IMG/VR virus record: IMGVR_UViG_3300031992_000018
Span: 1-64,000 of that record
DNA: 64,000 nucleotides
Strand: one strand, 5' to 3'
Source: a virus
Lineage: Duplodnaviria; Caudoviricetes
The notes under the pieces were generated by a model. It was not told the DNA's origin and did not search any database. It worked only from the letters and a program-made list of their open reading frames with translations. The position numbers and the translations under genes are program-made. This document shows, in pieces, positions 1-64,000 of the stretch (position 1 is the stretch's first letter; every line of letters starts with the position of its first letter).

Positions 1-440
1 GACAAAAGCAGAAAGGCGTACATACCTAGTCCACTCAAAAGGTGGTATGGTATTGGAGCACAGCCACGTCTTTCAAATCGGTTAAATCTTGTGTGATTGA
101 TTCAAGTATGGTTGAAAAACAATCTTAATAAATTATACAAGCAAAAGTGCTGTGCGCTTCATGTGACAATGCAGTTATCCACTTGTGATATAGTGGCTGC
201 GAAAGTACCGCAAGGAAATCGTAGAAATGAACGGAGTATGCAACTTATCGGAGGGTCGCGCCTTCTAATCCCGCAAGGAGTAAGGGTTGAAACAAGTAGT
301 TTATATAGCATGAAGCAGTAGTTGCGGAACTTATAATCCGTCTGCATCTTACCTATCTTTGGAAACAAGGATGTGTTCTAGTTCCGAAAGGAATGAAAAC
401 GGTAAGCGATAAGGGTCATGACTCAGCCCACGTCATTTGT
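1..440 (+). ncRNA. GOLLD-like large structured RNA (probably truncated by window start)
   Basis: GC-richer than flanks, no credible ORF. Perfect helices GCACAGC(58-64)/GCTGTGC(149-155) and GCTTCATG(156-163)/CATGAAGC(309-316); GNRA hairpins (CCGCAAGG, TTCCGAAAGGAA). Motif order CTCAAAAGG..CACGTCT..TTGAAAA..AAGCAAAAGT..CGCAAGG..TTGAAA..AGTAGTTT..AGTAGTTGCG resembles GOLLD as I recall it; next to a tRNA in a phage, as is typical for GOLLD. Confidence 0.7.
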
Positions 441-538
441 TTTCAGAGTGTGATACCTCTGTTAACAACAAATAATTTGAGGTCTTTGAAAATATGTCAG
501 AGTATAATGCATACTTAAATATATTTAATTATTAAAGT

Positions 539-862
539 ATGATAAATTATACATTTAGTGGTTATGAGAATATGACTACTGCCTCCCATCTTATTGCTGG
601 AGAAACTTGTAAGGTTACAGGAATTGGTAATTCGATGACTCCAATACTTAAATCAAGACAAGCGGTAATATGCGAACCTGTTACAGAAACAACAGAACTT
701 AAGAAAAAGGATATTGTATTATGTAAGGTTAATGGAAGATGTTATTTACATTTAATTCATGCGATTAAAGAGGACGCGTTCTTGATTGGAAACAATCATG
801 GTCACATGAATGGTTGGACACCAAGAAGAAATGTATTTGGTAAAGTAGTTGAAATTCTGTGA
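539..862 (+). CDS. S24/S26 peptidase-like (LexA/signal peptidase fold) small protein
   Basis: GNSMTP motif followed by DIVLCKV and YLHLI. Confidence 0.65.
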   Translation: MINYTFSGYENMTTASHLIAGETCKVTGIGNSMTPILKSRQAVICEPVTETTELKKKDIVLCKVNGRCYLHLIHAIKEDAFLIGNNHGHMNGWTPRRNVFGKVVEIL

Positions 863-917
863 GCTCGACACTCACTCATCAGTACAAATGTATGCATTAT
901 ATCTGATTTTCATATAT

Positions 918-990
918 GCCGAGGTAGCTTTAATGGTAGAGCACCTGACTTGTAATCAGGGGGTTGCAGGTTCGACTCCTGTCCTCGGCT
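918..990 (+). tRNA. tRNA-Thr(UGU)
   Basis: Cloverleaf: acceptor GCCGAGG/CCTCGGC, anticodon arm CCTGA-CT-TGT-AA-TCAGG, T arm GCAGG-TTCGACT-CCTGT. Confidence 0.96.
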
Positions 991-995
991 CAGAT

Positions 996-1165
996 GGCGG
1001 AGTAAAAGTCAGTAAGTCTCCGATGATTCCAACATACTGACAATGGTGTGGAATCCGGTTTGAGGAAAACGTAAAAGTGAAGCTCAATAGAATAGGTACC
1101 GAAAGGGGATGTAATTAAATTGCATGTAAGACCAAAAATGACTGAAAGCCTATTTAACACCTCCT
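996..1165 (+). ncRNA. Candidate small structured RNA between the tRNA and a terminator
   Basis: Hairpins CGGAG/CTCCG and GATTCC/GGAATC with mutually complementary loops; further stems AATAGGT/GCCTATT, TGAG/CTCA and CC-GAAA-GG. Confidence 0.45.
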
Positions 1166-1167
1166 TC

Positions 1168-1205
1168 AAGAGTTCTAATATGAAAATATTAGGACTCTTT
1201 TTTTT
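1168..1205 (+). terminator. Intrinsic terminator
   Basis: AAGAGTTCTAATAT-GAAA-ATATTAGGACTCTT followed by a T run. Confidence 0.8.
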
Positions 1206-1228
1206 ATGTATAATTAATTAGAAAATAA

Positions 1229-1240
1229 TATTTTTATATA
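1229..1240 (+). promoter_or_regulatory. Putative late-promoter motif TATTTTTATATA
   Basis: Identical 12-mer also at 7401, 8805, 26750, 39390 and 50068(-), each just upstream of a start codon. Confidence 0.55.
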
Positions 1241-1262
1241 GAAATAAATTTAGTCTTATTAA

Positions 1263-4200
1263 ATGATGTCTATATTTTCATATATTAATGAAAATCTCGA
1301 AGATAAAAAGAAAGAAGAAGGATTAAGTATTCTTGATAAATCTTTAAATGGTGATAATGAAGAAATAAAAGAATTTGAAAAATTACTTCGTCCAAATGGT
1401 CCATGTATTTATGCATTTATTACTGATAAAGTAAATGATGCTATAAAAATTGGATATACTGATCAGCATCCACTTAAAAGAATAGAACAATGGAAAGAAG
1501 TATATGGAAAAGAAGAAGGTGAAGTAGAATGTCTTGGTTATTGGAGTAGTGAAGAAATTGATCAGAGTGGACAGAAAGTATTTTTCTGGGATCATGCTGT
1601 ACATGATAAAGTAACAAAGAAAGGATATGCTAATATTTCAAAAGAGCAATTTTATAAAATATTATCAGAAAAGGGTAAGAAAGTAAATGATGTTCATGAG
1701 CTTCATTATTCAAAAGAATTCTTCAGTAAATATAAGACTCTTTTAAAAGGACAATTATCAGATGAAGATAAAGTAGAATTATCTAAAGAATTAATTGAAG
1801 ATATTCTTATAGAAATGAAAAAATCTATTAAAGATGGAAAATCAGATTTTAAGTTATATAAATTTGATTCATCAGGTAAGACATCAAGTCAAAAGGCTGA
1901 TATTGTATGGGGTTCTCCTAAAGATTATCCAAATACAGATCTACAGGAAGATTGTATAAAGAAAGGTGTAGAAGCTATCAAGAAAGGTAAAAAGAATATT
2001 CTTATGGCTGCTGTTATGCGTTTTGGTAAGACTCATGCAGCATATGAAATAATAAAAGGATCTGGATTAAAAAGAATAGTTGTAGTATCTGCTAAAGCTG
2101 ATGTAAGAAAGGCTTGGAGAGATGATATTAACCATAAAGATTTTTATAAAGATTTTGTATTTGTAGAAGTATTAGATGAATTTAATTGGGATATTACATC
2201 TCTTGGATCTGATGAAAAATTAGTTACTAAGCATGAAAGAGTATATGAAGACACTGATATATTTGATATGTATGAGAATAAGACAATTATCTTTTTCTTT
2301 ACACTTCATGATCTATCAGGTTCACTTAATGAAATAAAATCAAAACATAAAAAGATATTTGATGAAGAATTTGATATGATGGTAGTTGATGAAACTCATT
2401 ATGGTTCTCATGCAAATTCATTTGGTAAAGTAACTAAATTAAATAAGAATATAGAAGTTGAAGATAATGCTGATTTTGAAGAAGAGGAAAAGATTGCTAA
2501 AGAGATGGAATCATTCAAAAATAAATTGAATATTAAATATAAAACAGTTCTTCAAGTTTCTGGTACACCATATTATATTCTTGCTTCTAATGAAATGATT
2601 GAAGATGATGCTGAGGTTATTTCTAAAGTATCATATACAGATATGTTAAATGCAAGAGATAAATGGGAGAAAGATCATCCAAATGAACCAAAATCAAATT
2701 CTCCTTATTATGGTGTTCCAACACTTCATAAAATTGGTCTTAGATTAACAAAAGAATGCCGTAGAGCTATTCAAAAATCAAATACGACTGATTCATTAAG
2801 TGCTTTGTTTGAAGTTAAATCTGGCAAGTTTAGATATGAAAAAGAGATAACTGGATTAATAAAAAGTTTATTTGGAGATGATAAAGAAGATACCTTTGCA
2901 TTCCTTAAGAATAAATCTGTAGAAGGTAATAAAGTTTGTAAGCATACTATTATGGTTCTTCCAAGAATAGAAGCATGTAAAGTAATGGAAAATCTTCTTA
3001 AAGAAATGAAGATTAACAGAGATATTATTCGTGTAGTTGGAAATGAAGGTAAATCAAATATAGATATTGAAACACTTAATAACAGATTGCTTGAAGATGA
3101 TGATAAGAATATAAAATCTATTGTATTGACCGTAAATAGATATTTGACTGGTGTTTCTATGCCTCTTATTGATTCTATGATATATCTTAAAAATGCTTCA
3201 TCACCACAAGAATATGATCAGAATATATTCAGACTTTGTACAAGAAATGTAAAGAAGGTTTCTAAAGGTGATAATGAAGAAGGACCTGAATATGTAAATA
3301 TGAAAGATAATGTATATTTGATAGACTTTAATATATCAAATATGTTCAATATGCTTGCTAATTCTGCTAAGATGAGAGCTTTAGCTGATGCTAAAGATGA
3401 TAAGAATATAAATATCATGGATAGAATAGCAGAATATATGAAAGAAGATCTTAAGAGTATTCCACTTTATTGTGAAGATGGTAAGAGTAAAGAAATTACT
3501 GGTAAGATGAAAGTAATTAACTCTAATGATCTTATGGAAATATATGCAAACTATAATAAAGATAAGAGTATAGCAGATGTAGCGAATGATGAAATTAATC
3601 TTTTTGATGGATTATTCGGTGATAAGAAATTCCAAGAAGTAATAAATGGAATGAATATAGAAGGAGATAAAAGTAAAATCAATATTGATGGTGTAAATGC
3701 TGATGGAGAAGATACTATAAATGTAGATAGTGGAAATGGTAAGAAATCACTTAAGGATTATGCCATTGATAAATTACCTGAAAAGAAACTTGAGAAAATT
3801 ACTAAAGAAAAATTCAAGAGCATAGTAAAAGGAATTCTATATTGTAATATTACTCTTGATAATCCTTATACAGATATCAAATCAATGATAGATGATTCAA
3901 AGAATGATGATGAACTTAGAGAAGCACTTAAAGACTTTAAGATTACTGTAGATGATATTGAAAAAGTATATGATATAATGTCACCTACATATAAAGAATC
4001 ATTTGATTATTTGTTATTGAAGATTTCATACTTAGCTCATGAAATCAAAGAGAAAGGTTCTGATGCTCTTGATAAAGCAATGCGTGGTCTTGGTAAGATA
4101 GATAAAAGTGAAGTTGTAACGCCGCCTGAAATTGTAAATAAGATGATTGACAAATTAGATGAATCAGATTATAAGAATGCAGAATCTATATTACTTGTAA

Positions 4201-5258
4201 ATGAAAAACAAGGTGAATTCTTCAAAGGATTGATTAGAAAATTCGGTAAAGAAATTGGTAAGAAATGTAAAATAGTCTGCTCAAGCAGTGTAGGTGAAAG
4301 ACTTACAAAGAAAATGTTGAAAACAGAAGGATTTAATGACTATATTAATAATATAATTATGTCCATTGGCGATGTCAATGGAGATGGTAAATATACTGTA
4401 AATGATTTCTTAGATATGAAGAATGAAGATATATTGAAAGAGAATGGTGGAAAGAAGTTTGATATTGTATTAATGAATCCACCATTTCAGGGGGCAACAT
4501 TACATTTGCAATTTATTGAAAAATGTATAGAAGTTTCTGAAAATACAATAGCTATATGTCCGGCTTCTTGGATAGATGACTATGCTGTAGTTGATGGTTG
4601 GAAGAAATCTCCAAAACAAAGATACATAACAAAATTAGGTAAACATCTTATTGATTATGAATATTTTAAGCCAGAAGATTTCCAAAAGATATTTAATATT
4701 GCAACTTGGACATCTGGAATGATAGGTTTATTTAATAGTAATAAAACATCTGAATTATATAAGTCAATAAGTAATAATCAAACAAGTAAGTTTGACAAAG
4801 AAATAATTGAAAAAGCAGCAAAGCTTATTTATACTGGACAACAGACTTCGGTAACAAAAATGTATAGGAAACATAAAGGAGAAGATGGATATGACTGGTT
4901 TATAAAACTTACAAGAGTTCATGGTCACATTAATAACAAAGACCAATATGATAATATAGCTCCTGATATAAAATATTCATTAAATATAAAAGACAAAGAG
5001 CAAAAAGAAGTTTATTTTAAGACAAAAAATGAGGCAGTAAATTTCTTTGAGTCAATAAAAACTACATTTTGTAAATACTTGAAGAAACTTGGATGTTATG
5101 GTTCTGGTGATTTTAATGGAGGATTACCATTTATGAATGATTATACTAAACCTTGGACAACACACAGGTTCTGTGAATACTTCGGTATAAGCAAAGATAC
5201 TGAAGACTATATAGATAAGTTTTTTGAAGAATTTTATAAAAGTTTTGAAAATGAATAA
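1263..5258 (+). CDS. Restriction-modification-like fusion: T5orf172/GIY-YIG-like nuclease + SF2 (ResIII-like) helicase + Eco57I-like N6-adenine methyltransferase; N-terminal capsid-targeting-like tag
   Basis: IYAF..IKIGYT..RIEQW; Walker A MRFGKT; VVDETH; SGTP; LTGVS..ID; VVTP; FDIVLMNPPF; N-terminus MMSIFSYINE. Confidence 0.8.
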   Translation: MMSIFSYINENLEDKKKEEGLSILDKSLNGDNEEIKEFEKLLRPNGPCIYAFITDKVNDAIKIGYTDQHPLKRIEQWKEVYGKEEGEVECLGYWSSEEIDQSGQKVFFWDHAVHDKVTKKGYANISKEQFYKILSEKGKKVNDVHELHYSKEFFSKYKTLLKGQLSDEDKVELSKELIEDILIEMKKSIKDGKSDFKLYKFDSSGKTSSQKADIVWGSPKDYPNTDLQEDCIKKGVEAIKKGKKNILMAAVMRFGKTHAAYEIIKGSGLKRIVVVSAKADVRKAWRDDINHKDFYKDFVFVEVLDEFNWDITSLGSDEKLVTKHERVYEDTDIFDMYENKTIIFFFTLHDLSGSLNEIKSKHKKIFDEEFDMMVVDETHYGSHANSFGKVTKLNKNIEVEDNADFEEEEKIAKEMESFKNKLNIKYKTVLQVSGTPYYILASNEMIEDDAEVISKVSYTDMLNARDKWEKDHPNEPKSNSPYYGVPTLHKIGLRLTKECRRAIQKSNTTDSLSALFEVKSGKFRYEKEITGLIKSLFGDDKEDTFAFLKNKSVEGNKVCKHTIMVLPRIEACKVMENLLKEMKINRDIIRVVGNEGKSNIDIETLNNRLLEDDDKNIKSIVLTVNRYLTGVSMPLIDSMIYLKNASSPQEYDQNIFRLCTRNVKKVSKGDNEEGPEYVNMKDNVYLIDFNISNMFNMLANSAKMRALADAKDDKNINIMDRIAEYMKEDLKSIPLYCEDGKSKEITGKMKVINSNDLMEIYANYNKDKSIADVANDEINLFDGLFGDKKFQEVINGMNIEGDKSKINIDGVNADGEDTINVDSGNGKKSLKDYAIDKLPEKKLEKITKEKFKSIVKGILYCNITLDNPYTDIKSMIDDSKNDDELREALKDFKITVDDIEKVYDIMSPTYKESFDYLLLKISYLAHEIKEKGSDALDKAMRGLGKIDKSEVVTPPEIVNKMIDKLDESDYKNAESILLVNEKQGEFFKGLIRKFGKEIGKKCKIVCSSSVGERLTKKMLKTEGFNDYINNIIMSIGDVNGDGKYTVNDFLDMKNEDILKENGGKKFDIVLMNPPFQGATLHLQFIEKCIEVSENTIAICPASWIDDYAVVDGWKKSPKQRYITKLGKHLIDYEYFKPEDFQKIFNIATWTSGMIGLFNSNKTSELYKSISNNQTSKFDKEIIEKAAKLIYTGQQTSVTKMYRKHKGEDGYDWFIKLTRVHGHINNKDQYDNIAPDIKYSLNIKDKEQKEVYFKTKNEAVNFFESIKTTFCKYLKKLGCYGSGDFNGGLPFMNDYTKPWTTHRFCEYFGISKDTEDYIDKFFEEFYKSFENE

Positions 5259-5763
5259 ATTCAACATAGAAAAATTCCTTTCTCTTGAAGGTTATGATAC
5301 AGATACTAGAGTATCTAGGCGTAAGAATTCTGATATCAATTCTCAAGAATTCTTCACTCCTTATTCTATAGTCAAGCGAATGTGTGATAAGGTATCTGAT
5401 GAAGATTGGGCAGATCCGAATAAGACATTCTGTGAACCTTGTTTTGGAAATGGTCAATTTTTGATATACATTATATATAATAGGATTCTTCATGGAGTAT
5501 CTTGGAAAAGAGCACTTGAAACTACTTATGGTCTTGAATTAATGGAAGATAATGTAATTGAGACTTATGAAAGAATTCTTAGTCTTCTTGATTCTTTAGA
5601 CGAATATGGAATTATTAAAGATTATGAAATAAATAGTATTCAAGAAGCTATGGATATAATGAAAAAGAATCTTGTTTGTCATGATTTCTTTACATGGAAT
5701 TTTGAGCAATGGAGAGAATATACAGAAGATGAATTGAAAGAAATAAATAAAAAGAGGAAATAA
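5251..5763 (+). CDS. N6-adenine methyltransferase SAM-binding module (partner of the upstream enzyme)
   Basis: QEFFTP, FCEPCFGNGQFL (motif I), YGLEL, LVCHDF; no NPPY/F motif; ATG overlaps the upstream stop. Confidence 0.75.
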   Translation: MNKFNIEKFLSLEGYDTDTRVSRRKNSDINSQEFFTPYSIVKRMCDKVSDEDWADPNKTFCEPCFGNGQFLIYIIYNRILHGVSWKRALETTYGLELMEDNVIETYERILSLLDSLDEYGIIKDYEINSIQEAMDIMKKNLVCHDFFTWNFEQWREYTEDELKEINKKRK

Positions 5764-5790
5764 TGAATTTCCTCTTTTTTATTCTATATT
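5751..5790 (+). terminator. Terminator hairpin overlapping an early-type promoter motif
   Basis: AAAGAGGAAAT/ATTTCCTCTTT stem; TGAA at 5764, CTATATT at 5784. Confidence 0.65.
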
Positions 5791-5818
5791 GTGTATACTT
5801 GATTTTAAATAATTTAAT

Positions 5819-6412
5819 ATGACTGAAAAAGAATTTGTTAAAAAATATAATGTTAATCCAGAAATGGATGAAAGAACATTTACTGAAATTTTAAATTTTA
5901 ATAATAATGTAATGCATATTTCAAATTTTATAAAGATTTGTAAAAAAGCATCTAAAAAACTTGATAAAAGAATTAAACATGATATAGATATTATAGATCC
6001 AAGGAATCAATGTTGGGGTGGTGCATTTGATAGACTTATTGCAAATATTATTAATGATTATCAAAATAAATTTAAATATAGAAGATGTTTAAATCATAAT
6101 ACAGAAAGAGATTGTGTTTGTATAGATAATAATTCTAATGATATTGAAGTAAAAACAGCATTATATAATCTTGATAATAATAATTGGAATGGTTTTTATA
6201 CAAGTAAATGTAAAAATTATGAAAACTCTCCTAAATATAATTCTCCAGATGAATATGATTACTATTTATTTGTAAGATTAAATAGAAATTCTGAAACATG
6301 TATTACAAAAGTAAAAGAAATTTATTTTGGTCGTATATGTGAAGATTTTTGGAAAGATAATGGATCAATAAGTATAAAAGTAATAAATAAAAATTGTGTA
6401 AGAATTTTATAA
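5819..6412 (+). CDS. Putative PD-(D/E)XK nuclease (restriction endonuclease-like)
   Basis: FD..RD...DIEVKT motif; located beside methyltransferases. Confidence 0.5.
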   Translation: MTEKEFVKKYNVNPEMDERTFTEILNFNNNVMHISNFIKICKKASKKLDKRIKHDIDIIDPRNQCWGGAFDRLIANIINDYQNKFKYRRCLNHNTERDCVCIDNNSNDIEVKTALYNLDNNNWNGFYTSKCKNYENSPKYNSPDEYDYYLFVRLNRNSETCITKVKEIYFGRICEDFWKDNGSISIKVINKNCVRIL

Positions 6413-6450
6413 AGCTGAACAATAAGTTCAGCTTTTTCTATATTAATATT

Positions 6451-7080
6451 ATGAAACAGATAGATACATATATAAAAGAGAATACAGAGTATAAAGATTA
6501 TACTTGTTATTTTGCTGATGATATTTCTACAGGATCTCCAAAAGATTTATTTCTTTCAGCATTTGTTGAAGAGTATATATTTAAATTATATTATGAAAGA
6601 AGAAGTGGTGTAAAAGTTATTAAAACAAATGAAGAAAATAAATCTGTAAAAGATAATTGGAATCACATTGATATAAAAACAAATCATAGTAATATTGATA
6701 TAAAAACTATAAGTAGAAAATGGAATTCTATTTCAGTAAATACTTCAATGTTAAATTCTAAAGTTAATATTGGTACTATAATAGAAGATAATGATAAAAT
6801 ATATATTGTAGTAAATGATATTAAAAAAATAAAAGATAAAGGAAAAGATAAAGGAAAATTCAGAGTATTTACAATTCCTATTTTATTAGAAGATCCATTA
6901 TATAAAACAGAATTATATTCTGATTTATCTGAAAAATATAAAAAATTAATTAAATTATATAATATTATACATGATTATAATAATGAAGGATTAAAAGAAT
7001 ATTCAAAAATAGTTCTTGATAAACTTACTCCTGTATTTCAAAAAGAATTTGGTTTAACTCCAAAAATAGAATTTGTATAA
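6451..7080 (+). CDS. Putative PD-(D/E)XK-like nuclease with capsid-targeting-like N-terminus
   Basis: VEEY..HID..IDIKT; N-terminus MKQIDTYIKE (ATG at 6451 preferred over the GTG at 6394). Confidence 0.4.
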   Translation: MKQIDTYIKENTEYKDYTCYFADDISTGSPKDLFLSAFVEEYIFKLYYERRSGVKVIKTNEENKSVKDNWNHIDIKTNHSNIDIKTISRKWNSISVNTSMLNSKVNIGTIIEDNDKIYIVVNDIKKIKDKGKDKGKFRVFTIPILLEDPLYKTELYSDLSEKYKKLIKLYNIIHDYNNEGLKEYSKIVLDKLTPVFQKEFGLTPKIEFV

Positions 7081-7086
7081 TTAATT

Positions 7087-7377
7087 ATGAATGATATAAT
7101 AAATTATAGGTTTTTAGTACCTTTAAATGAAGATACTGCTGATTTTTTTACAAAGACATTTATAGAGTCATGGTATACTTCTGATGGTAGTCCATTTTGT
7201 GGAATATATGAAGGTCTTTTGATTAAAAGAAATGATATATTAAATTTACCTAAAAAGTTAGATTATGATATATATGAGATTAGTGACAGATTTTTAGACA
7301 CTGATGATTTTGTATCTGATTTTCTTGATGGTGATTGTGAAGATAATGATTTTATATATGAAAAAAGAAACAAATAA
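7087..7377 (+). CDS. Hypothetical acidic protein
   Basis: ORF packed between its neighbour and a terminator. Confidence 0.6.
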   Translation: MNDIINYRFLVPLNEDTADFFTKTFIESWYTSDGSPFCGIYEGLLIKRNDILNLPKKLDYDIYEISDRFLDTDDFVSDFLDGDCEDNDFIYEKRNK

Positions 7378-7412
7378 AAGAATCGATTAATCGATTCTTT
7401 TATTTTTATATA
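7376..7412 (+). terminator. Palindromic terminator followed by late-type motif
   Basis: AAAAGAATCGA-TTAA-TCGATTCTTTT, then TATTTTTATATA. Confidence 0.65.
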
Positions 7413-7426
7413 TATAATTAGATATT

Positions 7427-7954
7427 ATGAAAGAACTTAATACATATATAATAGAAAAATTACATTTAAATAAGGATATTAAACCAGTATATCATTATCA
7501 ACCTAAAGATAAGCAAGAATTAAAAATATTAATTGAAAAACTTATTAAAGAAAGAGGTAATGATGCTGATTTAAATGATATAGATGTTAGTAAAGTTACT
7601 GAAATGTATAGGTTATTTTATAAATCTAATTTTAATGGTGATATATCTAAATGGAATGTAAGTAATGTTAAATATATGGATAAAATGTTTTCTGATTCTG
7701 ATTTTAATGGTGATATATCATCTTGGGATGTAAGTAATGTTGAAGATATGTCTAGTATGTTTTTTAATTCTAAATTTAATGGAGATATTTCTAAATGGGA
7801 TGTAAGTAAAGTTGAAAATATGGAATATATGTTTAATGGATCAGATTTTAATGGAGATATATCAGATTGGGATGTTAGTAATGTTAATGATATGATAGAA
7901 ATGTTTATGTATTCTCCTTTACAAAATAATCCTCCTAAATGGTATCATGAATAA
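7427..7954 (+). CDS. DUF285/BspA-type repeat protein with capsid-targeting-like N-terminus
   Basis: Four FNGDISxWxVSxVxxMxxMF repeats; N-terminus MKELNTYIIEKLHLNKD. Confidence 0.85.
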   Translation: MKELNTYIIEKLHLNKDIKPVYHYQPKDKQELKILIEKLIKERGNDADLNDIDVSKVTEMYRLFYKSNFNGDISKWNVSNVKYMDKMFSDSDFNGDISSWDVSNVEDMSSMFFNSKFNGDISKWDVSKVENMEYMFNGSDFNGDISDWDVSNVNDMIEMFMYSPLQNNPPKWYHE

Positions 7955-8420
7955 TTTAAGTACATATATAGTTGAGAAACTTCATCTTAACAAAGATATT
8001 AAAATGACATCTAATAATTTTAAAAAAGATGAAGATTTCTTATGTGTTGGTTTATATATTAATACTGATAAAGAAATAAATATTAAATTATATAATTTTC
8101 TTTTTGAATCTTTTAAAGAATTATCATCAGATAATGAATTTAGTTATATATCTGATGGAAGAATTATTACAAAAAAGGTATTCAAAAATAATAATGGATA
8201 TTATGAATATTCTAGTAAAAATTACAGAAAACCTGGAGATTATATATCAGCAATATTTATAGATAAAAAAGACAGTATAATTTTTTTAAACTCATTATTG
8301 AATAACAATTTTAATATACATAATTATTTTGATAAACGAAATGATGATGAATTAAAACAATATAATATCATAAATCCTTCTAATGAAGAAATTAAAGAAA
8401 TGATAAATCAATTAAAATAA
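7947..8420 (+). CDS. Hypothetical protein with capsid-targeting-like N-terminus
   Basis: MNNLSTYIVEKLHLNKDIK, shared with the 7427 and 28248 ORFs. Confidence 0.7.
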   Translation: MNNLSTYIVEKLHLNKDIKMTSNNFKKDEDFLCVGLYINTDKEINIKLYNFLFESFKELSSDNEFSYISDGRIITKKVFKNNNGYYEYSSKNYRKPGDYISAIFIDKKDSIIFLNSLLNNNFNIHNYFDKRNDDELKQYNIINPSNEEIKEMINQLK

Positions 8421-8481
8421 ATGAGAGTTAAAATATTAACTCTCATTTTTCTATATTATAATATATATATTTTATATATTT

Positions 8482-8799
8482 ATGATTAAATTCATTATTT
8501 TAGTAACAATAATTTCTATTACTATATTAGGTGTAGTAGATTCTATATGTAAATCTATAAAACATAAAAAAATAAATAATTCTGAATTTCCAGATAGTGA
8601 ATATTGGTGGTATAATGCTCCTCATTATTATATTATGTCTAATGGAGAAAAATTCAATATACCTGAATATGTTACTTGGGATGATTGGAAAAATATGCCT
8701 AAAGAGAAAAAAATGCAATTATTACTTAATATAGAAAATCGAATTTTATCTACTAGAAATGATAATTTTTTAGAAAATTCTAATGAAGATATTCAATAA
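8482..8799 (+). CDS. Small membrane-anchored hypothetical protein
   Basis: Hydrophobic N-terminal segment. Confidence 0.6.
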   Translation: MIKFIILVTIISITILGVVDSICKSIKHKKINNSEFPDSEYWWYNAPHYYIMSNGEKFNIPEYVTWDDWKNMPKEKKMQLLLNIENRILSTRNDNFLENSNEDIQ

Positions 8800-8839
8800 A
8801 AGAATATTTTTATATATAAAAAAATTTTTGATAGAATAG

Positions 8840-11341
8840 ATGGCAGAAGTAAATATGCCTTATACAAGTGGTACTAATACTAGTACAAATGTATCTTTTG
8901 CAGATAGTAATTATACAGTTAGTTGTAGTAGTTTAAATTTATATAGATCATCAACAACATCTACTTCTGGATGGTATTTTAGTGGTACTTGGAATATAAC
9001 AAAGAATGGTTCTAGTATAGGAATTTCAAAAATTACATTATTATCATATGATTTGGTGACAATTGGAACATTTACTGGTTCTACTATGTCATCTAGTGTT
9101 ACATTTTCTTCATCTAATACAGGTGGAAGTTCATATGGATATATTTATCTTGAATTTAAATTTTCAGATACTAATACATATAGATTAAGAATAAATGTAT
9201 ATAAAGATAGTAAAATAACTACAGTATATTTAAAAAATAATTCTGGAAGTGTAGGTTATATACCATATCAATCAACAGCAAATTTTTATTTAGATTTAAA
9301 TACAACAAATGCTATTGGATTTGGTAAACAACTAGGTAAATATAAAACAACATTTAGTAGTAATTATTCAAATGCTATTAATATAACAAGTGGTAATAGT
9401 TATTTAAATACAATAACAGTATATCATCCTAATTATATTAAATTTCAAAATAAAATAACTGGTAGAGGTAATATTACTGTTACTGCAACTATTTATATAT
9501 ATGATTCAAATAGTACAAAGATAGATTCATCTACTAAATATATTATTGTACATGGATCTACTGCTAATGCACAATGGAATAATGTAAGCTTTGATCCAAA
9601 TACATTTCAAAGAAATATACCAACATCTACAAATCTTATTATTGGTCAATATTTACCAGCATCAGGTACTGGTCAAGTTGATTATTATTTTGCATTTACA
9701 AATATTACTGGTTCAACATCTGTATCAACATCTGATTTTAATATTAAGTCAGGTAATACTACATTAAATTTTAATACTAAATATTCAATTTCTACATATT
9801 TTAATAGAAGTGATTCTAGTATAACATTAAGAAATCCATTAACTATTACTAGTTCATTTTCATCTACATTTAATGGTTCAATAATTATAACATTATATAA
9901 TGCATCAAGTACATCTATATATAGTACTAGTGTATATATAAGTTTAACTGGTTCAGTAATAACATTAACATCTATAAAAACAGATTATTTTAAATATACT
10001 CCTAAACAATTAGGATTTTCTGGAAAAACATCATATGCTGTTATATATCAAAATCCAGGTTATAATTGTGGTTTACAAAAAGTTCAAGTATGGCCACCAA
10101 TTTATGATGTTACATTAGGTGACTTAAATAAAATTAATAGTAGTAAAATAAAATTTCCAGTAACTATAAATAGATATGATGGCCCAACTATAGTTGATAA
10201 TTCTTCTTATACATATTTAAGAAATAATGCCATTATACTAACTAGAGGTACTACTAGTTTTCCTATTTCAACATTAAATTCAACTGTTGATTATTCAACT
10301 TCAACTTATAGTAATTTGAATTTTGGTAATAATACATCAACTTATGCATTATATTCAAATAATGATTCATATACATTATTTTTAACGACAGCATCAAGTG
10401 GATTAAATAGAATACCAGATAATAGTTATACAAAAGAATCTACTAGTTCAACATTATCTTCATCTTCATTTGGATATTATTTTTGCGGATATTTTACTTT
10501 ACCAAATACATACGCATTTGGTCCTGGAACTGGTGGTATGAGAAATTATACTGGTACAAATTTATTAGATTGGAAATCATCAACTTATACATCTAAATAT
10601 AGATTTAATGGTTTTAGTGGATTAAAAGGATGGTATACAACAAGAGAACCAAATAAATGGAAATTATCAAGATCTGATTTTAATTCAGCTATAAATTATG
10701 TTGAATTAACAGCTAGTTATGATTTTTACAGAACTTTATGGAAACCATTAAATGGAAGTATTGGAAAAGAATATATTATATTATCTACTTCATCATCAAT
10801 GACAATTGGTGCTGGTGGTGGTGATGGTGATGATATCAGTATAAGTAATCAAACTATTTCTTCAGCAGAACAGTGGTATGGAGATGCTTGGTATGGAGAT
10901 CTTTTCGGTGGTAATGTATCAGCAGATGAAAGTTCTGGTGAAAATTATACTTTAACAAATAATTCATCTACTTCTGCATCAATACCACATTGGTATAGAA
11001 GTGGTAGTTCTATATATTTATATCTTGGAGATTATACATATTCTAGCGGAACTAATTGGATAGGAACTGCTATATTAACAGGAAAACCATCTGTATATTT
11101 TTATATTACAGACCGTGTATGGACAAATACATATAAAGTTGAAATATCTTGTTCATCAGATAATAGAACATCAATGACACAAGAAAGTACATCATCTAAT
11201 AGTAAAATTGTTTATATTTATCATTTTGGAGCTATTACTTCAGGATCTCAAGCAAGATTTTTTGCAGAACGTATGGGATATTTTTATTTAGATTATCGTA
11301 CACCAGTACAATGGAAATATAAAGTTCATTATACATCTTAA
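8840..11341 (+). CDS. Ser/Thr-rich beta-structured protein, probably virion-associated (fibre/adhesin-like)
   Basis: 833 aa, rich in S/T/N/Y/G; late-type motif at 8805. Confidence 0.5.
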   Translation: MAEVNMPYTSGTNTSTNVSFADSNYTVSCSSLNLYRSSTTSTSGWYFSGTWNITKNGSSIGISKITLLSYDLVTIGTFTGSTMSSSVTFSSSNTGGSSYGYIYLEFKFSDTNTYRLRINVYKDSKITTVYLKNNSGSVGYIPYQSTANFYLDLNTTNAIGFGKQLGKYKTTFSSNYSNAINITSGNSYLNTITVYHPNYIKFQNKITGRGNITVTATIYIYDSNSTKIDSSTKYIIVHGSTANAQWNNVSFDPNTFQRNIPTSTNLIIGQYLPASGTGQVDYYFAFTNITGSTSVSTSDFNIKSGNTTLNFNTKYSISTYFNRSDSSITLRNPLTITSSFSSTFNGSIIITLYNASSTSIYSTSVYISLTGSVITLTSIKTDYFKYTPKQLGFSGKTSYAVIYQNPGYNCGLQKVQVWPPIYDVTLGDLNKINSSKIKFPVTINRYDGPTIVDNSSYTYLRNNAIILTRGTTSFPISTLNSTVDYSTSTYSNLNFGNNTSTYALYSNNDSYTLFLTTASSGLNRIPDNSYTKESTSSTLSSSSFGYYFCGYFTLPNTYAFGPGTGGMRNYTGTNLLDWKSSTYTSKYRFNGFSGLKGWYTTREPNKWKLSRSDFNSAINYVELTASYDFYRTLWKPLNGSIGKEYIILSTSSSMTIGAGGGDGDDISISNQTISSAEQWYGDAWYGDLFGGNVSADESSGENYTLTNNSSTSASIPHWYRSGSSIYLYLGDYTYSSGTNWIGTAILTGKPSVYFYITDRVWTNTYKVEISCSSDNRTSMTQESTSSNSKIVYIYHFGAITSGSQARFFAERMGYFYLDYRTPVQWKYKVHYTS

Positions 11342-11383
11342 AGAGAAATTCTTTTGAATTTCTCTTTTTTATTTCTATATTAT
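11340..11383 (+). promoter_or_regulatory. Terminator hairpin plus early-type promoter (TTGAAT..TTTCTATATTAT)
   Basis: AAAGAGAAATTC/GAATTTCTCTTT stem carrying the -35-like TTGAAT. Confidence 0.6.
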
Positions 11384-11401
11384 TAGTGTAAAACAGCAAA
11401 C

Positions 11402-12427
11402 ATGAACATTATGGAGACCATCAACAACACCCCTGCACGCAAAGACAACCGCAACACTGAGTACATCGCTAAGGCTACTAAAGAGCTCACTGCGCTTTTT
11501 GAGCATGTAAATAAAGCTAAAGAAGAGAATAAGACTTATGGATATGCTGGTATTCCAGGTATTCTTAATAAGATGATGGAAGTTGGCATTGATAAGATTT
11601 TCTTTGTAGGTCGTGATTATCATGGTCGTTATGAAGATGATGATTGCTACTTCACCTATTGGAATGAAGCAGAGAAGAAGTTTGAGCATGATGAGTGGAG
11701 TACTCGTTTCGCTGCTCCTTCTTATGACTTGTACGAGATGCCTATTGCATTCTCAGTTGCTTGGGATGAAGGTATGATTGATAAGGAAGCATACCTTGAG
11801 CATATGAAGAGTCTTAATCTTGAGACTCTGTCTAATAAGCATTTTGACAAGGATGTTGCTGAAGATTATTGCTTGAGAGTTAAGATTGAAAAAGGTAGGA
11901 AGTGGAAGGGTGAGGGATATCTTATCAATATTACAGAGTCTTCTTATCGGTTTGCTACTCCGATGTTTAGAAATCATAATGATGATTTTGGAGTATCTAC
12001 TTCAAGAACTGCAGTCATCTGGGACCCTATTACTAATACAATCAATCGTGCTAATGCTCAGTATCTTAAGTTCATTGATGCTGAAGATATTATGGAGAAA
12101 TATACCTTCTGGGCTAAAGCAATCATTATGAATGCAACTATCCAGAATGTCCATCCTGTATCAAGCTTCGGAAGTTATGTTCTTGATGTAGATTACTCTT
12201 TTGAAAAGTTTATGAGTGATGTATGGATGAAAGAACACAATATTCCTTCTGAATATTATGCTAATGCTTATGATGCTGAGGCTGAAGAAAAGCGCCGTAA
12301 GCTTTCTGAGCTTAGTGCTGAAAAGATGCCTGGAATCATCGAATGGGTAAAGAATAATACCGATAAGACTGGAGATGAAGTAATCAAACTCGCTATCCAT
12401 ATCTTCAATAAGAATTACAATAGGTAA
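11402..12427 (+). CDS. Hypothetical early protein
   Basis: 341 aa; codon usage (AAG, GAG, AAC, TTC) distinct from the structural genes. Confidence 0.8.
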   Translation: MNIMETINNTPARKDNRNTEYIAKATKELTALFEHVNKAKEENKTYGYAGIPGILNKMMEVGIDKIFFVGRDYHGRYEDDDCYFTYWNEAEKKFEHDEWSTRFAAPSYDLYEMPIAFSVAWDEGMIDKEAYLEHMKSLNLETLSNKHFDKDVAEDYCLRVKIEKGRKWKGEGYLINITESSYRFATPMFRNHNDDFGVSTSRTAVIWDPITNTINRANAQYLKFIDAEDIMEKYTFWAKAIIMNATIQNVHPVSSFGSYVLDVDYSFEKFMSDVWMKEHNIPSEYYANAYDAEAEEKRRKLSELSAEKMPGIIEWVKNNTDKTGDEVIKLAIHIFNKNYNR

Positions 12428-12443
12428 TTCTATATATAAAAAG

Positions 12444-12479
12444 AAAAATCCTCTCAAGTTTTTTGAGAGGATTTTTTTT
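12444..12479. terminator. Bidirectional terminator
   Basis: AAAAATCCTCTCAA/TTGAGAGGATTTTT between convergent genes. Confidence 0.8.
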
Positions 12480-12855
12480 ATTCTTCAACTACTTCTTCAT
12501 CTGGAATTGGAACTTCTTCATCATCACCTTCACATGTTTGTGTATTCTTATGTGATGTATTATATATATATTTATTTTCACTCCATTCACTTCCAGCCTT
12601 TGTAAGACCTGCTGCAGCAAATAATGATGCAACTGCTCCTATAAATCCAGCAGCTTCTCCCATACTAACTGTTATAGTATGTTGGTATATAATATCAACT
12701 ATCATACCAGCAATAAGTACACCAAGAAGTATCATACCTATAATAGTAGTACATACAAGGAAGAAATTCTTAGAACTTACACCAGTATTGCTTGATATAA
12801 GTTTCATAAAGAATGATTTTTTAACAGCGCTCATAATAAAATTTTGTAATGCCAT
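12478..12855 (-). CDS. Two-TM membrane protein, possible holin
   Basis: Two hydrophobic helices, acidic C-terminal tail, downstream of the terminase. Confidence 0.45.
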   Translation of the reverse strand: MALQNFIMSAVKKSFFMKLISSNTGVSSKNFFLVCTTIIGMILLGVLIAGMIVDIIYQHTITVSMGEAAGFIGAVASLFAAAGLTKAGSEWSENKYIYNTSHKNTQTCEGDDEEVPIPDEEVVEE

Positions 12856-12919
12856 TTTTTATTTTCATAAGATATAGTTTTGTTTTACCATACCTCATAC
12901 TCTATGATTAAAAATAAAA

Positions 12920-14869
12920 TTAAAATGAATATAAATCCATACCTTGTGACATATACATATTTCCCAACATATCCATTTCATTTGTATTATTAGAAAATGG
13001 ATCAGAAATAGTAATTATATTATTTATAGAATTATATATATTTATTGATTCAAGTTCTTGATAATTATTGTCATTATTAGATTTATTCATTAATTGCATT
13101 GTTTCTATTTCTTCAACAATATCTTTATATTTAGGAGTATTTTTTAACATTGGTATCTGACAAAGAGTCATAACAATATCATCGTGACCTGATGATGCTT
13201 GATAAGAACCATTACCATTTTTATCTTCAAAGTTTTCTATTTCTCCTATAGTTCTAAGATCAGTAATTTCAATATTGAATTTTTCAAGTTCCATTTTAAG
13301 AAGTGCGCAAGCTGTCTTCTTATTATTAGCAGTAAATTTAATTCCTGGAATAGTTTTTCTCTTAGAATTATTATGTCCAGGTATATTTTCATCTTCTGGT
13401 CCTTTTTTATATTGTATCAATCTTGTTGTATCAAATCCTTGACTAGATATATTAAATCTCCATAAAGATTCTCTCATATAATCTGGTTCATTTAAATTAA
13501 GTATATATTGATAAAAAAGAGCACCATATGTATTCCATTCTATTGAGAATATACACCTGTCATTATTAAATAATTGATTACATAATAACCAATATTCAAG
13601 AGCTGCATGTTCAAGATCAAGATTATTACATTTCCAATAACCAACTTGTTTGAATTTATCTTTACCAGTCATTTGTAATATATGAAATACTGTATTATCA
13701 GCATCACCTCCACCACCTTCAGCAAGGTCAGCAAGTATTACAAAATAACCAGTCTTTAATTCTTCAGTATCAAAATTTGGATGCCAATATAAACAATCTT
13801 TTTTCTGTATATATATTTCAAAGTCTGGTCTTGATTCAAATAATATTGATTTATCTCTAAGTACACCAAGACATTCTCTTGAAACAAGACATAAATCTGA
13901 TGCAGCAAATTCTGTACCAAATTGATAATAGAAAGCTTCTTTACTTCCTAATTTACCAATCATTTCATTTTTCCATTTTTCTGTTCTCTTTTCCCATTTC
14001 TTAGTATCTTTATTAAATTGTGGTACTTGATCCCAGTCTACTTTAAATGGAGCATAACCATTTCTTTTTTCTATAGCTCCTTTATATAATTCATAAAATA
14101 GATTAAATCCATTTTGTGTACTCATAATAGCAACATGAGCATTAGGAAGAGTTACTACAGTAGGAAGAATATTCTGATAGAAAAGTTCTACATCATTCTT
14201 AGGACACCAAGCAAACTCATCAAGAATAAGGAAGTTGATAGTTTTACCAAGTCCAGCTGTTGGTGAGAAAGCTTCAGTTGAAATTGATGAGTTATTATCA
14301 AAAGATATTTCATGTTGGTTCCATTTCATTGTACCAGCCTTAAGATAATAAGGAAGATTAAGGTACATATCTTTAAGTTTTGAAAGAAGGTCAATACCTG
14401 CAGGACCTGATTTTGAAAGAATAAGTCCTGTCATATCAATATTGAAAAGAATAACCCAAAGACAGAATATCGCAGTAGTTGTTGATTTACCAGCTTGACG
14501 GCATGATAACATAATTGTAAAATTATTCTTCTGGAGCATTCTTAAATATTCAACCTGATAATCTCTTAAGACACATGGTCTAAGTCCTTCTGGTGTCATA
14601 AGAAAGCACTTAGAAGCGAAATAAACAGGATCTTCCTTACATTTTTTATAGTCATCAACTTCTTCTTGAGTTCTTTTATATACTAAATCTGGTTTTAACA
14701 ATTGAACATTCTTTCCACAAAAAGGATTACTTTTAAGAGGTAAACCTTTCTTTATAGCATCAACAGCTAATTTAAATGCCTTTGTTGTCCATACAATTCT
14801 TTCAGCCGCTTGTCCATTAATTGTTTCCTTTACAGGATTAAATTCATAAACAAATTCTTTTTTAGCCAT
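12920..14869 (-). CDS. Terminase large subunit (T4 gp17-like)
   Basis: C..DPVYF, LRDYQ, SCRQAGKSTT (Walker A), LILDEFA (Walker B), STQNG, ADLAEG, GHDDIVM; probable start MAKKEF at 14869. Confidence 0.95.
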   Translation of the reverse strand: MAKKEFVYEFNPVKETINGQAAERIVWTTKAFKLAVDAIKKGLPLKSNPFCGKNVQLLKPDLVYKRTQEEVDDYKKCKEDPVYFASKCFLMTPEGLRPCVLRDYQVEYLRMLQKNNFTIMLSCRQAGKSTTTAIFCLWVILFNIDMTGLILSKSGPAGIDLLSKLKDMYLNLPYYLKAGTMKWNQHEISFDNNSSISTEAFSPTAGLGKTINFLILDEFAWCPKNDVELFYQNILPTVVTLPNAHVAIMSTQNGFNLFYELYKGAIEKRNGYAPFKVDWDQVPQFNKDTKKWEKRTEKWKNEMIGKLGSKEAFYYQFGTEFAASDLCLVSRECLGVLRDKSILFESRPDFEIYIQKKDCLYWHPNFDTEELKTGYFVILADLAEGGGGDADNTVFHILQMTGKDKFKQVGYWKCNNLDLEHAALEYWLLCNQLFNNDRCIFSIEWNTYGALFYQYILNLNEPDYMRESLWRFNISSQGFDTTRLIQYKKGPEDENIPGHNNSKRKTIPGIKFTANNKKTACALLKMELEKFNIEITDLRTIGEIENFEDKNGNGSYQASSGHDDIVMTLCQIPMLKNTPKYKDIVEEIETMQLMNKSNNDNNYQELESINIYNSINNIITISDPFSNNTNEMDMLGNMYMSQGMDLYSF

Positions 14870-14920
14870 AAAATTTATAAAAATATTACTATATTTTATA
14901 TATAACAATAAATAAAAAAT

Positions 14921-15412
14921 ATGAAAAGTATTGAAAGATATATTCTAGAAGGTTCTAGATTTGTAGTTTTTGTAATGTGTGGTCTTCCTGGATCTGGTAA
15001 ATCTACATGGGCTAAGGAGAACCATCCAGATTTGACTATTGTTTCTAGAGATGTTATTCGTGCAAAACTTGGTTTTACTAAGGATGCTGATGAAAAGGCT
15101 GTTCTTACTGCAGGCCAAGAAAAACAAGTAACTACAGAGGAATATTGGCAGATATCTAAACTTGCTAAGAAGAAACAGTCATTTATTGTAGATGATACAA
15201 ATTCAGTACCTAAATATAGAAAGGAATTACTTAAGACTCTTAAAAATTATGGAGCTAAGATAATTGGTGTTAATATTGAAACACCATTAGAAATTTGTAT
15301 TAACCGTCGTAAAGGACAAATTCCTAAAGATGTAATGGAACGTCTTGCTGCTAAAAGACTTCCTCTTAGAAAAGAAGATGTAGATGAACTATTAAATGTA
15401 AAAGGTTACTAA
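14921..15412 (+). CDS. AAA_33/polynucleotide-kinase-like P-loop kinase with capsid-targeting-like N-terminus
   Basis: MCGLPGSGKST, SRDVIR, IVDDTN, TPLEICINR; N-terminus MKSIERYILE. Confidence 0.85.
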   Translation: MKSIERYILEGSRFVVFVMCGLPGSGKSTWAKENHPDLTIVSRDVIRAKLGFTKDADEKAVLTAGQEKQVTTEEYWQISKLAKKKQSFIVDDTNSVPKYRKELLKTLKNYGAKIIGVNIETPLEICINRRKGQIPKDVMERLAAKRLPLRKEDVDELLNVKGY

Positions 15413-15452
15413 AATTAATTAGTAACCTTTTTTTTGATAGTAGTATTTATAA

Positions 15453-16244
15453 TTATGAGGTTTTCTTTGGACGACCTCTTTTCTTTGTTTGTGGATTATA
15501 TGTATTAAATAATTCCATTATATATTCTTTTTTCATATCATATGAAAGTGAATCGATAGCACTTGCAAATTTTTGTTCAATTGTATTTGACATACTATTT
15601 TTTACTAAACCTCTTGTATATACATATATAGTAGAAATAATATTTGCAAATTTATATCCTAAGAAATGAAGTGTATATAAAAATCCTTCTCCACACATTC
15701 CAGTTTCATATTCTGGATAGAAATAAACTTTATTAGTAAATTTTTCTAAACATTTTCTTCTGAACATACAACTTTGGAAATGACAAATATTTAATATTGG
15801 ATTACCATTTTTAAGATATTCAGTAATTTGATCATTATTTAATTCTATAAATGTATTAGGAAGAATTCTTTTATCTGAAAACATTACTGATGTAGAAACA
15901 ACATCTATATCTGGATTATTATCTAAAAATTTTACTTGTTCTTCAAGTTTATTGCTATCAACTAAATCATCACTATCAATAAAACAAATATATTCACTGT
16001 CAACTTTACTTAAAATAAAATTATGTGAATTTATATAACCACTTTCTTCAGTTTGCCAAGCAATAAGATTTTTATTATTGTTTTGATATTCAAATAAAAC
16101 ATCAATTGTTTTATCTAATGATTTACCATCACATACTAAAACATCATAGTCTTTATATGTCTGATTTAATACTGTATTCAATGATGTTTTTATAACAGAT
16201 TGCCTATTATAAACACATACACATATTGTTACCTTTTTACTCAT
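15453..16244 (-). CDS. Family 2 glycosyltransferase with C-terminal AT-hook-like motif
   Basis: VYN, NQTY, DG.S.D.T, FIDSDD; C-terminal KKRGRPKK. Confidence 0.85.
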   Translation of the reverse strand: MSKKVTICVCVYNRQSVIKTSLNTVLNQTYKDYDVLVCDGKSLDKTIDVLFEYQNNNKNLIAWQTEESGYINSHNFILSKVDSEYICFIDSDDLVDSNKLEEQVKFLDNNPDIDVVSTSVMFSDKRILPNTFIELNNDQITEYLKNGNPILNICHFQSCMFRRKCLEKFTNKVYFYPEYETGMCGEGFLYTLHFLGYKFANIISTIYVYTRGLVKNSMSNTIEQKFASAIDSLSYDMKKEYIMELFNTYNPQTKKRGRPKKTS

Positions 16245-16263
16245 ATATATAATTACTTTTATT

Positions 16264-17160
16264 TTATAAAATATCTGTCAATTTTGGAAGAGGAGGATAA
16301 ATTGGTGGTATTGCTATACCAGTTAATTGTCTTACAACCATTATTGCTTTTGTAATTGCATTTTGTACTTTTACTTGTGCATCTGCAACAGTTTTTTCTA
16401 TAAGTGATTGTGATTTTTTCAATACAAATATCTGAGCAGAATTTATTGCTTCAGCCGCAGCAGTTCCAATAGCACATCCAAGAGATTCAATAGCAGCATC
16501 TCTTACATTTTCTAACATAAGAGCATATGAACCAATAAAACCATTTGCTTTTTTTACAATAAGATTTGTATATGAATTAGCTTGTGATATAACCCAGTCT
16601 GGTCCTTGTTGAACATATGCTGTTATTGTACTAATACCAGATTCTAAAGATCCTAATACTTTGTCTTTAAATTCTACACATTGACCTAATCCATTAGTTA
16701 TCTTATCTTTTATATCATTTAATTTTTTCTCCTGTTCTTTATCTCTGAATTTTTTAGTTTCCTCTTCAGCTTTCTTTTGTTTGATTTTACTTAATAAATC
16801 ACCTGGTTTCATTATCTTTTCAGTAGTCCAATATCCTACTGATTCTAATAATTTGTCTCCTATAGAATTTAGATTTGTTAAATCAGCAAATCTATCTGAT
16901 AAATAAGATGTAACTGCTTGTGTAGCAATTGTTAAACAATGTTGTCCTAAATCTACAGTTATTTTTTTATATAATTGTGGATCTATTAATGTATTTACTG
17001 TTAAAATACTATCATCTATAATATTATCTACTCTTGAGAATACATTAGCAGCTTCACCACGTAAAAAACTAGATCCAGCATTTAAAGTAACCATTTCAAG
17101 ATTACCTAATAAATCTCCTGGAAGTCCTTCTTTACGTATATAATTTGTTGGATTACTCAT
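16264..17160 (-). CDS. Hypothetical helical protein in the structural operon
   Basis: 298-aa ORF translationally coupled to the spike gene. Confidence 0.7.
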   Translation of the reverse strand: MSNPTNYIRKEGLPGDLLGNLEMVTLNAGSSFLRGEAANVFSRVDNIIDDSILTVNTLIDPQLYKKITVDLGQHCLTIATQAVTSYLSDRFADLTNLNSIGDKLLESVGYWTTEKIMKPGDLLSKIKQKKAEEETKKFRDKEQEKKLNDIKDKITNGLGQCVEFKDKVLGSLESGISTITAYVQQGPDWVISQANSYTNLIVKKANGFIGSYALMLENVRDAAIESLGCAIGTAAAEAINSAQIFVLKKSQSLIEKTVADAQVKVQNAITKAIMVVRQLTGIAIPPIYPPLPKLTDIL

Positions 17161-17852
17161 TAATTTACTTTTGTATTATTTGTTAATAATGATTGTGTAT
17201 TAGCAAGAGTATTTACACATTCTTCAAACCCTTTTGCAAGAGGAGTTGTATATACACCAAATGTTGCAGCTGCTTGAAGAGATAAAAAATTACCTTTTAG
17301 TTGTTCTAACATATTTACAAGGGTTTGTCCAAAAACTGCTGGTTGCATTTCTTTTGATTCATCACCAATAAATACACCACCATCTTTTACTGTTATGCTA
17401 GATTTTCCAGATGTTATCTTTATTATATTATCTGGAGTTAATACTATATTTGTATCATTTCCATTTTTTATTACAATACCTTCTGAAGGTCTATAATATA
17501 CATATACTCCATTTTCTCCAGATGACCTACTTAAAAGTACTTCTCCTTCTTGATAATCATTATCATCAGATGAAATAATTTCTTTAGTATCATCATTAAG
17601 TTGGAACATTGGAATATACCAGAATTCATGATAATCTGAATCACAAAAAATCCATATCTTAGAACCAACACGTAATTTAGAAAATCTCTGATATCCATTC
17701 ATAGTAAATGGATATATCCATGGAAGACCTTCTTTATTCATTACTGATGAATCAAAAAGACCAGGGGAATCAGCTTTTATTCTACCAATATATTTTGGAT
17801 CATTCACATCTATTACTATTCCAGGTAATACTTTTATATCTTTAAGTTCCAT
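17160..17852 (-). CDS. Baseplate central spike (gp5/gpV/VgrG-type OB fold)
   Basis: GIVIDVNDPKYIGRIKA..LPWIYP..GSKIWI followed by beta-strand repeats. Confidence 0.75.
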   Translation of the reverse strand: MELKDIKVLPGIVIDVNDPKYIGRIKADSPGLFDSSVMNKEGLPWIYPFTMNGYQRFSKLRVGSKIWIFCDSDYHEFWYIPMFQLNDDTKEIISSDDNDYQEGEVLLSRSSGENGVYVYYRPSEGIVIKNGNDTNIVLTPDNIIKITSGKSSITVKDGGVFIGDESKEMQPAVFGQTLVNMLEQLKGNFLSLQAAATFGVYTTPLAKGFEECVNTLANTQSLLTNNTKVN

Positions 17853-18295
17853 TATCTAGTTATTGAATATGTTACATGTATTTCATCTCTTCCTTTATGA
17901 TATCCTTTCCAAATTTGTATTACTGGAAATTCTCCAGAATCAAACATTTTCTTAAACTCTTCTTCAGAGAAATAATTTAAATCTGGAAACATCTCAGTAA
18001 ATAATGCTGCACATCTATCTGTAGGAATTTCAGAATATATCTTTTCAGTACTTACATCACCACCATTAGGTACACCATATCTTTGAAAGAATAAATCATA
18101 TGTATACAATGATGTAAGTCCGCAATTTGGAGCAGCGGTATCTCTAATTATACTTGCACACTTAGTTGTAAAATCTCTAAGTATAGTATCAATTATTTCT
18201 TCATCAGTAGTTTCTTTATTAAATTTAAATAAACCACCAATAATTTTCTTTACATCGCTTGTTGCTTCAGCAATATATTCTACTAAATGCTTCAT
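17852..18295 (-). CDS. Hypothetical protein with capsid-targeting-like N-terminus
   Basis: MKHLVEYIAE; directly downstream of the portal gene. Confidence 0.7.
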   Translation of the reverse strand: MKHLVEYIAEATSDVKKIIGGLFKFNKETTDEEIIDTILRDFTTKCASIIRDTAAPNCGLTSLYTYDLFFQRYGVPNGGDVSTEKIYSEIPTDRCAALFTEMFPDLNYFSEEEFKKMFDSGEFPVIQIWKGYHKGRDEIHVTYSITR

Positions 18296-18310
18296 ATTAT
18301 TTATTTTATA

Positions 18311-20122
18311 TTATGCTTGTGTAGTTTCACTTGATTCTGGTTGTACATCACCTAACATTTCACTATCAATTTCTCCTCCACTTTCTTCACTTTCAGCTCC
18401 GCTTTCTTCACCACCTTCTTTTCCACCACCTTCTTCTCCTTCTGTTCCAGTTTCTTCATCTCCTCCCATTTCTTCATCTTCTTCTCCTCCTTCAGCTCCA
18501 CCAGCATTCTTTCTTCTCTTCTTTTCTTCTTTCATCTTCTTATTAAGTTCAAGATCAGCTTCACTCATCTTAAGATACTTAATAATCAAGAATTCTGGAT
18601 CAAAGAATGGTTCTTCTTCACCTTCATCATTTGTTATTACTAAGCTATCCTTCATTGTACCAATGAATTCAACTCTCTTAGTCATAACTTCCATTTCAGC
18701 AAGCTCTGTAAACTGGTTATATGAATTAAAATGAAGAGATATTGAATCAAGTATTCTCTTATCATTCTTTATATCTGGTATATTAAGTGCAATCTGAATT
18801 CTTATAGGTTTAAGAATAATTTCAGAAAAAGCACTTCTCATTCTTGTTACAAATCTTGAGAAATTAATTTCATCTCTTAATTGTTGTGTAGGATCAGAAC
18901 CAAACCAAGTTGCTTGTGCTTCTCTATCAAAATGAGATTCTGGAATTTTACTCATCTTATAAAGATTTGATAAGAAGTATTTAATTTGGTCACTATCATT
19001 AAGTTGTGGACCATTATCAACAATTGTTTCAATCTGTGGAGTACCAGCTTCATTTTCAGGCATCCAATATTCTTTATTAAATGGCATATTTACTTTACCA
19101 TTTACTTGAAGTTCACCAGTATCTACATTGAAAGATATATCTTCTTTATATCTGTTCATTGCTTGAGAAAGAGTCTGCATACCCTTTGCTTTATTCATTC
19201 CATTTATAGGAATAGTAAACATTGTCTTAAATGAAGATTGAGTTACTGTCCAAATAATCTGTGCTTGTTCAACAATACGGTAAATATTGAATGGACGAAT
19301 AAGACGTTCAAGATATGACTGTCTTTCTGTTACACCTGTATCTTCATATTTTACATAGATAATTTGTATATCAAGAAGATATCTTTCTTTACCTTGAATA
19401 CCTTTGAATTGTACCCAATATGTTGTTCCATTTTTAACAACTTTTGTTAAAGTAACTGGGTCAAGATCTATTATACCAATAATTGAATGAGGATTTTCAA
19501 GGTCATCATAAATAATTTCATATGCAAGAATACCTTCAATTAACCATCTCTTAAAATCATCCCATGCATTTCTTTTCCAGTTAAGGAACATATACATTTT
19601 ATAGAATACTGTATCAACAGCATTTCTAAGTTCTTCAGCTGATTTTTCAGTTAATTGTTGTGTAAGACCAGTATCGATAAATGGTTGAGCAATATATGCG
19701 TCGTCGTCATCATATACAATACATTCATTAGACATAACATCAAGAATATCTTCGAGTTCAGGTTGAGCAGCCATTTTTCTAAGAATTACTCTCTTTTGTT
19801 CAAGAGTTTTCTCTCTAAAATCCTTATCTTCTTCACCTTTTTGTTTCCAGTTATTCATCATACCACCATAGATTGACTGGTTTAATAACAAGTCATCTTG
19901 AGGTTGAAGTTGTTTATCAGCTGGAATAGCTCTCATATTCTTCATTATATCATCAGAATAATTCATTCCATAATGAGATAATGAATAAAGTATTTTAGAA
20001 ATTCTACTTTGTTTTTTAACTGTTTGATTACTTAACATTTGTTGTGTTAAGATATTAGATTCAACAGCTTCCATTATATTTTGTTCATTTTCTAGAACAT
20101 TATTTAAATTACCGAATACCAT
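18311..20122 (-). CDS. Portal protein (T4 gp20-like)
   Basis: PELEDILD.MSNECIV, SYLERLIRPFN, EYWMP, YF...LY..SKIP.S, RDEINFSRFV.RMR; acidic C-terminal tail. Confidence 0.92.
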   Translation of the reverse strand: MVFGNLNNVLENEQNIMEAVESNILTQQMLSNQTVKKQSRISKILYSLSHYGMNYSDDIMKNMRAIPADKQLQPQDDLLLNQSIYGGMMNNWKQKGEEDKDFREKTLEQKRVILRKMAAQPELEDILDVMSNECIVYDDDDAYIAQPFIDTGLTQQLTEKSAEELRNAVDTVFYKMYMFLNWKRNAWDDFKRWLIEGILAYEIIYDDLENPHSIIGIIDLDPVTLTKVVKNGTTYWVQFKGIQGKERYLLDIQIIYVKYEDTGVTERQSYLERLIRPFNIYRIVEQAQIIWTVTQSSFKTMFTIPINGMNKAKGMQTLSQAMNRYKEDISFNVDTGELQVNGKVNMPFNKEYWMPENEAGTPQIETIVDNGPQLNDSDQIKYFLSNLYKMSKIPESHFDREAQATWFGSDPTQQLRDEINFSRFVTRMRSAFSEIILKPIRIQIALNIPDIKNDKRILDSISLHFNSYNQFTELAEMEVMTKRVEFIGTMKDSLVITNDEGEEEPFFDPEFLIIKYLKMSEADLELNKKMKEEKKRRKNAGGAEGGEEDEEMGGDEETGTEGEEGGGKEGGEESGAESEESGGEIDSEMLGDVQPESSETTQA

Positions 20123-20255
20123 ATTACTATAATAATTATAAATACTATCTTATAGATAAAAATAATTTTTTAATAAATATTTTTGATATTTTTGAAAAAA
20201 TATTTGAATTATTTGTTTTATTTACTATATTAACTTTGAATTTAATTTTAGTTAT

Positions 20256-20477
20256 ATGAAAAAACATAAAAATCAAGAAATAGTACAGATTAGAGACGAT
20301 TTTTTTGTAAATAAAGATAATATCGATTCTATTATCAAAACAAACATTGATCCAAGAGATAAAACAAAGCTTGAAGAAGATATATATGTAATATATCTTA
20401 AGAATTCTCATTATACCTGGATTTCTATCAATAAAGAACAATTTAATAAATATATTAAAAATATCGTTAATATTTAA
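20256..20477 (+). CDS. Hypothetical protein
   Basis: ORF following an early-type motif (20205-20231). Confidence 0.6.
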   Translation: MKKHKNQEIVQIRDDFFVNKDNIDSIIKTNIDPRDKTKLEEDIYVIYLKNSHYTWISINKEQFNKYIKNIVNI

Positions 20478-20489
20478 TTTTTTAAAAAC

Positions 20490-21599
20490 ATGGCAAATAC
20501 TATTACAAAAAACATTACTGTGGCTCAGAGTGCAACTGTAGCAGGTTACGATTATGAGAAGCGTCTTGCAGCTCTCACACCAGAAGAACGTTCCAAGTAC
20601 CTTGCACTCACTGAAAAGGTCGATGTTCATAACCTTACTACGGTTCATGAATATGGTTCCGAGCTTAATTCTGTAGTTGCTGAGAATGGTGAGAGGTTCC
20701 TAAAGTCCGTCAAGGCTGGTGATGGCGGTGAGATTGTTCAACTTACCACTGACTTGCTTGCTCAGCTTAACATGATTAACATTGATGAGATCAATACTGA
20801 TACTACTTGGAAGAATTTCCTTAGGAAGCTTCCTGTTGTTAGGAAGTTTGTCACTACAATTGAGAATGTAAAGATTAAGTACAATGACATTGCTCAGAAC
20901 GTAAATGCTATCGCTGAAAAGATGGGTGATGCAAAGCTTGTTGCTTTGACTGATAACTCTACTCTTCAGGAAATTTTCGATAACAATGTAACTTACATTG
21001 ACCGTCTGCGTGAACTTATTCTTGGTGCTAAGGTTCTCCTTGAAGAGTCAGAGAAAAAGTATAAGCATATGAAGGAGAATATCGGTGAATATGAGAATTA
21101 TGAAATGTCTGAGATGCAGGATTTCATTGGTTCTCTTCAGAAGCGTATTGCTGATATGCAGGTAACCGAGGCTGTTCTTCAGCAGAACCTTCTTCAGATT
21201 CGTGCAACTCAGGGTAATAACCTTGCTATCGCCGAAAAGAGTAATAACATTGTTACTAATGTAATTCCTCTTTGGAAGAATCAACTTTCCATTGCGGTTA
21301 TCATGAATAACCAGAAGAAGAATGTTGAGGCTCAGCAGATGTTGACTGAAACAACTAATAAGATTCTTGCTGAAAATGCTAAGAATTTGCATACTAACTC
21401 TGTTGCTGTCGCTAAGGCTAATGAAGAGTCTGTTATCTCTCTTGAGACTCTTAAGACTACTACTAATGAACTTATCGCAACTATCAAGGAAGTTGAGAGA
21501 ATTCATGCTGATGGCGCTCATCAGAGGGAACTTATCGAAAAGGAACTGCATACTATGGCTGTTCAGCTTCAGGATGCTATTACTACTAATGATAAGTAA
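20490..21599 (+). CDS. telA: Toxic anion (tellurite) resistance protein, TelA family
   Basis: Helical protein with YG, L..DN..L, Q..N..L..K, IPLWKNQL, E...I..ETL motifs. Confidence 0.85.
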   Translation: MANTITKNITVAQSATVAGYDYEKRLAALTPEERSKYLALTEKVDVHNLTTVHEYGSELNSVVAENGERFLKSVKAGDGGEIVQLTTDLLAQLNMINIDEINTDTTWKNFLRKLPVVRKFVTTIENVKIKYNDIAQNVNAIAEKMGDAKLVALTDNSTLQEIFDNNVTYIDRLRELILGAKVLLEESEKKYKHMKENIGEYENYEMSEMQDFIGSLQKRIADMQVTEAVLQQNLLQIRATQGNNLAIAEKSNNIVTNVIPLWKNQLSIAVIMNNQKKNVEAQQMLTETTNKILAENAKNLHTNSVAVAKANEESVISLETLKTTTNELIATIKEVERIHADGAHQRELIEKELHTMAVQLQDAITTNDK

Positions 21600-21601
21600 T
21601 T

Positions 21602-22228
21602 ATGATGACTTTGGATGGTGGGGGAGGTCCAACTCCCCCAAATATTAAAAAGATTATTACAAATAATACTCCACCAAACGTTAAAAAAAGTATTACAAAT
21701 AATATTAAAGAAATGAAAGCATTAATTACTGTAGATAATGATAGAGTCATATTTAATATGAAAAAAGCATTATCATTAGATGCAAATATTTCTTATAAAG
21801 ATACAGAAGATGGAAAGACAGTTATTTCTATTAATAAAAATGGAAATATAACTGAAGAGATCTTTGATAATGTCCCTATTGAAGTAAAACAGGGCATTGA
21901 CAAAGCAAATATGATAAAGAACAAAAAAATATCAAAGAATACTGCTAAAGATGCTGTAAATATTAAATATAAGATTGGTGATATTGTTGTTCTTAAAGGA
22001 AAGATTAAAGATGGTTCTAAACGTCTTATAAAGAAGTTTGAAGTTAAGAAAGTAATTTGGTCTATCAAAAGTAAGCCAATGAATATTCTTATTCTCAAAC
22101 AGCTGGAAGGAGTTAATAACAATAGGACTCTTGATAAGAATGATTGTAAGAAATATCATATCAAATATGAAGAAGGCTTACAAGCATATTCAATGATGTT
22201 GAATTTTGTTAGATTGAAAAAAAGATAA
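21602..22228 (+). CDS. Hypothetical Lys-rich protein
   Basis: ORF with an N-terminal 12-aa tandem repeat. Confidence 0.65.
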   Translation: MMTLDGGGGPTPPNIKKIITNNTPPNVKKSITNNIKEMKALITVDNDRVIFNMKKALSLDANISYKDTEDGKTVISINKNGNITEEIFDNVPIEVKQGIDKANMIKNKKISKNTAKDAVNIKYKIGDIVVLKGKIKDGSKRLIKKFEVKKVIWSIKSKPMNILILKQLEGVNNNRTLDKNDCKKYHIKYEEGLQAYSMMLNFVRLKKR

Positions 22229-22291
22229 AAATTTGTGAAATTTAACAAAAAGTTTCTATAATAAATTAGATGATTTTTTAAACTAATAAAT

Positions 22292-22504
22292 ATGAATAAA
22301 GAAAGATTTATCAGACTTCACAATGCAGAAAATAACACAGTTGTTGTTATTAATATTAAGCATATCGCTCTTATTGATACTGATGAAGTAAATGAACGAA
22401 TTGTAAGTGTTATTTATTTGGAAAACACTTGTGATGTTAAAGAGTTTAATGTAAATGAAACTCCTGAAAAGATTTATACAATGATTGAAGAAATTCAGAA
22501 GTAA
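22292..22504 (+). CDS. Small protein, FlbD-like
   Basis: FIRL....VVIN..HI...V.ETPEKI pattern. Confidence 0.5.
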   Translation: MNKERFIRLHNAENNTVVVINIKHIALIDTDEVNERIVSVIYLENTCDVKEFNVNETPEKIYTMIEEIQK

Positions 22505-22509
22505 AAGAA

Positions 22510-23035
22510 ATTTAAGTTTGGTGAAGTTGTGGCCATAAGCTTAACTACCATCGGAAAACCTTTCTATCTTTTGAGATTGATTTTTTAGTACCCAATTTAT
22601 TATTTTGATACTCTTTTTGGTTTTTATGGTTTACCTGTTATTTTACTTTTTATAAACCAGGGGAAATTCTTTCAGTCGATTTAGAAATATGAAAATTATC
22701 CGAAAATGTACAACGGCACCTTCGTTAGTTTAACCGCCTTTAACTGAATTGATAGAAGAAGGACTTGAAAATTGGAGATTAATAATACCCAGTTAAAATA
22801 TAAGCCCAAACTAATCAAGATTAATCATTAATCAGAAGTTCCTAAACGCCAATACTGTTTTTAAACAGAGTAATATTGAGTTAAGTTGGATGAAAGCATC
22901 TTCGGAATGCACTTCTGCAGATTAATTAAAGTGAAAGCGAAGACATATAACCTGAATGTCCCTGTTTTTTGAAGATTGGAGAGACTGGACGCTGGATAAG
23001 AGGTTTTAGGAATTGGTTACTTTAGCGAATACTTT
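22510..23035 (+). ncRNA. Candidate large structured non-coding RNA
   Basis: ~530 nt with no ORF of 60 aa or more in an otherwise gene-dense genome; c(UUCG)g hairpin, several stems, ends at a terminator. Confidence 0.45.
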
Positions 23036-23039
23036 CTAC

Positions 23040-23075
23040 AGAGGATGAAGATAATTCTTCATCCTCTTGTTTTTT
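23040..23075 (+). terminator. Intrinsic terminator
   Basis: AGAGGATGAAGA-TAAT-TCTTCATCCTCT plus T tract. Confidence 0.8.
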
Positions 23076-23128
23076 GAATATATTGTCTATGTTTTTCTAT
23101 TTTAATATTACAAATACAACTTATAAAT

Positions 23129-24676
23129 TTGAAAATGATATTAGATAGAACATGGAACAAAAACGAACAAAAATTAGTTATTTCTTACATTGATAAAGAA
23201 GGTAATAGACAATTTTATCAGAAATATTTTCATCATTTTAAAACATATGAATATGATGAAAATGGTGATGTAGATACATGGGATAATAAAAAAGCAAGAA
23301 AAGTATATAAAGATACTACAAATTATACACCTAATGAATTCGATATACTAGAATTCATGTATGAACTTCCAGAAGAATTGAACAAAACAATGCATGCTCA
23401 ATACTTCCCTAAGTTATATTTTTTCGATATTGAAACTAAGTTTGATCCAACTAGTTTTCCTGATCCACAAAAAGCATTACACCAAGTGACCTCCATTTCA
23501 TTAGTTGGTCCAGATATGTCATGTATTGTATATGGTCTTAAAAAATTATCAGAAGAACAAATTGGATTATTGAGATCAAGATATCTTGATTGGATAAATA
23601 ACAATGAATTCGCTAAAGCACGAATGAAAAAAGAACCAAAGGTTCTTTATCAGTATTTTAGTGATGAAAGAGATATGTTAAAACATTTCTTTACTATCAT
23701 ATGTCCTAAAGTACCTTGTCTTGCTGGATGGAATAGTTATGGATTCGACTTTATTTATCTTGTAACTCGTCTTACAGTTTTATTTGGACAAAAAGAAGCA
23801 TATAGTATTCTTAGAAAAGCATCACCAACAGGTGAACTTACTTCTATTAAAGTAACTAATCAACAAGGACAATTCTTATATAAATTCTCAGCACCATGTC
23901 ATACTATTTGGCTTGATTATATGGAAATTGTAAAACAGTATGACTATACACTTATTCCTTATGAAAGCTATTCATTGGATTGGGTTGGTGAACATGCTGT
24001 AAAGGCTAATAAGATTAAATATAATGGAACCTTAAATGATTTGTATGAAAAGGATATTGAATGGTATTATTTCTATAATGCAATAGATAGTCTTATCGGT
24101 CTTCTTATTCATTATAGATTAAAATCACTTGAATCACCTTGTTCAGTATCAAGTATTACTCTTGTACCTCTTCCAAAGGCTTTTGGTCAAGTAGCTCTTA
24201 CTACAGCTAATGTATTCAATGAATTCTATCAAGATAATAAAAGAGTAGTATATAATTATGATGGTATAGAAAGATATAAGAAAGAATATGAAGGAGCATT
24301 CTGTGGTTGCGTTCCTGGAAGATATCAATGGAATGTATGTGATGACTTCGCATCACTTTATCCATCTCAAGTACAGACATGTAATTTCTCATTTGAAAAT
24401 ATTGTAACTCCTCCTATGGAAGGACCTGATTCTTTAGGTAGATATATACCAAGAAACTGGACAAATGAAGAACTTGAAAATTTCAAAAATGATCCTAATT
24501 ATTTTGTATCAATTAATGGTAATGTTTATAAGAATGATAAAGATTACGCATTTAAGAGAATGCAAAGAAATATGAAAAAGAAAAGAGATGTATATAAGTA
24601 TACTGGACAAAGAATTGAAAGTGAACTTATACATGAAATTGATAGGTTGATAAAAGAAAAAGAAAATGAAAAATAA
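23129..24676 (+). CDS. Family B DNA polymerase, N-terminal part (exonuclease + motif A); split gp43A-like
   Basis: FFDIET, GWNSYGFD, SYSLD, YNAID, YEGAF, DDFASLYPS; motifs B (KxxxNSxYG) and C (YGDTDS) absent. Confidence 0.88.
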   Translation: MKMILDRTWNKNEQKLVISYIDKEGNRQFYQKYFHHFKTYEYDENGDVDTWDNKKARKVYKDTTNYTPNEFDILEFMYELPEELNKTMHAQYFPKLYFFDIETKFDPTSFPDPQKALHQVTSISLVGPDMSCIVYGLKKLSEEQIGLLRSRYLDWINNNEFAKARMKKEPKVLYQYFSDERDMLKHFFTIICPKVPCLAGWNSYGFDFIYLVTRLTVLFGQKEAYSILRKASPTGELTSIKVTNQQGQFLYKFSAPCHTIWLDYMEIVKQYDYTLIPYESYSLDWVGEHAVKANKIKYNGTLNDLYEKDIEWYYFYNAIDSLIGLLIHYRLKSLESPCSVSSITLVPLPKAFGQVALTTANVFNEFYQDNKRVVYNYDGIERYKKEYEGAFCGCVPGRYQWNVCDDFASLYPSQVQTCNFSFENIVTPPMEGPDSLGRYIPRNWTNEELENFKNDPNYFVSINGNVYKNDKDYAFKRMQRNMKKKRDVYKYTGQRIESELIHEIDRLIKEKENEK

Positions 24677-24899
24677 TATAAATATAGAAGTAAATACTTT
24701 AGCAGCTTTATTTAATTTTAATGGAATTTCATATAAAGATTTAGATACTAAAAAATTTATAGAAACTCCTTATAAAAAAATTAGTCAATTAAAAGAATAT
24801 CTTCATCAATTATATCCACAATATGATGAAATATATTTTTATGAAAAAGTTAGAGATAGAAGACAAATAGAATGGAATAATGAATTTTTATTAAGTTAA
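24666..24899 (+). CDS. Hypothetical protein
   Basis: Coupled ORF. Confidence 0.55.
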   Translation: MKNNINIEVNTLAALFNFNGISYKDLDTKKFIETPYKKISQLKEYLHQLYPQYDEIYFYEKVRDRRQIEWNNEFLLS

Positions 24900-24903
24900 T
24901 ATT

Positions 24904-25251
24904 ATGAAGATTAATGTAAAATTATTTGATCCTAATTATAGTGTAAATAAATATGGTGAAGGAGTTTTAGAAAATGCTATTAATGAATACATAAAAAATG
25001 GTAATAAATTTGTTTCATGTAATAGTGATTCTACTGATTTAAAAGATATTATTGGTACTGTTGAGCATATTGATAGAACTGATAATGGTAAAGTATTTGC
25101 TGATATAGAATTGTTAGATACTCCTCAAGGAAAGATATATCAAGAAGCATTAAATTATGGTATGATTAATTTTGGTGTTTCTGGATATGGTAATAAAAAT
25201 GAAGATGGAGTTATAACAGATTTTGAAATAAAAAGTATAAATGCAATATGA
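24904..25251 (+). CDS. Short prohead-protease (T4 gp21/S77-like) paralog, probably lacking the catalytic His
   Basis: Y....L..AI..Y, VFADIELLDTPQGKI, FGVSGYG. Confidence 0.6.
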   Translation: MKINVKLFDPNYSVNKYGEGVLENAINEYIKNGNKFVSCNSDSTDLKDIIGTVEHIDRTDNGKVFADIELLDTPQGKIYQEALNYGMINFGVSGYGNKNEDGVITDFEIKSINAI

Positions 25252-25565
25252 GTGAAGATAAGCATAGAATAAAATGGAAAAATTTAAAGATATGGCTTAA
25301 AGACCAGTTTAAAAGAAAAACTTGGTTTAAAAATTTCTTTATCACTAGAAATGCATGGGGTGCATTCAGTATAAATAGTCATATTAATCAGCATACTGGT
25401 AAACCTAAGATAACTTATAATCATTTAGAAACTGCACTTAAGTCTGCACAGAAGATGAGTGAAAAACATGGTACTCATTTTAGTACTTATAAGTGTCTTT
25501 TCTGTGATGGTTATCATATTGGAAAAAATAGAGATAATAAAACTGATTATGATAAATGTGGTTAA
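25248..25565 (+). CDS. Basic protein with C-terminal CxxC-x-H zinc-binding motif
   Basis: YKCLFCDGYHIG. Confidence 0.65.
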   Translation: MSEDKHRIKWKNLKIWLKDQFKRKTWFKNFFITRNAWGAFSINSHINQHTGKPKITYNHLETALKSAQKMSEKHGTHFSTYKCLFCDGYHIGKNRDNKTDYDKCG

Positions 25566-25706
25566 AGATTGGACAAAATGTTGGTATGAATTATTAAATA
25601 AATTTTATTTACCACAAATAAAATCAAATGATGGATTACCAGTAGGAGTTTTATTTTATTTAGATTTTAATTTTAATAGAAATAAATATATACAAGTAAT
25701 AAAATA

Positions 25707-26471
25707 ATGGCAACTTTACATATAAACTTAGAAAAGTTAATAACAGAAAAGTTAGATGAAAAAATAAATGATGCAGTTTCAAAAGCAATTGAAAAAGTAT
25801 TTTCTAATATTTCATTTGATTTTATATCTGATCAAAACAATTACGATGATAAAAATTCTTCAGATGAATGTTATAAAGAAAAATATATTGAAGAAGATAA
25901 AGACAATAAAATTAACATTATAGAAGAACAAAAAGCTCGTGAAGAAGATGTTAAACAAGAAGAAGATTCAACTTTAGAAGAAGTAAAAAGAGGTTGGGTT
26001 GAAAAAATGAATGCTTATGTTGATATTATAAATCAAATGAAAGCTCAATTAACACCCCAACAACTTGAACAAATTAGTATGCCTAGAGAAATAGTATCTA
26101 AAAAAGAATATTCATTTAAGTTATTTATTGATAATCTAACTTGGGATCAAGTAAACTTATTATTTAAATCCAATAATTATTTAAATGTTGATATTGTTTC
26201 TGAAGATTTTGAAGTTCAAAAAATAGAAACTTATGGATTTACTCCTAAAGATATTTATTTTAAATTATTAAAACAAATTATTACAAATGAAGCTAATAGA
26301 GTTTATCATTTATCTTATAATGATCCAACAGTAATATCATCACTTATTGTTACTGAACTTTATAATGATTATAATTCAAAAGTTATTGTATTTGTCGATG
26401 ATATAATTGATAAACATCATATGGAAATTTTTGATGAAATTTTTGGTGAACAATTTTATATGAAACAATAA
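25707..26471 (+). CDS. Hypothetical protein
   Basis: 254-aa ORF. Confidence 0.7.
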   Translation: MATLHINLEKLITEKLDEKINDAVSKAIEKVFSNISFDFISDQNNYDDKNSSDECYKEKYIEEDKDNKINIIEEQKAREEDVKQEEDSTLEEVKRGWVEKMNAYVDIINQMKAQLTPQQLEQISMPREIVSKKEYSFKLFIDNLTWDQVNLLFKSNNYLNVDIVSEDFEVQKIETYGFTPKDIYFKLLKQIITNEANRVYHLSYNDPTVISSLIVTELYNDYNSKVIVFVDDIIDKHHMEIFDEIFGEQFYMKQ

Positions 26472-26472
26472 T

Positions 26473-26721
26473 ATGGAAAAATTTACAAGATTAACACTTG
26501 AACAGTCTGATAGAAAAATGAATTGGGAGATGCCATATGAAGATGTAACTGCTGATGATTTACTTGAAGCATTTAATGCATTAATGATTGGATTTACATG
26601 GAATCAAAAAACAATATATGATGCAATGGCACAATATCTTCAAGAGCATGCTTTTGATTTATATGATGTTTTTGATCATATTGATCATATTTCTGAACCT
26701 AATGAAGATGAAGGTAATTAA
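26473..26721 (+). CDS. Hypothetical acidic protein
   Basis: ORF followed by a hairpin at ~26720-26745. Confidence 0.65.
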   Translation: MEKFTRLTLEQSDRKMNWEMPYEDVTADDLLEAFNALMIGFTWNQKTIYDAMAQYLQEHAFDLYDVFDHIDHISEPNEDEGN

Positions 26722-26780
26722 AGTTGTAATTAATATTACAACTTTTTTTTATTTTTATATAACTAATATAAAGATAAATA

Positions 26781-28004
26781 ATGAATAAGTTTTTTAATTA
26801 CTTACAGCCAACTATAATTCAAGCTACAAATAATGAAGAACTTCCAGAAAGAGTAAGAGGAAGATTCTTTATTAATTTTAATGTATTTGGTATACAATAT
26901 TTTTCTGAAAACTATATATTACAAGAAACTTCATTTGGTGCTCCTTATCTTATTTTAAAAGAAGATAACTGGGGTCTTCAACTTGAAAATACTTCAGAAG
27001 GTGAACTTCTTGATATTCCAAGAATATATATTGATATAACAGATAAATTTGTAAATGATGAAGAAGGATTATTTCAATCATTCGTTGCTCAGTCATTAAT
27101 GAATAATAAAATATGGGTAAGAGGTATTGATGGTTTCTTCGCTGGAATGGATTATTTTACAAATTATACTTTATATAACTATCTTGCTCTTACAGATCAG
27201 ATTGAAGTTCCAGATTTTGGTGCACGTCTTCCTAATTATCTTGATAATTTTGGACAAATACAGACACAATATTGGAAACCATTGACTGGAGAAATTTATG
27301 AAGATTATAATAATATTGAGTATTTTAATGAGAAAAACAATTTATTAAATAATGAATATGATGAAGATACTCTTAATAATTTTTATTCTTCATTTTGCTC
27401 ATTGATACTTGAATATACAAGAATTCCAGAAGATGTATTAATTACACAACAAAATCAGATATATAACTTAGTATTAAACTATTTCAAGAATTTTAAATCT
27501 GACAGTGGTAGTGATGCACTTTCAATTATATTGAATTCAGGTTATACAGTTAATGAAAATTTAACAAAAGTTGGATGTAATTGTAATGATTCAATTTCAG
27601 GTTCAACAGAAATAAGTAAGTCTTGTTATGATTTATATGGAGAAGCAATGTTGAAATGGTTGAAAACAATGTTATCTGATACAAAATTTTATGAAGATTG
27701 GTTTAGAATACGTAAATCAGAAGATGATTGGATTCCTAATGATGTATTAATTGAACATTTAAAAACATTCTTTGATGAATTTATTAAATTACAACATACA
27801 TTAATGTTCTTAAAAACAACTTCATTAAGATGTGATTGTCCATCTCCTGTTTCATTTAATGAAAATGAATGTAATTATAATATAATAAATAACTATATTA
27901 AAATATTAAACTGGATATTTAATGAAGAAATTGATGCTAATATAAATAAAATAAAAATATATGGTGGTCAATTTGGTGATTTACTTCCAAAATTACAATT
28001 TTAA
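26781..28004 (+). CDS. Hypothetical late protein
   Basis: 407-aa ORF after the late-type motif at 26750. Confidence 0.75.
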   Translation: MNKFFNYLQPTIIQATNNEELPERVRGRFFINFNVFGIQYFSENYILQETSFGAPYLILKEDNWGLQLENTSEGELLDIPRIYIDITDKFVNDEEGLFQSFVAQSLMNNKIWVRGIDGFFAGMDYFTNYTLYNYLALTDQIEVPDFGARLPNYLDNFGQIQTQYWKPLTGEIYEDYNNIEYFNEKNNLLNNEYDEDTLNNFYSSFCSLILEYTRIPEDVLITQQNQIYNLVLNYFKNFKSDSGSDALSIILNSGYTVNENLTKVGCNCNDSISGSTEISKSCYDLYGEAMLKWLKTMLSDTKFYEDWFRIRKSEDDWIPNDVLIEHLKTFFDEFIKLQHTLMFLKTTSLRCDCPSPVSFNENECNYNIINNYIKILNWIFNEEIDANINKIKIYGGQFGDLLPKLQF

Positions 28005-28009
28005 CGCTT

Positions 28010-28255
28010 ATGAAAAATTTAGCTACATATCTTGATGATTTCATGGAAAATGAAGAACAAGGATATTTTGAATCTTGTAAAAAAAGTAAAATATCTTGTG
28101 GCAAAATTACTGAAAAAGATTTTATGAAAGCAAATAGAAAGGCTTCAAGAGATGAAGAAATTTCTAATCATGGTAAACCAGTAAGAATGGGAGGCCTTCA
28201 TAAATCAAAGAAAAATTATTCAAGAAAAGATAAACATAAACAGGATTATGATTAA
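28010..28255 (+). CDS. Small protein with basic C-terminus; variant capsid-targeting-like N-terminus
   Basis: MKNLATYLDD; HKSKKNYSRKDKHK. Confidence 0.7.
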   Translation: MKNLATYLDDFMENEEQGYFESCKKSKISCGKITEKDFMKANRKASRDEEISNHGKPVRMGGLHKSKKNYSRKDKHKQDYD

Positions 28256-28562
28256 TATAAATTCATATATAATAGAAAAACTTCATCTTAATAAAGATAC
28301 ACTTAAAGAAAAAGATATAGATGAAACAGTAATTGATTTACTTAAAGAATATGGTGAAGAACTTGATTTACATGATGCTTTAGGATATGAATTTAAAGAT
28401 GAAAATGGAGATGTCATAGACTATATTTGGTATTCTAGAGATAGTATAAGATATTCATATGAAGATAATGCAGCTGAAAGTAATGTATTAAATGATTTAT
28501 ATGAATTATTTACTAAAGATGAACTTACAAAAATATATGATTTTTTAAAAGATAAAATATAA
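28248..28562 (+). CDS. Hypothetical protein with capsid-targeting-like N-terminus
   Basis: MININSYIIEKLHLNKD. Confidence 0.7.
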   Translation: MININSYIIEKLHLNKDTLKEKDIDETVIDLLKEYGEELDLHDALGYEFKDENGDVIDYIWYSRDSIRYSYEDNAAESNVLNDLYELFTKDELTKIYDFLKDKI

Positions 28563-28604
28563 AAATATAAACAGAATGATTAAATAAATTCATATATATT
28601 TAAA

Positions 28605-29024
28605 ATGAAAAGTTTATTACAATTTATTAAAGAAGCAAGTGAAGAAAAAGTAGCTTCTTCAAAAAAATTAACATTCAACTTTACAGATTTTGAAGGAGCT
28701 GAAGAAACAATCAAATCTCTTCAAGAAATTGCTGATAAAGATGGTGTAAATGTAGAAATAGAAGATTCTAAAGTAACTGTAACATTAACTAAGGATAATG
28801 TTGAAAGTGCTGAAGGTGTATTTGAACTTCTTCAGGATTATATCCAATTAAGAGGTAAAGATCAAAAGAGAGCGAGTGATGAACAATATGCTCAGAAGTG
28901 TCATAAACTTGAAAGTACTCTTAATGATTGGAGAGAATTTGTAGATGATTCTCAAGAAGATGATGAAAATTCTGAAGAGGACAAAAAAGATGACAAAAAG
29001 GATGATAAAAAGGAAGAAGAATAA
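28605..29024 (+). CDS. Acidic protein with capsid-targeting-like N-terminus
   Basis: MKSLLQFIKE. Confidence 0.75.
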   Translation: MKSLLQFIKEASEEKVASSKKLTFNFTDFEGAEETIKSLQEIADKDGVNVEIEDSKVTVTLTKDNVESAEGVFELLQDYIQLRGKDQKRASDEQYAQKCHKLESTLNDWREFVDDSQEDDENSEEDKKDDKKDDKKEEE

Positions 29025-29026
29025 TT

Positions 29027-29344
29027 ATGAAAAATATTACTCAATATTTAACAGAATCTAAGACAATTTCTAAAACAAATTATCAAGAATTCATTAAAAA
29101 TGATGGAATGGATCAAGAACTTAGAGAATGGTATAAAAATGAATATAAGACTGATTCTCTTGGAAATGAACTTCCAACAATGACATTTGCAGAAGTACTT
29201 GCTCAATTTTTTAATGATCTTGATAAATTTGAAAAAGAAACTTGTGCAGATGATTCAATCGTAAGAGAAAGAATATTCAAGAAACTTACAGAATTATGCA
29301 AAGTTAAATATGATAATTTTTACGATTATTGGTTACACAATTAA
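29027..29344 (+). CDS. Hypothetical protein with capsid-targeting-like N-terminus
   Basis: MKNITQYLTE; DSIVRERIF..L. Confidence 0.75.
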   Translation: MKNITQYLTESKTISKTNYQEFIKNDGMDQELREWYKNEYKTDSLGNELPTMTFAEVLAQFFNDLDKFEKETCADDSIVRERIFKKLTELCKVKYDNFYDYWLHN

Positions 29345-29406
29345 ATGGTTGAGAATATTCTCAACCATTATTTCTATATTAAAATATAAATATATTTAAA
29401 TTTGAT

Positions 29407-29616
29407 ATGAGTCCTAAAGATAAATATTGGTTAGTACAGGTAGAAACTGTAGAAGAAGACGAGAAAGGTAAAATTAAAAGAAATAAAGAAAAACATCTTG
29501 TTGATGCTTTCAGTGTAAAAGATGTTGAATCAAAAGTAAAACAAATGATGGAAGGTGAAACAAGAGATTGGGAAATTAAGTCAATCACAGTTCCTGGAAT
29601 TATTGAAGTTTATTAA
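29407..29616 (+). CDS. DUF4494-like protein (Bacteroidota family)
   Basis: G.IKR.KE.HLVDAFSV.DVE.KV...M resembles the DUF4494 pattern KKVTE.YLVDALS..EAE. Confidence 0.6.
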   Translation: MSPKDKYWLVQVETVEEDEKGKIKRNKEKHLVDAFSVKDVESKVKQMMEGETRDWEIKSITVPGIIEVY

Positions 29617-29635
29617 TAATTGAAATAAATGAATA

Positions 29636-29676
29636 AAAGAAGTATTAAAGAAATCGTTTCTTTGATACTTCTTTTT
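29636..29676. terminator. Bidirectional terminator
   Basis: AAAAGAAGTATTAAAGAAA/TTTCTTTGATACTTCTTTT between convergent genes. Confidence 0.75.
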
Positions 29677-29743
29677 AGTTTTGGGACATTTTAAGGAAAC
29701 TTATAACAAATATATCGTTTAAAATTTTTGATTTAAACCAGGA

Positions 29744-30136
29744 CTATTTATATAGTTTAAAGTCTAGCATAATAAATTCATTATCTATAAAACCTTCTGT
29801 CAACATATCTGCATTATCGATTGGTTTTAGAGAAGAAAAATTAAATTTTAATTTTTCAACTTTATTCTTAAAACTTTCAAATAATTCTTGATCTTCTTTA
29901 TCTAAGAAATTATAAAATACATAACTGTCATCAAGTCCTTGAATATATCTGAAAGCAATACTTTTTTGTCCTTTCATATATATTGTCTTTTGTATATTAA
30001 GATATACTATGAATTCATCAATACGCATTCTGCTACTAATTTCATTATCTTCTAAAAGTTTTCTTTCTATATCAACTTTAGCAAATAAAAAATCTTCTGG
30101 AAATTCTCCAATTGTATTTATAGATATATATTTCAT
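29744..30136 (-). CDS. Hypothetical protein
   Basis: 130-aa ORF. Confidence 0.6.
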   Translation of the reverse strand: MKYISINTIGEFPEDFLFAKVDIERKLLEDNEISSRMRIDEFIVYLNIQKTIYMKGQKSIAFRYIQGLDDSYVFYNFLDKEDQELFESFKNKVEKLKFNFSSLKPIDNADMLTEGFIDNEFIMLDFKLYK

Positions 30137-30237
30137 GATTAAAAAATATTATACTTTTATATTTAAAAATATAGTTTTTATAATAAAAAATTATATAGTA
30201 AAAATTATTTTTAACTATAATATATGTTTTATTTTAA

Positions 30238-31164
30238 ATGAATAATATAGTACAAGGCAATGATGAACATAAATGGTTGAGACCATGGAATATTGAAAAA
30301 TTTGATGACTTATATAATAGAGATGAAAGATTTTTCAGTATTTTAGTAAAAGGTACTCTTTCATGGTTGACATCTAATATTGTTTTATATAATAAACCTA
30401 TAAATCATTTTATATTTAATACTGGTTCATCATATCTTTATGTTGAATCAAATGGTTATTCATTCTCTATGACTGAAACTTCTGGTGAAGATCAAATGTA
30501 TATGAAAATGCCAAGATGTGTTATAGAAATAGGTGATATAAATATACCTACAGAAGAACTTTCAGCTCCTTATGTTAGAGGTGTTTATGAACGCCGTGAT
30601 GGCAATGAAATAAAAGGTTATAATGGACAAATGAGAAGAATGCCAATTGAAATGTCTATGACAGCAAGATATGTATTGTCAAACTTTAATGAAAGTATGA
30701 TACTTGTACAAGAAATTATAGACAAAGTTGCATGGCAGCAATATTTTAATATCATTTACTTAGGACAAGTTATAAACTGTTCAATAGAATTAGATAATAA
30801 TTATCAAATTCAAGTAAATAAAATAGATATGACTGATCCAACAACAAATCAAAAAAATATTGAAATCCAATATAAGATTTGTTCAAATTATCCTCGTATA
30901 GATGAAAGCACAGAAGTTGAAAATAAACAATTAATAAGTTCATTCAATACTAATTTAAATATATTTACTGATAATGACGTAAATAATACAACTGATTCAG
31001 AATCTAAAACAAATATACAGAATAATGATTCAGATATTAATACTGGTAATAATTCAATGAGTACTGGTAATATAACAGATAATTATCAAGAAACACCAAT
31101 ATTACAGTATCAAAATGATACTTTATTAAAAACAACATTTAATGAATTAAAAAAATCTCTTTAA
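30238..31164 (+). CDS. Tail terminator/sheath stabiliser (T4 gp15-like)
   Basis: MPR..IEI, MPIEMSM, ESMILVQEI; heads the tail operon. Confidence 0.6.
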   Translation: MNNIVQGNDEHKWLRPWNIEKFDDLYNRDERFFSILVKGTLSWLTSNIVLYNKPINHFIFNTGSSYLYVESNGYSFSMTETSGEDQMYMKMPRCVIEIGDINIPTEELSAPYVRGVYERRDGNEIKGYNGQMRRMPIEMSMTARYVLSNFNESMILVQEIIDKVAWQQYFNIIYLGQVINCSIELDNNYQIQVNKIDMTDPTTNQKNIEIQYKICSNYPRIDESTEVENKQLISSFNTNLNIFTDNDVNNTTDSESKTNIQNNDSDINTGNNSMSTGNITDNYQETPILQYQNDTLLKTTFNELKKSL

Positions 31165-31170
31165 TAAATA

Positions 31171-32679
31171 ATGTCACAATTAGGATATATACATAATACT
31201 TATGGTAAACAAATAAACATTGGTATAGCTAATACATATTCTTATAATGTTGCTTCTGGAGTTAATCTCTCTAGAAACACAATCATTATTTCTTCTAATG
31301 TAAATGAAGATGGAGATGATACAGGAACTTATTCATTGTTTATAACTGATAATAATGGTACACCAGTAAGACTTACTTATAATATATCTCAAGGAAATGG
31401 TTTATATTATTCACAACAAGGAGATTATCTTTCATTATATATAGACAATGATACAATTATATCTGAAAATAATCAATTAAAATTTAATATTAACAATCAT
31501 TTAGGAGAATCATTCTCTTATGAAAATAATAAAATTGAATTGAATGAATTAATAATACCTAATTCTTCATATAAAAATTTTGGTATTTCAAGTATTGATA
31601 ATGAAACAATAAGAAATGATGAAGATACAATATATGTAAATACTCAATCATTGAAATATTCAAATAATTCAACATCAACATATGGTATTGCTATTGGTGA
31701 TGGTAATACAATAATTACTGAAAATGGTAAAATTTTAGTAAATATTGAATCATTTGATAAAGCAAATAATGAAACTTTTGGATTTATTAAAGGAGATAAT
31801 AATACAATTGATATTAAAGATGGTATTATTTCAGTTGTTACTAAAAACCTAAATCTTGGTACTTCTAAAAATCAAGGAATAGCAAAACCTGATAACAATA
31901 CAATAATATTCAATGATAAAAAGCAAATAACTGTAAATGAAAATAATTTAAATATTGCAACACCATCATCATATGGTTTATCAAAAATTGATATAAATAC
32001 AATATCAATAAAAGATAATAAAATTTCAATGAAAGATTATGATGATATTAAATCATCAATATTAAATTATAAAAATGAATATATCAGTTATGTAAATGAA
32101 TATAAAAGTTTAAATGAATACTTAAAATCTGGTAATGTTTTATTAAGAGATAAAAATATTCAGTTATTTAGTATCAATGAAAAATCTGTAACTGAACTTA
32201 GTAAACCTAAAAAGGATGAAGAAGTTATTAATATGGAAACTCAATATGTATCTATAGAGTTTAATATAATAACAACATGCGATTTTATAATGAATATACA
32301 TTTTGAAGAAGGAACAAATGAATTCCCAAATGTTGATATTGTAGAAGTTAATTATAATACTAAAAAAATATATACAAGAGAAGAAGCATTAAATCCTAAA
32401 ACAGTATATCCTTCAACAAATGGAGAACTTATGAAATTTATTGTAAAATTATCAGCAAAGAATTTTAGAAATTCAACAAAAGGACAATCATTAGTAACAT
32501 CAATAAACTTTATAATTTCAAATGCTGAAGATCATAATAAACAGAAAAATGAAAAATATTCAATTATAAGATATAATTCATTATATAAAGAAAAAACTAA
32601 TGAAGATTCAACTAAAAATGAAAATTCAAATAGTGTATATGTTTTAAAGAGTGATAATATAACATGGTCATTCATTTAA
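31171..32679 (+). CDS. Tail-fibre-like protein, paralog family member 1
   Basis: Shared N-domain (LG.I...YG.Q.NIG..NTY..G.YS....D..G.PVRLTY) plus (Y/F)G...D..TI....G repeats. Confidence 0.65.
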   Translation: MSQLGYIHNTYGKQINIGIANTYSYNVASGVNLSRNTIIISSNVNEDGDDTGTYSLFITDNNGTPVRLTYNISQGNGLYYSQQGDYLSLYIDNDTIISENNQLKFNINNHLGESFSYENNKIELNELIIPNSSYKNFGISSIDNETIRNDEDTIYVNTQSLKYSNNSTSTYGIAIGDGNTIITENGKILVNIESFDKANNETFGFIKGDNNTIDIKDGIISVVTKNLNLGTSKNQGIAKPDNNTIIFNDKKQITVNENNLNIATPSSYGLSKIDINTISIKDNKISMKDYDDIKSSILNYKNEYISYVNEYKSLNEYLKSGNVLLRDKNIQLFSINEKSVTELSKPKKDEEVINMETQYVSIEFNIITTCDFIMNIHFEEGTNEFPNVDIVEVNYNTKKIYTREEALNPKTVYPSTNGELMKFIVKLSAKNFRNSTKGQSLVTSINFIISNAEDHNKQKNEKYSIIRYNSLYKEKTNEDSTKNENSNSVYVLKSDNITWSFI

Positions 32680-32703
32680 AGATAAATAAATTTAATTAAT
32701 AAA

Positions 32704-35700
32704 ATGGCATTTGTACCTTATCATAATGAGATAGAAAATTCTAGTGAGTTAGAATACTCTAGAAATCCTGAAGAATATATTATCATAGAAGATAATGATA
32801 ATATTTTTACAGTAACTTTACATTTAAAAGATGGAAATAATGATATTAAATATAATAATACTGGTATAAATAATATAACATTTAATAATGTTTCTTTATA
32901 TTATAATACTAGTAATAATTATAAATATGATGTAGATTCAACATCAACAAGAATAGAATATAGTATTTCAACTGATGGTACTAAATATAAAAGTGCATCA
33001 GGAAGATTATTATGTAGACAAGAATGTGAACATAATATTTCTTTAACAAAAATATATCATTATCAATTTATTGTAAAAAATATTAATGATATAACAACTA
33101 ATAATCTAGTATTTACTAATAATTCTGATACTAATGCAAGATCATTAATACAAAAACAATCAAATAATACAGTAATAAATTATTATACAACAGCAATATC
33201 AATTAGTTTAGAAATTAATAAAGCTGGATATGAAAAATATAATAGTGGTAATATATCAGGTACATTTGGGATAAATAGTAATTCTATAATTAATACAACA
33301 ATAACACCAGTAACTTTAGAAAAAGAAGAAACACAAGTTACTGTTCATGAATATTATTTTAATATTTTATATAATGAAACACAATTATCACAAAATAAAT
33401 ATAATATAACTATTGATGATAAAACACAATCAGATTTAAAATATTATGAATCACAAAATAATAAAATAGAATATACTATACAATTTAATTCTGATATAAT
33501 TAATTATACTTCTATTTCTGGTTCATTAAATGCTACTATTAATAATGAATTAAATTTAGATTTATATAATATTACTGATATTGAATATAAATTTACTATA
33601 GAAGTATATGATAGTAATACAAATAAACTAATAAAAACAATAAATAATGATAATTGTAAAATAAATACTGAAATACCTCTTGGTAATGCTAATATTAATA
33701 ATGAATATTATATAATTAATGATATTGATTTAGGAACATATAAAATTACTAATAATGATATATATAATTTATTAATTAATAATTTATCTACAATAAAAAT
33801 ATATAAAAATTTATCTGAATATACAGTAAATATAGAATATAATCCTATTGATATAAATGAAATAACAGATAAAATAAATGTATATAAAGATAAAACTGAT
33901 ACAGAACCATTAGAATATAAAATTGATTATTATATTACAAATGAAAATAATAATGAAATAGAAGAAACAGTTAAATATAATGAAACTATATATATAAATT
34001 CTAAAGATGAAAATTATTCATCTAAAGAAGTTCGTGTATCTATTATATTAGAAAATGATGATCAATATCCTATAGTTTTAAGAAAGGGTAAAAAGCAGTT
34101 TTCTAATGAAACATATTGTTTCCCTTGGTATATTGATGAAATAAATGTTCATTATCAATTAAGAGATAAATTAACATCTAATATTAAAGAATTCTCTGAA
34201 AAAATTAAAACATTTATTTATGATAATAAAGATTGTAAATCTTCTGAAGAAAAGAGTTTAATAAAAGAAGGACAAAATGAAGCTAATAATGTAGTAGAAG
34301 CATCTAAATTTTATATCAGAAGAAAAGAAACAATTGATAATAAACCATATAATTTTGTAATACCTCTTTATAAGCAGGTATATCCTAATTATATGTTATT
34401 TAGAAATGATGATAATTCATTAATAAATATACATAAATATAAAAATTCTTATATAAATATATTATATAGAACAGATCAAAATGAATATAGTAATTTAAAT
34501 GATAATTATAATATTGATAGTAATACAATTAGTATTAATTCTAATGAAGACATTACATATAATGATGGATATAATACATTAAAATTTAATAGTGATTGTA
34601 TTAGTAATGATATAAATGATAATGGTATATCTGGAAGTATATTAATATGTCCAAATAAGTATGATAATGATCAATCATCAGATGAATATAAACATAAAGA
34701 TGTATTAGGATTAAAATATAATGTAATAGTTAATAATGAAAATATTACTGGATATAATTTCAATACAGAAATAGGATATGTATTATATAATACAGATGGT
34801 AAATATAATTATTCATTTGGTGATAATAAATATACATTTAGTTATAATAGTATAATAACAACACATAATATTTCAGATAATAATATAAATGATATTTATC
34901 CAAATATTAAAATAACAAATTATAATATATCTGTAGAAAAAGATAAAATAACTATATCTGACTATAATTTAGAAGGTGATAACAATTATAAAACATTTAA
35001 TATAAGTTATGAAAATACAGATGATTTTATAGGAATTTCAGGACAATTTGATAAAACAGTATATACATATTTATATCCTGAAATAATATATAATAATTCA
35101 TCATTTACATATTCTAATAATGGTACTATATCATATTCTGTAAAAATTTCAGATGATAATTCTGACTATAATAGCAATGGATTTAATGATGAAAATTTAA
35201 GAAATAATACTAAAGAAATTAAATATATTATAACATCTAAAAAAACAGATTATAACTATAATCCTAATATAAATTATAGTGACAATGATAATCATTATAA
35301 GTTAGAAAATAATAATATAACATATAATGGTAGGATATCATTAGAAAATTTAGATAGTGGAAATTCTAAGATAAGATATAATTTTTATAAATATAATACT
35401 CAATTTAATGAAAATGATCATCCACATATAGGAAATAATTCATTAACTAATCAAACAAATAATGATGATTATATATTTATAAAAACAGAAGATAATAAAT
35501 ATTTTTCATATATTAAAAGATATATATCAGATAATGAACAAATAAAATTTTATAAAGATACAAATAATATTAATAGTCCATATTATATATCTGATAATAT
35601 TGAAACTATATATAATGATAATAATACTGATAGACAGATATCATATTCTATAGAAGATAAATATGGTAGTGAAGATTTTTATTATACTAATAATAATTTT

Positions 35701-38424
35701 ACATTAACTAATAAGAAAGTATCAAATGATTATAATATATTATATTTTATTTATACTTTAGAAAAGGATAATAATATATATATGTCTTCTAAAAAGAACT
35801 TTAATACAAATTTATTTATTAATACTATTAAATATAATAATTCTCCAGGTTATGATACATTATCTAATATATTAAATAGTGATTTTGATGAGGAGTGTAA
35901 ATGTATTAATATAGAAAATAATATCTTAAAAAAATCTACAAAGATTGATAGTATTATAGATCAATATAAATATACAAGTAATCCAATTATAGAAAAAAGA
36001 TATGATTGGGATTCACAATTCAGTTATAGTTTAGTTGATTTTAAGAATTATTTAAATACTATTAATTTAAGTGATACTATAAATACAATATTAGATAGTA
36101 ATTTTAGCAAAGATAATATCAGTGATAATATTATATTATCTAATTATCTTAATATAAATAGTATCGAAAATTATAATAGTAGGTATATTTATACATATGA
36201 ACAAGGACAATATTATAGTGGTTACTTTAGAGATTATATTAGTGATATTAGCTTACATACAAATGAACTTACATATTTAGATAATGCTTATACAGTTTTA
36301 GATAAATTTAATCAAAACATATCTCAATTATGTAGTAATTCAAATGTTCAACTTTCTAAGTTATCATCTGATAATTTATCTATTAAACAATTTGAAGAAA
36401 TAACTATTGATGAAAATATTATTAATGGACAAAACAAATTGGATGAATTATTATGTATAAATAATTATGAAAATAATGTTGTAGACTTATATAATACATA
36501 TTTTGGAGTAAATTATACTATTAATGATTTAAAAATTAATACTAAAATAAATAATAATTATACAAAACAAAATAATACATATAGTGATTATATAGATATA
36601 AAAAATAATATAGATAGTATTAAATCAAATTTATTTAGTTTTTATACATATACTAATCTTAGTAGTATACCAAGACAAGATGATATTGTTTATGAACTAA
36701 ATAATAATTCATATAGTATAGTTAATGATCATAATAGTATTAATGATGAAAATTATAATACATATTATATTAGAAATGAAGTTAATTCATATTTTGATAA
36801 AGAAATAATTAGTAAAGATATTAGTGATTTTATATTATCTACTGATATATATACTTATCAATATAATGGATATTATTATGAAATTAGTAGATCTGTAAAA
36901 GAAAATTATGATAATAATATTAATGAATTATATAGTAATGAATATAGTGAAGAAAATAATTTAGATAATTTAAATAATATATATAATGAATTATATAATG
37001 TCAATGATATTGAAACTACATATACTTATGTAAAAAATTATATATATAATCAATTAAATATTTTAAATACATCATATAGTGATGATAATAGTAATATAAA
37101 TAATTATAATAGTGCAATAAATAATATTAATAATATATTTATATTTAATATAAAAACAAATTATAATAAAATTAATGAATCATTAGATGAATATAAATTT
37201 TATGAAAATATATCAAATAACCAAAAATTTTATAGTATAGATGATGTATTTGTTCAGACAAATAATATAAATAAAATATCTTATTTTAAAACTAATTTTA
37301 ATGATTATTATAAAACAGTAAATGTTTATAGATTATTATTTAGAGCATATTTATATAATGTATATAGCTCATCAGATACTAATAAAACTAATATTCAAAA
37401 AGAAATTTTAAAAAATAATTCTGAGTTATTTTATAATTATTGGTTAAATTATATTTATGTTAATAAAAAGCATTTAACTGATGAATTTTATATAAAAGCC
37501 TCAGGAAATCAAACAATAAATATTAATACAAATGATATTGATAGTTTATTAAATAGACAATATACATTAAAGTGTGATAAAACATCTAAAACAAATATTT
37601 ATTACTTTGATGATGATATGTATAATTCATTAATAAATTCTAATATTTCTATAAAATATAAAATTAATAATGATGAACCTGAATTTTTTAATGGAGTAAT
37701 TAATTATAAAGAGAATAAAACAGGAAAAATTAAATTCTCATTATATAATCGTGACTTATTTATTAAAGATATAGATGTTATAAATAATAATATTAGAACA
37801 TATTTTGATATTAATAATTCTGATAATTCTATTAATTTAACAATAACACAAGGTATAAAATTATTAAAATTAGAATTTAATATTGAAATTAATGAAATAG
37901 ATATATCTGGAACAAATTATAAATTTAAATTATTATATAGTATATTTAATAATGAAACTCAATATCAACCTCAAGAAATTAATATAGCATCACATAAAAT
38001 TATAAAAAATATAAATATTCCAAATAATATACAAAAGTCAGTATATATTATATCATATAGATTAAAGATGTATAATAAATATAATGAAGAAGATTATGTT
38101 TATAGTAAAATATATAATAAGATATTTTATTATAATGAGGATATATATGAATATAAGATAGAGAATGATTCTGATAAAATAAAAAATGATAAGATTGTTG
38201 ATGTTAAATTATTATTGGATTATAATAAAAATAGTAATCATACATATTTTGTTGGATTTGCTGAAAATAATAGTAATACTAATAGTATTAAATTTTCATA
38301 TATAACTAAATATAATGATAGTTATTATGCTCCACAATTAACAGGAAAATTTGAATTAGGTAAATCATATCCTAAGTATAATTTTATTGATAATAATATA
38401 AAAGAAGTTGTAAAATATGAGTAA
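32704..38424 (+). CDS. Giant Asn/Ile/Tyr-rich low-complexity protein, probably virion structural
   Basis: Uninterrupted 1906-aa ORF inside the tail operon. Confidence 0.65.
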   Translation: MAFVPYHNEIENSSELEYSRNPEEYIIIEDNDNIFTVTLHLKDGNNDIKYNNTGINNITFNNVSLYYNTSNNYKYDVDSTSTRIEYSISTDGTKYKSASGRLLCRQECEHNISLTKIYHYQFIVKNINDITTNNLVFTNNSDTNARSLIQKQSNNTVINYYTTAISISLEINKAGYEKYNSGNISGTFGINSNSIINTTITPVTLEKEETQVTVHEYYFNILYNETQLSQNKYNITIDDKTQSDLKYYESQNNKIEYTIQFNSDIINYTSISGSLNATINNELNLDLYNITDIEYKFTIEVYDSNTNKLIKTINNDNCKINTEIPLGNANINNEYYIINDIDLGTYKITNNDIYNLLINNLSTIKIYKNLSEYTVNIEYNPIDINEITDKINVYKDKTDTEPLEYKIDYYITNENNNEIEETVKYNETIYINSKDENYSSKEVRVSIILENDDQYPIVLRKGKKQFSNETYCFPWYIDEINVHYQLRDKLTSNIKEFSEKIKTFIYDNKDCKSSEEKSLIKEGQNEANNVVEASKFYIRRKETIDNKPYNFVIPLYKQVYPNYMLFRNDDNSLINIHKYKNSYINILYRTDQNEYSNLNDNYNIDSNTISINSNEDITYNDGYNTLKFNSDCISNDINDNGISGSILICPNKYDNDQSSDEYKHKDVLGLKYNVIVNNENITGYNFNTEIGYVLYNTDGKYNYSFGDNKYTFSYNSIITTHNISDNNINDIYPNIKITNYNISVEKDKITISDYNLEGDNNYKTFNISYENTDDFIGISGQFDKTVYTYLYPEIIYNNSSFTYSNNGTISYSVKISDDNSDYNSNGFNDENLRNNTKEIKYIITSKKTDYNYNPNINYSDNDNHYKLENNNITYNGRISLENLDSGNSKIRYNFYKYNTQFNENDHPHIGNNSLTNQTNNDDYIFIKTEDNKYFSYIKRYISDNEQIKFYKDTNNINSPYYISDNIETIYNDNNTDRQISYSIEDKYGSEDFYYTNNNFTLTNKKVSNDYNILYFIYTLEKDNNIYMSSKKNFNTNLFINTIKYNNSPGYDTLSNILNSDFDEECKCINIENNILKKSTKIDSIIDQYKYTSNPIIEKRYDWDSQFSYSLVDFKNYLNTINLSDTINTILDSNFSKDNISDNIILSNYLNINSIENYNSRYIYTYEQGQYYSGYFRDYISDISLHTNELTYLDNAYTVLDKFNQNISQLCSNSNVQLSKLSSDNLSIKQFEEITIDENIINGQNKLDELLCINNYENNVVDLYNTYFGVNYTINDLKINTKINNNYTKQNNTYSDYIDIKNNIDSIKSNLFSFYTYTNLSSIPRQDDIVYELNNNSYSIVNDHNSINDENYNTYYIRNEVNSYFDKEIISKDISDFILSTDIYTYQYNGYYYEISRSVKENYDNNINELYSNEYSEENNLDNLNNIYNELYNVNDIETTYTYVKNYIYNQLNILNTSYSDDNSNINNYNSAINNINNIFIFNIKTNYNKINESLDEYKFYENISNNQKFYSIDDVFVQTNNINKISYFKTNFNDYYKTVNVYRLLFRAYLYNVYSSSDTNKTNIQKEILKNNSELFYNYWLNYIYVNKKHLTDEFYIKASGNQTININTNDIDSLLNRQYTLKCDKTSKTNIYYFDDDMYNSLINSNISIKYKINNDEPEFFNGVINYKENKTGKIKFSLYNRDLFIKDIDVINNNIRTYFDINNSDNSINLTITQGIKLLKLEFNIEINEIDISGTNYKFKLLYSIFNNETQYQPQEINIASHKIIKNINIPNNIQKSVYIISYRLKMYNKYNEEDYVYSKIYNKIFYYNEDIYEYKIENDSDKIKNDKIVDVKLLLDYNKNSNHTYFVGFAENNSNTNSIKFSYITKYNDSYYAPQLTGKFELGKSYPKYNFIDNNIKEVVKYE

Positions 38425-39379
38425 ATTAGGTAATATATATTTATCATATGGACATCAATTTAATATTGGTGTATCTAATACATATTCATATAATATTCTT
38501 TCTGGTAATAATTTACCAAAAAATATTATAGTTATATCTTCTCCAATAGATGATGAAAATAATGATATTGGTACATATTCATTGATGTGTACTGATTCAT
38601 TAGGAAATCCTGTTAGATTAACATATTCTATAAAGGAAGGTAATGGATTATTTGTAGATAATGATGTATTATATTTAAATATTGATAATGAAACTATAAA
38701 GAATTCAAATGGATTATATATAGATTTATCAACTATATATAGTGATATAGTTTTAAATGAAAATAATATATTACATATTGATAATGATAAATTATCTGTT
38801 ATTTCACAGTCTTCAAGAGGAGTATCTAAAGGAGATAATAATACTATAAAAAATGATGAAGGAATGTTATATGTTGATACTGAAAATTTACAGTATTCTA
38901 ATAATTCAACATCAACATATGGTATTATAACTTCTAGTGATGATAAAATATTAATAAATAATGGAGTATTATCATTAAACCAAGATAATTTAAATAAAGC
39001 TTCTAATGAAGAATATGGAATATGTCATGGTGATGAAACAACAGTTTCAGTTATAAATGGTAAATTACAAGTAAATACAAAAAATTTAATAAAGGCATCA
39101 GAATCAAATTATGGTATAATAGATATAGATGGTAATAAAATTTTATCAAATGATGGTTTATTAAGTATTAATACTGATAATTTAAATATTGGAGATAATA
39201 ATAATATAGGAGTTATTGATATTGATAATTCTACAATAGTATTAAATGATAATAATCAAATAACAATATCTTATTATGATAATATTATTAAAGATATTGA
39301 TGATTTAAGAAATGACTTAAATAGTTATATTATTGGTTTAGATAAAATGAAAGAAGACATTTTATCCAAAATAAGTTAA
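38417..39379 (+). CDS. Tail-fibre-like protein, paralog family member 2
   Basis: Same N-domain and repeats; ends in a coiled coil. Confidence 0.65.
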   Translation: MSKLGNIYLSYGHQFNIGVSNTYSYNILSGNNLPKNIIVISSPIDDENNDIGTYSLMCTDSLGNPVRLTYSIKEGNGLFVDNDVLYLNIDNETIKNSNGLYIDLSTIYSDIVLNENNILHIDNDKLSVISQSSRGVSKGDNNTIKNDEGMLYVDTENLQYSNNSTSTYGIITSSDDKILINNGVLSLNQDNLNKASNEEYGICHGDETTVSVINGKLQVNTKNLIKASESNYGIIDIDGNKILSNDGLLSINTDNLNIGDNNNIGVIDIDNSTIVLNDNNQITISYYDNIIKDIDDLRNDLNSYIIGLDKMKEDILSKIS

Positions 39380-39424
39380 GAATAAATCATATTTTTATAT
39401 ATAGAAAGATAATTAAAATAATAT

Positions 39425-42400
39425 ATGAAGACACAATTAGGAAATACTACTAAATCTTTTGGTAAAGAATATAATATTTCTGTTTCTAATCTTGGAGGAG
39501 AAGGAGTATTATCAACATATTCATATCTTAGAGAAAATACTATTATAATTGATTCTAAGGTAGATTCTAATTTTGAAGATATTGGAAGTTATAGTATATT
39601 CATGACTGATTCTAATGGTAATCCTGTTAGATTAACATATACTATACAACCAGGTAATGGTCTTTATCCTGATCCAACTGATACAGATATTCTTAGAATG
39701 GTTATTGATGATTCATCTATCATGGCAAATGATGGTGATGAAATTTATGTTAATAAACATAATATCATTGATAATGATACATTAACTGTAGATCCTACAG
39801 ATGATGGTAATTCTAAAAGAGGTAGAATTCATGTAGTAACTCAAAATCTTGAAAAAGCAAGTGATGCAAGATATGGTGTAGTTACATCTGATCAGAATAC
39901 AACATATATTCCATATGAATATTATAAAAATATAAATTCTGACCCAGATGCTGAACCAGAATATCAGAAAATAGAATTAAATAATCCAGGAGATATTCCA
40001 CAAGATTATGATTTATTAGTAGAAAGTGGTAAGATAATGGTTAATACACAGAATCTTGATACTGTTGATGATAGTTCTAATCGTGATGGTATTGTAAAGC
40101 ATAATTCAGAAACATTTAGAACTATTGAGGCAGTAGATGGTAAATTAACTGTTCTTACATATAATCTTGATAAAGCATCATATACAGATTATGGTGTTAT
40201 TAAAACAGATGGTATTACAATTCAAGCTGATGATAGTGGTGTTGTAAGTGTTTTAACTGATGGTCTTGAACATAGTAATAAATCAAAATTTGGTATTTCT
40301 AAAGGTGATGAAGTAACAATTAATTCTTTAGATGGTGTATTAAGTGTAAATACTAGAAATTTAAGTTATGCTACATATACAGCGCCTGGTGTTGTTATTA
40401 TTGATAAATATTCAATGTCAGTAAATGAAGGTAAGATTGAAGTAAATAGATATAATGAAATAGAATCTATACTTGATAGAAATAATCCAGAACATGATTT
40501 ATTCCGTTCAGATATAGAAGATTTAAAAAACCGTGTTTCTAAACTTGAAACAGCTGCTCTTCAAGAAGTAATTGAATTCTTAATACCTGTTGGTGATCCT
40601 GAAACATCTCTTCCTCAACCTATATTTGATAGAGATACATGGACAGTAAATCATTATAGTGATAGAAAGACAATATCATTCAGTATTAAGACTAATTGTA
40701 AATTTAATGTAAATGTAGAATATAAAAATGGTACTAATGATTATTCACAAGTTGAATTAATAAATGTAAGATATGGTGATGAAGATACTATTCCTGCTAA
40801 CCAATTAGCTAATACAATATTTAATGCGACTGGTAATACAGTTAAGACTCTTTACTTTACATTTGTAGTAAGAAATTATGATAAAGACGATAATCTTGCA
40901 AGTATAAATACTCAGGCAATTATTTCTGCTGCTTCAATTAATGACTCTTCTATTAAACAAACACAATTCCATATCTTTAAGTGTTGGAATAATATTGCAT
41001 TTACAGAAGATAAACCAGTAAAACCAGAAATACCTGAACCAATAATTATTCCTGAATCATATTTACTTACACATGTTGGTACAGAAAAAATTTATGCATA
41101 TAATTATGCATATAATTTTAAAGAAGTTGTTTTATCATATAATAAAACAACATCAAATAATTTCTTCTTTACTACAACTATAGATGCTACATATTGTTAT
41201 TGTACATATACAGATGGACAATATGTATGGGGTTATAAAACAGATGTACCAACTTATCAATGTCCAAAAATTGGAGGAAATTCAAGTTATGATATTAATA
41301 TAAAATATCAAAATATTGATGAAGATGGTGGTGTTGTTGGTGGTCAAGTAGATTCTCTTGATTGGTTAAATACATATATTACTGCATCATATAATACTAC
41401 AAGAGCATTTAATGTATTAACAGTATTTTCTAAAAAACCTTTGACAGAAAAATCAAGAGCTGCTTATATAACATGTTATTTGAATACTGTTGATTTAAAT
41501 AATAGTACTGAATCAAATATTAAATTAAATACAAAATTTGGAGAAATAAAGAAATTTAATAATGCTACATTATCACATGTTAATTATACATATACATCAG
41601 AACAAGATCTATCACAAAAAAGTACTAATATTGAAAGTTTTAAGAATACAGTTTTAAATACTTTAAGTCAAAATATAACTGATGATTCATTATTATCATT
41701 AAAACGAACTAATATAAATAATGCTAAGAATAATGTTACTAATTTAAATACAAGTAATACTTCATATTCTTCTGTATTCTCAAAAATTATTGAAAATGAT
41801 ATTACTGAATTTAATAATGTAAAAGCAGAATTAGATAATTATTATACAAATAATTTAAATAGTAAGACACCAGAAACATATCAAAAAGAAAAATATATTG
41901 CATATTATACTTATGTTAAAAAATTAGATAAATATGCATATAAATTAGCTGATGAATATAATAAATTTGTAGATATTTTATCAAACGAAAAGAATAAATT
42001 TGATAATAAATTTATTATAAATAATAATGAAGTATTAATTAAAAATAATCCTAATAATTATAATAGTTATACTTATCTTACTTTATTCTATAGTGAAAAA
42101 ATGGATTTAGTACAACCAATTATTAATGTAACAAGTTCTATTAATGCTAAAGATAATGGTATTAAATTTAGTGTTATAAGAAATGAAAAATCATTACTTA
42201 AAATAAATAATTATCCATTATTAATACAATATAATTATATTAATAAATCTGGTAATTTAGTAAATTCAGATGGTACTAGTTTAAATCCTTCTAATAGATA
42301 TGAAAAATATTTATTAAATATTCCTAAAGAATCTACAACATATACTAATGTATTACTTAATAATGTAATAAATGGTACTAATACAGAAACAACAACTGAA

Positions 42401-43723
42401 ACTATTTATTATAATGTAATTAATATATATGGTGATAAATATGATTTAGCTTCATTTATTGGTATTGGTAGAAGTGATGGCGGAACAGTTTATTATGGTG
42501 GTTGGTGGCCAAATGTAGATGGTGAAGGAGGAACAAATGGTAAACTTATAGAAGATAATATTTATGCTGTATATAAATTAACTGGACAAGAAGCTAGTTT
42601 TGGTTTATTCTCACAGAAATATTCATTCTGGACAATAAATCTTAAAGGTAAATCATCTGGTTATTCACAAGATTTATGTCAAGCAAATGAAATTGAATTT
42701 GTTGGATTAAGTAAAACACCATATAGTAAATCAAGAAATGCTTCATATTATAATAAAGTAACTATTGGTAAAAATGTTTATATGGTTAATAGAACAACTA
42801 ATAATACTACTAGCTTAAAAACTATTTCAAAGAATTATTATGATAATAATAAAACATCATTAAAATATACAACAAATAATAAAACTATTAAAGTTTCTAA
42901 TAATATAACAGGTATAAAGATTAAAAATGCTGTTATACCAAATTGGGATGATGTATTCTATTTACAACCTAAGATTACATATACATCAACTGGTTCTTGG
43001 GAATCTAAAGATGGTGATAAATCATTTAATGATAATAAGAAATGTACATTTGGAAATGCTAAGATTGTATCTATAAATATATCAAGATGGGATGATTTCA
43101 CAATGAATATTTCATTTAATGTTGTTGCTGGAGATACAACTCATCTTCCAAATAATACACAGATTATAGAATATGTTGGATCATCATTTGGTAGAAGTAA
43201 TATAATATTCTTGCAAGGAAGTAAGAGTTATGAATATAGTCAATTCTATAATTCATTAAGTGTAAGTTGTACAAATTGGGTAAATAATACATGTACAGTA
43301 ACATTTAAGTTATCTAATCCATATAGTTTAAATAATACTCCAGGATTAGAGGTTAAAGAATATTTCTATAGTTTAACTTCAGATACATTAAAACCTGTTT
43401 ATGTTGACAGAGAAATACCATTTAGCGGAAAGAATAATAGAAATTATATTAAAGCTTCAGCTCCATTATTAGCAAATATAACAGGTATTAAATTCTGGGT
43501 TGGATTGAATACAACAAGTACATGTGTTGTTGAAAAACAATATATATCTTCATTATCATCAATTGGTACAGAAGTATTAATAAGTGGTAATTACAAGACA
43601 GGATGTGCTAAATCATTATCAATTGTAAATGCTAATACAACACAAAATACTAATATTTCTAATAAAAACTTTGGTAATAAAGAAAAGAATTTATCAAATA
43701 CATTATTACCTGCTGAAAAATAA
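39425..43723 (+). CDS. Long tail-fibre-like protein, paralog family member 3
   Basis: Same N-domain, NL.KAS...YGV repeats, coiled coil, long unique C-terminal region. Confidence 0.65.
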   Translation: MKTQLGNTTKSFGKEYNISVSNLGGEGVLSTYSYLRENTIIIDSKVDSNFEDIGSYSIFMTDSNGNPVRLTYTIQPGNGLYPDPTDTDILRMVIDDSSIMANDGDEIYVNKHNIIDNDTLTVDPTDDGNSKRGRIHVVTQNLEKASDARYGVVTSDQNTTYIPYEYYKNINSDPDAEPEYQKIELNNPGDIPQDYDLLVESGKIMVNTQNLDTVDDSSNRDGIVKHNSETFRTIEAVDGKLTVLTYNLDKASYTDYGVIKTDGITIQADDSGVVSVLTDGLEHSNKSKFGISKGDEVTINSLDGVLSVNTRNLSYATYTAPGVVIIDKYSMSVNEGKIEVNRYNEIESILDRNNPEHDLFRSDIEDLKNRVSKLETAALQEVIEFLIPVGDPETSLPQPIFDRDTWTVNHYSDRKTISFSIKTNCKFNVNVEYKNGTNDYSQVELINVRYGDEDTIPANQLANTIFNATGNTVKTLYFTFVVRNYDKDDNLASINTQAIISAASINDSSIKQTQFHIFKCWNNIAFTEDKPVKPEIPEPIIIPESYLLTHVGTEKIYAYNYAYNFKEVVLSYNKTTSNNFFFTTTIDATYCYCTYTDGQYVWGYKTDVPTYQCPKIGGNSSYDINIKYQNIDEDGGVVGGQVDSLDWLNTYITASYNTTRAFNVLTVFSKKPLTEKSRAAYITCYLNTVDLNNSTESNIKLNTKFGEIKKFNNATLSHVNYTYTSEQDLSQKSTNIESFKNTVLNTLSQNITDDSLLSLKRTNINNAKNNVTNLNTSNTSYSSVFSKIIENDITEFNNVKAELDNYYTNNLNSKTPETYQKEKYIAYYTYVKKLDKYAYKLADEYNKFVDILSNEKNKFDNKFIINNNEVLIKNNPNNYNSYTYLTLFYSEKMDLVQPIINVTSSINAKDNGIKFSVIRNEKSLLKINNYPLLIQYNYINKSGNLVNSDGTSLNPSNRYEKYLLNIPKESTTYTNVLLNNVINGTNTETTTETIYYNVINIYGDKYDLASFIGIGRSDGGTVYYGGWWPNVDGEGGTNGKLIEDNIYAVYKLTGQEASFGLFSQKYSFWTINLKGKSSGYSQDLCQANEIEFVGLSKTPYSKSRNASYYNKVTIGKNVYMVNRTTNNTTSLKTISKNYYDNNKTSLKYTTNNKTIKVSNNITGIKIKNAVIPNWDDVFYLQPKITYTSTGSWESKDGDKSFNDNKKCTFGNAKIVSINISRWDDFTMNISFNVVAGDTTHLPNNTQIIEYVGSSFGRSNIIFLQGSKSYEYSQFYNSLSVSCTNWVNNTCTVTFKLSNPYSLNNTPGLEVKEYFYSLTSDTLKPVYVDREIPFSGKNNRNYIKASAPLLANITGIKFWVGLNTTSTCVVEKQYISSLSSIGTEVLISGNYKTGCAKSLSIVNANTTQNTNISNKNFGNKEKNLSNTLLPAEK

Positions 43724-43735
43724 TTTATTTAATAA

Positions 43736-45193
43736 ATGTCTAAATTAGGTTATATTCAAAATTCCTATGGTAAGCAATTCAATATAGGTATTTCAAATAC
43801 ATATGCAACTAATATATTATCCGGAACTAATCTTCCAGGTAATATGTTAATTATATCTTCTCCTATAGATGAAGATAATAATGATATTGGATATTATTCA
43901 ATATTAGTAACTGATTCTTATGGAAATCCTATAAGATTGACATATACTATTTCTCAGAATAATGGATTACAATATTCTAAAGATAAAGACTCATTAATAT
44001 TGAATATTGATAATAATACTATTATTGAAAATAATCATCAATTAACAGCAAATATTTCATATCTTATTGATAATAATACGATTAAATATGAAAACAATAA
44101 AATTGATATAAATATTGATAATCTTAATAAAGCAAATGATTATAAAAGAGGATTATTTAAGATTGATGATAATACAATAAAATCAGATAATGGAAAATTA
44201 TATGTTGATACATCTAATTTAAAGTTTGTAAATGAAAATACTTCTTATGGAATTTGTTTAGGAGATAATAATACAATTATATCAAATCAAGGTATATTAT
44301 CAGTAAATACTAATAATTTAACAATTGCAAATGAAAATCAATTTGGTATTGTAAATGGATTAAGTGATAATATTAATGTAAATGATGGTGTTATAAGTGT
44401 TATTACTGATAATCTTGAAACATGTACAAAAGATAGAAGTGGTATTGTATCTATAGATAATTCAACAATTATTTTAGATGATAAAAAACAATTAACAATA
44501 AATACTGAAAATCTTAATAAAGTATCAGTAAATAATAGAGGAGTATTTAAATATGATGATAATGTTTTTGATATAATTGATGGTAAGTTAACTGTAAAAA
44601 ATGTTAAAAATATTAAAGAAAATTTAAATAAAATAAAAACAGATATTTCATTATTAAAAGAAAAAATATCTGAAATACATGATGATTTAAAAACATATAA
44701 AGTTGGTATTTTACAACCAATGATTTTAGATTTCCATTGCTGTGATATAACAACATTTGTTCTTGAAAAACCTAATTATTTAAATGAACAAATAAATGAT
44801 ATGGAATTCCAATATAAAAGTGTTGATTTTATAATATCTACTAATTGTCCATTTATTATCAGTGTTAAATTTGAAAACAATATTGATCCACAAGTATCTC
44901 TTTATGAAATTAATTATGATAATAAGCATGTTTATTATGGAACTAATGGATTAATTCAGATATATCAGACAACACAAGAGAAAAAAATACCAATTAAATT
45001 TACTTTTATAGCAAAGAATTATTATAAAAATAATCAGAAAGAATCTACAAATGAAGTTAAAGTTAAGATTACAGTATCTTATTTAAATGATTCAACAATT
45101 AATAAATCAATATTATATTCTATTGTAAGATTTAATTCTGGTTATAATACTGAAATTGTTTATGATGAAAGCAATGTAGATAAATTAATATAA
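43736..45193 (+). CDS. Tail-fibre-like protein, paralog family member 4
   Basis: Same N-domain and repeats; C-domain similar to member 1 (F.I.T.C.F...YSI.R.NS). Confidence 0.65.
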   Translation: MSKLGYIQNSYGKQFNIGISNTYATNILSGTNLPGNMLIISSPIDEDNNDIGYYSILVTDSYGNPIRLTYTISQNNGLQYSKDKDSLILNIDNNTIIENNHQLTANISYLIDNNTIKYENNKIDINIDNLNKANDYKRGLFKIDDNTIKSDNGKLYVDTSNLKFVNENTSYGICLGDNNTIISNQGILSVNTNNLTIANENQFGIVNGLSDNINVNDGVISVITDNLETCTKDRSGIVSIDNSTIILDDKKQLTINTENLNKVSVNNRGVFKYDDNVFDIIDGKLTVKNVKNIKENLNKIKTDISLLKEKISEIHDDLKTYKVGILQPMILDFHCCDITTFVLEKPNYLNEQINDMEFQYKSVDFIISTNCPFIISVKFENNIDPQVSLYEINYDNKHVYYGTNGLIQIYQTTQEKKIPIKFTFIAKNYYKNNQKESTNEVKVKITVSYLNDSTINKSILYSIVRFNSGYNTEIVYDESNVDKLI

Positions 45194-45223
45194 AAAAATC
45201 ACCGATTAATATCGGTGATTTTT
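45194..45223. terminator. Bidirectional terminator between converging structural operons
   Basis: AAAATCACCGAT-TAAT-ATCGGTGATTTT. Confidence 0.8.
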
Positions 45224-45226
45224 ATT

Positions 45227-47440
45227 TTAGAAACCAAGACCAGCTAAACTTCGTTTAAATGTTCCTTCAAGTAATTTTCCAACCCATGTATGACTTTTTA
45301 TATCTGCACCTTCTGTGGCATAAATATTATTTGAATTCATCATTGCATTAGCATGCCAATCAAGAGTGAAAGAGTTAGATTTAGCTAATGAATAATCTAA
45401 TTGTTTAGTTTCTATATTATTCTCTTTAAATTGATTTGGTATAGGTTTATTTTTTGGAGATGCAGATCTTGCAGATGTTGCAGATCCTATATTATTCTTT
45501 TTTGTAAATAAACTTACATGTGCTAAATCTTCATCAATTTCTTTATATTCAATATTAGTTTCATTAAATTCATTTAAATCAGACATATCTCTTGGTATTT
45601 CAAATTTCCATGGCATATCTTTATCATAAGTAGTTATATTACTTTCTTTAAATTGATTTTCAAATGCTAAAGATAATGGTATATCACTTAATGTAGTATT
45701 TAATGAACCATTTTTTATTCTATTTAATTTTTCTTCAAAATAATCAGTCAATGGTCCAAAATTATAATCATATAAATTACCATTGATACTTCCGTTTGAT
45801 ATTCTTTCTAATTTTTTACTAAAGTATTTAGATTCTGGTCCAAAATTATAATCATATAAATTACCATTAATAGTACCTTTAGATAATCTTCTTAATTTTT
45901 CTTCAAGATAAGCAGTATTTACTTTTTTACCTCTTTTAATAAATGTAGCATAATTATAAGCATACATATTACCTTTAATAGTACCTAATTTTATTTCCAA
46001 TAATTTATAATTTAAATAATCAGTATTTTGTCTATGTTTTAGATTATATCCTGTTCTCATATAGTCATAATCATAAAGATTACCACCAATTGTACCTTCA
46101 GATAATCTTCTTAATTTTTCTTCAAAATATTTAGTATTTATTCTATCTTTACCTCTACCAGTTCTTATAAAATCATAATGATAAATATTACCTTTTTTAA
46201 TTGTTCCTAATTTACTATATTTTAATTTTTCTTGGTAATATTTAGATTTTATCTTTGTATGGTTTTCATAAAGATTTTGATTAGAATTACCTCTTCTATC
46301 ATGTGCTTCAATATAGTATGATTCATATGAGTCATTTATATTTGCTGCTATAGATTCAAATCTACCATTATCATCAAATGTATATAAACCATCTTGTCCT
46401 ACTATAATATGTTCATATTCATTTAATCTTGTTTCAAATACTTTATCATATTTTATTCTTATTTGATTATTACCAAGATTAAATAAATTTTCATTAGATG
46501 GTGAATCATTAAATTCGTTTAAACTATTTACATCAAATTCACAGTTTTGGAAAGTAAATAATTTGAATGACATTATATCACTTGGATCAACATCAATATA
46601 ATTTGTAGATTTATCATTATATTCTTTATTTTCATTAGAAGTAAATTCTTGCTGATACTTTTTAAAAGGAACATGACAGAATAATATTTGCATTTCAAAT
46701 TTTCTAAGATTAGCAGGTATTATTTCTTTATTTCTTATATTATCATAACAAGAATATTTATATAAATCAAATAATGTTCCTAATCTCATATCTATAGATT
46801 CTTCTGAACATTGTATTTCGATTGTATTATCACTAAAATCTTCTGCATTGACATATGATCCTTTAATATTATTTAAACCATTTATTGATTTAAAAAACCA
46901 AGGATTATTAATAGATATATTAGATAGTGTATTTACAAATTTAAATAAAGAATTTTTTCTATTGCTTATTAATTGAGATTTATATAATCCCATATTTTCA
47001 CATAAACTTAAATAAGCATAAGCAGTATTTGTTGATTTATTATGATTTAATATTCCACCTAATAAACCATAGTTAGTATCAAAATTAAAAAATATTTTAA
47101 AATAAAAATGTCCTTTAGTTACAAATGGATTTAATTGTTTCTTCCATTTATCTATATCTTTAAAATAATCTGCGACAGAATAATTAGGAAAAAGATGTAA
47201 TAAATTTACATCTTCATTATCTTTTGAAAGATTATTTGATGGATTATTTAAAATTTCATTATATGTTTTAGCAGATAAATCAGCATTCAACATTAAATGT
47301 TCAACAATTAAATGCTCATCTTTATTTTTATTATTTATAATATTTTTTAATCCTTTTGCTCCATTTACTGATAAATATATTGATTTTTCTATTAAATTAT
47401 TATCTAGTAATGCTGGATCTATTCCTCTTTCACCTGCCAT
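45227..47440 (-). CDS. Putative tail tube-initiator/baseplate protein with internal repeats
   Basis: Located beside hub- and gp53-like genes; ESIDMR..IIP.NLRKF; about six YxxxKL..G.I.GN.Y.Y repeats. Confidence 0.5.
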   Translation of the reverse strand: MAGERGIDPALLDNNLIEKSIYLSVNGAKGLKNIINNKNKDEHLIVEHLMLNADLSAKTYNEILNNPSNNLSKDNEDVNLLHLFPNYSVADYFKDIDKWKKQLNPFVTKGHFYFKIFFNFDTNYGLLGGILNHNKSTNTAYAYLSLCENMGLYKSQLISNRKNSLFKFVNTLSNISINNPWFFKSINGLNNIKGSYVNAEDFSDNTIEIQCSEESIDMRLGTLFDLYKYSCYDNIRNKEIIPANLRKFEMQILFCHVPFKKYQQEFTSNENKEYNDKSTNYIDVDPSDIMSFKLFTFQNCEFDVNSLNEFNDSPSNENLFNLGNNQIRIKYDKVFETRLNEYEHIIVGQDGLYTFDDNGRFESIAANINDSYESYYIEAHDRRGNSNQNLYENHTKIKSKYYQEKLKYSKLGTIKKGNIYHYDFIRTGRGKDRINTKYFEEKLRRLSEGTIGGNLYDYDYMRTGYNLKHRQNTDYLNYKLLEIKLGTIKGNMYAYNYATFIKRGKKVNTAYLEEKLRRLSKGTINGNLYDYNFGPESKYFSKKLERISNGSINGNLYDYNFGPLTDYFEEKLNRIKNGSLNTTLSDIPLSLAFENQFKESNITTYDKDMPWKFEIPRDMSDLNEFNETNIEYKEIDEDLAHVSLFTKKNNIGSATSARSASPKNKPIPNQFKENNIETKQLDYSLAKSNSFTLDWHANAMMNSNNIYATEGADIKSHTWVGKLLEGTFKRSLAGLGF

Positions 47441-47442
47441 AA

Positions 47443-47982
47443 TTATTCTCCATAAATTTTATTTTGTAATTTATATGAAAATGTATCTTTTAATAACATT
47501 TCATCACTGATTTTTGTATCACTATTAATATATTCTAAAGTTTTATAAATTTCTAAACCAGTATTTTTATTTCTTAATTTTACTTTATCTTTAACATAAT
47601 CTATATAAACAACTTCAAAACCTTCTGGAACATTATATTCAGTTAAAAATTCTGGATTTATATTTTTAAATTTTTTAATATATTCATAATTATTCCAATA
47701 TTTTGATAAATCAATAGTTTCTGTTTCAAATGGATATTTTAAATTTCTAATAAATACTCTTGATGGTTTCCAATATTCAGTATTTTTTATTTCAGTAAAA
47801 TCATGACTATGTATATATTCTTCATTATCATTATTTTCTGATTTAAGATATTCATTTAATGCTTCACTATATAATTGTTTATGTACATCATTATATTTAT
47901 CTGAAACATAATCAGTAAATTTTGTTTTTGAAGAATTATATTCTGCATTATTATATTTATTAATACTGTTAAAAATTGTCAT
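47443..47982 (-). CDS. Hypothetical protein
   Basis: Coupled ORF in the baseplate operon. Confidence 0.65.
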   Translation of the reverse strand: MTIFNSINKYNNAEYNSSKTKFTDYVSDKYNDVHKQLYSEALNEYLKSENNDNEEYIHSHDFTEIKNTEYWKPSRVFIRNLKYPFETETIDLSKYWNNYEYIKKFKNINPEFLTEYNVPEGFEVVYIDYVKDKVKLRNKNTGLEIYKTLEYINSDTKISDEMLLKDTFSYKLQNKIYGE

Positions 47983-47983
47983 A

Positions 47984-49552
47984 TTATTCGTTAATAGCTA
48001 AATTTACTTCTGTATATTTATTTAATATATTATTAGTAATTCCTCGTTTAATTAAATATAAAACTTGTTCAAATTTTTGATTACCAGCATTATATATTAA
48101 TTCTATACCATTTATATAATATAATCCACTTAAACTTGGATTTGTTACTCCATTATATTCATCTGATATTAACTCTTTTTCTTTTGCATTTTTTGCAACT
48201 ATCTCTGTTTTTTCATCTTTTTTAAATGATAAAGCATTATTACCATTATTTAATATTGTTTGCTTATTAGTTTCATTATATTCATCAATGATAACTTCTA
48301 AAAGCATTCCTCTTTGAAGACTATAGTTAGCATTAGTTAATTTAACTTTTAAAATTTTACTAGTTAATTTATTAATATAATTATTTTTTAATTTTTCTAG
48401 ATATAATTCACATGGACCATCTTCATTTTGATTTGTACCTAAAAATTCAATATTTTCATATTGATATTCTTCAATACCATGTAAACCATCAATAGAATTT
48501 TCAAATATCTGTACTTGTTCTTGTTTTATTAAATTTTGTTCACATGATGAATCAAGATAATAATATCTAGTTAATGTTCCATTATTTAATATATTTTCAT
48601 TATTTACTTGGCTGAAATATTCAGTAATCTGTAAATTATGAGTTGATGGAGTATTCTTTATGTTTGTAATTATTCTATATACTTCTGAAACATTTTGACC
48701 AGGTATTTTTGTCTTTGGTAAATCAGTAATAACATCACCAGTTATAACTTTAGTTGTCAACTGTTTTACTTCAACTGGAGTATTCATTATATATGGAATA
48801 TTTACCATTACAAGATATCCAAATTCATCAATCCAACAATCAAATATACTATCTTCATCTAAACCAGCATGTGATATTTCTTGAAGAATATAGTCTTTAT
48901 ATGTTTCTGAATATATCTGTCTCCATTTTTTATCAGATATTTCTTTACATTTATCAGATGCTGCAAAACCAAGTTTACAATCTTTAGCAATAGCTTCTAA
49001 CATTTCATATGTTGATAATTGAGTATCACCAATTTGTGTACATTTTTTCTGTTTTAATCCATTACATTTATATTCACCATAATAAGTAATTGTATCATCT
49101 TCATTAAATTCACAATTTGTGATATAAAAATCCATTGATATTTTCTTATTAGCACCATCAACTGGAGCTGTCATGATAATTGTTATTACATTATTCATTC
49201 CAGGAACATCAGTTGCTTGAATGTTTTTTTGTGGATCATCAATATTAATAACAATAGTAGGTAAAAAATCTTGTATATAAATACTTAATGAATATACCTT
49301 ATCAGGCATTATTATTTTATTATTTATCTTAAGAATTGGAACTAATACACCATTTACTTTTAATGTACTTGTTGTATCTTTATTTTCTCCATATTCTGAT
49401 TCTTCATCATAATTATATGGCATTACAATAGAACTAAACTTAAATTCTGGGTCAAATACAACAATAGGATCTAATGGATTTTTTGGTTCAATAAATTCTA
49501 TTGAATCATTAGAAGAATTACTATTTGGATTTATATTTGTATTTTCTGCCAT
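47984..49552 (-). CDS. Putative baseplate hub protein (gp27/gpD-like)
   Basis: IAKDCKLGF, WID.FGYL, LSGLYYI.GI pattern; adjacent to the gp53-like gene. Confidence 0.55.
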   Translation of the reverse strand: MAENTNINPNSNSSNDSIEFIEPKNPLDPIVVFDPEFKFSSIVMPYNYDEESEYGENKDTTSTLKVNGVLVPILKINNKIIMPDKVYSLSIYIQDFLPTIVINIDDPQKNIQATDVPGMNNVITIIMTAPVDGANKKISMDFYITNCEFNEDDTITYYGEYKCNGLKQKKCTQIGDTQLSTYEMLEAIAKDCKLGFAASDKCKEISDKKWRQIYSETYKDYILQEISHAGLDEDSIFDCWIDEFGYLVMVNIPYIMNTPVEVKQLTTKVITGDVITDLPKTKIPGQNVSEVYRIITNIKNTPSTHNLQITEYFSQVNNENILNNGTLTRYYYLDSSCEQNLIKQEQVQIFENSIDGLHGIEEYQYENIEFLGTNQNEDGPCELYLEKLKNNYINKLTSKILKVKLTNANYSLQRGMLLEVIIDEYNETNKQTILNNGNNALSFKKDEKTEIVAKNAKEKELISDEYNGVTNPSLSGLYYINGIELIYNAGNQKFEQVLYLIKRGITNNILNKYTEVNLAINE

Positions 49553-49553
49553 T

Positions 49554-50048
49554 TTAATATATTACAAGTCCTAAATTTTTATCTATATAATAATTTTTAT
49601 CTTCTATAGTTTGATCTCCTGGAGAACGTCTTTCATTCTTTAATTTTTGTAAATTCTTTCTTGTCTTTGATATTGTTTCTTCTACTTTATTCTTTTTTGT
49701 TTTTGATTTATATTCATCTAATAAATCATTTTCAAATGAAGAACCAGTTAATGCTTTATTTATAGAATCAATATCTGGAACATATATAATCATTCCTTTA
49801 TTTAATTCAAATGGATTAGATATACCATTTATTTTACAAATAACATCTGCATATTTATCATCACCATAAACTGCTAATGATATTAAATCTGGTCGAGCAA
49901 TATAGTTTTCATCAACAAATATAGCTCTTGTATTATTTAAATTAATATTATTAAATGTATTAACTGTTAAATCTAAAAACTTTGTAGGTTTATTATCTTT
50001 ATATATAGTTAATACTGGTTTTTGTTCTAATATAGGATAATCTAACAT
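49554..50048 (-). CDS. Baseplate wedge protein (T4 gp53-like, LysM-like)
   Basis: ARPDLISLAVYG...ADVICKINGISNPF.L..G..IYVP. Confidence 0.8.
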   Translation of the reverse strand: MLDYPILEQKPVLTIYKDNKPTKFLDLTVNTFNNINLNNTRAIFVDENYIARPDLISLAVYGDDKYADVICKINGISNPFELNKGMIIYVPDIDSINKALTGSSFENDLLDEYKSKTKKNKVEETISKTRKNLQKLKNERRSPGDQTIEDKNYYIDKNLGLVIY

Positions 50049-50134
50049 TATCAAATAAATATCTTTATATATAAAAATAAAAATGATTGACAAATATTAT
50101 GTCAATCATTTAAATATTTTAGTATTTTTAGATG

Positions 50135-53100
50135 TTAATCTCCTGTTTGAACATCACCAGATGATTGTTCTTCAACCTTAACATATATTGTAATTTCTTT
50201 CTTTTTATATACACCGTCTTGGTCACCATCAATTATAACATTTATTGGATATTTTTGATTTTGTGTATCATTTACACCAATAACACTTAATGAATATTTG
50301 CTTGATATATTTTGTGATGTATTAAGTTTAGTAAAATAATAAATATTAAAGAATTTATTATTCTTATCAAGATTTACTTGTTGATTAGAACCATCATCAG
50401 GAACATTAATAAACCATTTATTGTTCATATTTAATGAATTTATTGAAACATTTAAATAATTATCTATAAATTCATTTTGAACTTTTATTGAAGTTAATCC
50501 ATTATTTAATTCAATTTGTAAAGCATCTGATGAATTAACATTTAATGTTTCAATGTTTTGTGTAGTACCACTACCAAATTCATTAGAAATAAAATGTATA
50601 GCCCATCTGTCTTGACCTCCTAATGATGTTGCTGAACCTGTATTAATAGTAGTAACACTATTATTTATTTTGTTTAATTTTTTAGGAGTAACAATATAAT
50701 TAACTCTCTTTGGAGAATTTGTATCTATAGATTCATATAAATCAATATCTAATGTTTTCTTATTTATTTTAATATTAAATGTTGTACTGTTATTAATACT
50801 TCTTACATAATTTGAAGAATTACCAATATTACATGTTAATGCTAAATATATAGAATCATTAGGAATAACATCATAACTATATATATTATTAATATCATCA
50901 TATTGTGTCTGAGATAATAATTTATTTACAAATAAAATTGATCCAGAAGATGCATTATTAAATTTACCTACTGTTCTACTTGAACTACCATTTGATATAA
51001 AATCTTTAGGAATAATTACACCATTTTCTGGTTTAAATAAGTAATTATTATTTTGTTTACCATTTTCTGAATTATAATTTATTGTATTATAATTATCCCC
51101 TTCATTATATATTTTTATGAATTCTTCATTAGTATTTCTATTTTTTATAGCTACTTTAGTATCATCCCATCTTGATGAAATATCTTTATTATCAACACCA
51201 TAGAAATCCCAGAAGATATTAGCATCTGTATTCTGTATTTCAATTTGAGAATCAATATCAAATAATCTATTTAAATAAATAGGAATTCTTGGAACTAATT
51301 TAAATGAATTTACAGTTTCTTCATTATTAGTACCAATTGTTGTATAAGTAATATAATTTTCTAAATCACTTAATAATCTTAAATTAAATTGTTTTTGTCT
51401 ACGTAAAACTTTTAAGAAATAATATGCTTTACATGGACTATATGATATAGAACCAATACTACCTGATGAAGACTTAATCTTAAATACTAAATAATAGTAA
51501 TCAGTATCAGCATTTACCCAATTATTATTAACTTCAAAAATACCATTTTTATCTGGATATATAGCTGTTGATTTATTAATATCATATACTTTGTTTTTAT
51601 TAAATTGAGTTTTAAATAAAGTATTTTCTGTAACAAATCCATTAACATTATTTACACTGAATTCAGTAGTATTTAAATCAGCATCTTCTGTAGGTTTAGT
51701 TCCATTTATAATATCATTTAAAACATTAATATCATAATAATTTTCTAAAGTATCATTACAATAATAGAATGATTTATCTGGTTCTTGACCAATTTTTATT
51801 TTATTGTTTAATAAAATATCAAATTCTTTTTCTTCATCTACATGTAATTCACCATATCTTCCATCTGATTCTGATTCATAAATAGTAATATTTCTAGAAC
51901 TTGTATCACTATTTATTACACCTAAATATTCTACTTCATAATCACTGTCACAATATACTCTTACAAAGTCATCAAATATAAGATTTGGAACAGGACCAGG
52001 AGATACTTTATTACCACTTGGATATGATGCAACAAGGTCTTCAAAAGTTATTGTTCTTATACAATAATTAATATTATTAGCAGCATTATTTTCAAAATAG
52101 TTTCCTGTTTCTCTATCATCTCTTACCCAATCTGAACCTCTATCTGTAACATTTCTAAAATCATAAGAATCATTAATTTTTCTATAAAGATTTATATTAC
52201 TAGCTTCATCTTTAAGGAATATAATTCTATTTTGAACTTCTTTCTTTAATTTAATTTTAAAAGATATTATAGTAGGAGTTATTTGTCTTGATTGATTATC
52301 ATCTTTATAATAGAATATACAATATAAATTAAATTCTTTATCTGTATTTTGTGTTTGTACAGGAGGAATATAATAATATTTATTATTTTCACATACTATT
52401 TTACCATATTCAACTGTATTATATTCAACAAAATCTCTACCATCCAATGTATATGTACCAGAATTTCCAATAAAGAAATAAGGATATATACCATATTCAC
52501 TACCATATAATAAATCAAATGTAATTTCTTTTTTAGAAACTTCATCATTTAAATAATATGGCATTGATATTGCATTATCTCTAGTACCACTAAATGTTAT
52601 ATTATAAATTTTACCATATTCAATTGCATTTGAATTATTTAACTTAGATGCAAATGTTTCACCATTGTTATTTATTATCTGAGTATTTCCAAATTTAAAT
52701 TGAGTTATTGTATTATCAGATTTTTCTATAGTTAAATGTATATTAAATTCTGAACCAACAAAACTATCACCATTTTCATCAGAACCACCAGTATGATTAA
52801 CTGTAAAATCAACAGATTTTTTAGCAGGATCAAAATTAGCAAGATTTTGAATATTTGATTTAATATCAGTATACCATGTTTCTAATGGTTTATAATTACC
52901 TGTACCAATAATATCCATATCAATTTTGAAGAATTTCCACAATTCTCCATTATAATCTACTGGATCAACATTCAATTTTGAAATTGAATTTATAATAGCA
53001 GTATTTGCTGTAACAGATGAAGTTACTGACATTTCACCAGGGTTATTTGAAGCAATAACTGAATATAAATTATTACTTAATCCAGCATTATTATAATATG

Positions 53101-53770
53101 TATATACATTATCTAAAGATTTATTTAAATTATATGGTGTTCTGTCAATAGTAGGAGTTAATATTACTTTTGCTCTATTACCAGAATTTCTAAAATCAGC
53201 TTGATAAAAATTACCAAGAATACTTTTATCTTGACCTTCTAAAAAGTCAATATTAGCAGCATTGTCAAAAGGATAAAGTAAATCTTCATAGATACATGCT
53301 CGTGCATTTCTTCTATCCCAGTGATCTGTATAGTAATCAATTGTAATAACTCTCCATGTTAAATAATTTAATAAATCAACAATATCAGTAGAATCTTTTA
53401 TTGTACCATCTTTATACCATCTTGGTAATAAATCTAATACATCAGTATTACCTTCTGGTGTTTCAGACATATCAGAAAGGTAATCATATTTACTATTAAT
53501 CCAGTCAATAGTATTATTTATTTTATTTTCGCTTATTTCAGCATTTTTTACTTTATTTATATATTCACTAAATGAACCACTTGGTGTTTCACCAGCAGCA
53601 TTCCATTTTCTGATTCTTGTTGCCCAAGGAATATTAGTATTTTCCCAGTCAATATTTAAAGATTCTAAAAGTTTATAAGTATCGCTTGCTCCAGCGGTAA
53701 TTAATCCATCTGGAACTTCTACACCATTTGTCCACTTTTCGTTTTGATTATAATCTATTCTTTTACTCAT
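50135..53770 (-). CDS. Large putative virion protein
   Basis: 1211-aa ORF in the structural operon. Confidence 0.6.
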   Translation of the reverse strand: MSKRIDYNQNEKWTNGVEVPDGLITAGASDTYKLLESLNIDWENTNIPWATRIRKWNAAGETPSGSFSEYINKVKNAEISENKINNTIDWINSKYDYLSDMSETPEGNTDVLDLLPRWYKDGTIKDSTDIVDLLNYLTWRVITIDYYTDHWDRRNARACIYEDLLYPFDNAANIDFLEGQDKSILGNFYQADFRNSGNRAKVILTPTIDRTPYNLNKSLDNVYTYYNNAGLSNNLYSVIASNNPGEMSVTSSVTANTAIINSISKLNVDPVDYNGELWKFFKIDMDIIGTGNYKPLETWYTDIKSNIQNLANFDPAKKSVDFTVNHTGGSDENGDSFVGSEFNIHLTIEKSDNTITQFKFGNTQIINNNGETFASKLNNSNAIEYGKIYNITFSGTRDNAISMPYYLNDEVSKKEITFDLLYGSEYGIYPYFFIGNSGTYTLDGRDFVEYNTVEYGKIVCENNKYYYIPPVQTQNTDKEFNLYCIFYYKDDNQSRQITPTIISFKIKLKKEVQNRIIFLKDEASNINLYRKINDSYDFRNVTDRGSDWVRDDRETGNYFENNAANNINYCIRTITFEDLVASYPSGNKVSPGPVPNLIFDDFVRVYCDSDYEVEYLGVINSDTSSRNITIYESESDGRYGELHVDEEKEFDILLNNKIKIGQEPDKSFYYCNDTLENYYDINVLNDIINGTKPTEDADLNTTEFSVNNVNGFVTENTLFKTQFNKNKVYDINKSTAIYPDKNGIFEVNNNWVNADTDYYYLVFKIKSSSGSIGSISYSPCKAYYFLKVLRRQKQFNLRLLSDLENYITYTTIGTNNEETVNSFKLVPRIPIYLNRLFDIDSQIEIQNTDANIFWDFYGVDNKDISSRWDDTKVAIKNRNTNEEFIKIYNEGDNYNTINYNSENGKQNNNYLFKPENGVIIPKDFISNGSSSRTVGKFNNASSGSILFVNKLLSQTQYDDINNIYSYDVIPNDSIYLALTCNIGNSSNYVRSINNSTTFNIKINKKTLDIDLYESIDTNSPKRVNYIVTPKKLNKINNSVTTINTGSATSLGGQDRWAIHFISNEFGSGTTQNIETLNVNSSDALQIELNNGLTSIKVQNEFIDNYLNVSINSLNMNNKWFINVPDDGSNQQVNLDKNNKFFNIYYFTKLNTSQNISSKYSLSVIGVNDTQNQKYPINVIIDGDQDGVYKKKEITIYVKVEEQSSGDVQTGD

Positions 53771-53789
53771 ATGTTATTTAATAAATTAT

Positions 53790-54875
53790 TTACTTTATAA
53801 TCCAAGTTAAATTACTTGTATAATATTTTGGAGATTCATATACTTTATATAATATTCCATTATATTCAACTTCTTTTTCATATAAATTATATGAACTTAA
53901 AATGTTATTGAAATTACATCTAATGTCAGATGATTTCAAAATAAATTTAGGATCTTCTAATACATAAGGAACAATAAAATAATGTTTTCTTATATTATTT
54001 GTTTCTCCTGTTGTTATTTCTGTTCCATTTTCATCATAAAGAATATCTGTATTAAAATCAAATGTATAATTATTAATATCAAATAATTCTCCATAATCAG
54101 AGAAAATAGGATATTTAAATTTAATATCACAAATTTTTAAATTTGTAATATATGTTTTATCTCTATCACATAAAAATATCTTTACAGGAACTTTATATGT
54201 TGGATAATTTAAATCTTTAATTACTTCAATATTTACAGGTATATTGATACTATGTTTCTTACCATCACAAACCATTTCAAAAGGTTCTAATTGAGACATA
54301 TTAAAATCAACACTGTCATCAAAGAATATTTTATAGTATGGTGAAACTGCTGAAAATAATGCTGAATATTCTATAATAATATATTTAATAGTTATTTTTG
54401 ATAACATTGATGTTTCAAATATATCATTGCTTTTTATAGTTTCATTAGTAATTGTACCATTTAAATCTTTTTCAATTCTAATAGAAATATCACTTATATC
54501 AATCCAATGTTCTCCAAGTAAAACACCATTATTTATCATTATTTTATCATTATGAAAATATATAGAAGAATCTTGAAGTTCAGATATTTCTTCTGTTGGT
54601 GTTTCTTGTTGTTCTGGATTTACTATTAAATTTCCTTCTAATAATTTCTTTATATTATCATTTTTTAAAAGTTCTTCAACAGCATGTTTTGTTTCTAAAG
54701 TTTTTAAACCATAACCACTAGCAATATGAGTATTACCAATATAAAGACTATTATTGTCATCATCAGTAACAACAACATTAATCTGTCCTGAATTTTCAGT
54801 ATTAGCATTATTAATAGAATCGACTACTTGATAATCGACTAATTTACCTTTAATTTCTTCTGACTTATTACTCAT
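53790..54875 (-). CDS. Putative virion protein
   Basis: ORF in the structural operon. Confidence 0.6.
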   Translation of the reverse strand: MSNKSEEIKGKLVDYQVVDSINNANTENSGQINVVVTDDDNNSLYIGNTHIASGYGLKTLETKHAVEELLKNDNIKKLLEGNLIVNPEQQETPTEEISELQDSSIYFHNDKIMINNGVLLGEHWIDISDISIRIEKDLNGTITNETIKSNDIFETSMLSKITIKYIIIEYSALFSAVSPYYKIFFDDSVDFNMSQLEPFEMVCDGKKHSINIPVNIEVIKDLNYPTYKVPVKIFLCDRDKTYITNLKICDIKFKYPIFSDYGELFDINNYTFDFNTDILYDENGTEITTGETNNIRKHYFIVPYVLEDPKFILKSSDIRCNFNNILSSYNLYEKEVEYNGILYKVYESPKYYTSNLTWIIK

Positions 54876-54892
54876 TTTAATAATCTTTATAT

Positions 54893-57800
54893 TTATTCTT
54901 CAGTAGCTTCATCAACAAGTAATGTTGTTGAATTTAATATACTTCCACTTGAAGTATAATCATAATTTGCTGTAATTTCAACCATATAATGTTGAGGTTC
55001 ATTTATAAGAGAATCTCTTAAATCAAAGTAAATACCTTTAGTAATATTATTTACAGTTTCATTATCTAAATAATATTCAAATACAATAGGAACAGAAATT
55101 GATTTACCAACTTCTACTTCAACATATCCATTATAATTACCATTAGTAAGTATTGTATTTCTACCAGTAATATCTGGATATAAGAAAGCTCCTATAAATA
55201 TATTTGTTGCTGGATTTACACCATTTACAGTATTATTTGCAATAAATTCAGATAATGATGATTCAGCATCTAACATTACTAATTTACCATCTAAATTAAT
55301 ACCAGCAATATCTTCAAAACGGTTAAGATAATTATTAGCAAGTGTTTGTTCATAGATAAAGAATTCAATATCCTTTGAACTATATAATTCAAGATTTGAT
55401 TTATCTGGATTGAATTTATCAGCTAATATATCAAATATACCATCACCTTTATAATCAAGACCAACCCAAGTTGATTCAATCATTTCTTTAATTTCTCCAG
55501 TATTTCTCTTTCTATATCCAAGAAGAGGAGAATCAAAGTTTCTCTTCATATATGTATTAATTCCTTTAAAATCAAGTTTAGATATATTAGTTGTTATAGA
55601 TTTATAATCTTGAAGATCTTGTGATTCATTATCATAATATATCTTCTTTCCTGTATAAGGATTATCTTGACGGAAATAAATCCATTGACCAAGAGTCTGA
55701 TAACTTAATGTATTATCAATAAATATTGGTACTCTTTCATAATGATAAATATATTGTTCATAGAATTCATTATTAGAAAGAAGAAGAGGAATATCTATAT
55801 TTCCTGGGAATATTGAATATAATTTAATATTACTGCTTCCTGTATTCTTAATAACAATATTCATATACTGTTTTACAAAAGCATCAGTAATATGATCATC
55901 ATTATATATATTAATTTTATTTATTGCATTATTAAATAATTTAACATTCTTATCATTGAATGTTACATATACTTCATATTTCTTATTAAATTCTGAGTCT
56001 AATATTGTTTTTGTATTTTCAATGTCATTACTCATTGTAGTAAGCTTATCTTTAAGAGAGATAAGATTATTATCTGAAGTATTGAAACCTGAATAAATAT
56101 TTTCAGGCATATGGTAATAAACAACATTATTAGACTTTAATGAATTGTTTACGTGATCTTGATAACCATCATTAATAAGTGTCTGACTAAATCTTGAATT
56201 TATTAAATCAGTATCATTTTCATTTAATATTGTGGAAAGTTGTAAATTGTCACTAAATTCATTAGGGAATACAACTGTCATTTCATCACTCCAAGGTGTA
56301 TATAAATTAATAAATGGTTGACCAATATTATATTTATATCTACATCTAAGTACTACATCTTCACCTTGAACAATAGGAATATCAATTTGATTCCATTTAA
56401 TTATATTCTGTGTAGATGAATAATCAACAAAATCAATAGTAAATCCAGATAAAGTTGAATTAAATACTAATTTTCTTTCTCTTTCAATATTATCTAATTT
56501 AATCCAATCTGTAAATACATTTGAATTTATATTAGTAATAGTTGTAGTTTCTTTTGTAGGAGATTTATATTTATATTCACATTCAAGACTTATAATCTGT
56601 ATTTTATCACTTTCATTAGAATGTAACCATGTTTCAAGTTCATTTGTATTAGTTATACCTCTTACTCTATATTTAGTATCTTCTCTAGCAATTTGAATAT
56701 CTTTACTGATTGCATTGATATTTTCAATTGTTGAATTTAATTGTTTTTGAATAGTTACTTTCTGTGCATAATATTTATCAAGTTTAGCCTTAAGAGCTTC
56801 TTGAGAAATTTGTACTTCTTGAGAGAAGTCTGTATTTATAAGAGTTGAATAAACATTATTAATATTATCTTGAAGAGAAGATAACTGAGTATTCAATTCA
56901 TTTTTCTGACTATGTAAATTTATAATATCTTCAGAAGTAGAATCATCAACAAGATGTTTATTAATAGGAAGAACTTGAAGAATACCATCTCCCATAAATG
57001 TTTCATTGACAAGAGTCTTAATTGTTGAATTATCCTGGATTGATACAATAATATCATTTGTAAAATTACTTATCTGAGGATAAATTGTTTCTGAAATACC
57101 AATAAGAATATCACCAATATTTGTACAATATTTATTATAATATTCTATATAATTCATATGATTACCTGTAGAATCAAGAATTGGATTACCATAAGTATCA
57201 TACATTTTAATTGAACTTAAATCAATTAAATATGGTGAAGAATATAAACTTCTTGTATTGTTATATACTAAACTTAAGAAAATACATATATATTGATTTT
57301 CTTCAAGAGGAACATTTACATAATGATATTTATTATAATTAGAAACATAATATTGTAATTCCATGTTATTATTTTCTTTATATGTCTGAAGATTAACATG
57401 TCCTATAGTTTCTGATATTGATATTGTCATTTGTTTAATATCAACATTAGTAACTTTATAAATTACTGTTTCATTAGGTAAACATACACTATCTCCAACA
57501 GAAAGAGTAAATTCTGTACTTTCATCTTCTTGTGAATGATATTGAAGAGTATCTTTTATTTTAAGAACATAATGTCCACCATTATCATCTGAAATTATTT
57601 CATCAATTTTAAATGATGATATATATGCTTCACTCTTTATAGGTAACTGTAATTCACTTTCATATTCTTCATAATCTATTCCTTTAGTATAATTATAAAG
57701 AGCTGCTACATATTCAGAATATGAATTTAAATTTAAGTTTCTTATCTGTGAGAATATATTATAATTTGAAAAGACTATCTTTTTCATATAGATCTTTTCA

Positions 57801-58228
57801 ATATTATCAGGTAGATTATTTATATTTAATTTTAAAAATGTCTTAGGTGAAACTAAGTCTTTAAAAAAGTTATTGTCTGTAATAGATCCATGAACATTAG
57901 AAGTAGAAAATTCTGGTACAAGGGGTGCTGTAGAACTTTTTACAAGTTCTAATTTAGTCATACTGTCTTTAGTATTGAACCATGCTTCTCCAGAAGTTGG
58001 AATATTAAATAAATTATTAAAATTATTTTCTAGTGTTTCTAATTTACTTTCTAAATAAAATAATGATGGTATTGTCAATGTTTTTTCTTCATTATCCACA
58101 GTTACTGTAACAGCAACATTTGTTGATGTTGAAGATAAACTTTGATTCATAGCCTCAACCATACTAACTGCATTATTATACAATTTAGTAAGTTGAACAT
58201 AATATTCTTTTAATGAATTATTTATCAT
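54893..58228 (-). CDS. Large putative baseplate/virion protein with central coiled coil
   Basis: 1111-aa ORF with a heptad region. Confidence 0.6.
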   Translation of the reverse strand: MINNSLKEYYVQLTKLYNNAVSMVEAMNQSLSSTSTNVAVTVTVDNEEKTLTIPSLFYLESKLETLENNFNNLFNIPTSGEAWFNTKDSMTKLELVKSSTAPLVPEFSTSNVHGSITDNNFFKDLVSPKTFLKLNINNLPDNIEKIYMKKIVFSNYNIFSQIRNLNLNSYSEYVAALYNYTKGIDYEEYESELQLPIKSEAYISSFKIDEIISDDNGGHYVLKIKDTLQYHSQEDESTEFTLSVGDSVCLPNETVIYKVTNVDIKQMTISISETIGHVNLQTYKENNNMELQYYVSNYNKYHYVNVPLEENQYICIFLSLVYNNTRSLYSSPYLIDLSSIKMYDTYGNPILDSTGNHMNYIEYYNKYCTNIGDILIGISETIYPQISNFTNDIIVSIQDNSTIKTLVNETFMGDGILQVLPINKHLVDDSTSEDIINLHSQKNELNTQLSSLQDNINNVYSTLINTDFSQEVQISQEALKAKLDKYYAQKVTIQKQLNSTIENINAISKDIQIAREDTKYRVRGITNTNELETWLHSNESDKIQIISLECEYKYKSPTKETTTITNINSNVFTDWIKLDNIERERKLVFNSTLSGFTIDFVDYSSTQNIIKWNQIDIPIVQGEDVVLRCRYKYNIGQPFINLYTPWSDEMTVVFPNEFSDNLQLSTILNENDTDLINSRFSQTLINDGYQDHVNNSLKSNNVVYYHMPENIYSGFNTSDNNLISLKDKLTTMSNDIENTKTILDSEFNKKYEVYVTFNDKNVKLFNNAINKINIYNDDHITDAFVKQYMNIVIKNTGSSNIKLYSIFPGNIDIPLLLSNNEFYEQYIYHYERVPIFIDNTLSYQTLGQWIYFRQDNPYTGKKIYYDNESQDLQDYKSITTNISKLDFKGINTYMKRNFDSPLLGYRKRNTGEIKEMIESTWVGLDYKGDGIFDILADKFNPDKSNLELYSSKDIEFFIYEQTLANNYLNRFEDIAGINLDGKLVMLDAESSLSEFIANNTVNGVNPATNIFIGAFLYPDITGRNTILTNGNYNGYVEVEVGKSISVPIVFEYYLDNETVNNITKGIYFDLRDSLINEPQHYMVEITANYDYTSSGSILNSTTLLVDEATEE

Positions 58229-58243
58229 ATCTCTATTACTATA

Positions 58244-59557
58244 TTATTTCCATTTATATACAAGTTCATTGAATAATGTATTTACTTTTTCTTCAATGAT
58301 ACTGTCTAAGTTATTTAATTTTTCTTTCATTTCTTCATTATCTTTCTTATAATCATCTAATTGTTGTTGTAATTTTTCAATATCTAAATTATTAGTTAAA
58401 CTACTTACAATTTGTTCAAGTTTTGTAACTTTAGTATAAAGATTATTTATTTGATTAGATAATGTTGATTGACTAGATAATATTTTAGCATATGTTGCGA
58501 ATGCTTGCTGATTATCTTTTGAAGTTATATCATTATTCTGATATTTATTAGAATATGGGAATGGTTTAAATTGTGAAGAAATTACAAGACTCCAAGAAGG
58601 AGCATATTTAGAATTTTGATCTCTTTTTAATTCAATAACTTCATCACTGAACCAAATACCAAGTGGATTATTAATACTTCTTTTTTCTTTTTCAGAATAA
58701 TCAATATCTGTTTTAAGAATTATCTCTCCGGTTTCTTCATCAAGAGTATAATTTTTTAATTCTATATTTTCTTCAAGAGTTGTATTTTCATCAACTTCAT
58801 TGAAATTAGTTTGATAATTAATATCTGTTATATCAAATAAAGGAATTATAACATTGAATTTAATATAATTTCTATCTTCATCAATTTCTTCTAATTCATA
58901 TGTTGAATAAAGTTCATATTCATTTGATACATTTTCTTCATCAAGAGAATCTGGTTCAAAATTAGGTTTAAGATTTTTATATTCTGAATCCTCTAATTCT
59001 TCTGTTGACCAACCATATAAAATATTTAAATCTTTATCATATGGTTTTCTGTCACCAGAGTTTACTATCATTTTATATAGTTGTACAGAATTTGAATTTT
59101 GCTTATATCCTTCTCCAGAATCTATAATACATATTGTATCTGTATATGTACCTTTAAAATCAAATTCAGTAACTTCTCCTAAAAAAGTTATTTGATAATT
59201 TTCATCAAATTTACTAATACATTTAAATAACCATGCAAGAGAATTTACATCAGCTTCTATATCAAATTCAGAAAGATTATCTTGTAGTTTTTCTGTATAA
59301 AAATCTCTTAAGAAAGCAAGTTTGTTTTCATAATATCTAACAAGATAATTTTTAATAAAGTCAGCTTTTACACTTTCTTTAGTTTCTCCTTCTGGTATTT
59401 CTTCTAATTTAGGCATATATAAACACAAAAATCTAGATGGATATACTTTCCAATCTGTTGAAAGGAAATTACCAGTAAGAGCTTCAGTAAAATTACTAAA
59501 TGTTAAAAAATTACTGTCATCTGTTTTTGTATAAAATAAATTAGTTTTTCTTTGCAT
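58244..59557 (-). CDS. Putative virion protein with C-terminal coiled coil
   Basis: First gene of the minus-strand operon; late-type motif at 59578-59589(-). Confidence 0.6.
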   Translation of the reverse strand: MQRKTNLFYTKTDDSNFLTFSNFTEALTGNFLSTDWKVYPSRFLCLYMPKLEEIPEGETKESVKADFIKNYLVRYYENKLAFLRDFYTEKLQDNLSEFDIEADVNSLAWLFKCISKFDENYQITFLGEVTEFDFKGTYTDTICIIDSGEGYKQNSNSVQLYKMIVNSGDRKPYDKDLNILYGWSTEELEDSEYKNLKPNFEPDSLDEENVSNEYELYSTYELEEIDEDRNYIKFNVIIPLFDITDINYQTNFNEVDENTTLEENIELKNYTLDEETGEIILKTDIDYSEKEKRSINNPLGIWFSDEVIELKRDQNSKYAPSWSLVISSQFKPFPYSNKYQNNDITSKDNQQAFATYAKILSSQSTLSNQINNLYTKVTKLEQIVSSLTNNLDIEKLQQQLDDYKKDNEEMKEKLNNLDSIIEEKVNTLFNELVYKWK

Positions 59558-59670
59558 ATATAATATCAATATTTCTATAATTAAAAATAATTTATTATAA
59601 TAATTTTACATAGGTAAATGAATAAGAAATTTAAGATTTTCTATATTAATTTAAGATAAATGTTAATAAT

Positions 59671-60423
59671 ATGAATGATATTAAAAAACCTTTGGTATTT
59701 CCAGATATAGAAACAACGGGTCTTAATAAAGAACAAGATTCAATTATTCAATTTGCAGCAATTAAGGTTGATCCTATAACTGATGCAATTATTGATTCTA
59801 TTAATTTATATATTCGTCCAATTGGACCATATACTATTACTATACAAGCATATCTTAAACATCATATTAAACCAGCAGATCTTCAAGATAAACCAACATT
59901 TCCTGAGGTTGCTGATAAAATTAGAGATTTTCTTGAAGGTTGTGATATTGTAACTTATAATGGAAATGGATTTGATTTACCTTTTTTGAAATATGAATTT
60001 ATTAAAGCTGGTAAAGATTTTTCATTTTTAAATATAAATTGTTATGATGCTTATGTAGAAGAAAGACGTAGAAATGGTATAACTCTTGCTCAGACATTTA
60101 AAAGATATGCTGGTTGTACAATGGAAGAAGCTGGATTAAAACCTCATGATGCTTTTAGTGATGTAAAAGCAACTCATAAGATTTTTTCAGAACAACAAAA
60201 GATTCAAGAATATGGACCAGAGTCTGTATTAACTGAAGACAATAGTATTATTTTAACTGAATTTAATAACAGAGAATTACCATGTTTTAATATTGGTAAA
60301 TATAAAGGACTTCCTATTTCTTATATTTCAAATGTTGATCAACAATATTTAAAATGGTGTATAAGTGATAATTGTAATTTTGTTCAATCAACTAAGAATT
60401 ATATTAGTAAATATATTAAATAA
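59671..60423 (+). CDS. DEDDh 3'-5' exonuclease (DnaQ/Pol III epsilon-like)
   Basis: DIETTG, YNG.GFD.PFL, HDAFSDV; C-terminal FNIGKYKG. Confidence 0.92.
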   Translation: MNDIKKPLVFPDIETTGLNKEQDSIIQFAAIKVDPITDAIIDSINLYIRPIGPYTITIQAYLKHHIKPADLQDKPTFPEVADKIRDFLEGCDIVTYNGNGFDLPFLKYEFIKAGKDFSFLNINCYDAYVEERRRNGITLAQTFKRYAGCTMEEAGLKPHDAFSDVKATHKIFSEQQKIQEYGPESVLTEDNSIILTEFNNRELPCFNIGKYKGLPISYISNVDQQYLKWCISDNCNFVQSTKNYISKYIK

Positions 60424-60428
60424 ATAAT

Positions 60429-60650
60429 ATGAGTGAAAATATAGAAGATTTAGGAAGTTTAATTAAAGATGATGTAATTGATGTAAGTACTTTATTAAAT
60501 TATTTTCTTGAAAGATTTAAACATTTATTATTATTTTCTACAAGTGATAATTCAATACAGTCATTAGAAAGATTATCAAGAATAATTATTGCAACTAAAA
60601 AAGCACAATTAGCAAAAATACATGAAAAGGATATAGAATCAAACCCTTAA
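60429..60650 (+). CDS. Hypothetical protein
   Basis: ORF in operon. Confidence 0.6.
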   Translation: MSENIEDLGSLIKDDVIDVSTLLNYFLERFKHLLLFSTSDNSIQSLERLSRIIIATKKAQLAKIHEKDIESNP

Positions 60651-60663
60651 AATTTAATTAATT

Positions 60664-61104
60664 ATGATATACAATAACATAGATAAACTTATTGCTGAGG
60701 CAATGAAAAATCATGACAATGTAAGATTGTCAACACTTAGATTAATTAAGACAAAGTTCCTTGAATATAAGACAAGTAAGGGAGCTAAACCAATTGATGA
60801 AACTATTGAAATTTCAATTCTTAGAAAAATGGTTTCTGAAAGGACAGATTCTCTTGGTATATATCTTTCTGCTGGTAGAAATGAACTTGCAGAAAAGGAA
60901 CAAAATGAAATAAATATTATTAAGGAATTCCTTCCTGTTGAAATTACTGAAGAACAAATTTCTCAAGCATTTAATTCTGTATTAAGTAAAGGTATTGAAC
61001 CTATTAAAAAGAATATGGGTGTATTTATTAAAGAGATAAAGAATATTCTTCCTACAGCAGATGGTAAAACTGTTTCTACTTATGTACAAAAACATTTAAG
61101 TTAA
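60664..61104 (+). CDS. GatB/YqeY domain protein
   Basis: AMK..D..RL.TLR, R.DS...Y..AGR.ELAEKE..EI.II.EFLP, MG, ADGK.VS. Confidence 0.9.
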   Translation: MIYNNIDKLIAEAMKNHDNVRLSTLRLIKTKFLEYKTSKGAKPIDETIEISILRKMVSERTDSLGIYLSAGRNELAEKEQNEINIIKEFLPVEITEEQISQAFNSVLSKGIEPIKKNMGVFIKEIKNILPTADGKTVSTYVQKHLS

Positions 61105-61106
61105 TT

Positions 61107-61487
61107 ATGATATTTGATATTTATGATGATAATAGATATTATCCATTAATTGATATTGAAAATTATTATAGATTTAATGAATATGATAATAAACATTATC
61201 AAACAATAAATACTACTATATGTCCAATGGGATTTAGTAGATTTATATTAAAGAATAAAGAATATTTTGATAATAAAGATAATTTAAAAACATTTATTTC
61301 TTGGATAGATCATCTTAGAGATTTAGGATTTTTACTTAATGAAATATGGAGAAATAATTCTGATTTTCCTATGAGAAATGATGATGAAGAATATTCATCT
61401 GAAGAAGCTAGATATGTTGAAGAAAAAATCCGAAAAGAAGTAGAAATATTTTGTTCATATTGGAATCTTAAAATCAATGAAGATTAA
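61107..61487 (+). CDS. Hypothetical protein
   Basis: Coupled ORF. Confidence 0.6.
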   Translation: MIFDIYDDNRYYPLIDIENYYRFNEYDNKHYQTINTTICPMGFSRFILKNKEYFDNKDNLKTFISWIDHLRDLGFLLNEIWRNNSDFPMRNDDEEYSSEEARYVEEKIRKEVEIFCSYWNLKINED

Positions 61488-61489
61488 TT

Positions 61490-61744
61490 ATGAGTGGAAA
61501 AACAATAACACAATCAATCAATACAGATACTAATAAGAAAAAATATTTAACATTGGTATTTAGTTATAATGATTGTACAAAGAATAGTTATGATACTGTA
61601 AATAATTTTATAGCTCATATAATATCAGAAACTGATAAGTATAATCAGAATAAACCATATGTTAGTTCAACTAGATATAATATTGAAAGATTTTTTACTT
61701 CTGAAAATATAGACATTAAAGATAATGATATTAATAGTTTATAA
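61490..61744 (+). CDS. Hypothetical protein
   Basis: Coupled ORF. Confidence 0.5.
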   Translation: MSGKTITQSINTDTNKKKYLTLVFSYNDCTKNSYDTVNNFIAHIISETDKYNQNKPYVSSTRYNIERFFTSENIDIKDNDINSL

Positions 61745-61774
61745 ATTATTTTTATAAAAAGATTAATTGATTAA

Positions 61775-62056
61775 ATGAAAAAATTAGTTGATTATATAAA
61801 TGAATCAAAAGGAGATCCTATTGATGAACAATGGATAAATGATGAAAAACCAGTAATGACTAAAGATGGCCGTCAAGCTATTATTAAATCAATAGATATG
61901 GATGAGGTTCCTAATATAATTAAAGGAGCAGTTAAATGGAATGAAGATCTTCTTGATTATGAATGGTTAGATGATGGAACATGTAAGAAGGCTCTTGACC
62001 GTCTTGGAAATCCTAAGAAACCTGATGAAAGTGATAACCTTGTAAAAGCAATTTAA
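61775..62056 (+). CDS. Hypothetical protein with capsid-targeting-like N-terminus
   Basis: MKKLVDYINE; PVMTKDGRQA; late-type motif at 61747. Confidence 0.75.
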   Translation: MKKLVDYINESKGDPIDEQWINDEKPVMTKDGRQAIIKSIDMDEVPNIIKGAVKWNEDLLDYEWLDDGTCKKALDRLGNPKKPDESDNLVKAI

Positions 62057-62059
62057 AAT

Positions 62060-62332
62060 ATGGATATAGATATTAATCAAATTGGTCGCCAAGGATATAA
62101 AATGCTTCAAACAATGCATGTAATTGGTGATAAAGAAAAGAAAGATTTAACTCTTAAAGAAAGAGAAGAAATAATTAAAAATCTTTATGAACATTTAAAT
62201 ATGTCCATAATAAAATGTGGTCAAGATAGAAATCATAAGTATGAATTTTTATCATATTTATATCTTAGTGTGATCCTTTATCTGGATAACTTGGATTTAA
62301 ATAAATTTATAAAACTTTCTACAAAAGACTGA
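62060..62332 (+). CDS. Hypothetical protein
   Basis: ORF. Confidence 0.55.
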   Translation: MDIDINQIGRQGYKMLQTMHVIGDKEKKDLTLKEREEIIKNLYEHLNMSIIKCGQDRNHKYEFLSYLYLSVILYLDNLDLNKFIKLSTKD

Positions 62333-62450
62333 ATTTAATTTTAATATTTTTCTATAATATAAATGTAATTTTAATGTTTATTTGAATTGATATTAACATA
62401 TAAATTAACAAATATCAATTCGTATGTTTAACTTTTAAAAATCAAATTAA

Positions 62451-63530
62451 ATGAAAAATCAAAAATTGATCACTGCTGCAGATGTATGTGATGTTCTTGA
62501 GTCACCTTTTGCAGATGATAAGGAGAGAATTAAATATATCTCTCAGCATTACGGACAGATGACCATTACTAAGGCCTTTTCCGTATATTATGGACTTGAA
62601 ATTGATGATGATAAGAAGTCCAATAAGAATGTCATTAATAATATTGAACTCGGAAAAATTTATACTGGTACTGTCAAGGAGTTCACAAAGAATATTATGA
62701 CATTTGATATTCCTGGTGTAAAGGAGGAGATAATCTGTAAAGAGCCATTTGGCACATGTATGGACAGTATCAGAAATTATCTTCTTACCCATGATAATAA
62801 GCTTATGTTTGAGGTTCGTGAGAAGGAACGTGATAAGTATTATGTAAGTGTTATCAATGCTTACTATAAGGCATGGGAAAATCTTATTAAAAAGGCTATT
62901 GACCATGAAGATGGTATCAATGTTCACATTGATGAGCTTGTAAAGGGTGGTTATGTTTGTCACACAGATATTACAACTCTTACTGAGTTAACAGGTAAAA
63001 AGTATATTTCAAGTGTATTTATTCCTGGTTCTCATATTGTATTGAATATTGAACGTGATTTTGAGAAGTGGATTGGTCAGGATGTAGTTATCGTTCCTCA
63101 AAAGTTTGTAGAATTTAAGAAAGACCTTAAGACAGGTTATACTGAGAATAGTCTTGTTGGTTCAAGAAAGAGAGTTCTCCAGATTCTTGGTACAAAGAAT
63201 ATGTTTGACCTCTGGAATGATCTTGAAACAAAGAAGAAGCTTGCTTCTCTTTCTAATAAGACTGATGTTAAGTCTGATGTTTATGAAGGTACTGTAACAG
63301 GTATTATTAATTCAAACAAGAAGACTGGTATTTTTGTTGAGCTCAATGGAAAGTATATTACAGGTCTTATGCCTATTGATACTTCAGAGCTTCTTGATTA
63401 TCGTCCAGGTGATGAAATCAAGGTTAGAATATCTGAATTTGAAATTCAGGAAGGAAAGGAACCTTTCGTCCTAAATAAGAAAAATCAGATTATTAAGTGT
63501 AATGTCAGACCTGTTTTCGAGGTTGCATAA
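62451..63530 (+). CDS. Ribosomal protein S1-like protein (about three S1/OB domains)
   Basis: GKIYTGTV; KGGY...VFIPGS; VYEGTVTG...GIFVEL..GL....PGDEIKV.I. Confidence 0.75.
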   Translation: MKNQKLITAADVCDVLESPFADDKERIKYISQHYGQMTITKAFSVYYGLEIDDDKKSNKNVINNIELGKIYTGTVKEFTKNIMTFDIPGVKEEIICKEPFGTCMDSIRNYLLTHDNKLMFEVREKERDKYYVSVINAYYKAWENLIKKAIDHEDGINVHIDELVKGGYVCHTDITTLTELTGKKYISSVFIPGSHIVLNIERDFEKWIGQDVVIVPQKFVEFKKDLKTGYTENSLVGSRKRVLQILGTKNMFDLWNDLETKKKLASLSNKTDVKSDVYEGTVTGIINSNKKTGIFVELNGKYITGLMPIDTSELLDYRPGDEIKVRISEFEIQEGKEPFVLNKKNQIIKCNVRPVFEVA

Positions 63531-63532
63531 AA

Positions 63533-63558
63533 AAAGAGAGGTTTTAAAACCTCTCTTT
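63533..63558. terminator. Bidirectional terminator
   Basis: AAAGAGAGGTTT/AAACCTCTCTTT. Confidence 0.75.
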
Positions 63559-63995
63559 TATTTTATAACAGTAATTACACCTGAATAACTATTTGTTCGT
63601 TTATTATATAAAATAGTTCCTTCATAAGGTTTTTCTTCTCCTGTTGATGGATCTAAGTAAGTAAAATATTCTTGTTTACTTTCAATAGGTGGATTATATT
63701 CTAATTTAAATAAATCTCTTTCTGTGTATGTAAAATATACATTACCATCTTCATCTTTCTTTATTGATTCAAAATATCTTATTTCCTTATTTTCATTATT
63801 GATATATGAATAATAAGATAAGTAACCTTTTACTTCTTCAATTTCTGGATGGTATTCAAGTTCTTTATTTAAAGTATTCTTTTCAGAAATAGTAAGTATT
63901 CCATTATATGAATTATTATCAGATATAATTTTACCTACATATTTTTTCTTATTACCATCTTTGTCAATGTAATAAAATTTATCTTTATAAGCCAT
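63558..63995 (-). CDS. Hypothetical protein with three internal repeats
   Basis: FYYID..G..KKY.G / YSYIN....IRY / FTYLD...GEEKPYEG. Confidence 0.6.
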   Translation of the reverse strand: MAYKDKFYYIDKDGNKKKYVGKIISDNNSYNGILTISEKNTLNKELEYHPEIEEVKGYLSYYSYINNENKEIRYFESIKKDEDGNVYFTYTERDLFKLEYNPPIESKQEYFTYLDPSTGEEKPYEGTILYNKRTNSYSGVITVIK

Positions 63996-64000
63996 AGTTA

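Follow-up and report, generated by a model that had tools for sequence, protein, structure and literature searches.

The DNA analysed here comes from an uncultured giant phage of the sheep gut. The window, a stretch of 64,000 nt, belongs to a 168-kb contig that is 59% complete and carries 215 genes. Its gp20-type portal and gp17-type terminase sequences mark the phage as related to T4. Ten genes in the window begin with a ten-residue tag ending in Glu10, and an eleventh carries a variant with Asp10 (Table 1). All 11 N-termini, which had been reported in the initial annotation, were verified exactly in coordinates and residues, the gene starting at 18295 being encoded on the minus strand.

Table 1. 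Tagged genes, head genes and copies of the promoter-like motif in the window.
Feature	Coordinates	Strand	Description
Tagged, MMSIFSYINE	1263..5258	+	1331 aa
Tagged, MKQIDTYIKE	6451..7080	+	209 aa, no family match
Tagged, MKELNTYIIE + EKLHLNKD	7427..7954	+	DUF285/PARCEL repeat protein; paralogues 106046, 164161
Tagged, MNNLSTYIVE + EKLHLNKD	7947..8420	+	157 aa
Tagged, MKSIERYILE	14921..15412	+	P-loop kinase, AAA_33, Pnkp/PSTK-like
Tagged, MKHLVEYIAE	17852..18295	-	147 aa, directly downstream of portal gene
Variant tag, MKNLATYLDD (Asp10)	28010..28255	+	81 aa, basic
Tagged, MININSYIIE + EKLHLNKD	28248..28562	+	104 aa, acidic
Tagged, MKSLLQFIKE	28605..29024	+	139 aa, very acidic
Tagged, MKNITQYLTE	29027..29344	+	105 aa
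Tagged, MKKLVDYINE	61775..62056	+	93 aa
T4-type portal, gp20 family	18311..20122	-	PF07230, 248.6 bits; phrog_213
T4-type large terminase	12920..14869	-	Terminase_6N and terminase PHROGs
TATTTTTATATA	1229..1240	+	34 nt before ATG of 1331-aa tagged gene
TATTTTTATATA, exact	7401..7412	+	26 nt before tagged 7427; 7947 follows in same unit
TATTTTTATATA, one mismatch	20153..20164	-	42 nt before portal; tagged 18295 follows portal
TATTTTTATATA, exact	26750..26761	+	heads unit 26781-29344, last four genes tagged
TATTTTTATATA, exact	39390..39401	+	before 1432-aa tail-fibre-like gene
TATTTTTATATA, exact	50068..50079	-	before gp25-like baseplate wedge gene 49554-50048
TATTTTTATAAA (TATTTTTATATA with one mismatch)	61747..61758	+	28 nt before tagged 61775

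The pattern proposed in the initial annotation, ^M..[ILM]..[YF][IL].E, matches 10 of the 61 genes called in the window and, contig-wide, 23 of 215, but only 3 of 838 internal Met positions. When residues 2-30 were shuffled 2000 times, a mean of 0.06 matches and a maximum of 3 were obtained, so that the observed number lies far above background. An independent degenerate DNA pattern gave 22 matches on the contig, and its reversed form gave one. Without any motif, the 215 N-termini showed a residue excess at K2 (p 3e-19), L4 (1e-8), Y7 (2e-11), I8 (9e-7) and E10 (3e-6), and little outside these positions. A relaxed search of the whole contig raised the number of tagged genes to about 38 (27 with Glu10, one with Asp10 and 10 variants), which is 17% or about one gene in six; Glu10 is missing in ten of the tags. 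The consensus is M-K-x-[L/I]-x-x-[Y/F]-[I/L]-x-E. Since synonymous codons vary at the conserved residues (Ile8, ATT 10 and ATA 15; Lys2, AAA 28 and AAG 5), it is the peptide that is conserved and not a DNA copy.

The bodies behind the tag had been described as unrelated. BLASTP of residues 23 onward confirmed this for most of them, with the exception of the DUF285 trio (genes at 7427, 106046 and 164161), which were the only paralogues; in addition, the proteins at 7427, 7947 and 28248 have the EKLHLNKD extension in common. Across the contig, nine genes carry a near-invariant EKLHLNK[D/N] beyond the supposed cut site, and plain removal of ten residues leaves this conserved stretch unexplained. 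The expectation that the cargo consists of enzymes and effectors is borne out for three proteins only, namely a nuclease/helicase/methylase-like protein, the Pnkp-like kinase and the DUF285 repeat protein. The 1331-aa protein combines a T5orf172-like N-terminal motif, a ResIII/SF2 ATPase at residues 226-395 and a methyltransferase-like stretch at 1044-1120. Its best phage homologue is found in Prevotella phage Lak-A2/C1 (37% identity from residue 39 on), while a sequence search of the PDB gave no match. In the kinase, the domain starts at residue 16, and the tag is therefore an add-on. A PD-(D/E)XK-like fold of the 209-aa protein (TM below 0.5) is a weak lead only, and a papain-like identity of the 147-aa protein was rejected because its atlas score of 0.77 is at chance level. 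The tagged cargo is mostly acidic (median pI 4.9), and [I/L]-x-E-type cut motifs in the bodies are not depleted (27 observed versus 27.9 expected), a neutral result.

The relatives compared were G001 (portal 67% identical; 22 tags), G002 (portal 57% identical, complete genome, 37% GC; 13 tags), G003 (portal 42% identical; one regex match, with 13-residue look-alikes, MKNLLTFAEFINE, adjoining the head genes) and G004 (169.6-kb contig, 27% GC; 31 tags and likewise the EKLHLNK extension). G004 is taken as kin because of the style of its tags, its GC content, a single shared gene (79% identity) and its sample of origin, which is also that of the closest portal relative. Judged from these sequences, the tag is a portable module that orthologues gain or lose. 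Untagged orthologues of the kinase, a RimK-like enzyme and the 81-aa protein occur in G002 or G001: the G002 kinase begins straight at the P-loop, and the G002 homologue of the 81-aa protein is without the first 25 residues. The 139-aa protein has a tagged orthologue in G001 (38% identical), and the 93-aa protein has a G001 orthologue that is 79% identical with a different and longer N-terminus. In close relatives, the slot after the portal gene is occupied by different tagged genes or by none, which rules out the gene at 18295 as a conserved gp67/gp68 equivalent.

The promoter-like motif TATTTTTATATA occurs 16 times where 2 copies are expected, and 15 of these sit 26-35 nt before an ATG. Besides tagged genes, it is found in front of baseplate, tail-fibre, portal and terminase genes; its position before the gp25-like baseplate wedge gene marks it as serving virion, and thus putatively late, genes. 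The tagged genes are strongly linked to this motif, since an exact copy lies no more than four genes upstream of 58% of them, compared with 13% of the untagged genes. This agrees with the initial annotation, which had placed most tagged genes behind a late-type motif, and their late expression is predicted from this arrangement. Of the words sampled from 26500-29600, fractions of 0.33 and 0.25 were present in two sheep-gut metatranscriptome runs, which was not counted as expression.

On the 59%-complete contig, neither Peptidase_S77 nor Gp23 was found by Pfam or by tblastn and phmmer with the relatives' proteins, nor was a scaffold gene. A 13-bit match at 24904-25251 obtained in this search was discarded as Pfam gave no confirmation, and no capsid or protease gene came to light when the large proteins lacking annotation were scanned against Pfam and PHROG. 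The tail-sheath family PF04984 had no match in any of four genomes, and its silence even in the complete ones makes it uninformative. Tagged relatives do encode the head machinery, and the tag follows the clade together with its protease. G002 has Peptidase_S77, above the Pfam cut-off, and Gp23, and in G004 a seven-gene tag array is followed immediately by genes for an S77 protease fused to a scaffold (581 aa; 36.5 bits against a cut-off of 27) and for a capsid protein of the Gp23 family (104 bits). A gp23-type capsid protein is also present on a 435-kb contig whose portal is 66% identical. In the relatives' proteases, the GEL-x-HP and SSRG motifs, which hold His85 and Ser140 of T4 gp21, are invariant. 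Their N-termini read MVFE-T, LIYE-T and YIYE-T (compare LLIE-T in T4 gp21), the scaffold part contains about 8 repeats of QNW[VI]xEEFAPEV, and the capsid propeptide ends in EIHE-S. Hence an aromatic/[ILV]-x-Glu motif is common to protease N-terminus, scaffold repeats and capsid propeptide in G004, G002, L160 and L131. When the protease-scaffold of G004 was modelled together with a tagged protein from the same contig, the predicted complex scored 0.00, which is evidence neither way. Tenacibaculum phage PTm1, the nearest cultured relative, does not have the tag pattern, which leaves no cultured proxy.

In T4, the capsid-targeting sequence (CTS) is located on IPI, IPII and IPIII, and the gp21 prohead protease cleaves it off (Mullaney and Black 1996; PMC9026906, PMC3012670). 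Mutations at residues 4 and 7 affect targeting and those at 8 and 10 processing, the cut motif being L/I-x-E, while Asp10 blocks cutting but not targeting (PMC9026906). The T4 record (NC_000866) bears out the sequence type given in the initial annotation: IPII and IPIII begin with MKTYQEFIAE followed by A, and IPI with MKTFKEF...ITE followed by A. The tag is conserved at the mapped positions 4, 7, 8 and 10. Like the CTS, it is a ten-residue N-terminal peptide on unrelated bodies, opens with M-K and has a bulky hydrophobic side chain at position 4, an aromatic one at 7, I/L at 8 and Glu at 10. Its [I/L]-x-E cut motif and, within the clade, the portal, terminase, S77 protease and gp23 capsid protein are also of T4 type, and the tagged sets resemble those of the T4 internal proteins in differing between related phages. 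In contrast to T4, with 3 such genes and a few more in other T-evens, about 38 are tagged here. Furthermore, large enzymes belong to the cargo, which is mostly acidic, whereas IPII and IPIII are basic, position 4 is L/I instead of Y, and many tags carry the additional EKLHLNK[D/N]. Finally, the clade's protease forms a fusion with a scaffold that carries W-[VI]-x-E repeats.

A T4-type capsid-targeting propeptide is, in our view, the probable explanation of the tag as a whole, from late synthesis to likely injection. The tagged proteins would be made late, alongside the virion parts, and the tag, mainly through residues 4 and 7, would attach them to the scaffolding core while the prohead assembles. 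A gp21-type serine protease (Peptidase_S77, scaffold-fused in the clade) would recognise [I/L]-x-E and cut after Glu10, after which the mature proteins would stay alongside the DNA inside the head and most likely accompany it into the cell. Unrelated genes acquire, lose and exchange the tag-coding stretch, and as a consequence about 38 of the 215 genes carry it. Docking, cleavage, virion retention and injection we infer from the sequences. Because the tag closely matches the head-loading label of T4, this phage probably packs and delivers dozens of different proteins. The T4-type reading has withstood every sequence-level test able to contradict it. The general address label postulated in the initial annotation is partly supported, by the tag, its modularity, the clade's machinery, the cut motif and the promoter-like motif, but not by protease or capsid genes on the contig itself.

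The tag might instead address a different partner, such as a modifying enzyme, a chaperone, a host protease (as a degron) or a phage compartment, its likeness to the CTS being convergent. The conserved EKLHLNK extension fits this idea in suggesting recognition past the ten residues. However, no radical-SAM enzyme is consistently associated with the tag (G001 has none despite its 22 tags, and the only match here is spurious and sub-threshold), the tag has no hydrophobic stretch and is therefore not a secretion signal, and the same motif in the clade's protease, scaffold and capsid propeptide would be left unexplained; we thus regard it as rather unlikely. Slightly less probable again is that the tag does lead to the prohead core and is cut there, while most tagged proteins serve as dispensable accessories of core or scaffold, in the manner of T4 gp67 and gp68, or undergo degradation and expulsion, instead of being retained and injected. 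The identity of tag and scaffold repeat motif, the small and acidic nature of many tagged proteins, similar to scaffold fragments, and one tagged gene in the T4 67/68 position after the portal all point in this direction. Yet the kinase, the helicase/methylase-like protein and the RimK-like enzyme would be useless as scaffold, the post-portal slot is variable and dispensable in close relatives, and the internal [ILV]xE density of the cargo bodies is ordinary and not scaffold-like. That selection acts on DNA or RNA, as a recombination junction for cassette shuffling or a translation-start element with the peptide as by-product, is very improbable: although some neighbouring tags (array 109258-110416) also share upstream non-coding sequence, the only DNA similarity to the G004 contig is in tag-coding stretches (90% identity over 51 nt for the 28248 gene) and repeated regulatory cassettes serve as gene-shuffling sites in T4-type phages (PMC2839356), the codons vary as described above, the variable positions 3, 5, 6 and 9 lie in between fixed ones, the peptide pattern persists in the 37%-GC relative G002, highly expressed virion genes lack the tag, and recombination explains its spread but not the retention of positions 4, 7, 8 and 10.

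Read as a T4-type propeptide, the tag has counterparts in other systems. DarB of phage P1 is a large helicase/methyltransferase-type protein that a short N-terminal signal directs to the head, and it is delivered against host restriction (PMC9024508). The 1331-aa protein is a functional analogue of DarB in general theme only (helicase and methylase-like, N-terminal signal): the domain order differs, and a tblastn search of 50,697 phage records, which did find the Lak megaphage homologues, showed no homology to P1. The P1 signal comprises 10-30 residues, is not common to the Dar proteins and has no known cleavage after Glu (PMC9024508). The giant phages phiKZ, 201phi2-1 and SPN3US pack dozens of proteins, as our phage may do; they resemble it further in a gp21-related protease that cuts after Glu within a three-residue motif and in paralogues with identical N-termini (PMC5694885, PMC7411985). 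However, phiKZ-type propeptides mostly exceed 100 residues and use A/S/G-x-E, whereas the present tag is short, uniform and T4-like, and in SPN3US only about 8 proteins are processed. The exchange of small variable gene arrays at short repeated junctions recalls PeSL shuffling in the hyperplastic regions of T4-type phages, although the PeSL repeat consists of an early promoter and a stem-loop, while the repeat of the present phage takes in a late-type motif and the gene's initial codons (PMC2839356).

A wider proposal, which we put forward tentatively and somewhat short of an even chance, is that this clade of huge rumen and gut phages uses the T4 tag as a general, recombination-portable address, with about one-sixth of the genes packed and injected as a first-strike proteome. 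The cargo would comprise a nuclease/helicase/methylase-like protein, an RNA/DNA-end kinase and many small acidic proteins, and EKLHLNK would act as a second signal, e.g., for sorting within the head or for ejection order. As the system is a greatly expanded variant of a known mechanism and the mechanism is not new, what makes it interesting is its scale, its cargo and the ease with which the tag moves between genes in evolution. Should the tag function as its T4 counterpart does, the pre-made protein set delivered by these phages would be far larger and more varied than that of any studied phage. The tag would then also be a simple marker for injected counter-defence proteins in uncultured phage genomes, and would offer a compact, naturally occurring signal with which phages of Bacteroidota could be loaded for protein delivery. 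It shows, moreover, how a ten-residue address can spread between genes.

All eleven N-terminally tagged ORFs named in the initial annotation were found at the start positions and with the residues it had reported, and the tag (M-K-x-[L/I]-x-x-[Y/F]-[I/L]-x-E) is a genuine, highly non-random feature. The pattern ^M..[ILM]..[YF][IL].E matches 10 of 61 genes called in the window and, across the entire contig of 168,026 bases, 23 of 215. In the comparison with shuffled N-termini that the initial annotation had proposed, 2000 rounds in which residues 2–30 were permuted gave a mean of 0.06 matches. At internal methionines, the same pattern was matched at only 3 of 838 positions, and a second, independent search with a DNA pattern gave 22 matches versus 1 with the reversed pattern. 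To escape circularity, residue enrichment was also calculated without any motif for positions 2–15 of all 215 N-termini. K2, L4, Y7, I8 and E10 peak (p 3e-19 to 3e-6), while the remaining positions stay near background. After removal of signal-peptide look-alikes, a relaxed search put the number of tagged genes at about 38, of which 27 have Glu10, one has Asp10 and ten are variants. In nine genes of the contig, three of them in the window, EKLHLNK[D/N] is conserved immediately after the tag.

Positions of tagged genes and other features discussed in the text
Feature	Sequence	Position	Remark
Tagged gene	window	1263	
Terminator-like hairpin	window	6415-6440	GCTGAAC ... GTTCAGC, then T run; just 5' of tagged gene 6451; within an otherwise continuous plus-strand gene string
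Tagged gene	window	6451	
Tagged gene	window	7427	EKLHLNK[D/N] extension
Tagged gene	window	7947	EKLHLNK[D/N] extension
Tagged gene	window	14921	kinase
Tagged gene	window	18295-	
TelA (toxic anion resistance) homologue	window	20490-21599	PF05816, 229.6 bits; between portal and polymerase
DNA polymerase gene	window	23135-24676	spans only residues 1-506 of the 926-aa G001 homologue
Tagged gene	window	28010	81 aa; Asp10
Tagged gene	window	28248	EKLHLNK[D/N] extension
Tagged gene	window	28605	
Tagged gene	window	29027	
Four tail-fibre-like genes	window	31171-45193	starts 31171, 38417, 39425, 43736
Tagged gene	window	61775	93 aa
Four tandem paralogues	contig, outside window	150466-153186	start MK-x-QIR-x-x-x-FETNSSS
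Radical-SAM gene	G004	67015-68211	adjoins one tagged gene
Homologue of 1331-aa cargo	L147 (Prevotella phage Lak-A2)	1252-5571	27 TAG codons read through

The proposal that the proteins behind the tag are unrelated held in BLASTP comparisons for most of them but failed for one DUF285 trio. The kinase domain starts at residue 16, and the homologue in the related phage G002 begins untagged at the P-loop. Orthologues of the RimK-like enzyme in G002 and in another relative, G001, are likewise untagged; the first 25 residues of the 81-aa protein are missing from its G002 homologue, and the G001 orthologue of the 93-aa protein is 79% identical with a different N-terminus. In close relatives, the slot after the portal gene holds differing tagged genes or none. 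One putative cargo protein in the window, 1331 residues long, combines an SF2 ATPase domain with a T5orf172-like motif and a methylase-like stretch, and shares 37% identity with a Lak megaphage protein whose different N-terminus, MKSYIVKLIQTYMDIISLNE, has L-x-E (LNE) at residues 18–20 and may be a Lak-type propeptide. A Pnkp/PSTK-like kinase and a DUF285/PARCEL repeat protein were also recognised, and the remaining eight tagged window proteins are mostly small and acidic.

The contig, an IMG/VR virus record with a completeness rating of 59% (24.8% GC in the window), was found repeatedly in gut metagenomes of sheep and cattle. Its products include a gp25-like baseplate wedge protein and, both of T4 type, a portal (PF07230, 248.6 bits) and a large terminase. 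The portal is only 32–35% identical to those of the nearest cultured phages (PAU, PTm1 and MA9V) and 30% to those of Lak megaphages. No gene for a gp21-type protease was found on this 59%-complete contig, and none for a gp23-type capsid protein. A C-terminal half of the DNA polymerase was found nowhere on the 168-kb contig, and the gene may be split like gp43A/B of some T4-type phages.

A promoter-like motif, TATTTTTATATA, occurs in 16 copies versus 2 expected, 15 of them 26–35 nt before a start codon. The genes behind exact copies include seven tagged ones, the gp25-like baseplate gene, one of tail-fibre-like type and one for a protein of 2096 aa; copies with one mismatch precede the portal and terminase genes. 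Directly behind the motif lie 7 of 38 tagged versus 8 of 177 untagged genes (p 0.007). Among the first four genes that follow an exact copy are 58% of tagged versus 13% of untagged genes, or 82% versus 28% when one mismatch is allowed. In line with the suggestion that most tagged genes follow a putative late-type motif, 10 of the 11 in the window lie in such units; the exception is the kinase gene, with only a three-mismatch copy.

In the T4 record, the internal proteins IPII and IPIII start with MKTYQEFIAE followed by A, and IPI starts with MKTFKEF and is cut after ITE. Residues 1–10 of IPIII are enough for head loading; targeting depends on residues 4 and 7, processing on residues 8 and 10. 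A protein with Asp10 is still targeted but no longer processed, and gp21 cleaves after L/I-x-E (PMC9026906). These functionally mapped positions are the ones enriched in the N-termini of our contig.

The portal search returned 307 related loci, and four related records were examined whole. G001 (portal 67% identical, 26% GC) carries 22 tags, with no S77 protease or Gp23 on its contig, while the complete G002 (portal 57% identical, 37% GC) carries 13 tags together with Peptidase_S77 and Gp23. G003 (portal 42% identical) has a single pattern match, and its head genes are flanked by proteins starting with MKNLLTFAEFINE-S and similar. A capsid-protein alignment search revealed a gp23-type capsid gene on a 435-kb contig whose portal shares 66% identity with ours. 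It also led to G004 (169.6 kb, 27% GC), which was recovered from the sample that yielded the closest portal relative. The G004 contig lacks a portal gene and carries 31 tags, with the same EKLHLNK extension; directly downstream of a seven-gene tag array comes a Peptidase_S77 protease-scaffold fusion of 581 aa (36.5 bits against a cut-off of 27), and after it the Gp23 gene (104 bits). Gene overlap with our contig is nearly zero and DNA similarity is confined to tag-coding stretches. G004 has the appearance of the missing complement from the genome of a close relative, a kinship that we infer.

The tag could instead serve another partner such as a radical-SAM enzyme, a gene for which adjoins a tagged gene in G004. 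With 31 tags among 217 genes there and no such enzyme in G001, this adjacency is probably chance, and no consistent candidate was found. A role of the tag stretch in the DNA or in translation is unlikely, because codons of conserved residues vary synonymously, about as genome-wide, free positions are interleaved with conserved ones, and the tag persists in the relative with 37% GC.

Other shared N-termini were also observed. The tail-fibre-like genes have a common module, MS-K/Q-LGYI-x-N-x-YGKQ-x-NIG-x-SNT, unlike the tag and probably a virion-attachment domain on exchangeable fibres. Several proteins of G002 and of the loci L130, L131 and L028 start with MK-x-L-[YV]-ES-[IL]-[LF], with L-x-E at residues 4–6, and seven paralogues in L132 start with MSILK-x-T. 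Several leader families seem to be in use among these phages.

Returning to capsid targeting, the protease N-termini of the clade read MVFE-T, LIYE-T and YIYE-T (LLIE-T in T4 gp21), and the GEL-x-HP and SSRG motifs, in which T4 gp21 has His85 and Ser140, are invariant. The scaffold half of the fusion contains about eight repeats of QNW[VI]xEEFAPEV, G003-type scaffolds repeat NDYIVE, and the capsid propeptide ends in EIHE-S. In these sequences, the tag motif recurs in the clade's own protease, scaffold and capsid propeptide. With the link to the protease made through relatives, we consider it reasonably probable that the tag represents a greatly expanded T4-type capsid-targeting system.

Follow-up and report, generated by a model that had tools for sequence, protein, structure and literature searches.

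A restriction-type enzyme with a candidate T4-like head-loading label encoded by a large uncultured phage

Background

The closest described analogues of the operon analysed here are the Type ISP enzymes, DarB of phage P1 and the internal proteins of phage T4. The Type ISP enzymes LlaGI and LlaBIII, found on Lactococcus plasmids, are single polypeptides that suffice for both restriction and modification and cleave by translocation and collision; each is ordered as an Mrr/PD-(D/E)xK nuclease, an SF2 motor, a gamma-class adenine methylase and a C-terminal target-recognition domain (TRD). Between LlaGI and LlaBIII the TRD has been exchanged, and the three modules before it hardly differ (PMC3553950). 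DarB is a packaged 250 kDa protein with a methylase, an SF2 helicase and an N-terminal packaging signal, by which it is loaded into the head and then delivered with the DNA (PMC9024508, PMC5512222). Its domains are LPD36, an EcoKI/TaqI-like methylase and then a SNF2 helicase, without nuclease or TRD (PMC5512222), and the P1 packaging signal has no known consensus. In T4, the internal proteins IPI-III and Alt begin with a ten-residue motif, read as MKTYQEFIAE in IPII and IPIII (T4 record AF158101), and these ten residues are enough for targeting to the head (PMC9026906, PMC3012670).

Organization of the operon

Within the window, meaning the whole 64,000-nucleotide stretch of DNA analysed, which comes from a 59% complete contig of a large uncultured T4-like phage, an uninterrupted frame at 1263-5258 encodes a protein of 1331 aa that begins MMSIFSYINE. 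A second ORF (5251-5763, 170 aa) starts at an ATG lying 8 nt within the 3' end of the large gene; these genes and the parts of the operon described below are on the plus strand. The two genes form one operon with a terminator at each side: an intrinsic-terminator-like hairpin at 1168-1207 (stem 1168-1199, 14 pairs, then TTTTTTAT), which ends a preceding unit made up of tRNA-Thr and a small region, and a terminator-like hairpin at 5749-5787 (stem 5749-5779, 13 pairs, with a T-rich tail after it). On re-reading the window, the sequence statements of the original prediction, covering the ORFs, motifs, upstream element and tag, were all borne out.

Behind the ten-residue tag (1263-1292), the large protein has a Lys/Glu-rich linker with short helices (residues 11-45; 1293-1397), which was modelled with a pLDDT of 51-65 and is mostly specific to the phage clade, its SILDK part aligning with the starts of the bacterial proteins. 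Alignment, Pfam and structure searches suggest that the next segment is a T5orf172/GIY-YIG-like nuclease domain (residues ~46-215; 1398-1907), with IYAF at residue 49 and KIGYT at residue 62. PF10544 matches 13 of the 30 aligned homologues (best E 4.7e-7) and does not match the window's own sequence; the nearest folds, all weak matches, are those of the GIY-YIG nucleases At-HIGLE (Z 4.7) and Slx1 (Z 4.1 and 3.8). Eleven nuclease residues (Y50, F52, K62, G64, R73, W77, D110, H114, S150, E152 and F153) are unchanged in the alignment from phage to bacteria. The SF2 helicase/translocase motor (residues ~226-700; 1938-3362) is matched by Pfam ResIII over residues 226-395 (E 5.1e-9), and GKT (255-257), DETH (376-379), SGTP (433-436) and Q649/R657/R661 are invariant in the alignment of 31 phage sequences, as are residues of the nuclease and methylase domains. 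A conserved middle region (residues ~701-939; 3363-4079; conservation 0.37-0.55 per 50-residue block) may couple the motor to the methylase.

The gamma-class N6-adenine methylase domain (4080-4577) contains motif X (VVTP, residue 951), a variant motif I (LLVNEKQGEF, 977), motif III (NDFL) and motif IV (NPPF, 1072). The large protein matches the DNA methyltransferase family phrog_799, PF07669 (Eco57I) is found on its homologues, and METTL5 gives a weak match at the NPPF region. The remaining 225 residues (1106-1331; 4578-5258) are hypervariable, with nearest relatives sharing 82-94% identity over residues 1-1100 and no more than 33% in pieces of 1106-1331; they cannot be aligned among these relatives, and their per-block conservation is 0.10-0.27. 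From this comparison the segment is presumed to be a swappable TRD, and the pattern matches the conserved core and exchanged TRD of the Type ISP enzymes.

Relationship to bacterial and plasmid systems

As originally predicted, the large protein belongs to a bacterial family of the restriction-modification type. The PADLOC profile REase_MTase_IIG (PDLC03626), which represents a Type IIG family taken from REBASE, matches residues 46-999 (E 3.7e-71), spanning the middle region, and a bacterial member (L043) is matched over the protein's full length (1473 bits). Homologues of equal length and domain order are encoded at 48 bacterial loci, and their alignment with the phage protein, at 24-28% identity, runs on through the methylase domain. 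The bacterial systems, in which PDLC03626 is accompanied by the MTase_II protein PDLC03390, are true homologues that have the IYAF/KxG/R/E residues, the motor motifs and K-x-G-E-F in common with the phage protein but use NPPY where the phage has NPPF. The further claim that the enzyme had been captured by the phage was not sustained, given the long phage-clade branch, the unrooted tree and the low identity to bacteria. No experimental paper on the REase_MTase_IIG family was found in the literature.

Compared to the Type ISP enzymes, the phage protein has the same order of modules but a T5orf172/GIY-YIG-like nuclease in place of the Mrr/PD-(D/E)xK type, a non-canonical motif I and a conserved second gene; it also differs in bearing a capsid-targeting-like tag and in belonging to a giant phage of lytic type. 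Because the partner gene is conserved, whereas Type ISP enzymes are single polypeptides, two components are suggested, and the operon can be read from its sequence as the phage form of an ATP-dependent machine that resembles restriction-modification systems and is built from two components. The solved LlaGI and LlaBIII chains were not matched by single-sequence or profile comparison; a distant kinship may exist. At the level of domain families, the DnmA-YeeB-YeeC system of Bacillus subtilis and Vibrio also comprises an MmeI/Eco57I-like adenine methylase, an SF2 helicase and a T5orf172 protein (PMC9973331), but each is encoded by a gene of its own, the order is different, and a half-methylase partner has not been described.

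The likeness to P1 DarB lies in a very large methylase-helicase protein with an N-terminal signal, head loading and delivery with the DNA being presumed for the phage protein. Since packaged DarB, with its methylase and SF2 helicase, protects in cis (PMC5512222, PMC9024508), the phage enzyme could likewise be packaged and injected in order to methylate or shield the entering phage DNA in cis before host restriction acts, sparing other DNA. The tag and the late-type upstream motif would fit such a role, and a hypervariable TRD could follow varied host restriction specificities. We nevertheless consider it unlikely that protection is the function: the phage clade keeps its nuclease residues without variation, and these would be superfluous in a pure protector; the domains are ordered as in Type ISP enzymes (nuclease, SF2 motor, methylase, TRD) and not as in the DarB methylase-SNF2 dyad of polyvalent proteins (PMC5512222); motif I is non-canonical; and no DarB-type similarity was seen in phage or family searches with the large protein.

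Methylase motifs and the partner gene

Motif I of the phage clade is invariant at N980, K982, E985 and F986; the acidic residue normally found there is absent and the first Gly is replaced by Lys, while motif II is also without an acidic residue (S1007 and S1008 are invariant). Because the acidic residue and first glycine of motif I are missing, methylation activity is uncertain. The description of motif I as degenerate in the original prediction is apt in that LLVNEKQGEF is non-canonical, but phage-specific decay is not indicated, since bacteria share the K-x-G-E-F family variant (ILD(I/V)ASKxGEF at this position, together with NPPY).

The 170-aa ORF contains FFTP (34), EPCFGNGQF (62), YGLELMEDN (93) and CHDFF (143), corresponding to motifs X, I, II and III, and a motif scan found no (N/D/S)PP(Y/F/W), that is, no motif IV, in it. 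It matches phrog_21201, with 659 homologues of 150-180 aa, and its conserved residues are E62-P63, G66, G68, F70, E96 and D/N145. The predicted fold (pLDDT 91) has N6A methylases as its best PDB neighbours, LlaBIII and LlaGI being listed among them, which is consistent with a SAM-binding half-methylase, and hhalign aligns the partner to residues 947-1037 of the large protein. At all phage-clade loci, the Lak-like one among them, the partner gene follows the large gene on its downstream side. In bacteria, by comparison, the counterpart is a gene for a ~330-aa protein directly upstream (the companion PDLC03390, present in 41 of ~45 loci), and NPPY is missing in 6 of the 6 sequences inspected. 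On these comparisons, the 170-aa ORF encodes a partner that has been conserved alongside the large protein.

One could suppose that the methylase of the large protein is crippled, leaving a nuclease or DNA-binding motor that is site-specific and driven by ATP, and that the partner provides SAM binding or sensing in trans. The altered motifs I and II would agree with such a division of labour, as would a partner that keeps the SAM-motif residues, has the predicted fold of the SAM-binding half of an N6A methylase and is paralogous to residues 947-1037. However, the bacterial enzymes share a near-identical variant motif I and yet keep NPPY, and the large protein's own motifs X, III and IV are invariant. 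ORF2-like genes are also found behind separate methylases with canonical motif I (DPGFGFGGY, DPCCGRGTF; L072, L068), so complementation of a broken motif is not needed to explain the partner, and we regard this division as quite improbable. The canonical EPCFGNGQF and the missing NPPY noted for the 170-aa ORF in the original prediction were confirmed; a reading of this gene as the repair of a decayed motif was not supported.

Upstream motif, N-terminal tag and head machinery

A position-locked motif, TATTTTTATATAG, lies at 1229-1241, 34 nt ahead of the ATG of the large gene, and is a candidate late-type promoter element. The sequence TATTTTTA occurs within 60 nt upstream of 28 contig ORFs; in 80-nt upstream windows it precedes 30 ORFs (5.5 expected), mostly at 28-35 nt from the start. 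It precedes, among others, the portal gene (18311-20122) and the first genes of the baseplate-wedge operon and of tagged-gene operons, and the predicted late-type character of the element at 1229 is supported by its being common to the portal and baseplate operon. The tagged gene at 6451 has another upstream motif instead.

The tag pattern M-x(1,2)-[LIVFM]-x-x-[YFL]-[ILVY]-x-E stands at the start of 25 of the 220 contig ORFs, where 0.07 would be expected from the 1 internal occurrence in 50,144 positions. Of the 115 phage-clade members with a complete N-terminus, 108 have one like the T4 capsid-targeting sequence, Glu10 is invariant in the 31-sequence alignment, and the family consensus is MKSIxQYIxEAR; the window's protein departs from it with M at position 2, S at position 6 and N after the Glu. 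Neighbourhoods of the homologue in other giant-phage contigs are also rich in tags (11 of 24 and 12 of 27 ORFs, the homologue included). The proposed likeness to a capsid address was upheld, with MMSIFSYINE resembling the start of T4 IPII/IPIII in its ten-residue motif, hydrophobic spacing and terminal Glu, and packaging is inferred from this likeness. A comparison with bacterial N-termini, set in advance as a test of the original prediction, spoke for that prediction, as the 48 bacterial homologues have neither the tag nor the Lys/Glu-rich linker; they begin ~15-20 residues ahead of IYAF, at an ILD..GRV motif.

Further resemblance to T4 comes from the many unrelated cargo proteins bearing the tag and from a T4-type gp20 portal on the contig (PF07230, E 1.4e-73), although the cargo here would be a 155-kDa three-enzyme machine and that of T4 is a small inhibitor or an ADP-ribosyltransferase. 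On the 59% complete contig, no homologue of gp21 (the S77 prohead protease) or gp23 was found, so tag and protease were not seen together in one genome with the large gene. A complete 240-kb relative (G007) encodes the S77 protease and 13 tagged ORFs and does not contain the large-protein gene. The S77 protease does occur in four other phage genomes that have a homologue of the large protein.

The protease and capsid genes not found on this contig could also mean that the enzyme is not packaged and that the phage simply carries a common kind of restriction-modification or exclusion operon which acts inside the infected cell, with the N-terminal motif serving as a translation start context, in assembly with tagged proteins or as a cassette recombination junction. 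It would be in keeping with this that the partner protein carries no capsid tag, that the bacterial family operates as two genes, and that no clear tag was seen in the nearest homologues outside the tagged clade (the Lak-like L055, and L056). Against it, the tag is held at the protein level in ~110 diverged homologues, with the Glu invariant while other residues vary; it was added in the phage lineage only; and it matches an experimentally defined T4 signal (PMC9026906). Late expression of an early-acting enzyme would, moreover, make little sense without packaging. An unpackaged system appears somewhat unlikely.

Proposed function

The explanation that we tentatively prefer, with a probability of roughly 45%, is a packaged and injected ATP-dependent restriction-like nuclease that cuts DNA without the phage's marks. 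The large protein would have acquired ~25 N-terminal residues in the phage lineage, opening with a T4-type capsid-targeting sequence. Produced late, the enzyme would be drawn by its tag into the prohead core, cut behind Glu10 by a protease of the gp21 type and kept inert beside the DNA, where there would be no ATP. It would then leave the head with the genome into the next cell, where the methylase-TRD unit would find its site and the enzyme would translocate and cut DNA without the phage's own marks. Possible targets include the host chromosome, competing phages and plasmids. The packaged large subunit might arrive without its needed, untagged partner, unless the partner rides along.

Conclusions

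The similarity of the N-terminus to the T4 signal and its restriction to the phage clade suggest that a phage lineage added a ten-residue, T4-type head-loading label to a restriction-type enzyme, which would probably be injected into the cell together with the phage DNA.

Genomic setting of the operon

The window is the opening 64 kb of a viral contig (168,026 bp, 25% G+C, estimated completeness of 59%). Genes for a DNA polymerase, a large terminase (12920-14908, minus strand) and a portal of the T4 gp20 type (18311-20122, minus strand; PF07230, E = 1.4e-73) identify it as belonging to a large phage related to T4. The gene for the large T5orf172-like nuclease-motor-methylase protein (1263-5258, plus strand) is open over 1331 residues and starts MMSIFSYINE, and the ATG of its partner, a 170-aa half-methylase (5251-5763, plus strand), lies at 5251, 8 nt within the end of the large gene. 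Since a terminator-like hairpin (1168-1199) and the upstream motif TATTTTTATATAG (1229) precede the large gene and a second terminator-like hairpin (5749-5779) marks the 3' end, the two genes form one discrete operon. The neighbouring ORFs at 5819-6412 and 6451-7080 were not conserved together with this module in the loci compared.

Two position-locked upstream motifs recur on the contig, mostly 28-35 nt ahead of start codons (example sites at window 1229, 8805, 20164 on the minus strand, and 39390). The motif TATTTTTA / tTATTTTTAtata precedes 28 ORFs, including the portal, the head of a baseplate-wedge operon, several unannotated ORFs of very large size, the leading genes of tagged-gene operons and the nuclease-methylase operon itself, while CTATATTA (tttCTATATTA) precedes 24 other ORFs that seem to be mostly metabolic. 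These motifs probably represent two promoter classes, and we infer from the genes that it precedes that the TATTTTTA class is 'late'. One exception is the tagged gene at 6451, which sits 13 nt behind CTATATTA.

Several other features of the contig were also recorded. An S24-like peptidase ORF (window 539-862; PF00717, E = 2.4e-5), 94% identical to its counterpart in a 344-kb contig carrying another homologue locus (L001), lies shortly 5' of the operon, and a tRNA-Thr(TGT) occupies 918-991, just ahead of it. A TelA-like protein (20490-21599, plus strand; PF05816, E = 6.9e-68) adjoins the portal region. Four large plus-strand ORFs starting at 31171, 38417, 39425 and 43736 (502, 320, 1432 and 485 aa, respectively) have near-identical first ~25 residues (MSKLGYIxNSYGKQFNIGISNTY) and look like paralogous fibre-like proteins with a common N-terminal attachment module. 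In addition, a thymidylate-synthase-like gene (contig positions 130568-131146; PF00303, E = 4e-8) would agree with modified phage DNA, and such modification could aid the enzyme in distinguishing self from non-self.

Domains and conservation of the large protein

Within the large protein, Pfam recognized ResIII alone (residues 226-395), PHROGs a methyltransferase (1044-1120), and PADLOC the REase_MTase_IIG profile PDLC03626 (46-999, E = 3.7e-71). The sequence contains IYAF (49), KIGYT (62), GKT (255), DETH (376) and SGTP (433), together with the methylase motifs VVTP (951), LLVNEKQGEF (977) and NPPF (1072), the last two as named in the original prediction. Similarity to the large protein was found in at least 237 protein clusters, with 42-94% identity among the 119 homologue clusters listed. 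In a scan of viral contigs, the single sequence recovered one fragment only, and an alignment-based query was required. The contigs carrying these homologues are 340-400 kb long and crowded with small unannotated genes.

Eleven residues of the T5orf172-like domain (Y50, F52, K62, G64, R73, W77, D110, H114, S150, E152 and F153) are invariant in the alignment from phages through bacteria. The T5orf172 profile PF10544 matched 13 of 30 aligned N-terminal domains, the window's own copy not being among them. AlphaFold modelled most of residues 48-210 with pLDDT above 90, compared to 51-65 for residues 1-45; the best VIA-align neighbours of this N-terminal model were the GIY-YIG proteins At-HIGLE (Z = 4.7) and Slx1 (Z = 4.1 and 3.8), all weak matches, and a Foldseek search gave no match. 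All SF2 motifs of the motor are invariant across a 31-sequence alignment, and the methylase domain keeps motifs X, III and IV unchanged in the phage clade. Searches of PDB sequences with phmmer and the family profile returned no restriction enzyme, the only match being a weak one to METTL5 at NPPF.

Motif I of the methylase had been described as seemingly degenerate in the original prediction, a view that did not survive comparison with relatives as far as decay in the phage is concerned. The variant is a family trait, reading ILD(I/V)ASKxGEF in bacteria, ILEVNSKNGEF in the sister phage copy and ILLVNEKQGEF in the tagged clade (the phage homologues bearing the N-terminal tag). Loss of this motif's acidic residue in the tagged clade leaves methylase activity of the large protein plausible but uncertain.

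The last 225 residues are hypervariable: relatives with 82-94% identity across residues 1-1100 have at most 33% over fragments of the C-terminal domain. The same pattern of divergence is found in LlaGI and LlaBIII, which have swapped target-recognition domains (PMC3553950), and the large protein thus resembles Type ISP-like enzymes in both its architecture and the behaviour of its target-recognition domain. A split form of the module was observed on two other viral contigs (L068, 4036-8194; L072, 5194-9123) as three consecutive genes: a 745-774-aa SF2 helicase, a methylase of 421-435 aa in which motif I is canonical and NPPY/F is present, and, overlapping the methylase gene by a few bases, an ORF2-like half-methylase.

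A phage-specific N-terminal tag

The ten residues MKTYQEFIAE, with which T4 IPII and IPIII start according to the T4 record, are the experimentally defined T4 capsid-targeting sequence (PMC9026906, PMC3012670). A corresponding pattern, M-x(1,2)-[LIVFM]-x-x-[YFL]-[ILVY]-x-E, begins 25 of 220 non-overlapping ORFs on the contig; its internal frequency (1 in 50,144 positions) predicts 0.07 at N-termini. Among N-terminally complete homologues of the large protein, 108 of 115 carry the tag within their first residues, Glu10 is invariant in the 31-sequence alignment, and the family consensus (MKSIxQYIxEAR, followed by Lys/Glu-rich residues) resembles T4's MKTYQEFIAEAR more closely than does the copy in the window. 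The same tag occurs on 11 of 24 and 12 of 27 ORFs of two homologue contigs, the homologue itself counted. Other tagged products in the window include an AAA_33/polynucleotide-kinase-like P-loop protein (14921-15412, plus strand; start MKSIERYILE) and a DUF285 protein (7427-7954, plus strand; PF03382, E = 7.8e-44), the latter sharing an extended start, xYIxEKLHLNK, with the adjoining ORF at 7947-8420 (plus strand), which has no Pfam match.

Neither the S77 (gp21-type) prohead protease nor gp23 was found on the 59%-complete contig, using profiles and tblastn with the proteases of four relatives. The S77 domain is present in four other phage genomes carrying a homologue of the large protein. It is also present in a complete 240-kb relative (G007) whose portal is 57% identical and in which 13 ORFs are tagged, versus 5 internal matches in 68,774 positions; a homologue of the large protein is absent there. 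This phage group therefore combines the tag system with a T4-type protease, and the enzyme would be an accessory cargo.

Bacterial homologues and phylogeny

A scan of one genome per prokaryotic species identified 48 bacterial loci, from Bacteroidota, Bacillota, Actinomycetota, Spirochaetota, Verrucomicrobiota, Saccharimonadota and others, encoding proteins of 1300-1400 residues with 24-28% identity over residues 47-1104. The original prediction, which addressed the enzyme to the capsid, had proposed beforehand to check whether bacterial homologues lack the phage N-terminus. They do: their N-termini read M-(3-10 residues)-ILDxxIxGRVxP-IYAF, with no tag and no K/E linker, and a 20-residue insertion of the phage clade is also absent. 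The ~25 N-terminal residues were thus gained by the phage lineage, or are at least characteristic of it, as the capsid-addressing idea predicts.

In an unrooted FastTree phylogeny, the tagged sequences formed one clade (support 100) whose sister comprised a Lak-like megaphage copy and another giant-phage copy, with the bacteria across a long branch. Recent capture from bacteria was rejected given the depth of the clade, the long branch and the unrooted tree, from which the direction of transfer cannot be read. The Lak-like homologue (L055, 7734-12134, on a 553-kb IMG/VR contig) is open only if TAG encodes a residue, with 27 in-frame TAG codons, which fits the TAG recoding known for Lak megaphages; its N-terminus is a ~100-residue Q/N/D-rich extension with no clear tag.

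Giant-phage copies on three other viral contigs of 233-412 kb (L064, L065 and L067) group with the bacterial side. These homologues (1795-1927 aa) have 240-270 extra N-terminal residues that begin with strings resembling the capsid-targeting sequence, such as MLNLKSFEDFLNE and MLKPRTFKEFLARL, and the genomes of L065 and L067 contain the S77 protease. These extensions hint that the same enzyme family may have been addressed a second time, independently.

The partner half-methylase

As initially described, the 170-aa partner has a canonical motif I (EPCFGNGQF) and lacks the catalytic motif IV; it also contains motifs X (FFTP), II (YGLELMEDN) and III (CHDFF). Its predicted structure (pLDDT 91) corresponds to the SAM-binding half of an N6-adenine methylase, with CamA, HsdM, MmeI and LlaBIII as structural neighbours at weak E-values near 0.01, and profile comparison aligned it to the large protein over residues 947-1037 (probability 54%, E = 1e-4). 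Every phage-clade locus examined has a homologue 3' of the large gene; this includes the Lak-like locus, where the large protein is only about 35% identical and the partner 55%. All 659 homologous clusters are 150-180 residues long, and those in the Atlas are all viral; no longer, fused form was found, although this is weak evidence.

In 41 of about 45 bacterial loci, the large gene is immediately preceded by a gene of ~330 aa, which matches the PADLOC MTase_II profile PDLC03390 (E about 1e-116) and, weakly, the partner profile. Motifs X, I, II and III are present in all six sequences inspected and (N/D/S)PP(Y/F/W) is absent from them, and the name 'Type II methyltransferase' given to this companion in PADLOC/REBASE may be wrong. 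In databases the bacterial family goes by Type IIG plus methyltransferase, and the literature yielded no experimental study on it; the present analysis brings to light a two-gene family consisting of a T5orf172-motor-methylase and a half-methylase without a catalytic motif.

Repair of a decayed motif I in the large protein was considered as a role for the small ORF and rejected, since bacteria share the variant motif and ORF2-like genes follow methylases with canonical motif I on two viral contigs; the half-methylase is therefore not a patch for a broken motif. As judged from sequence, it is a dedicated companion of such methylase modules.

Proposed role and implications

Loading of the large protein into the prohead and delivery with the phage DNA would best account for three features: the tag found only in the phage lineage, the T4-type head and the late-type upstream motif. 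A precedent exists in P1 DarB, a methylase-helicase of very large size that is packaged (PMC9024508, PMC5512222). After delivery, the methylase-TRD unit would recognize its site, the motor would translocate on DNA using ATP, and the N-terminal nuclease would cut, the target being DNA of the host or of competitors that lacks the phage's marks. Because all three catalytic modules are under purifying selection, an offensive role is favoured over a purely protective one. The untagged partner, the protease missing from the contig and the non-canonical motif I are points against this reading as a whole. We give roughly one chance in four to the full proposal, in which virions of a widespread gut and rumen clade of T4-like giant phages would carry a sequence-specific restriction motor, its target-recognition domain exchanged among close relatives, and inject it with the genome; the untagged partner would stay in the producer cell, so that the pair would switch from safe (modifying or inhibited) to attacking on arrival.

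Type ISP-like enzymes and packaged head cargo are both known kinds, and their combination appears to be new; no paper joining a capsid-targeting sequence with a restriction-type enzyme was found in the literature. To our knowledge, the phage proteins known to be injected are inhibitors, RNA polymerases, ADP-ribosyltransferases or DNA protectors. The tag would be an easy means of testing how proteins are loaded in phages beyond the T-evens, and the clusters of the large gene and its partner extend to Lak-like megaphages. If the proposal is true, these phages would carry, loaded in advance, a restriction weapon with which to take over the host or exclude other phages, a hitherto undescribed kind of virion cargo. 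The injected proteins would then include an offensive class, a restriction-type nuclease that is driven by ATP and whose specificity can be swapped, and the usual roles of restriction would be reversed.
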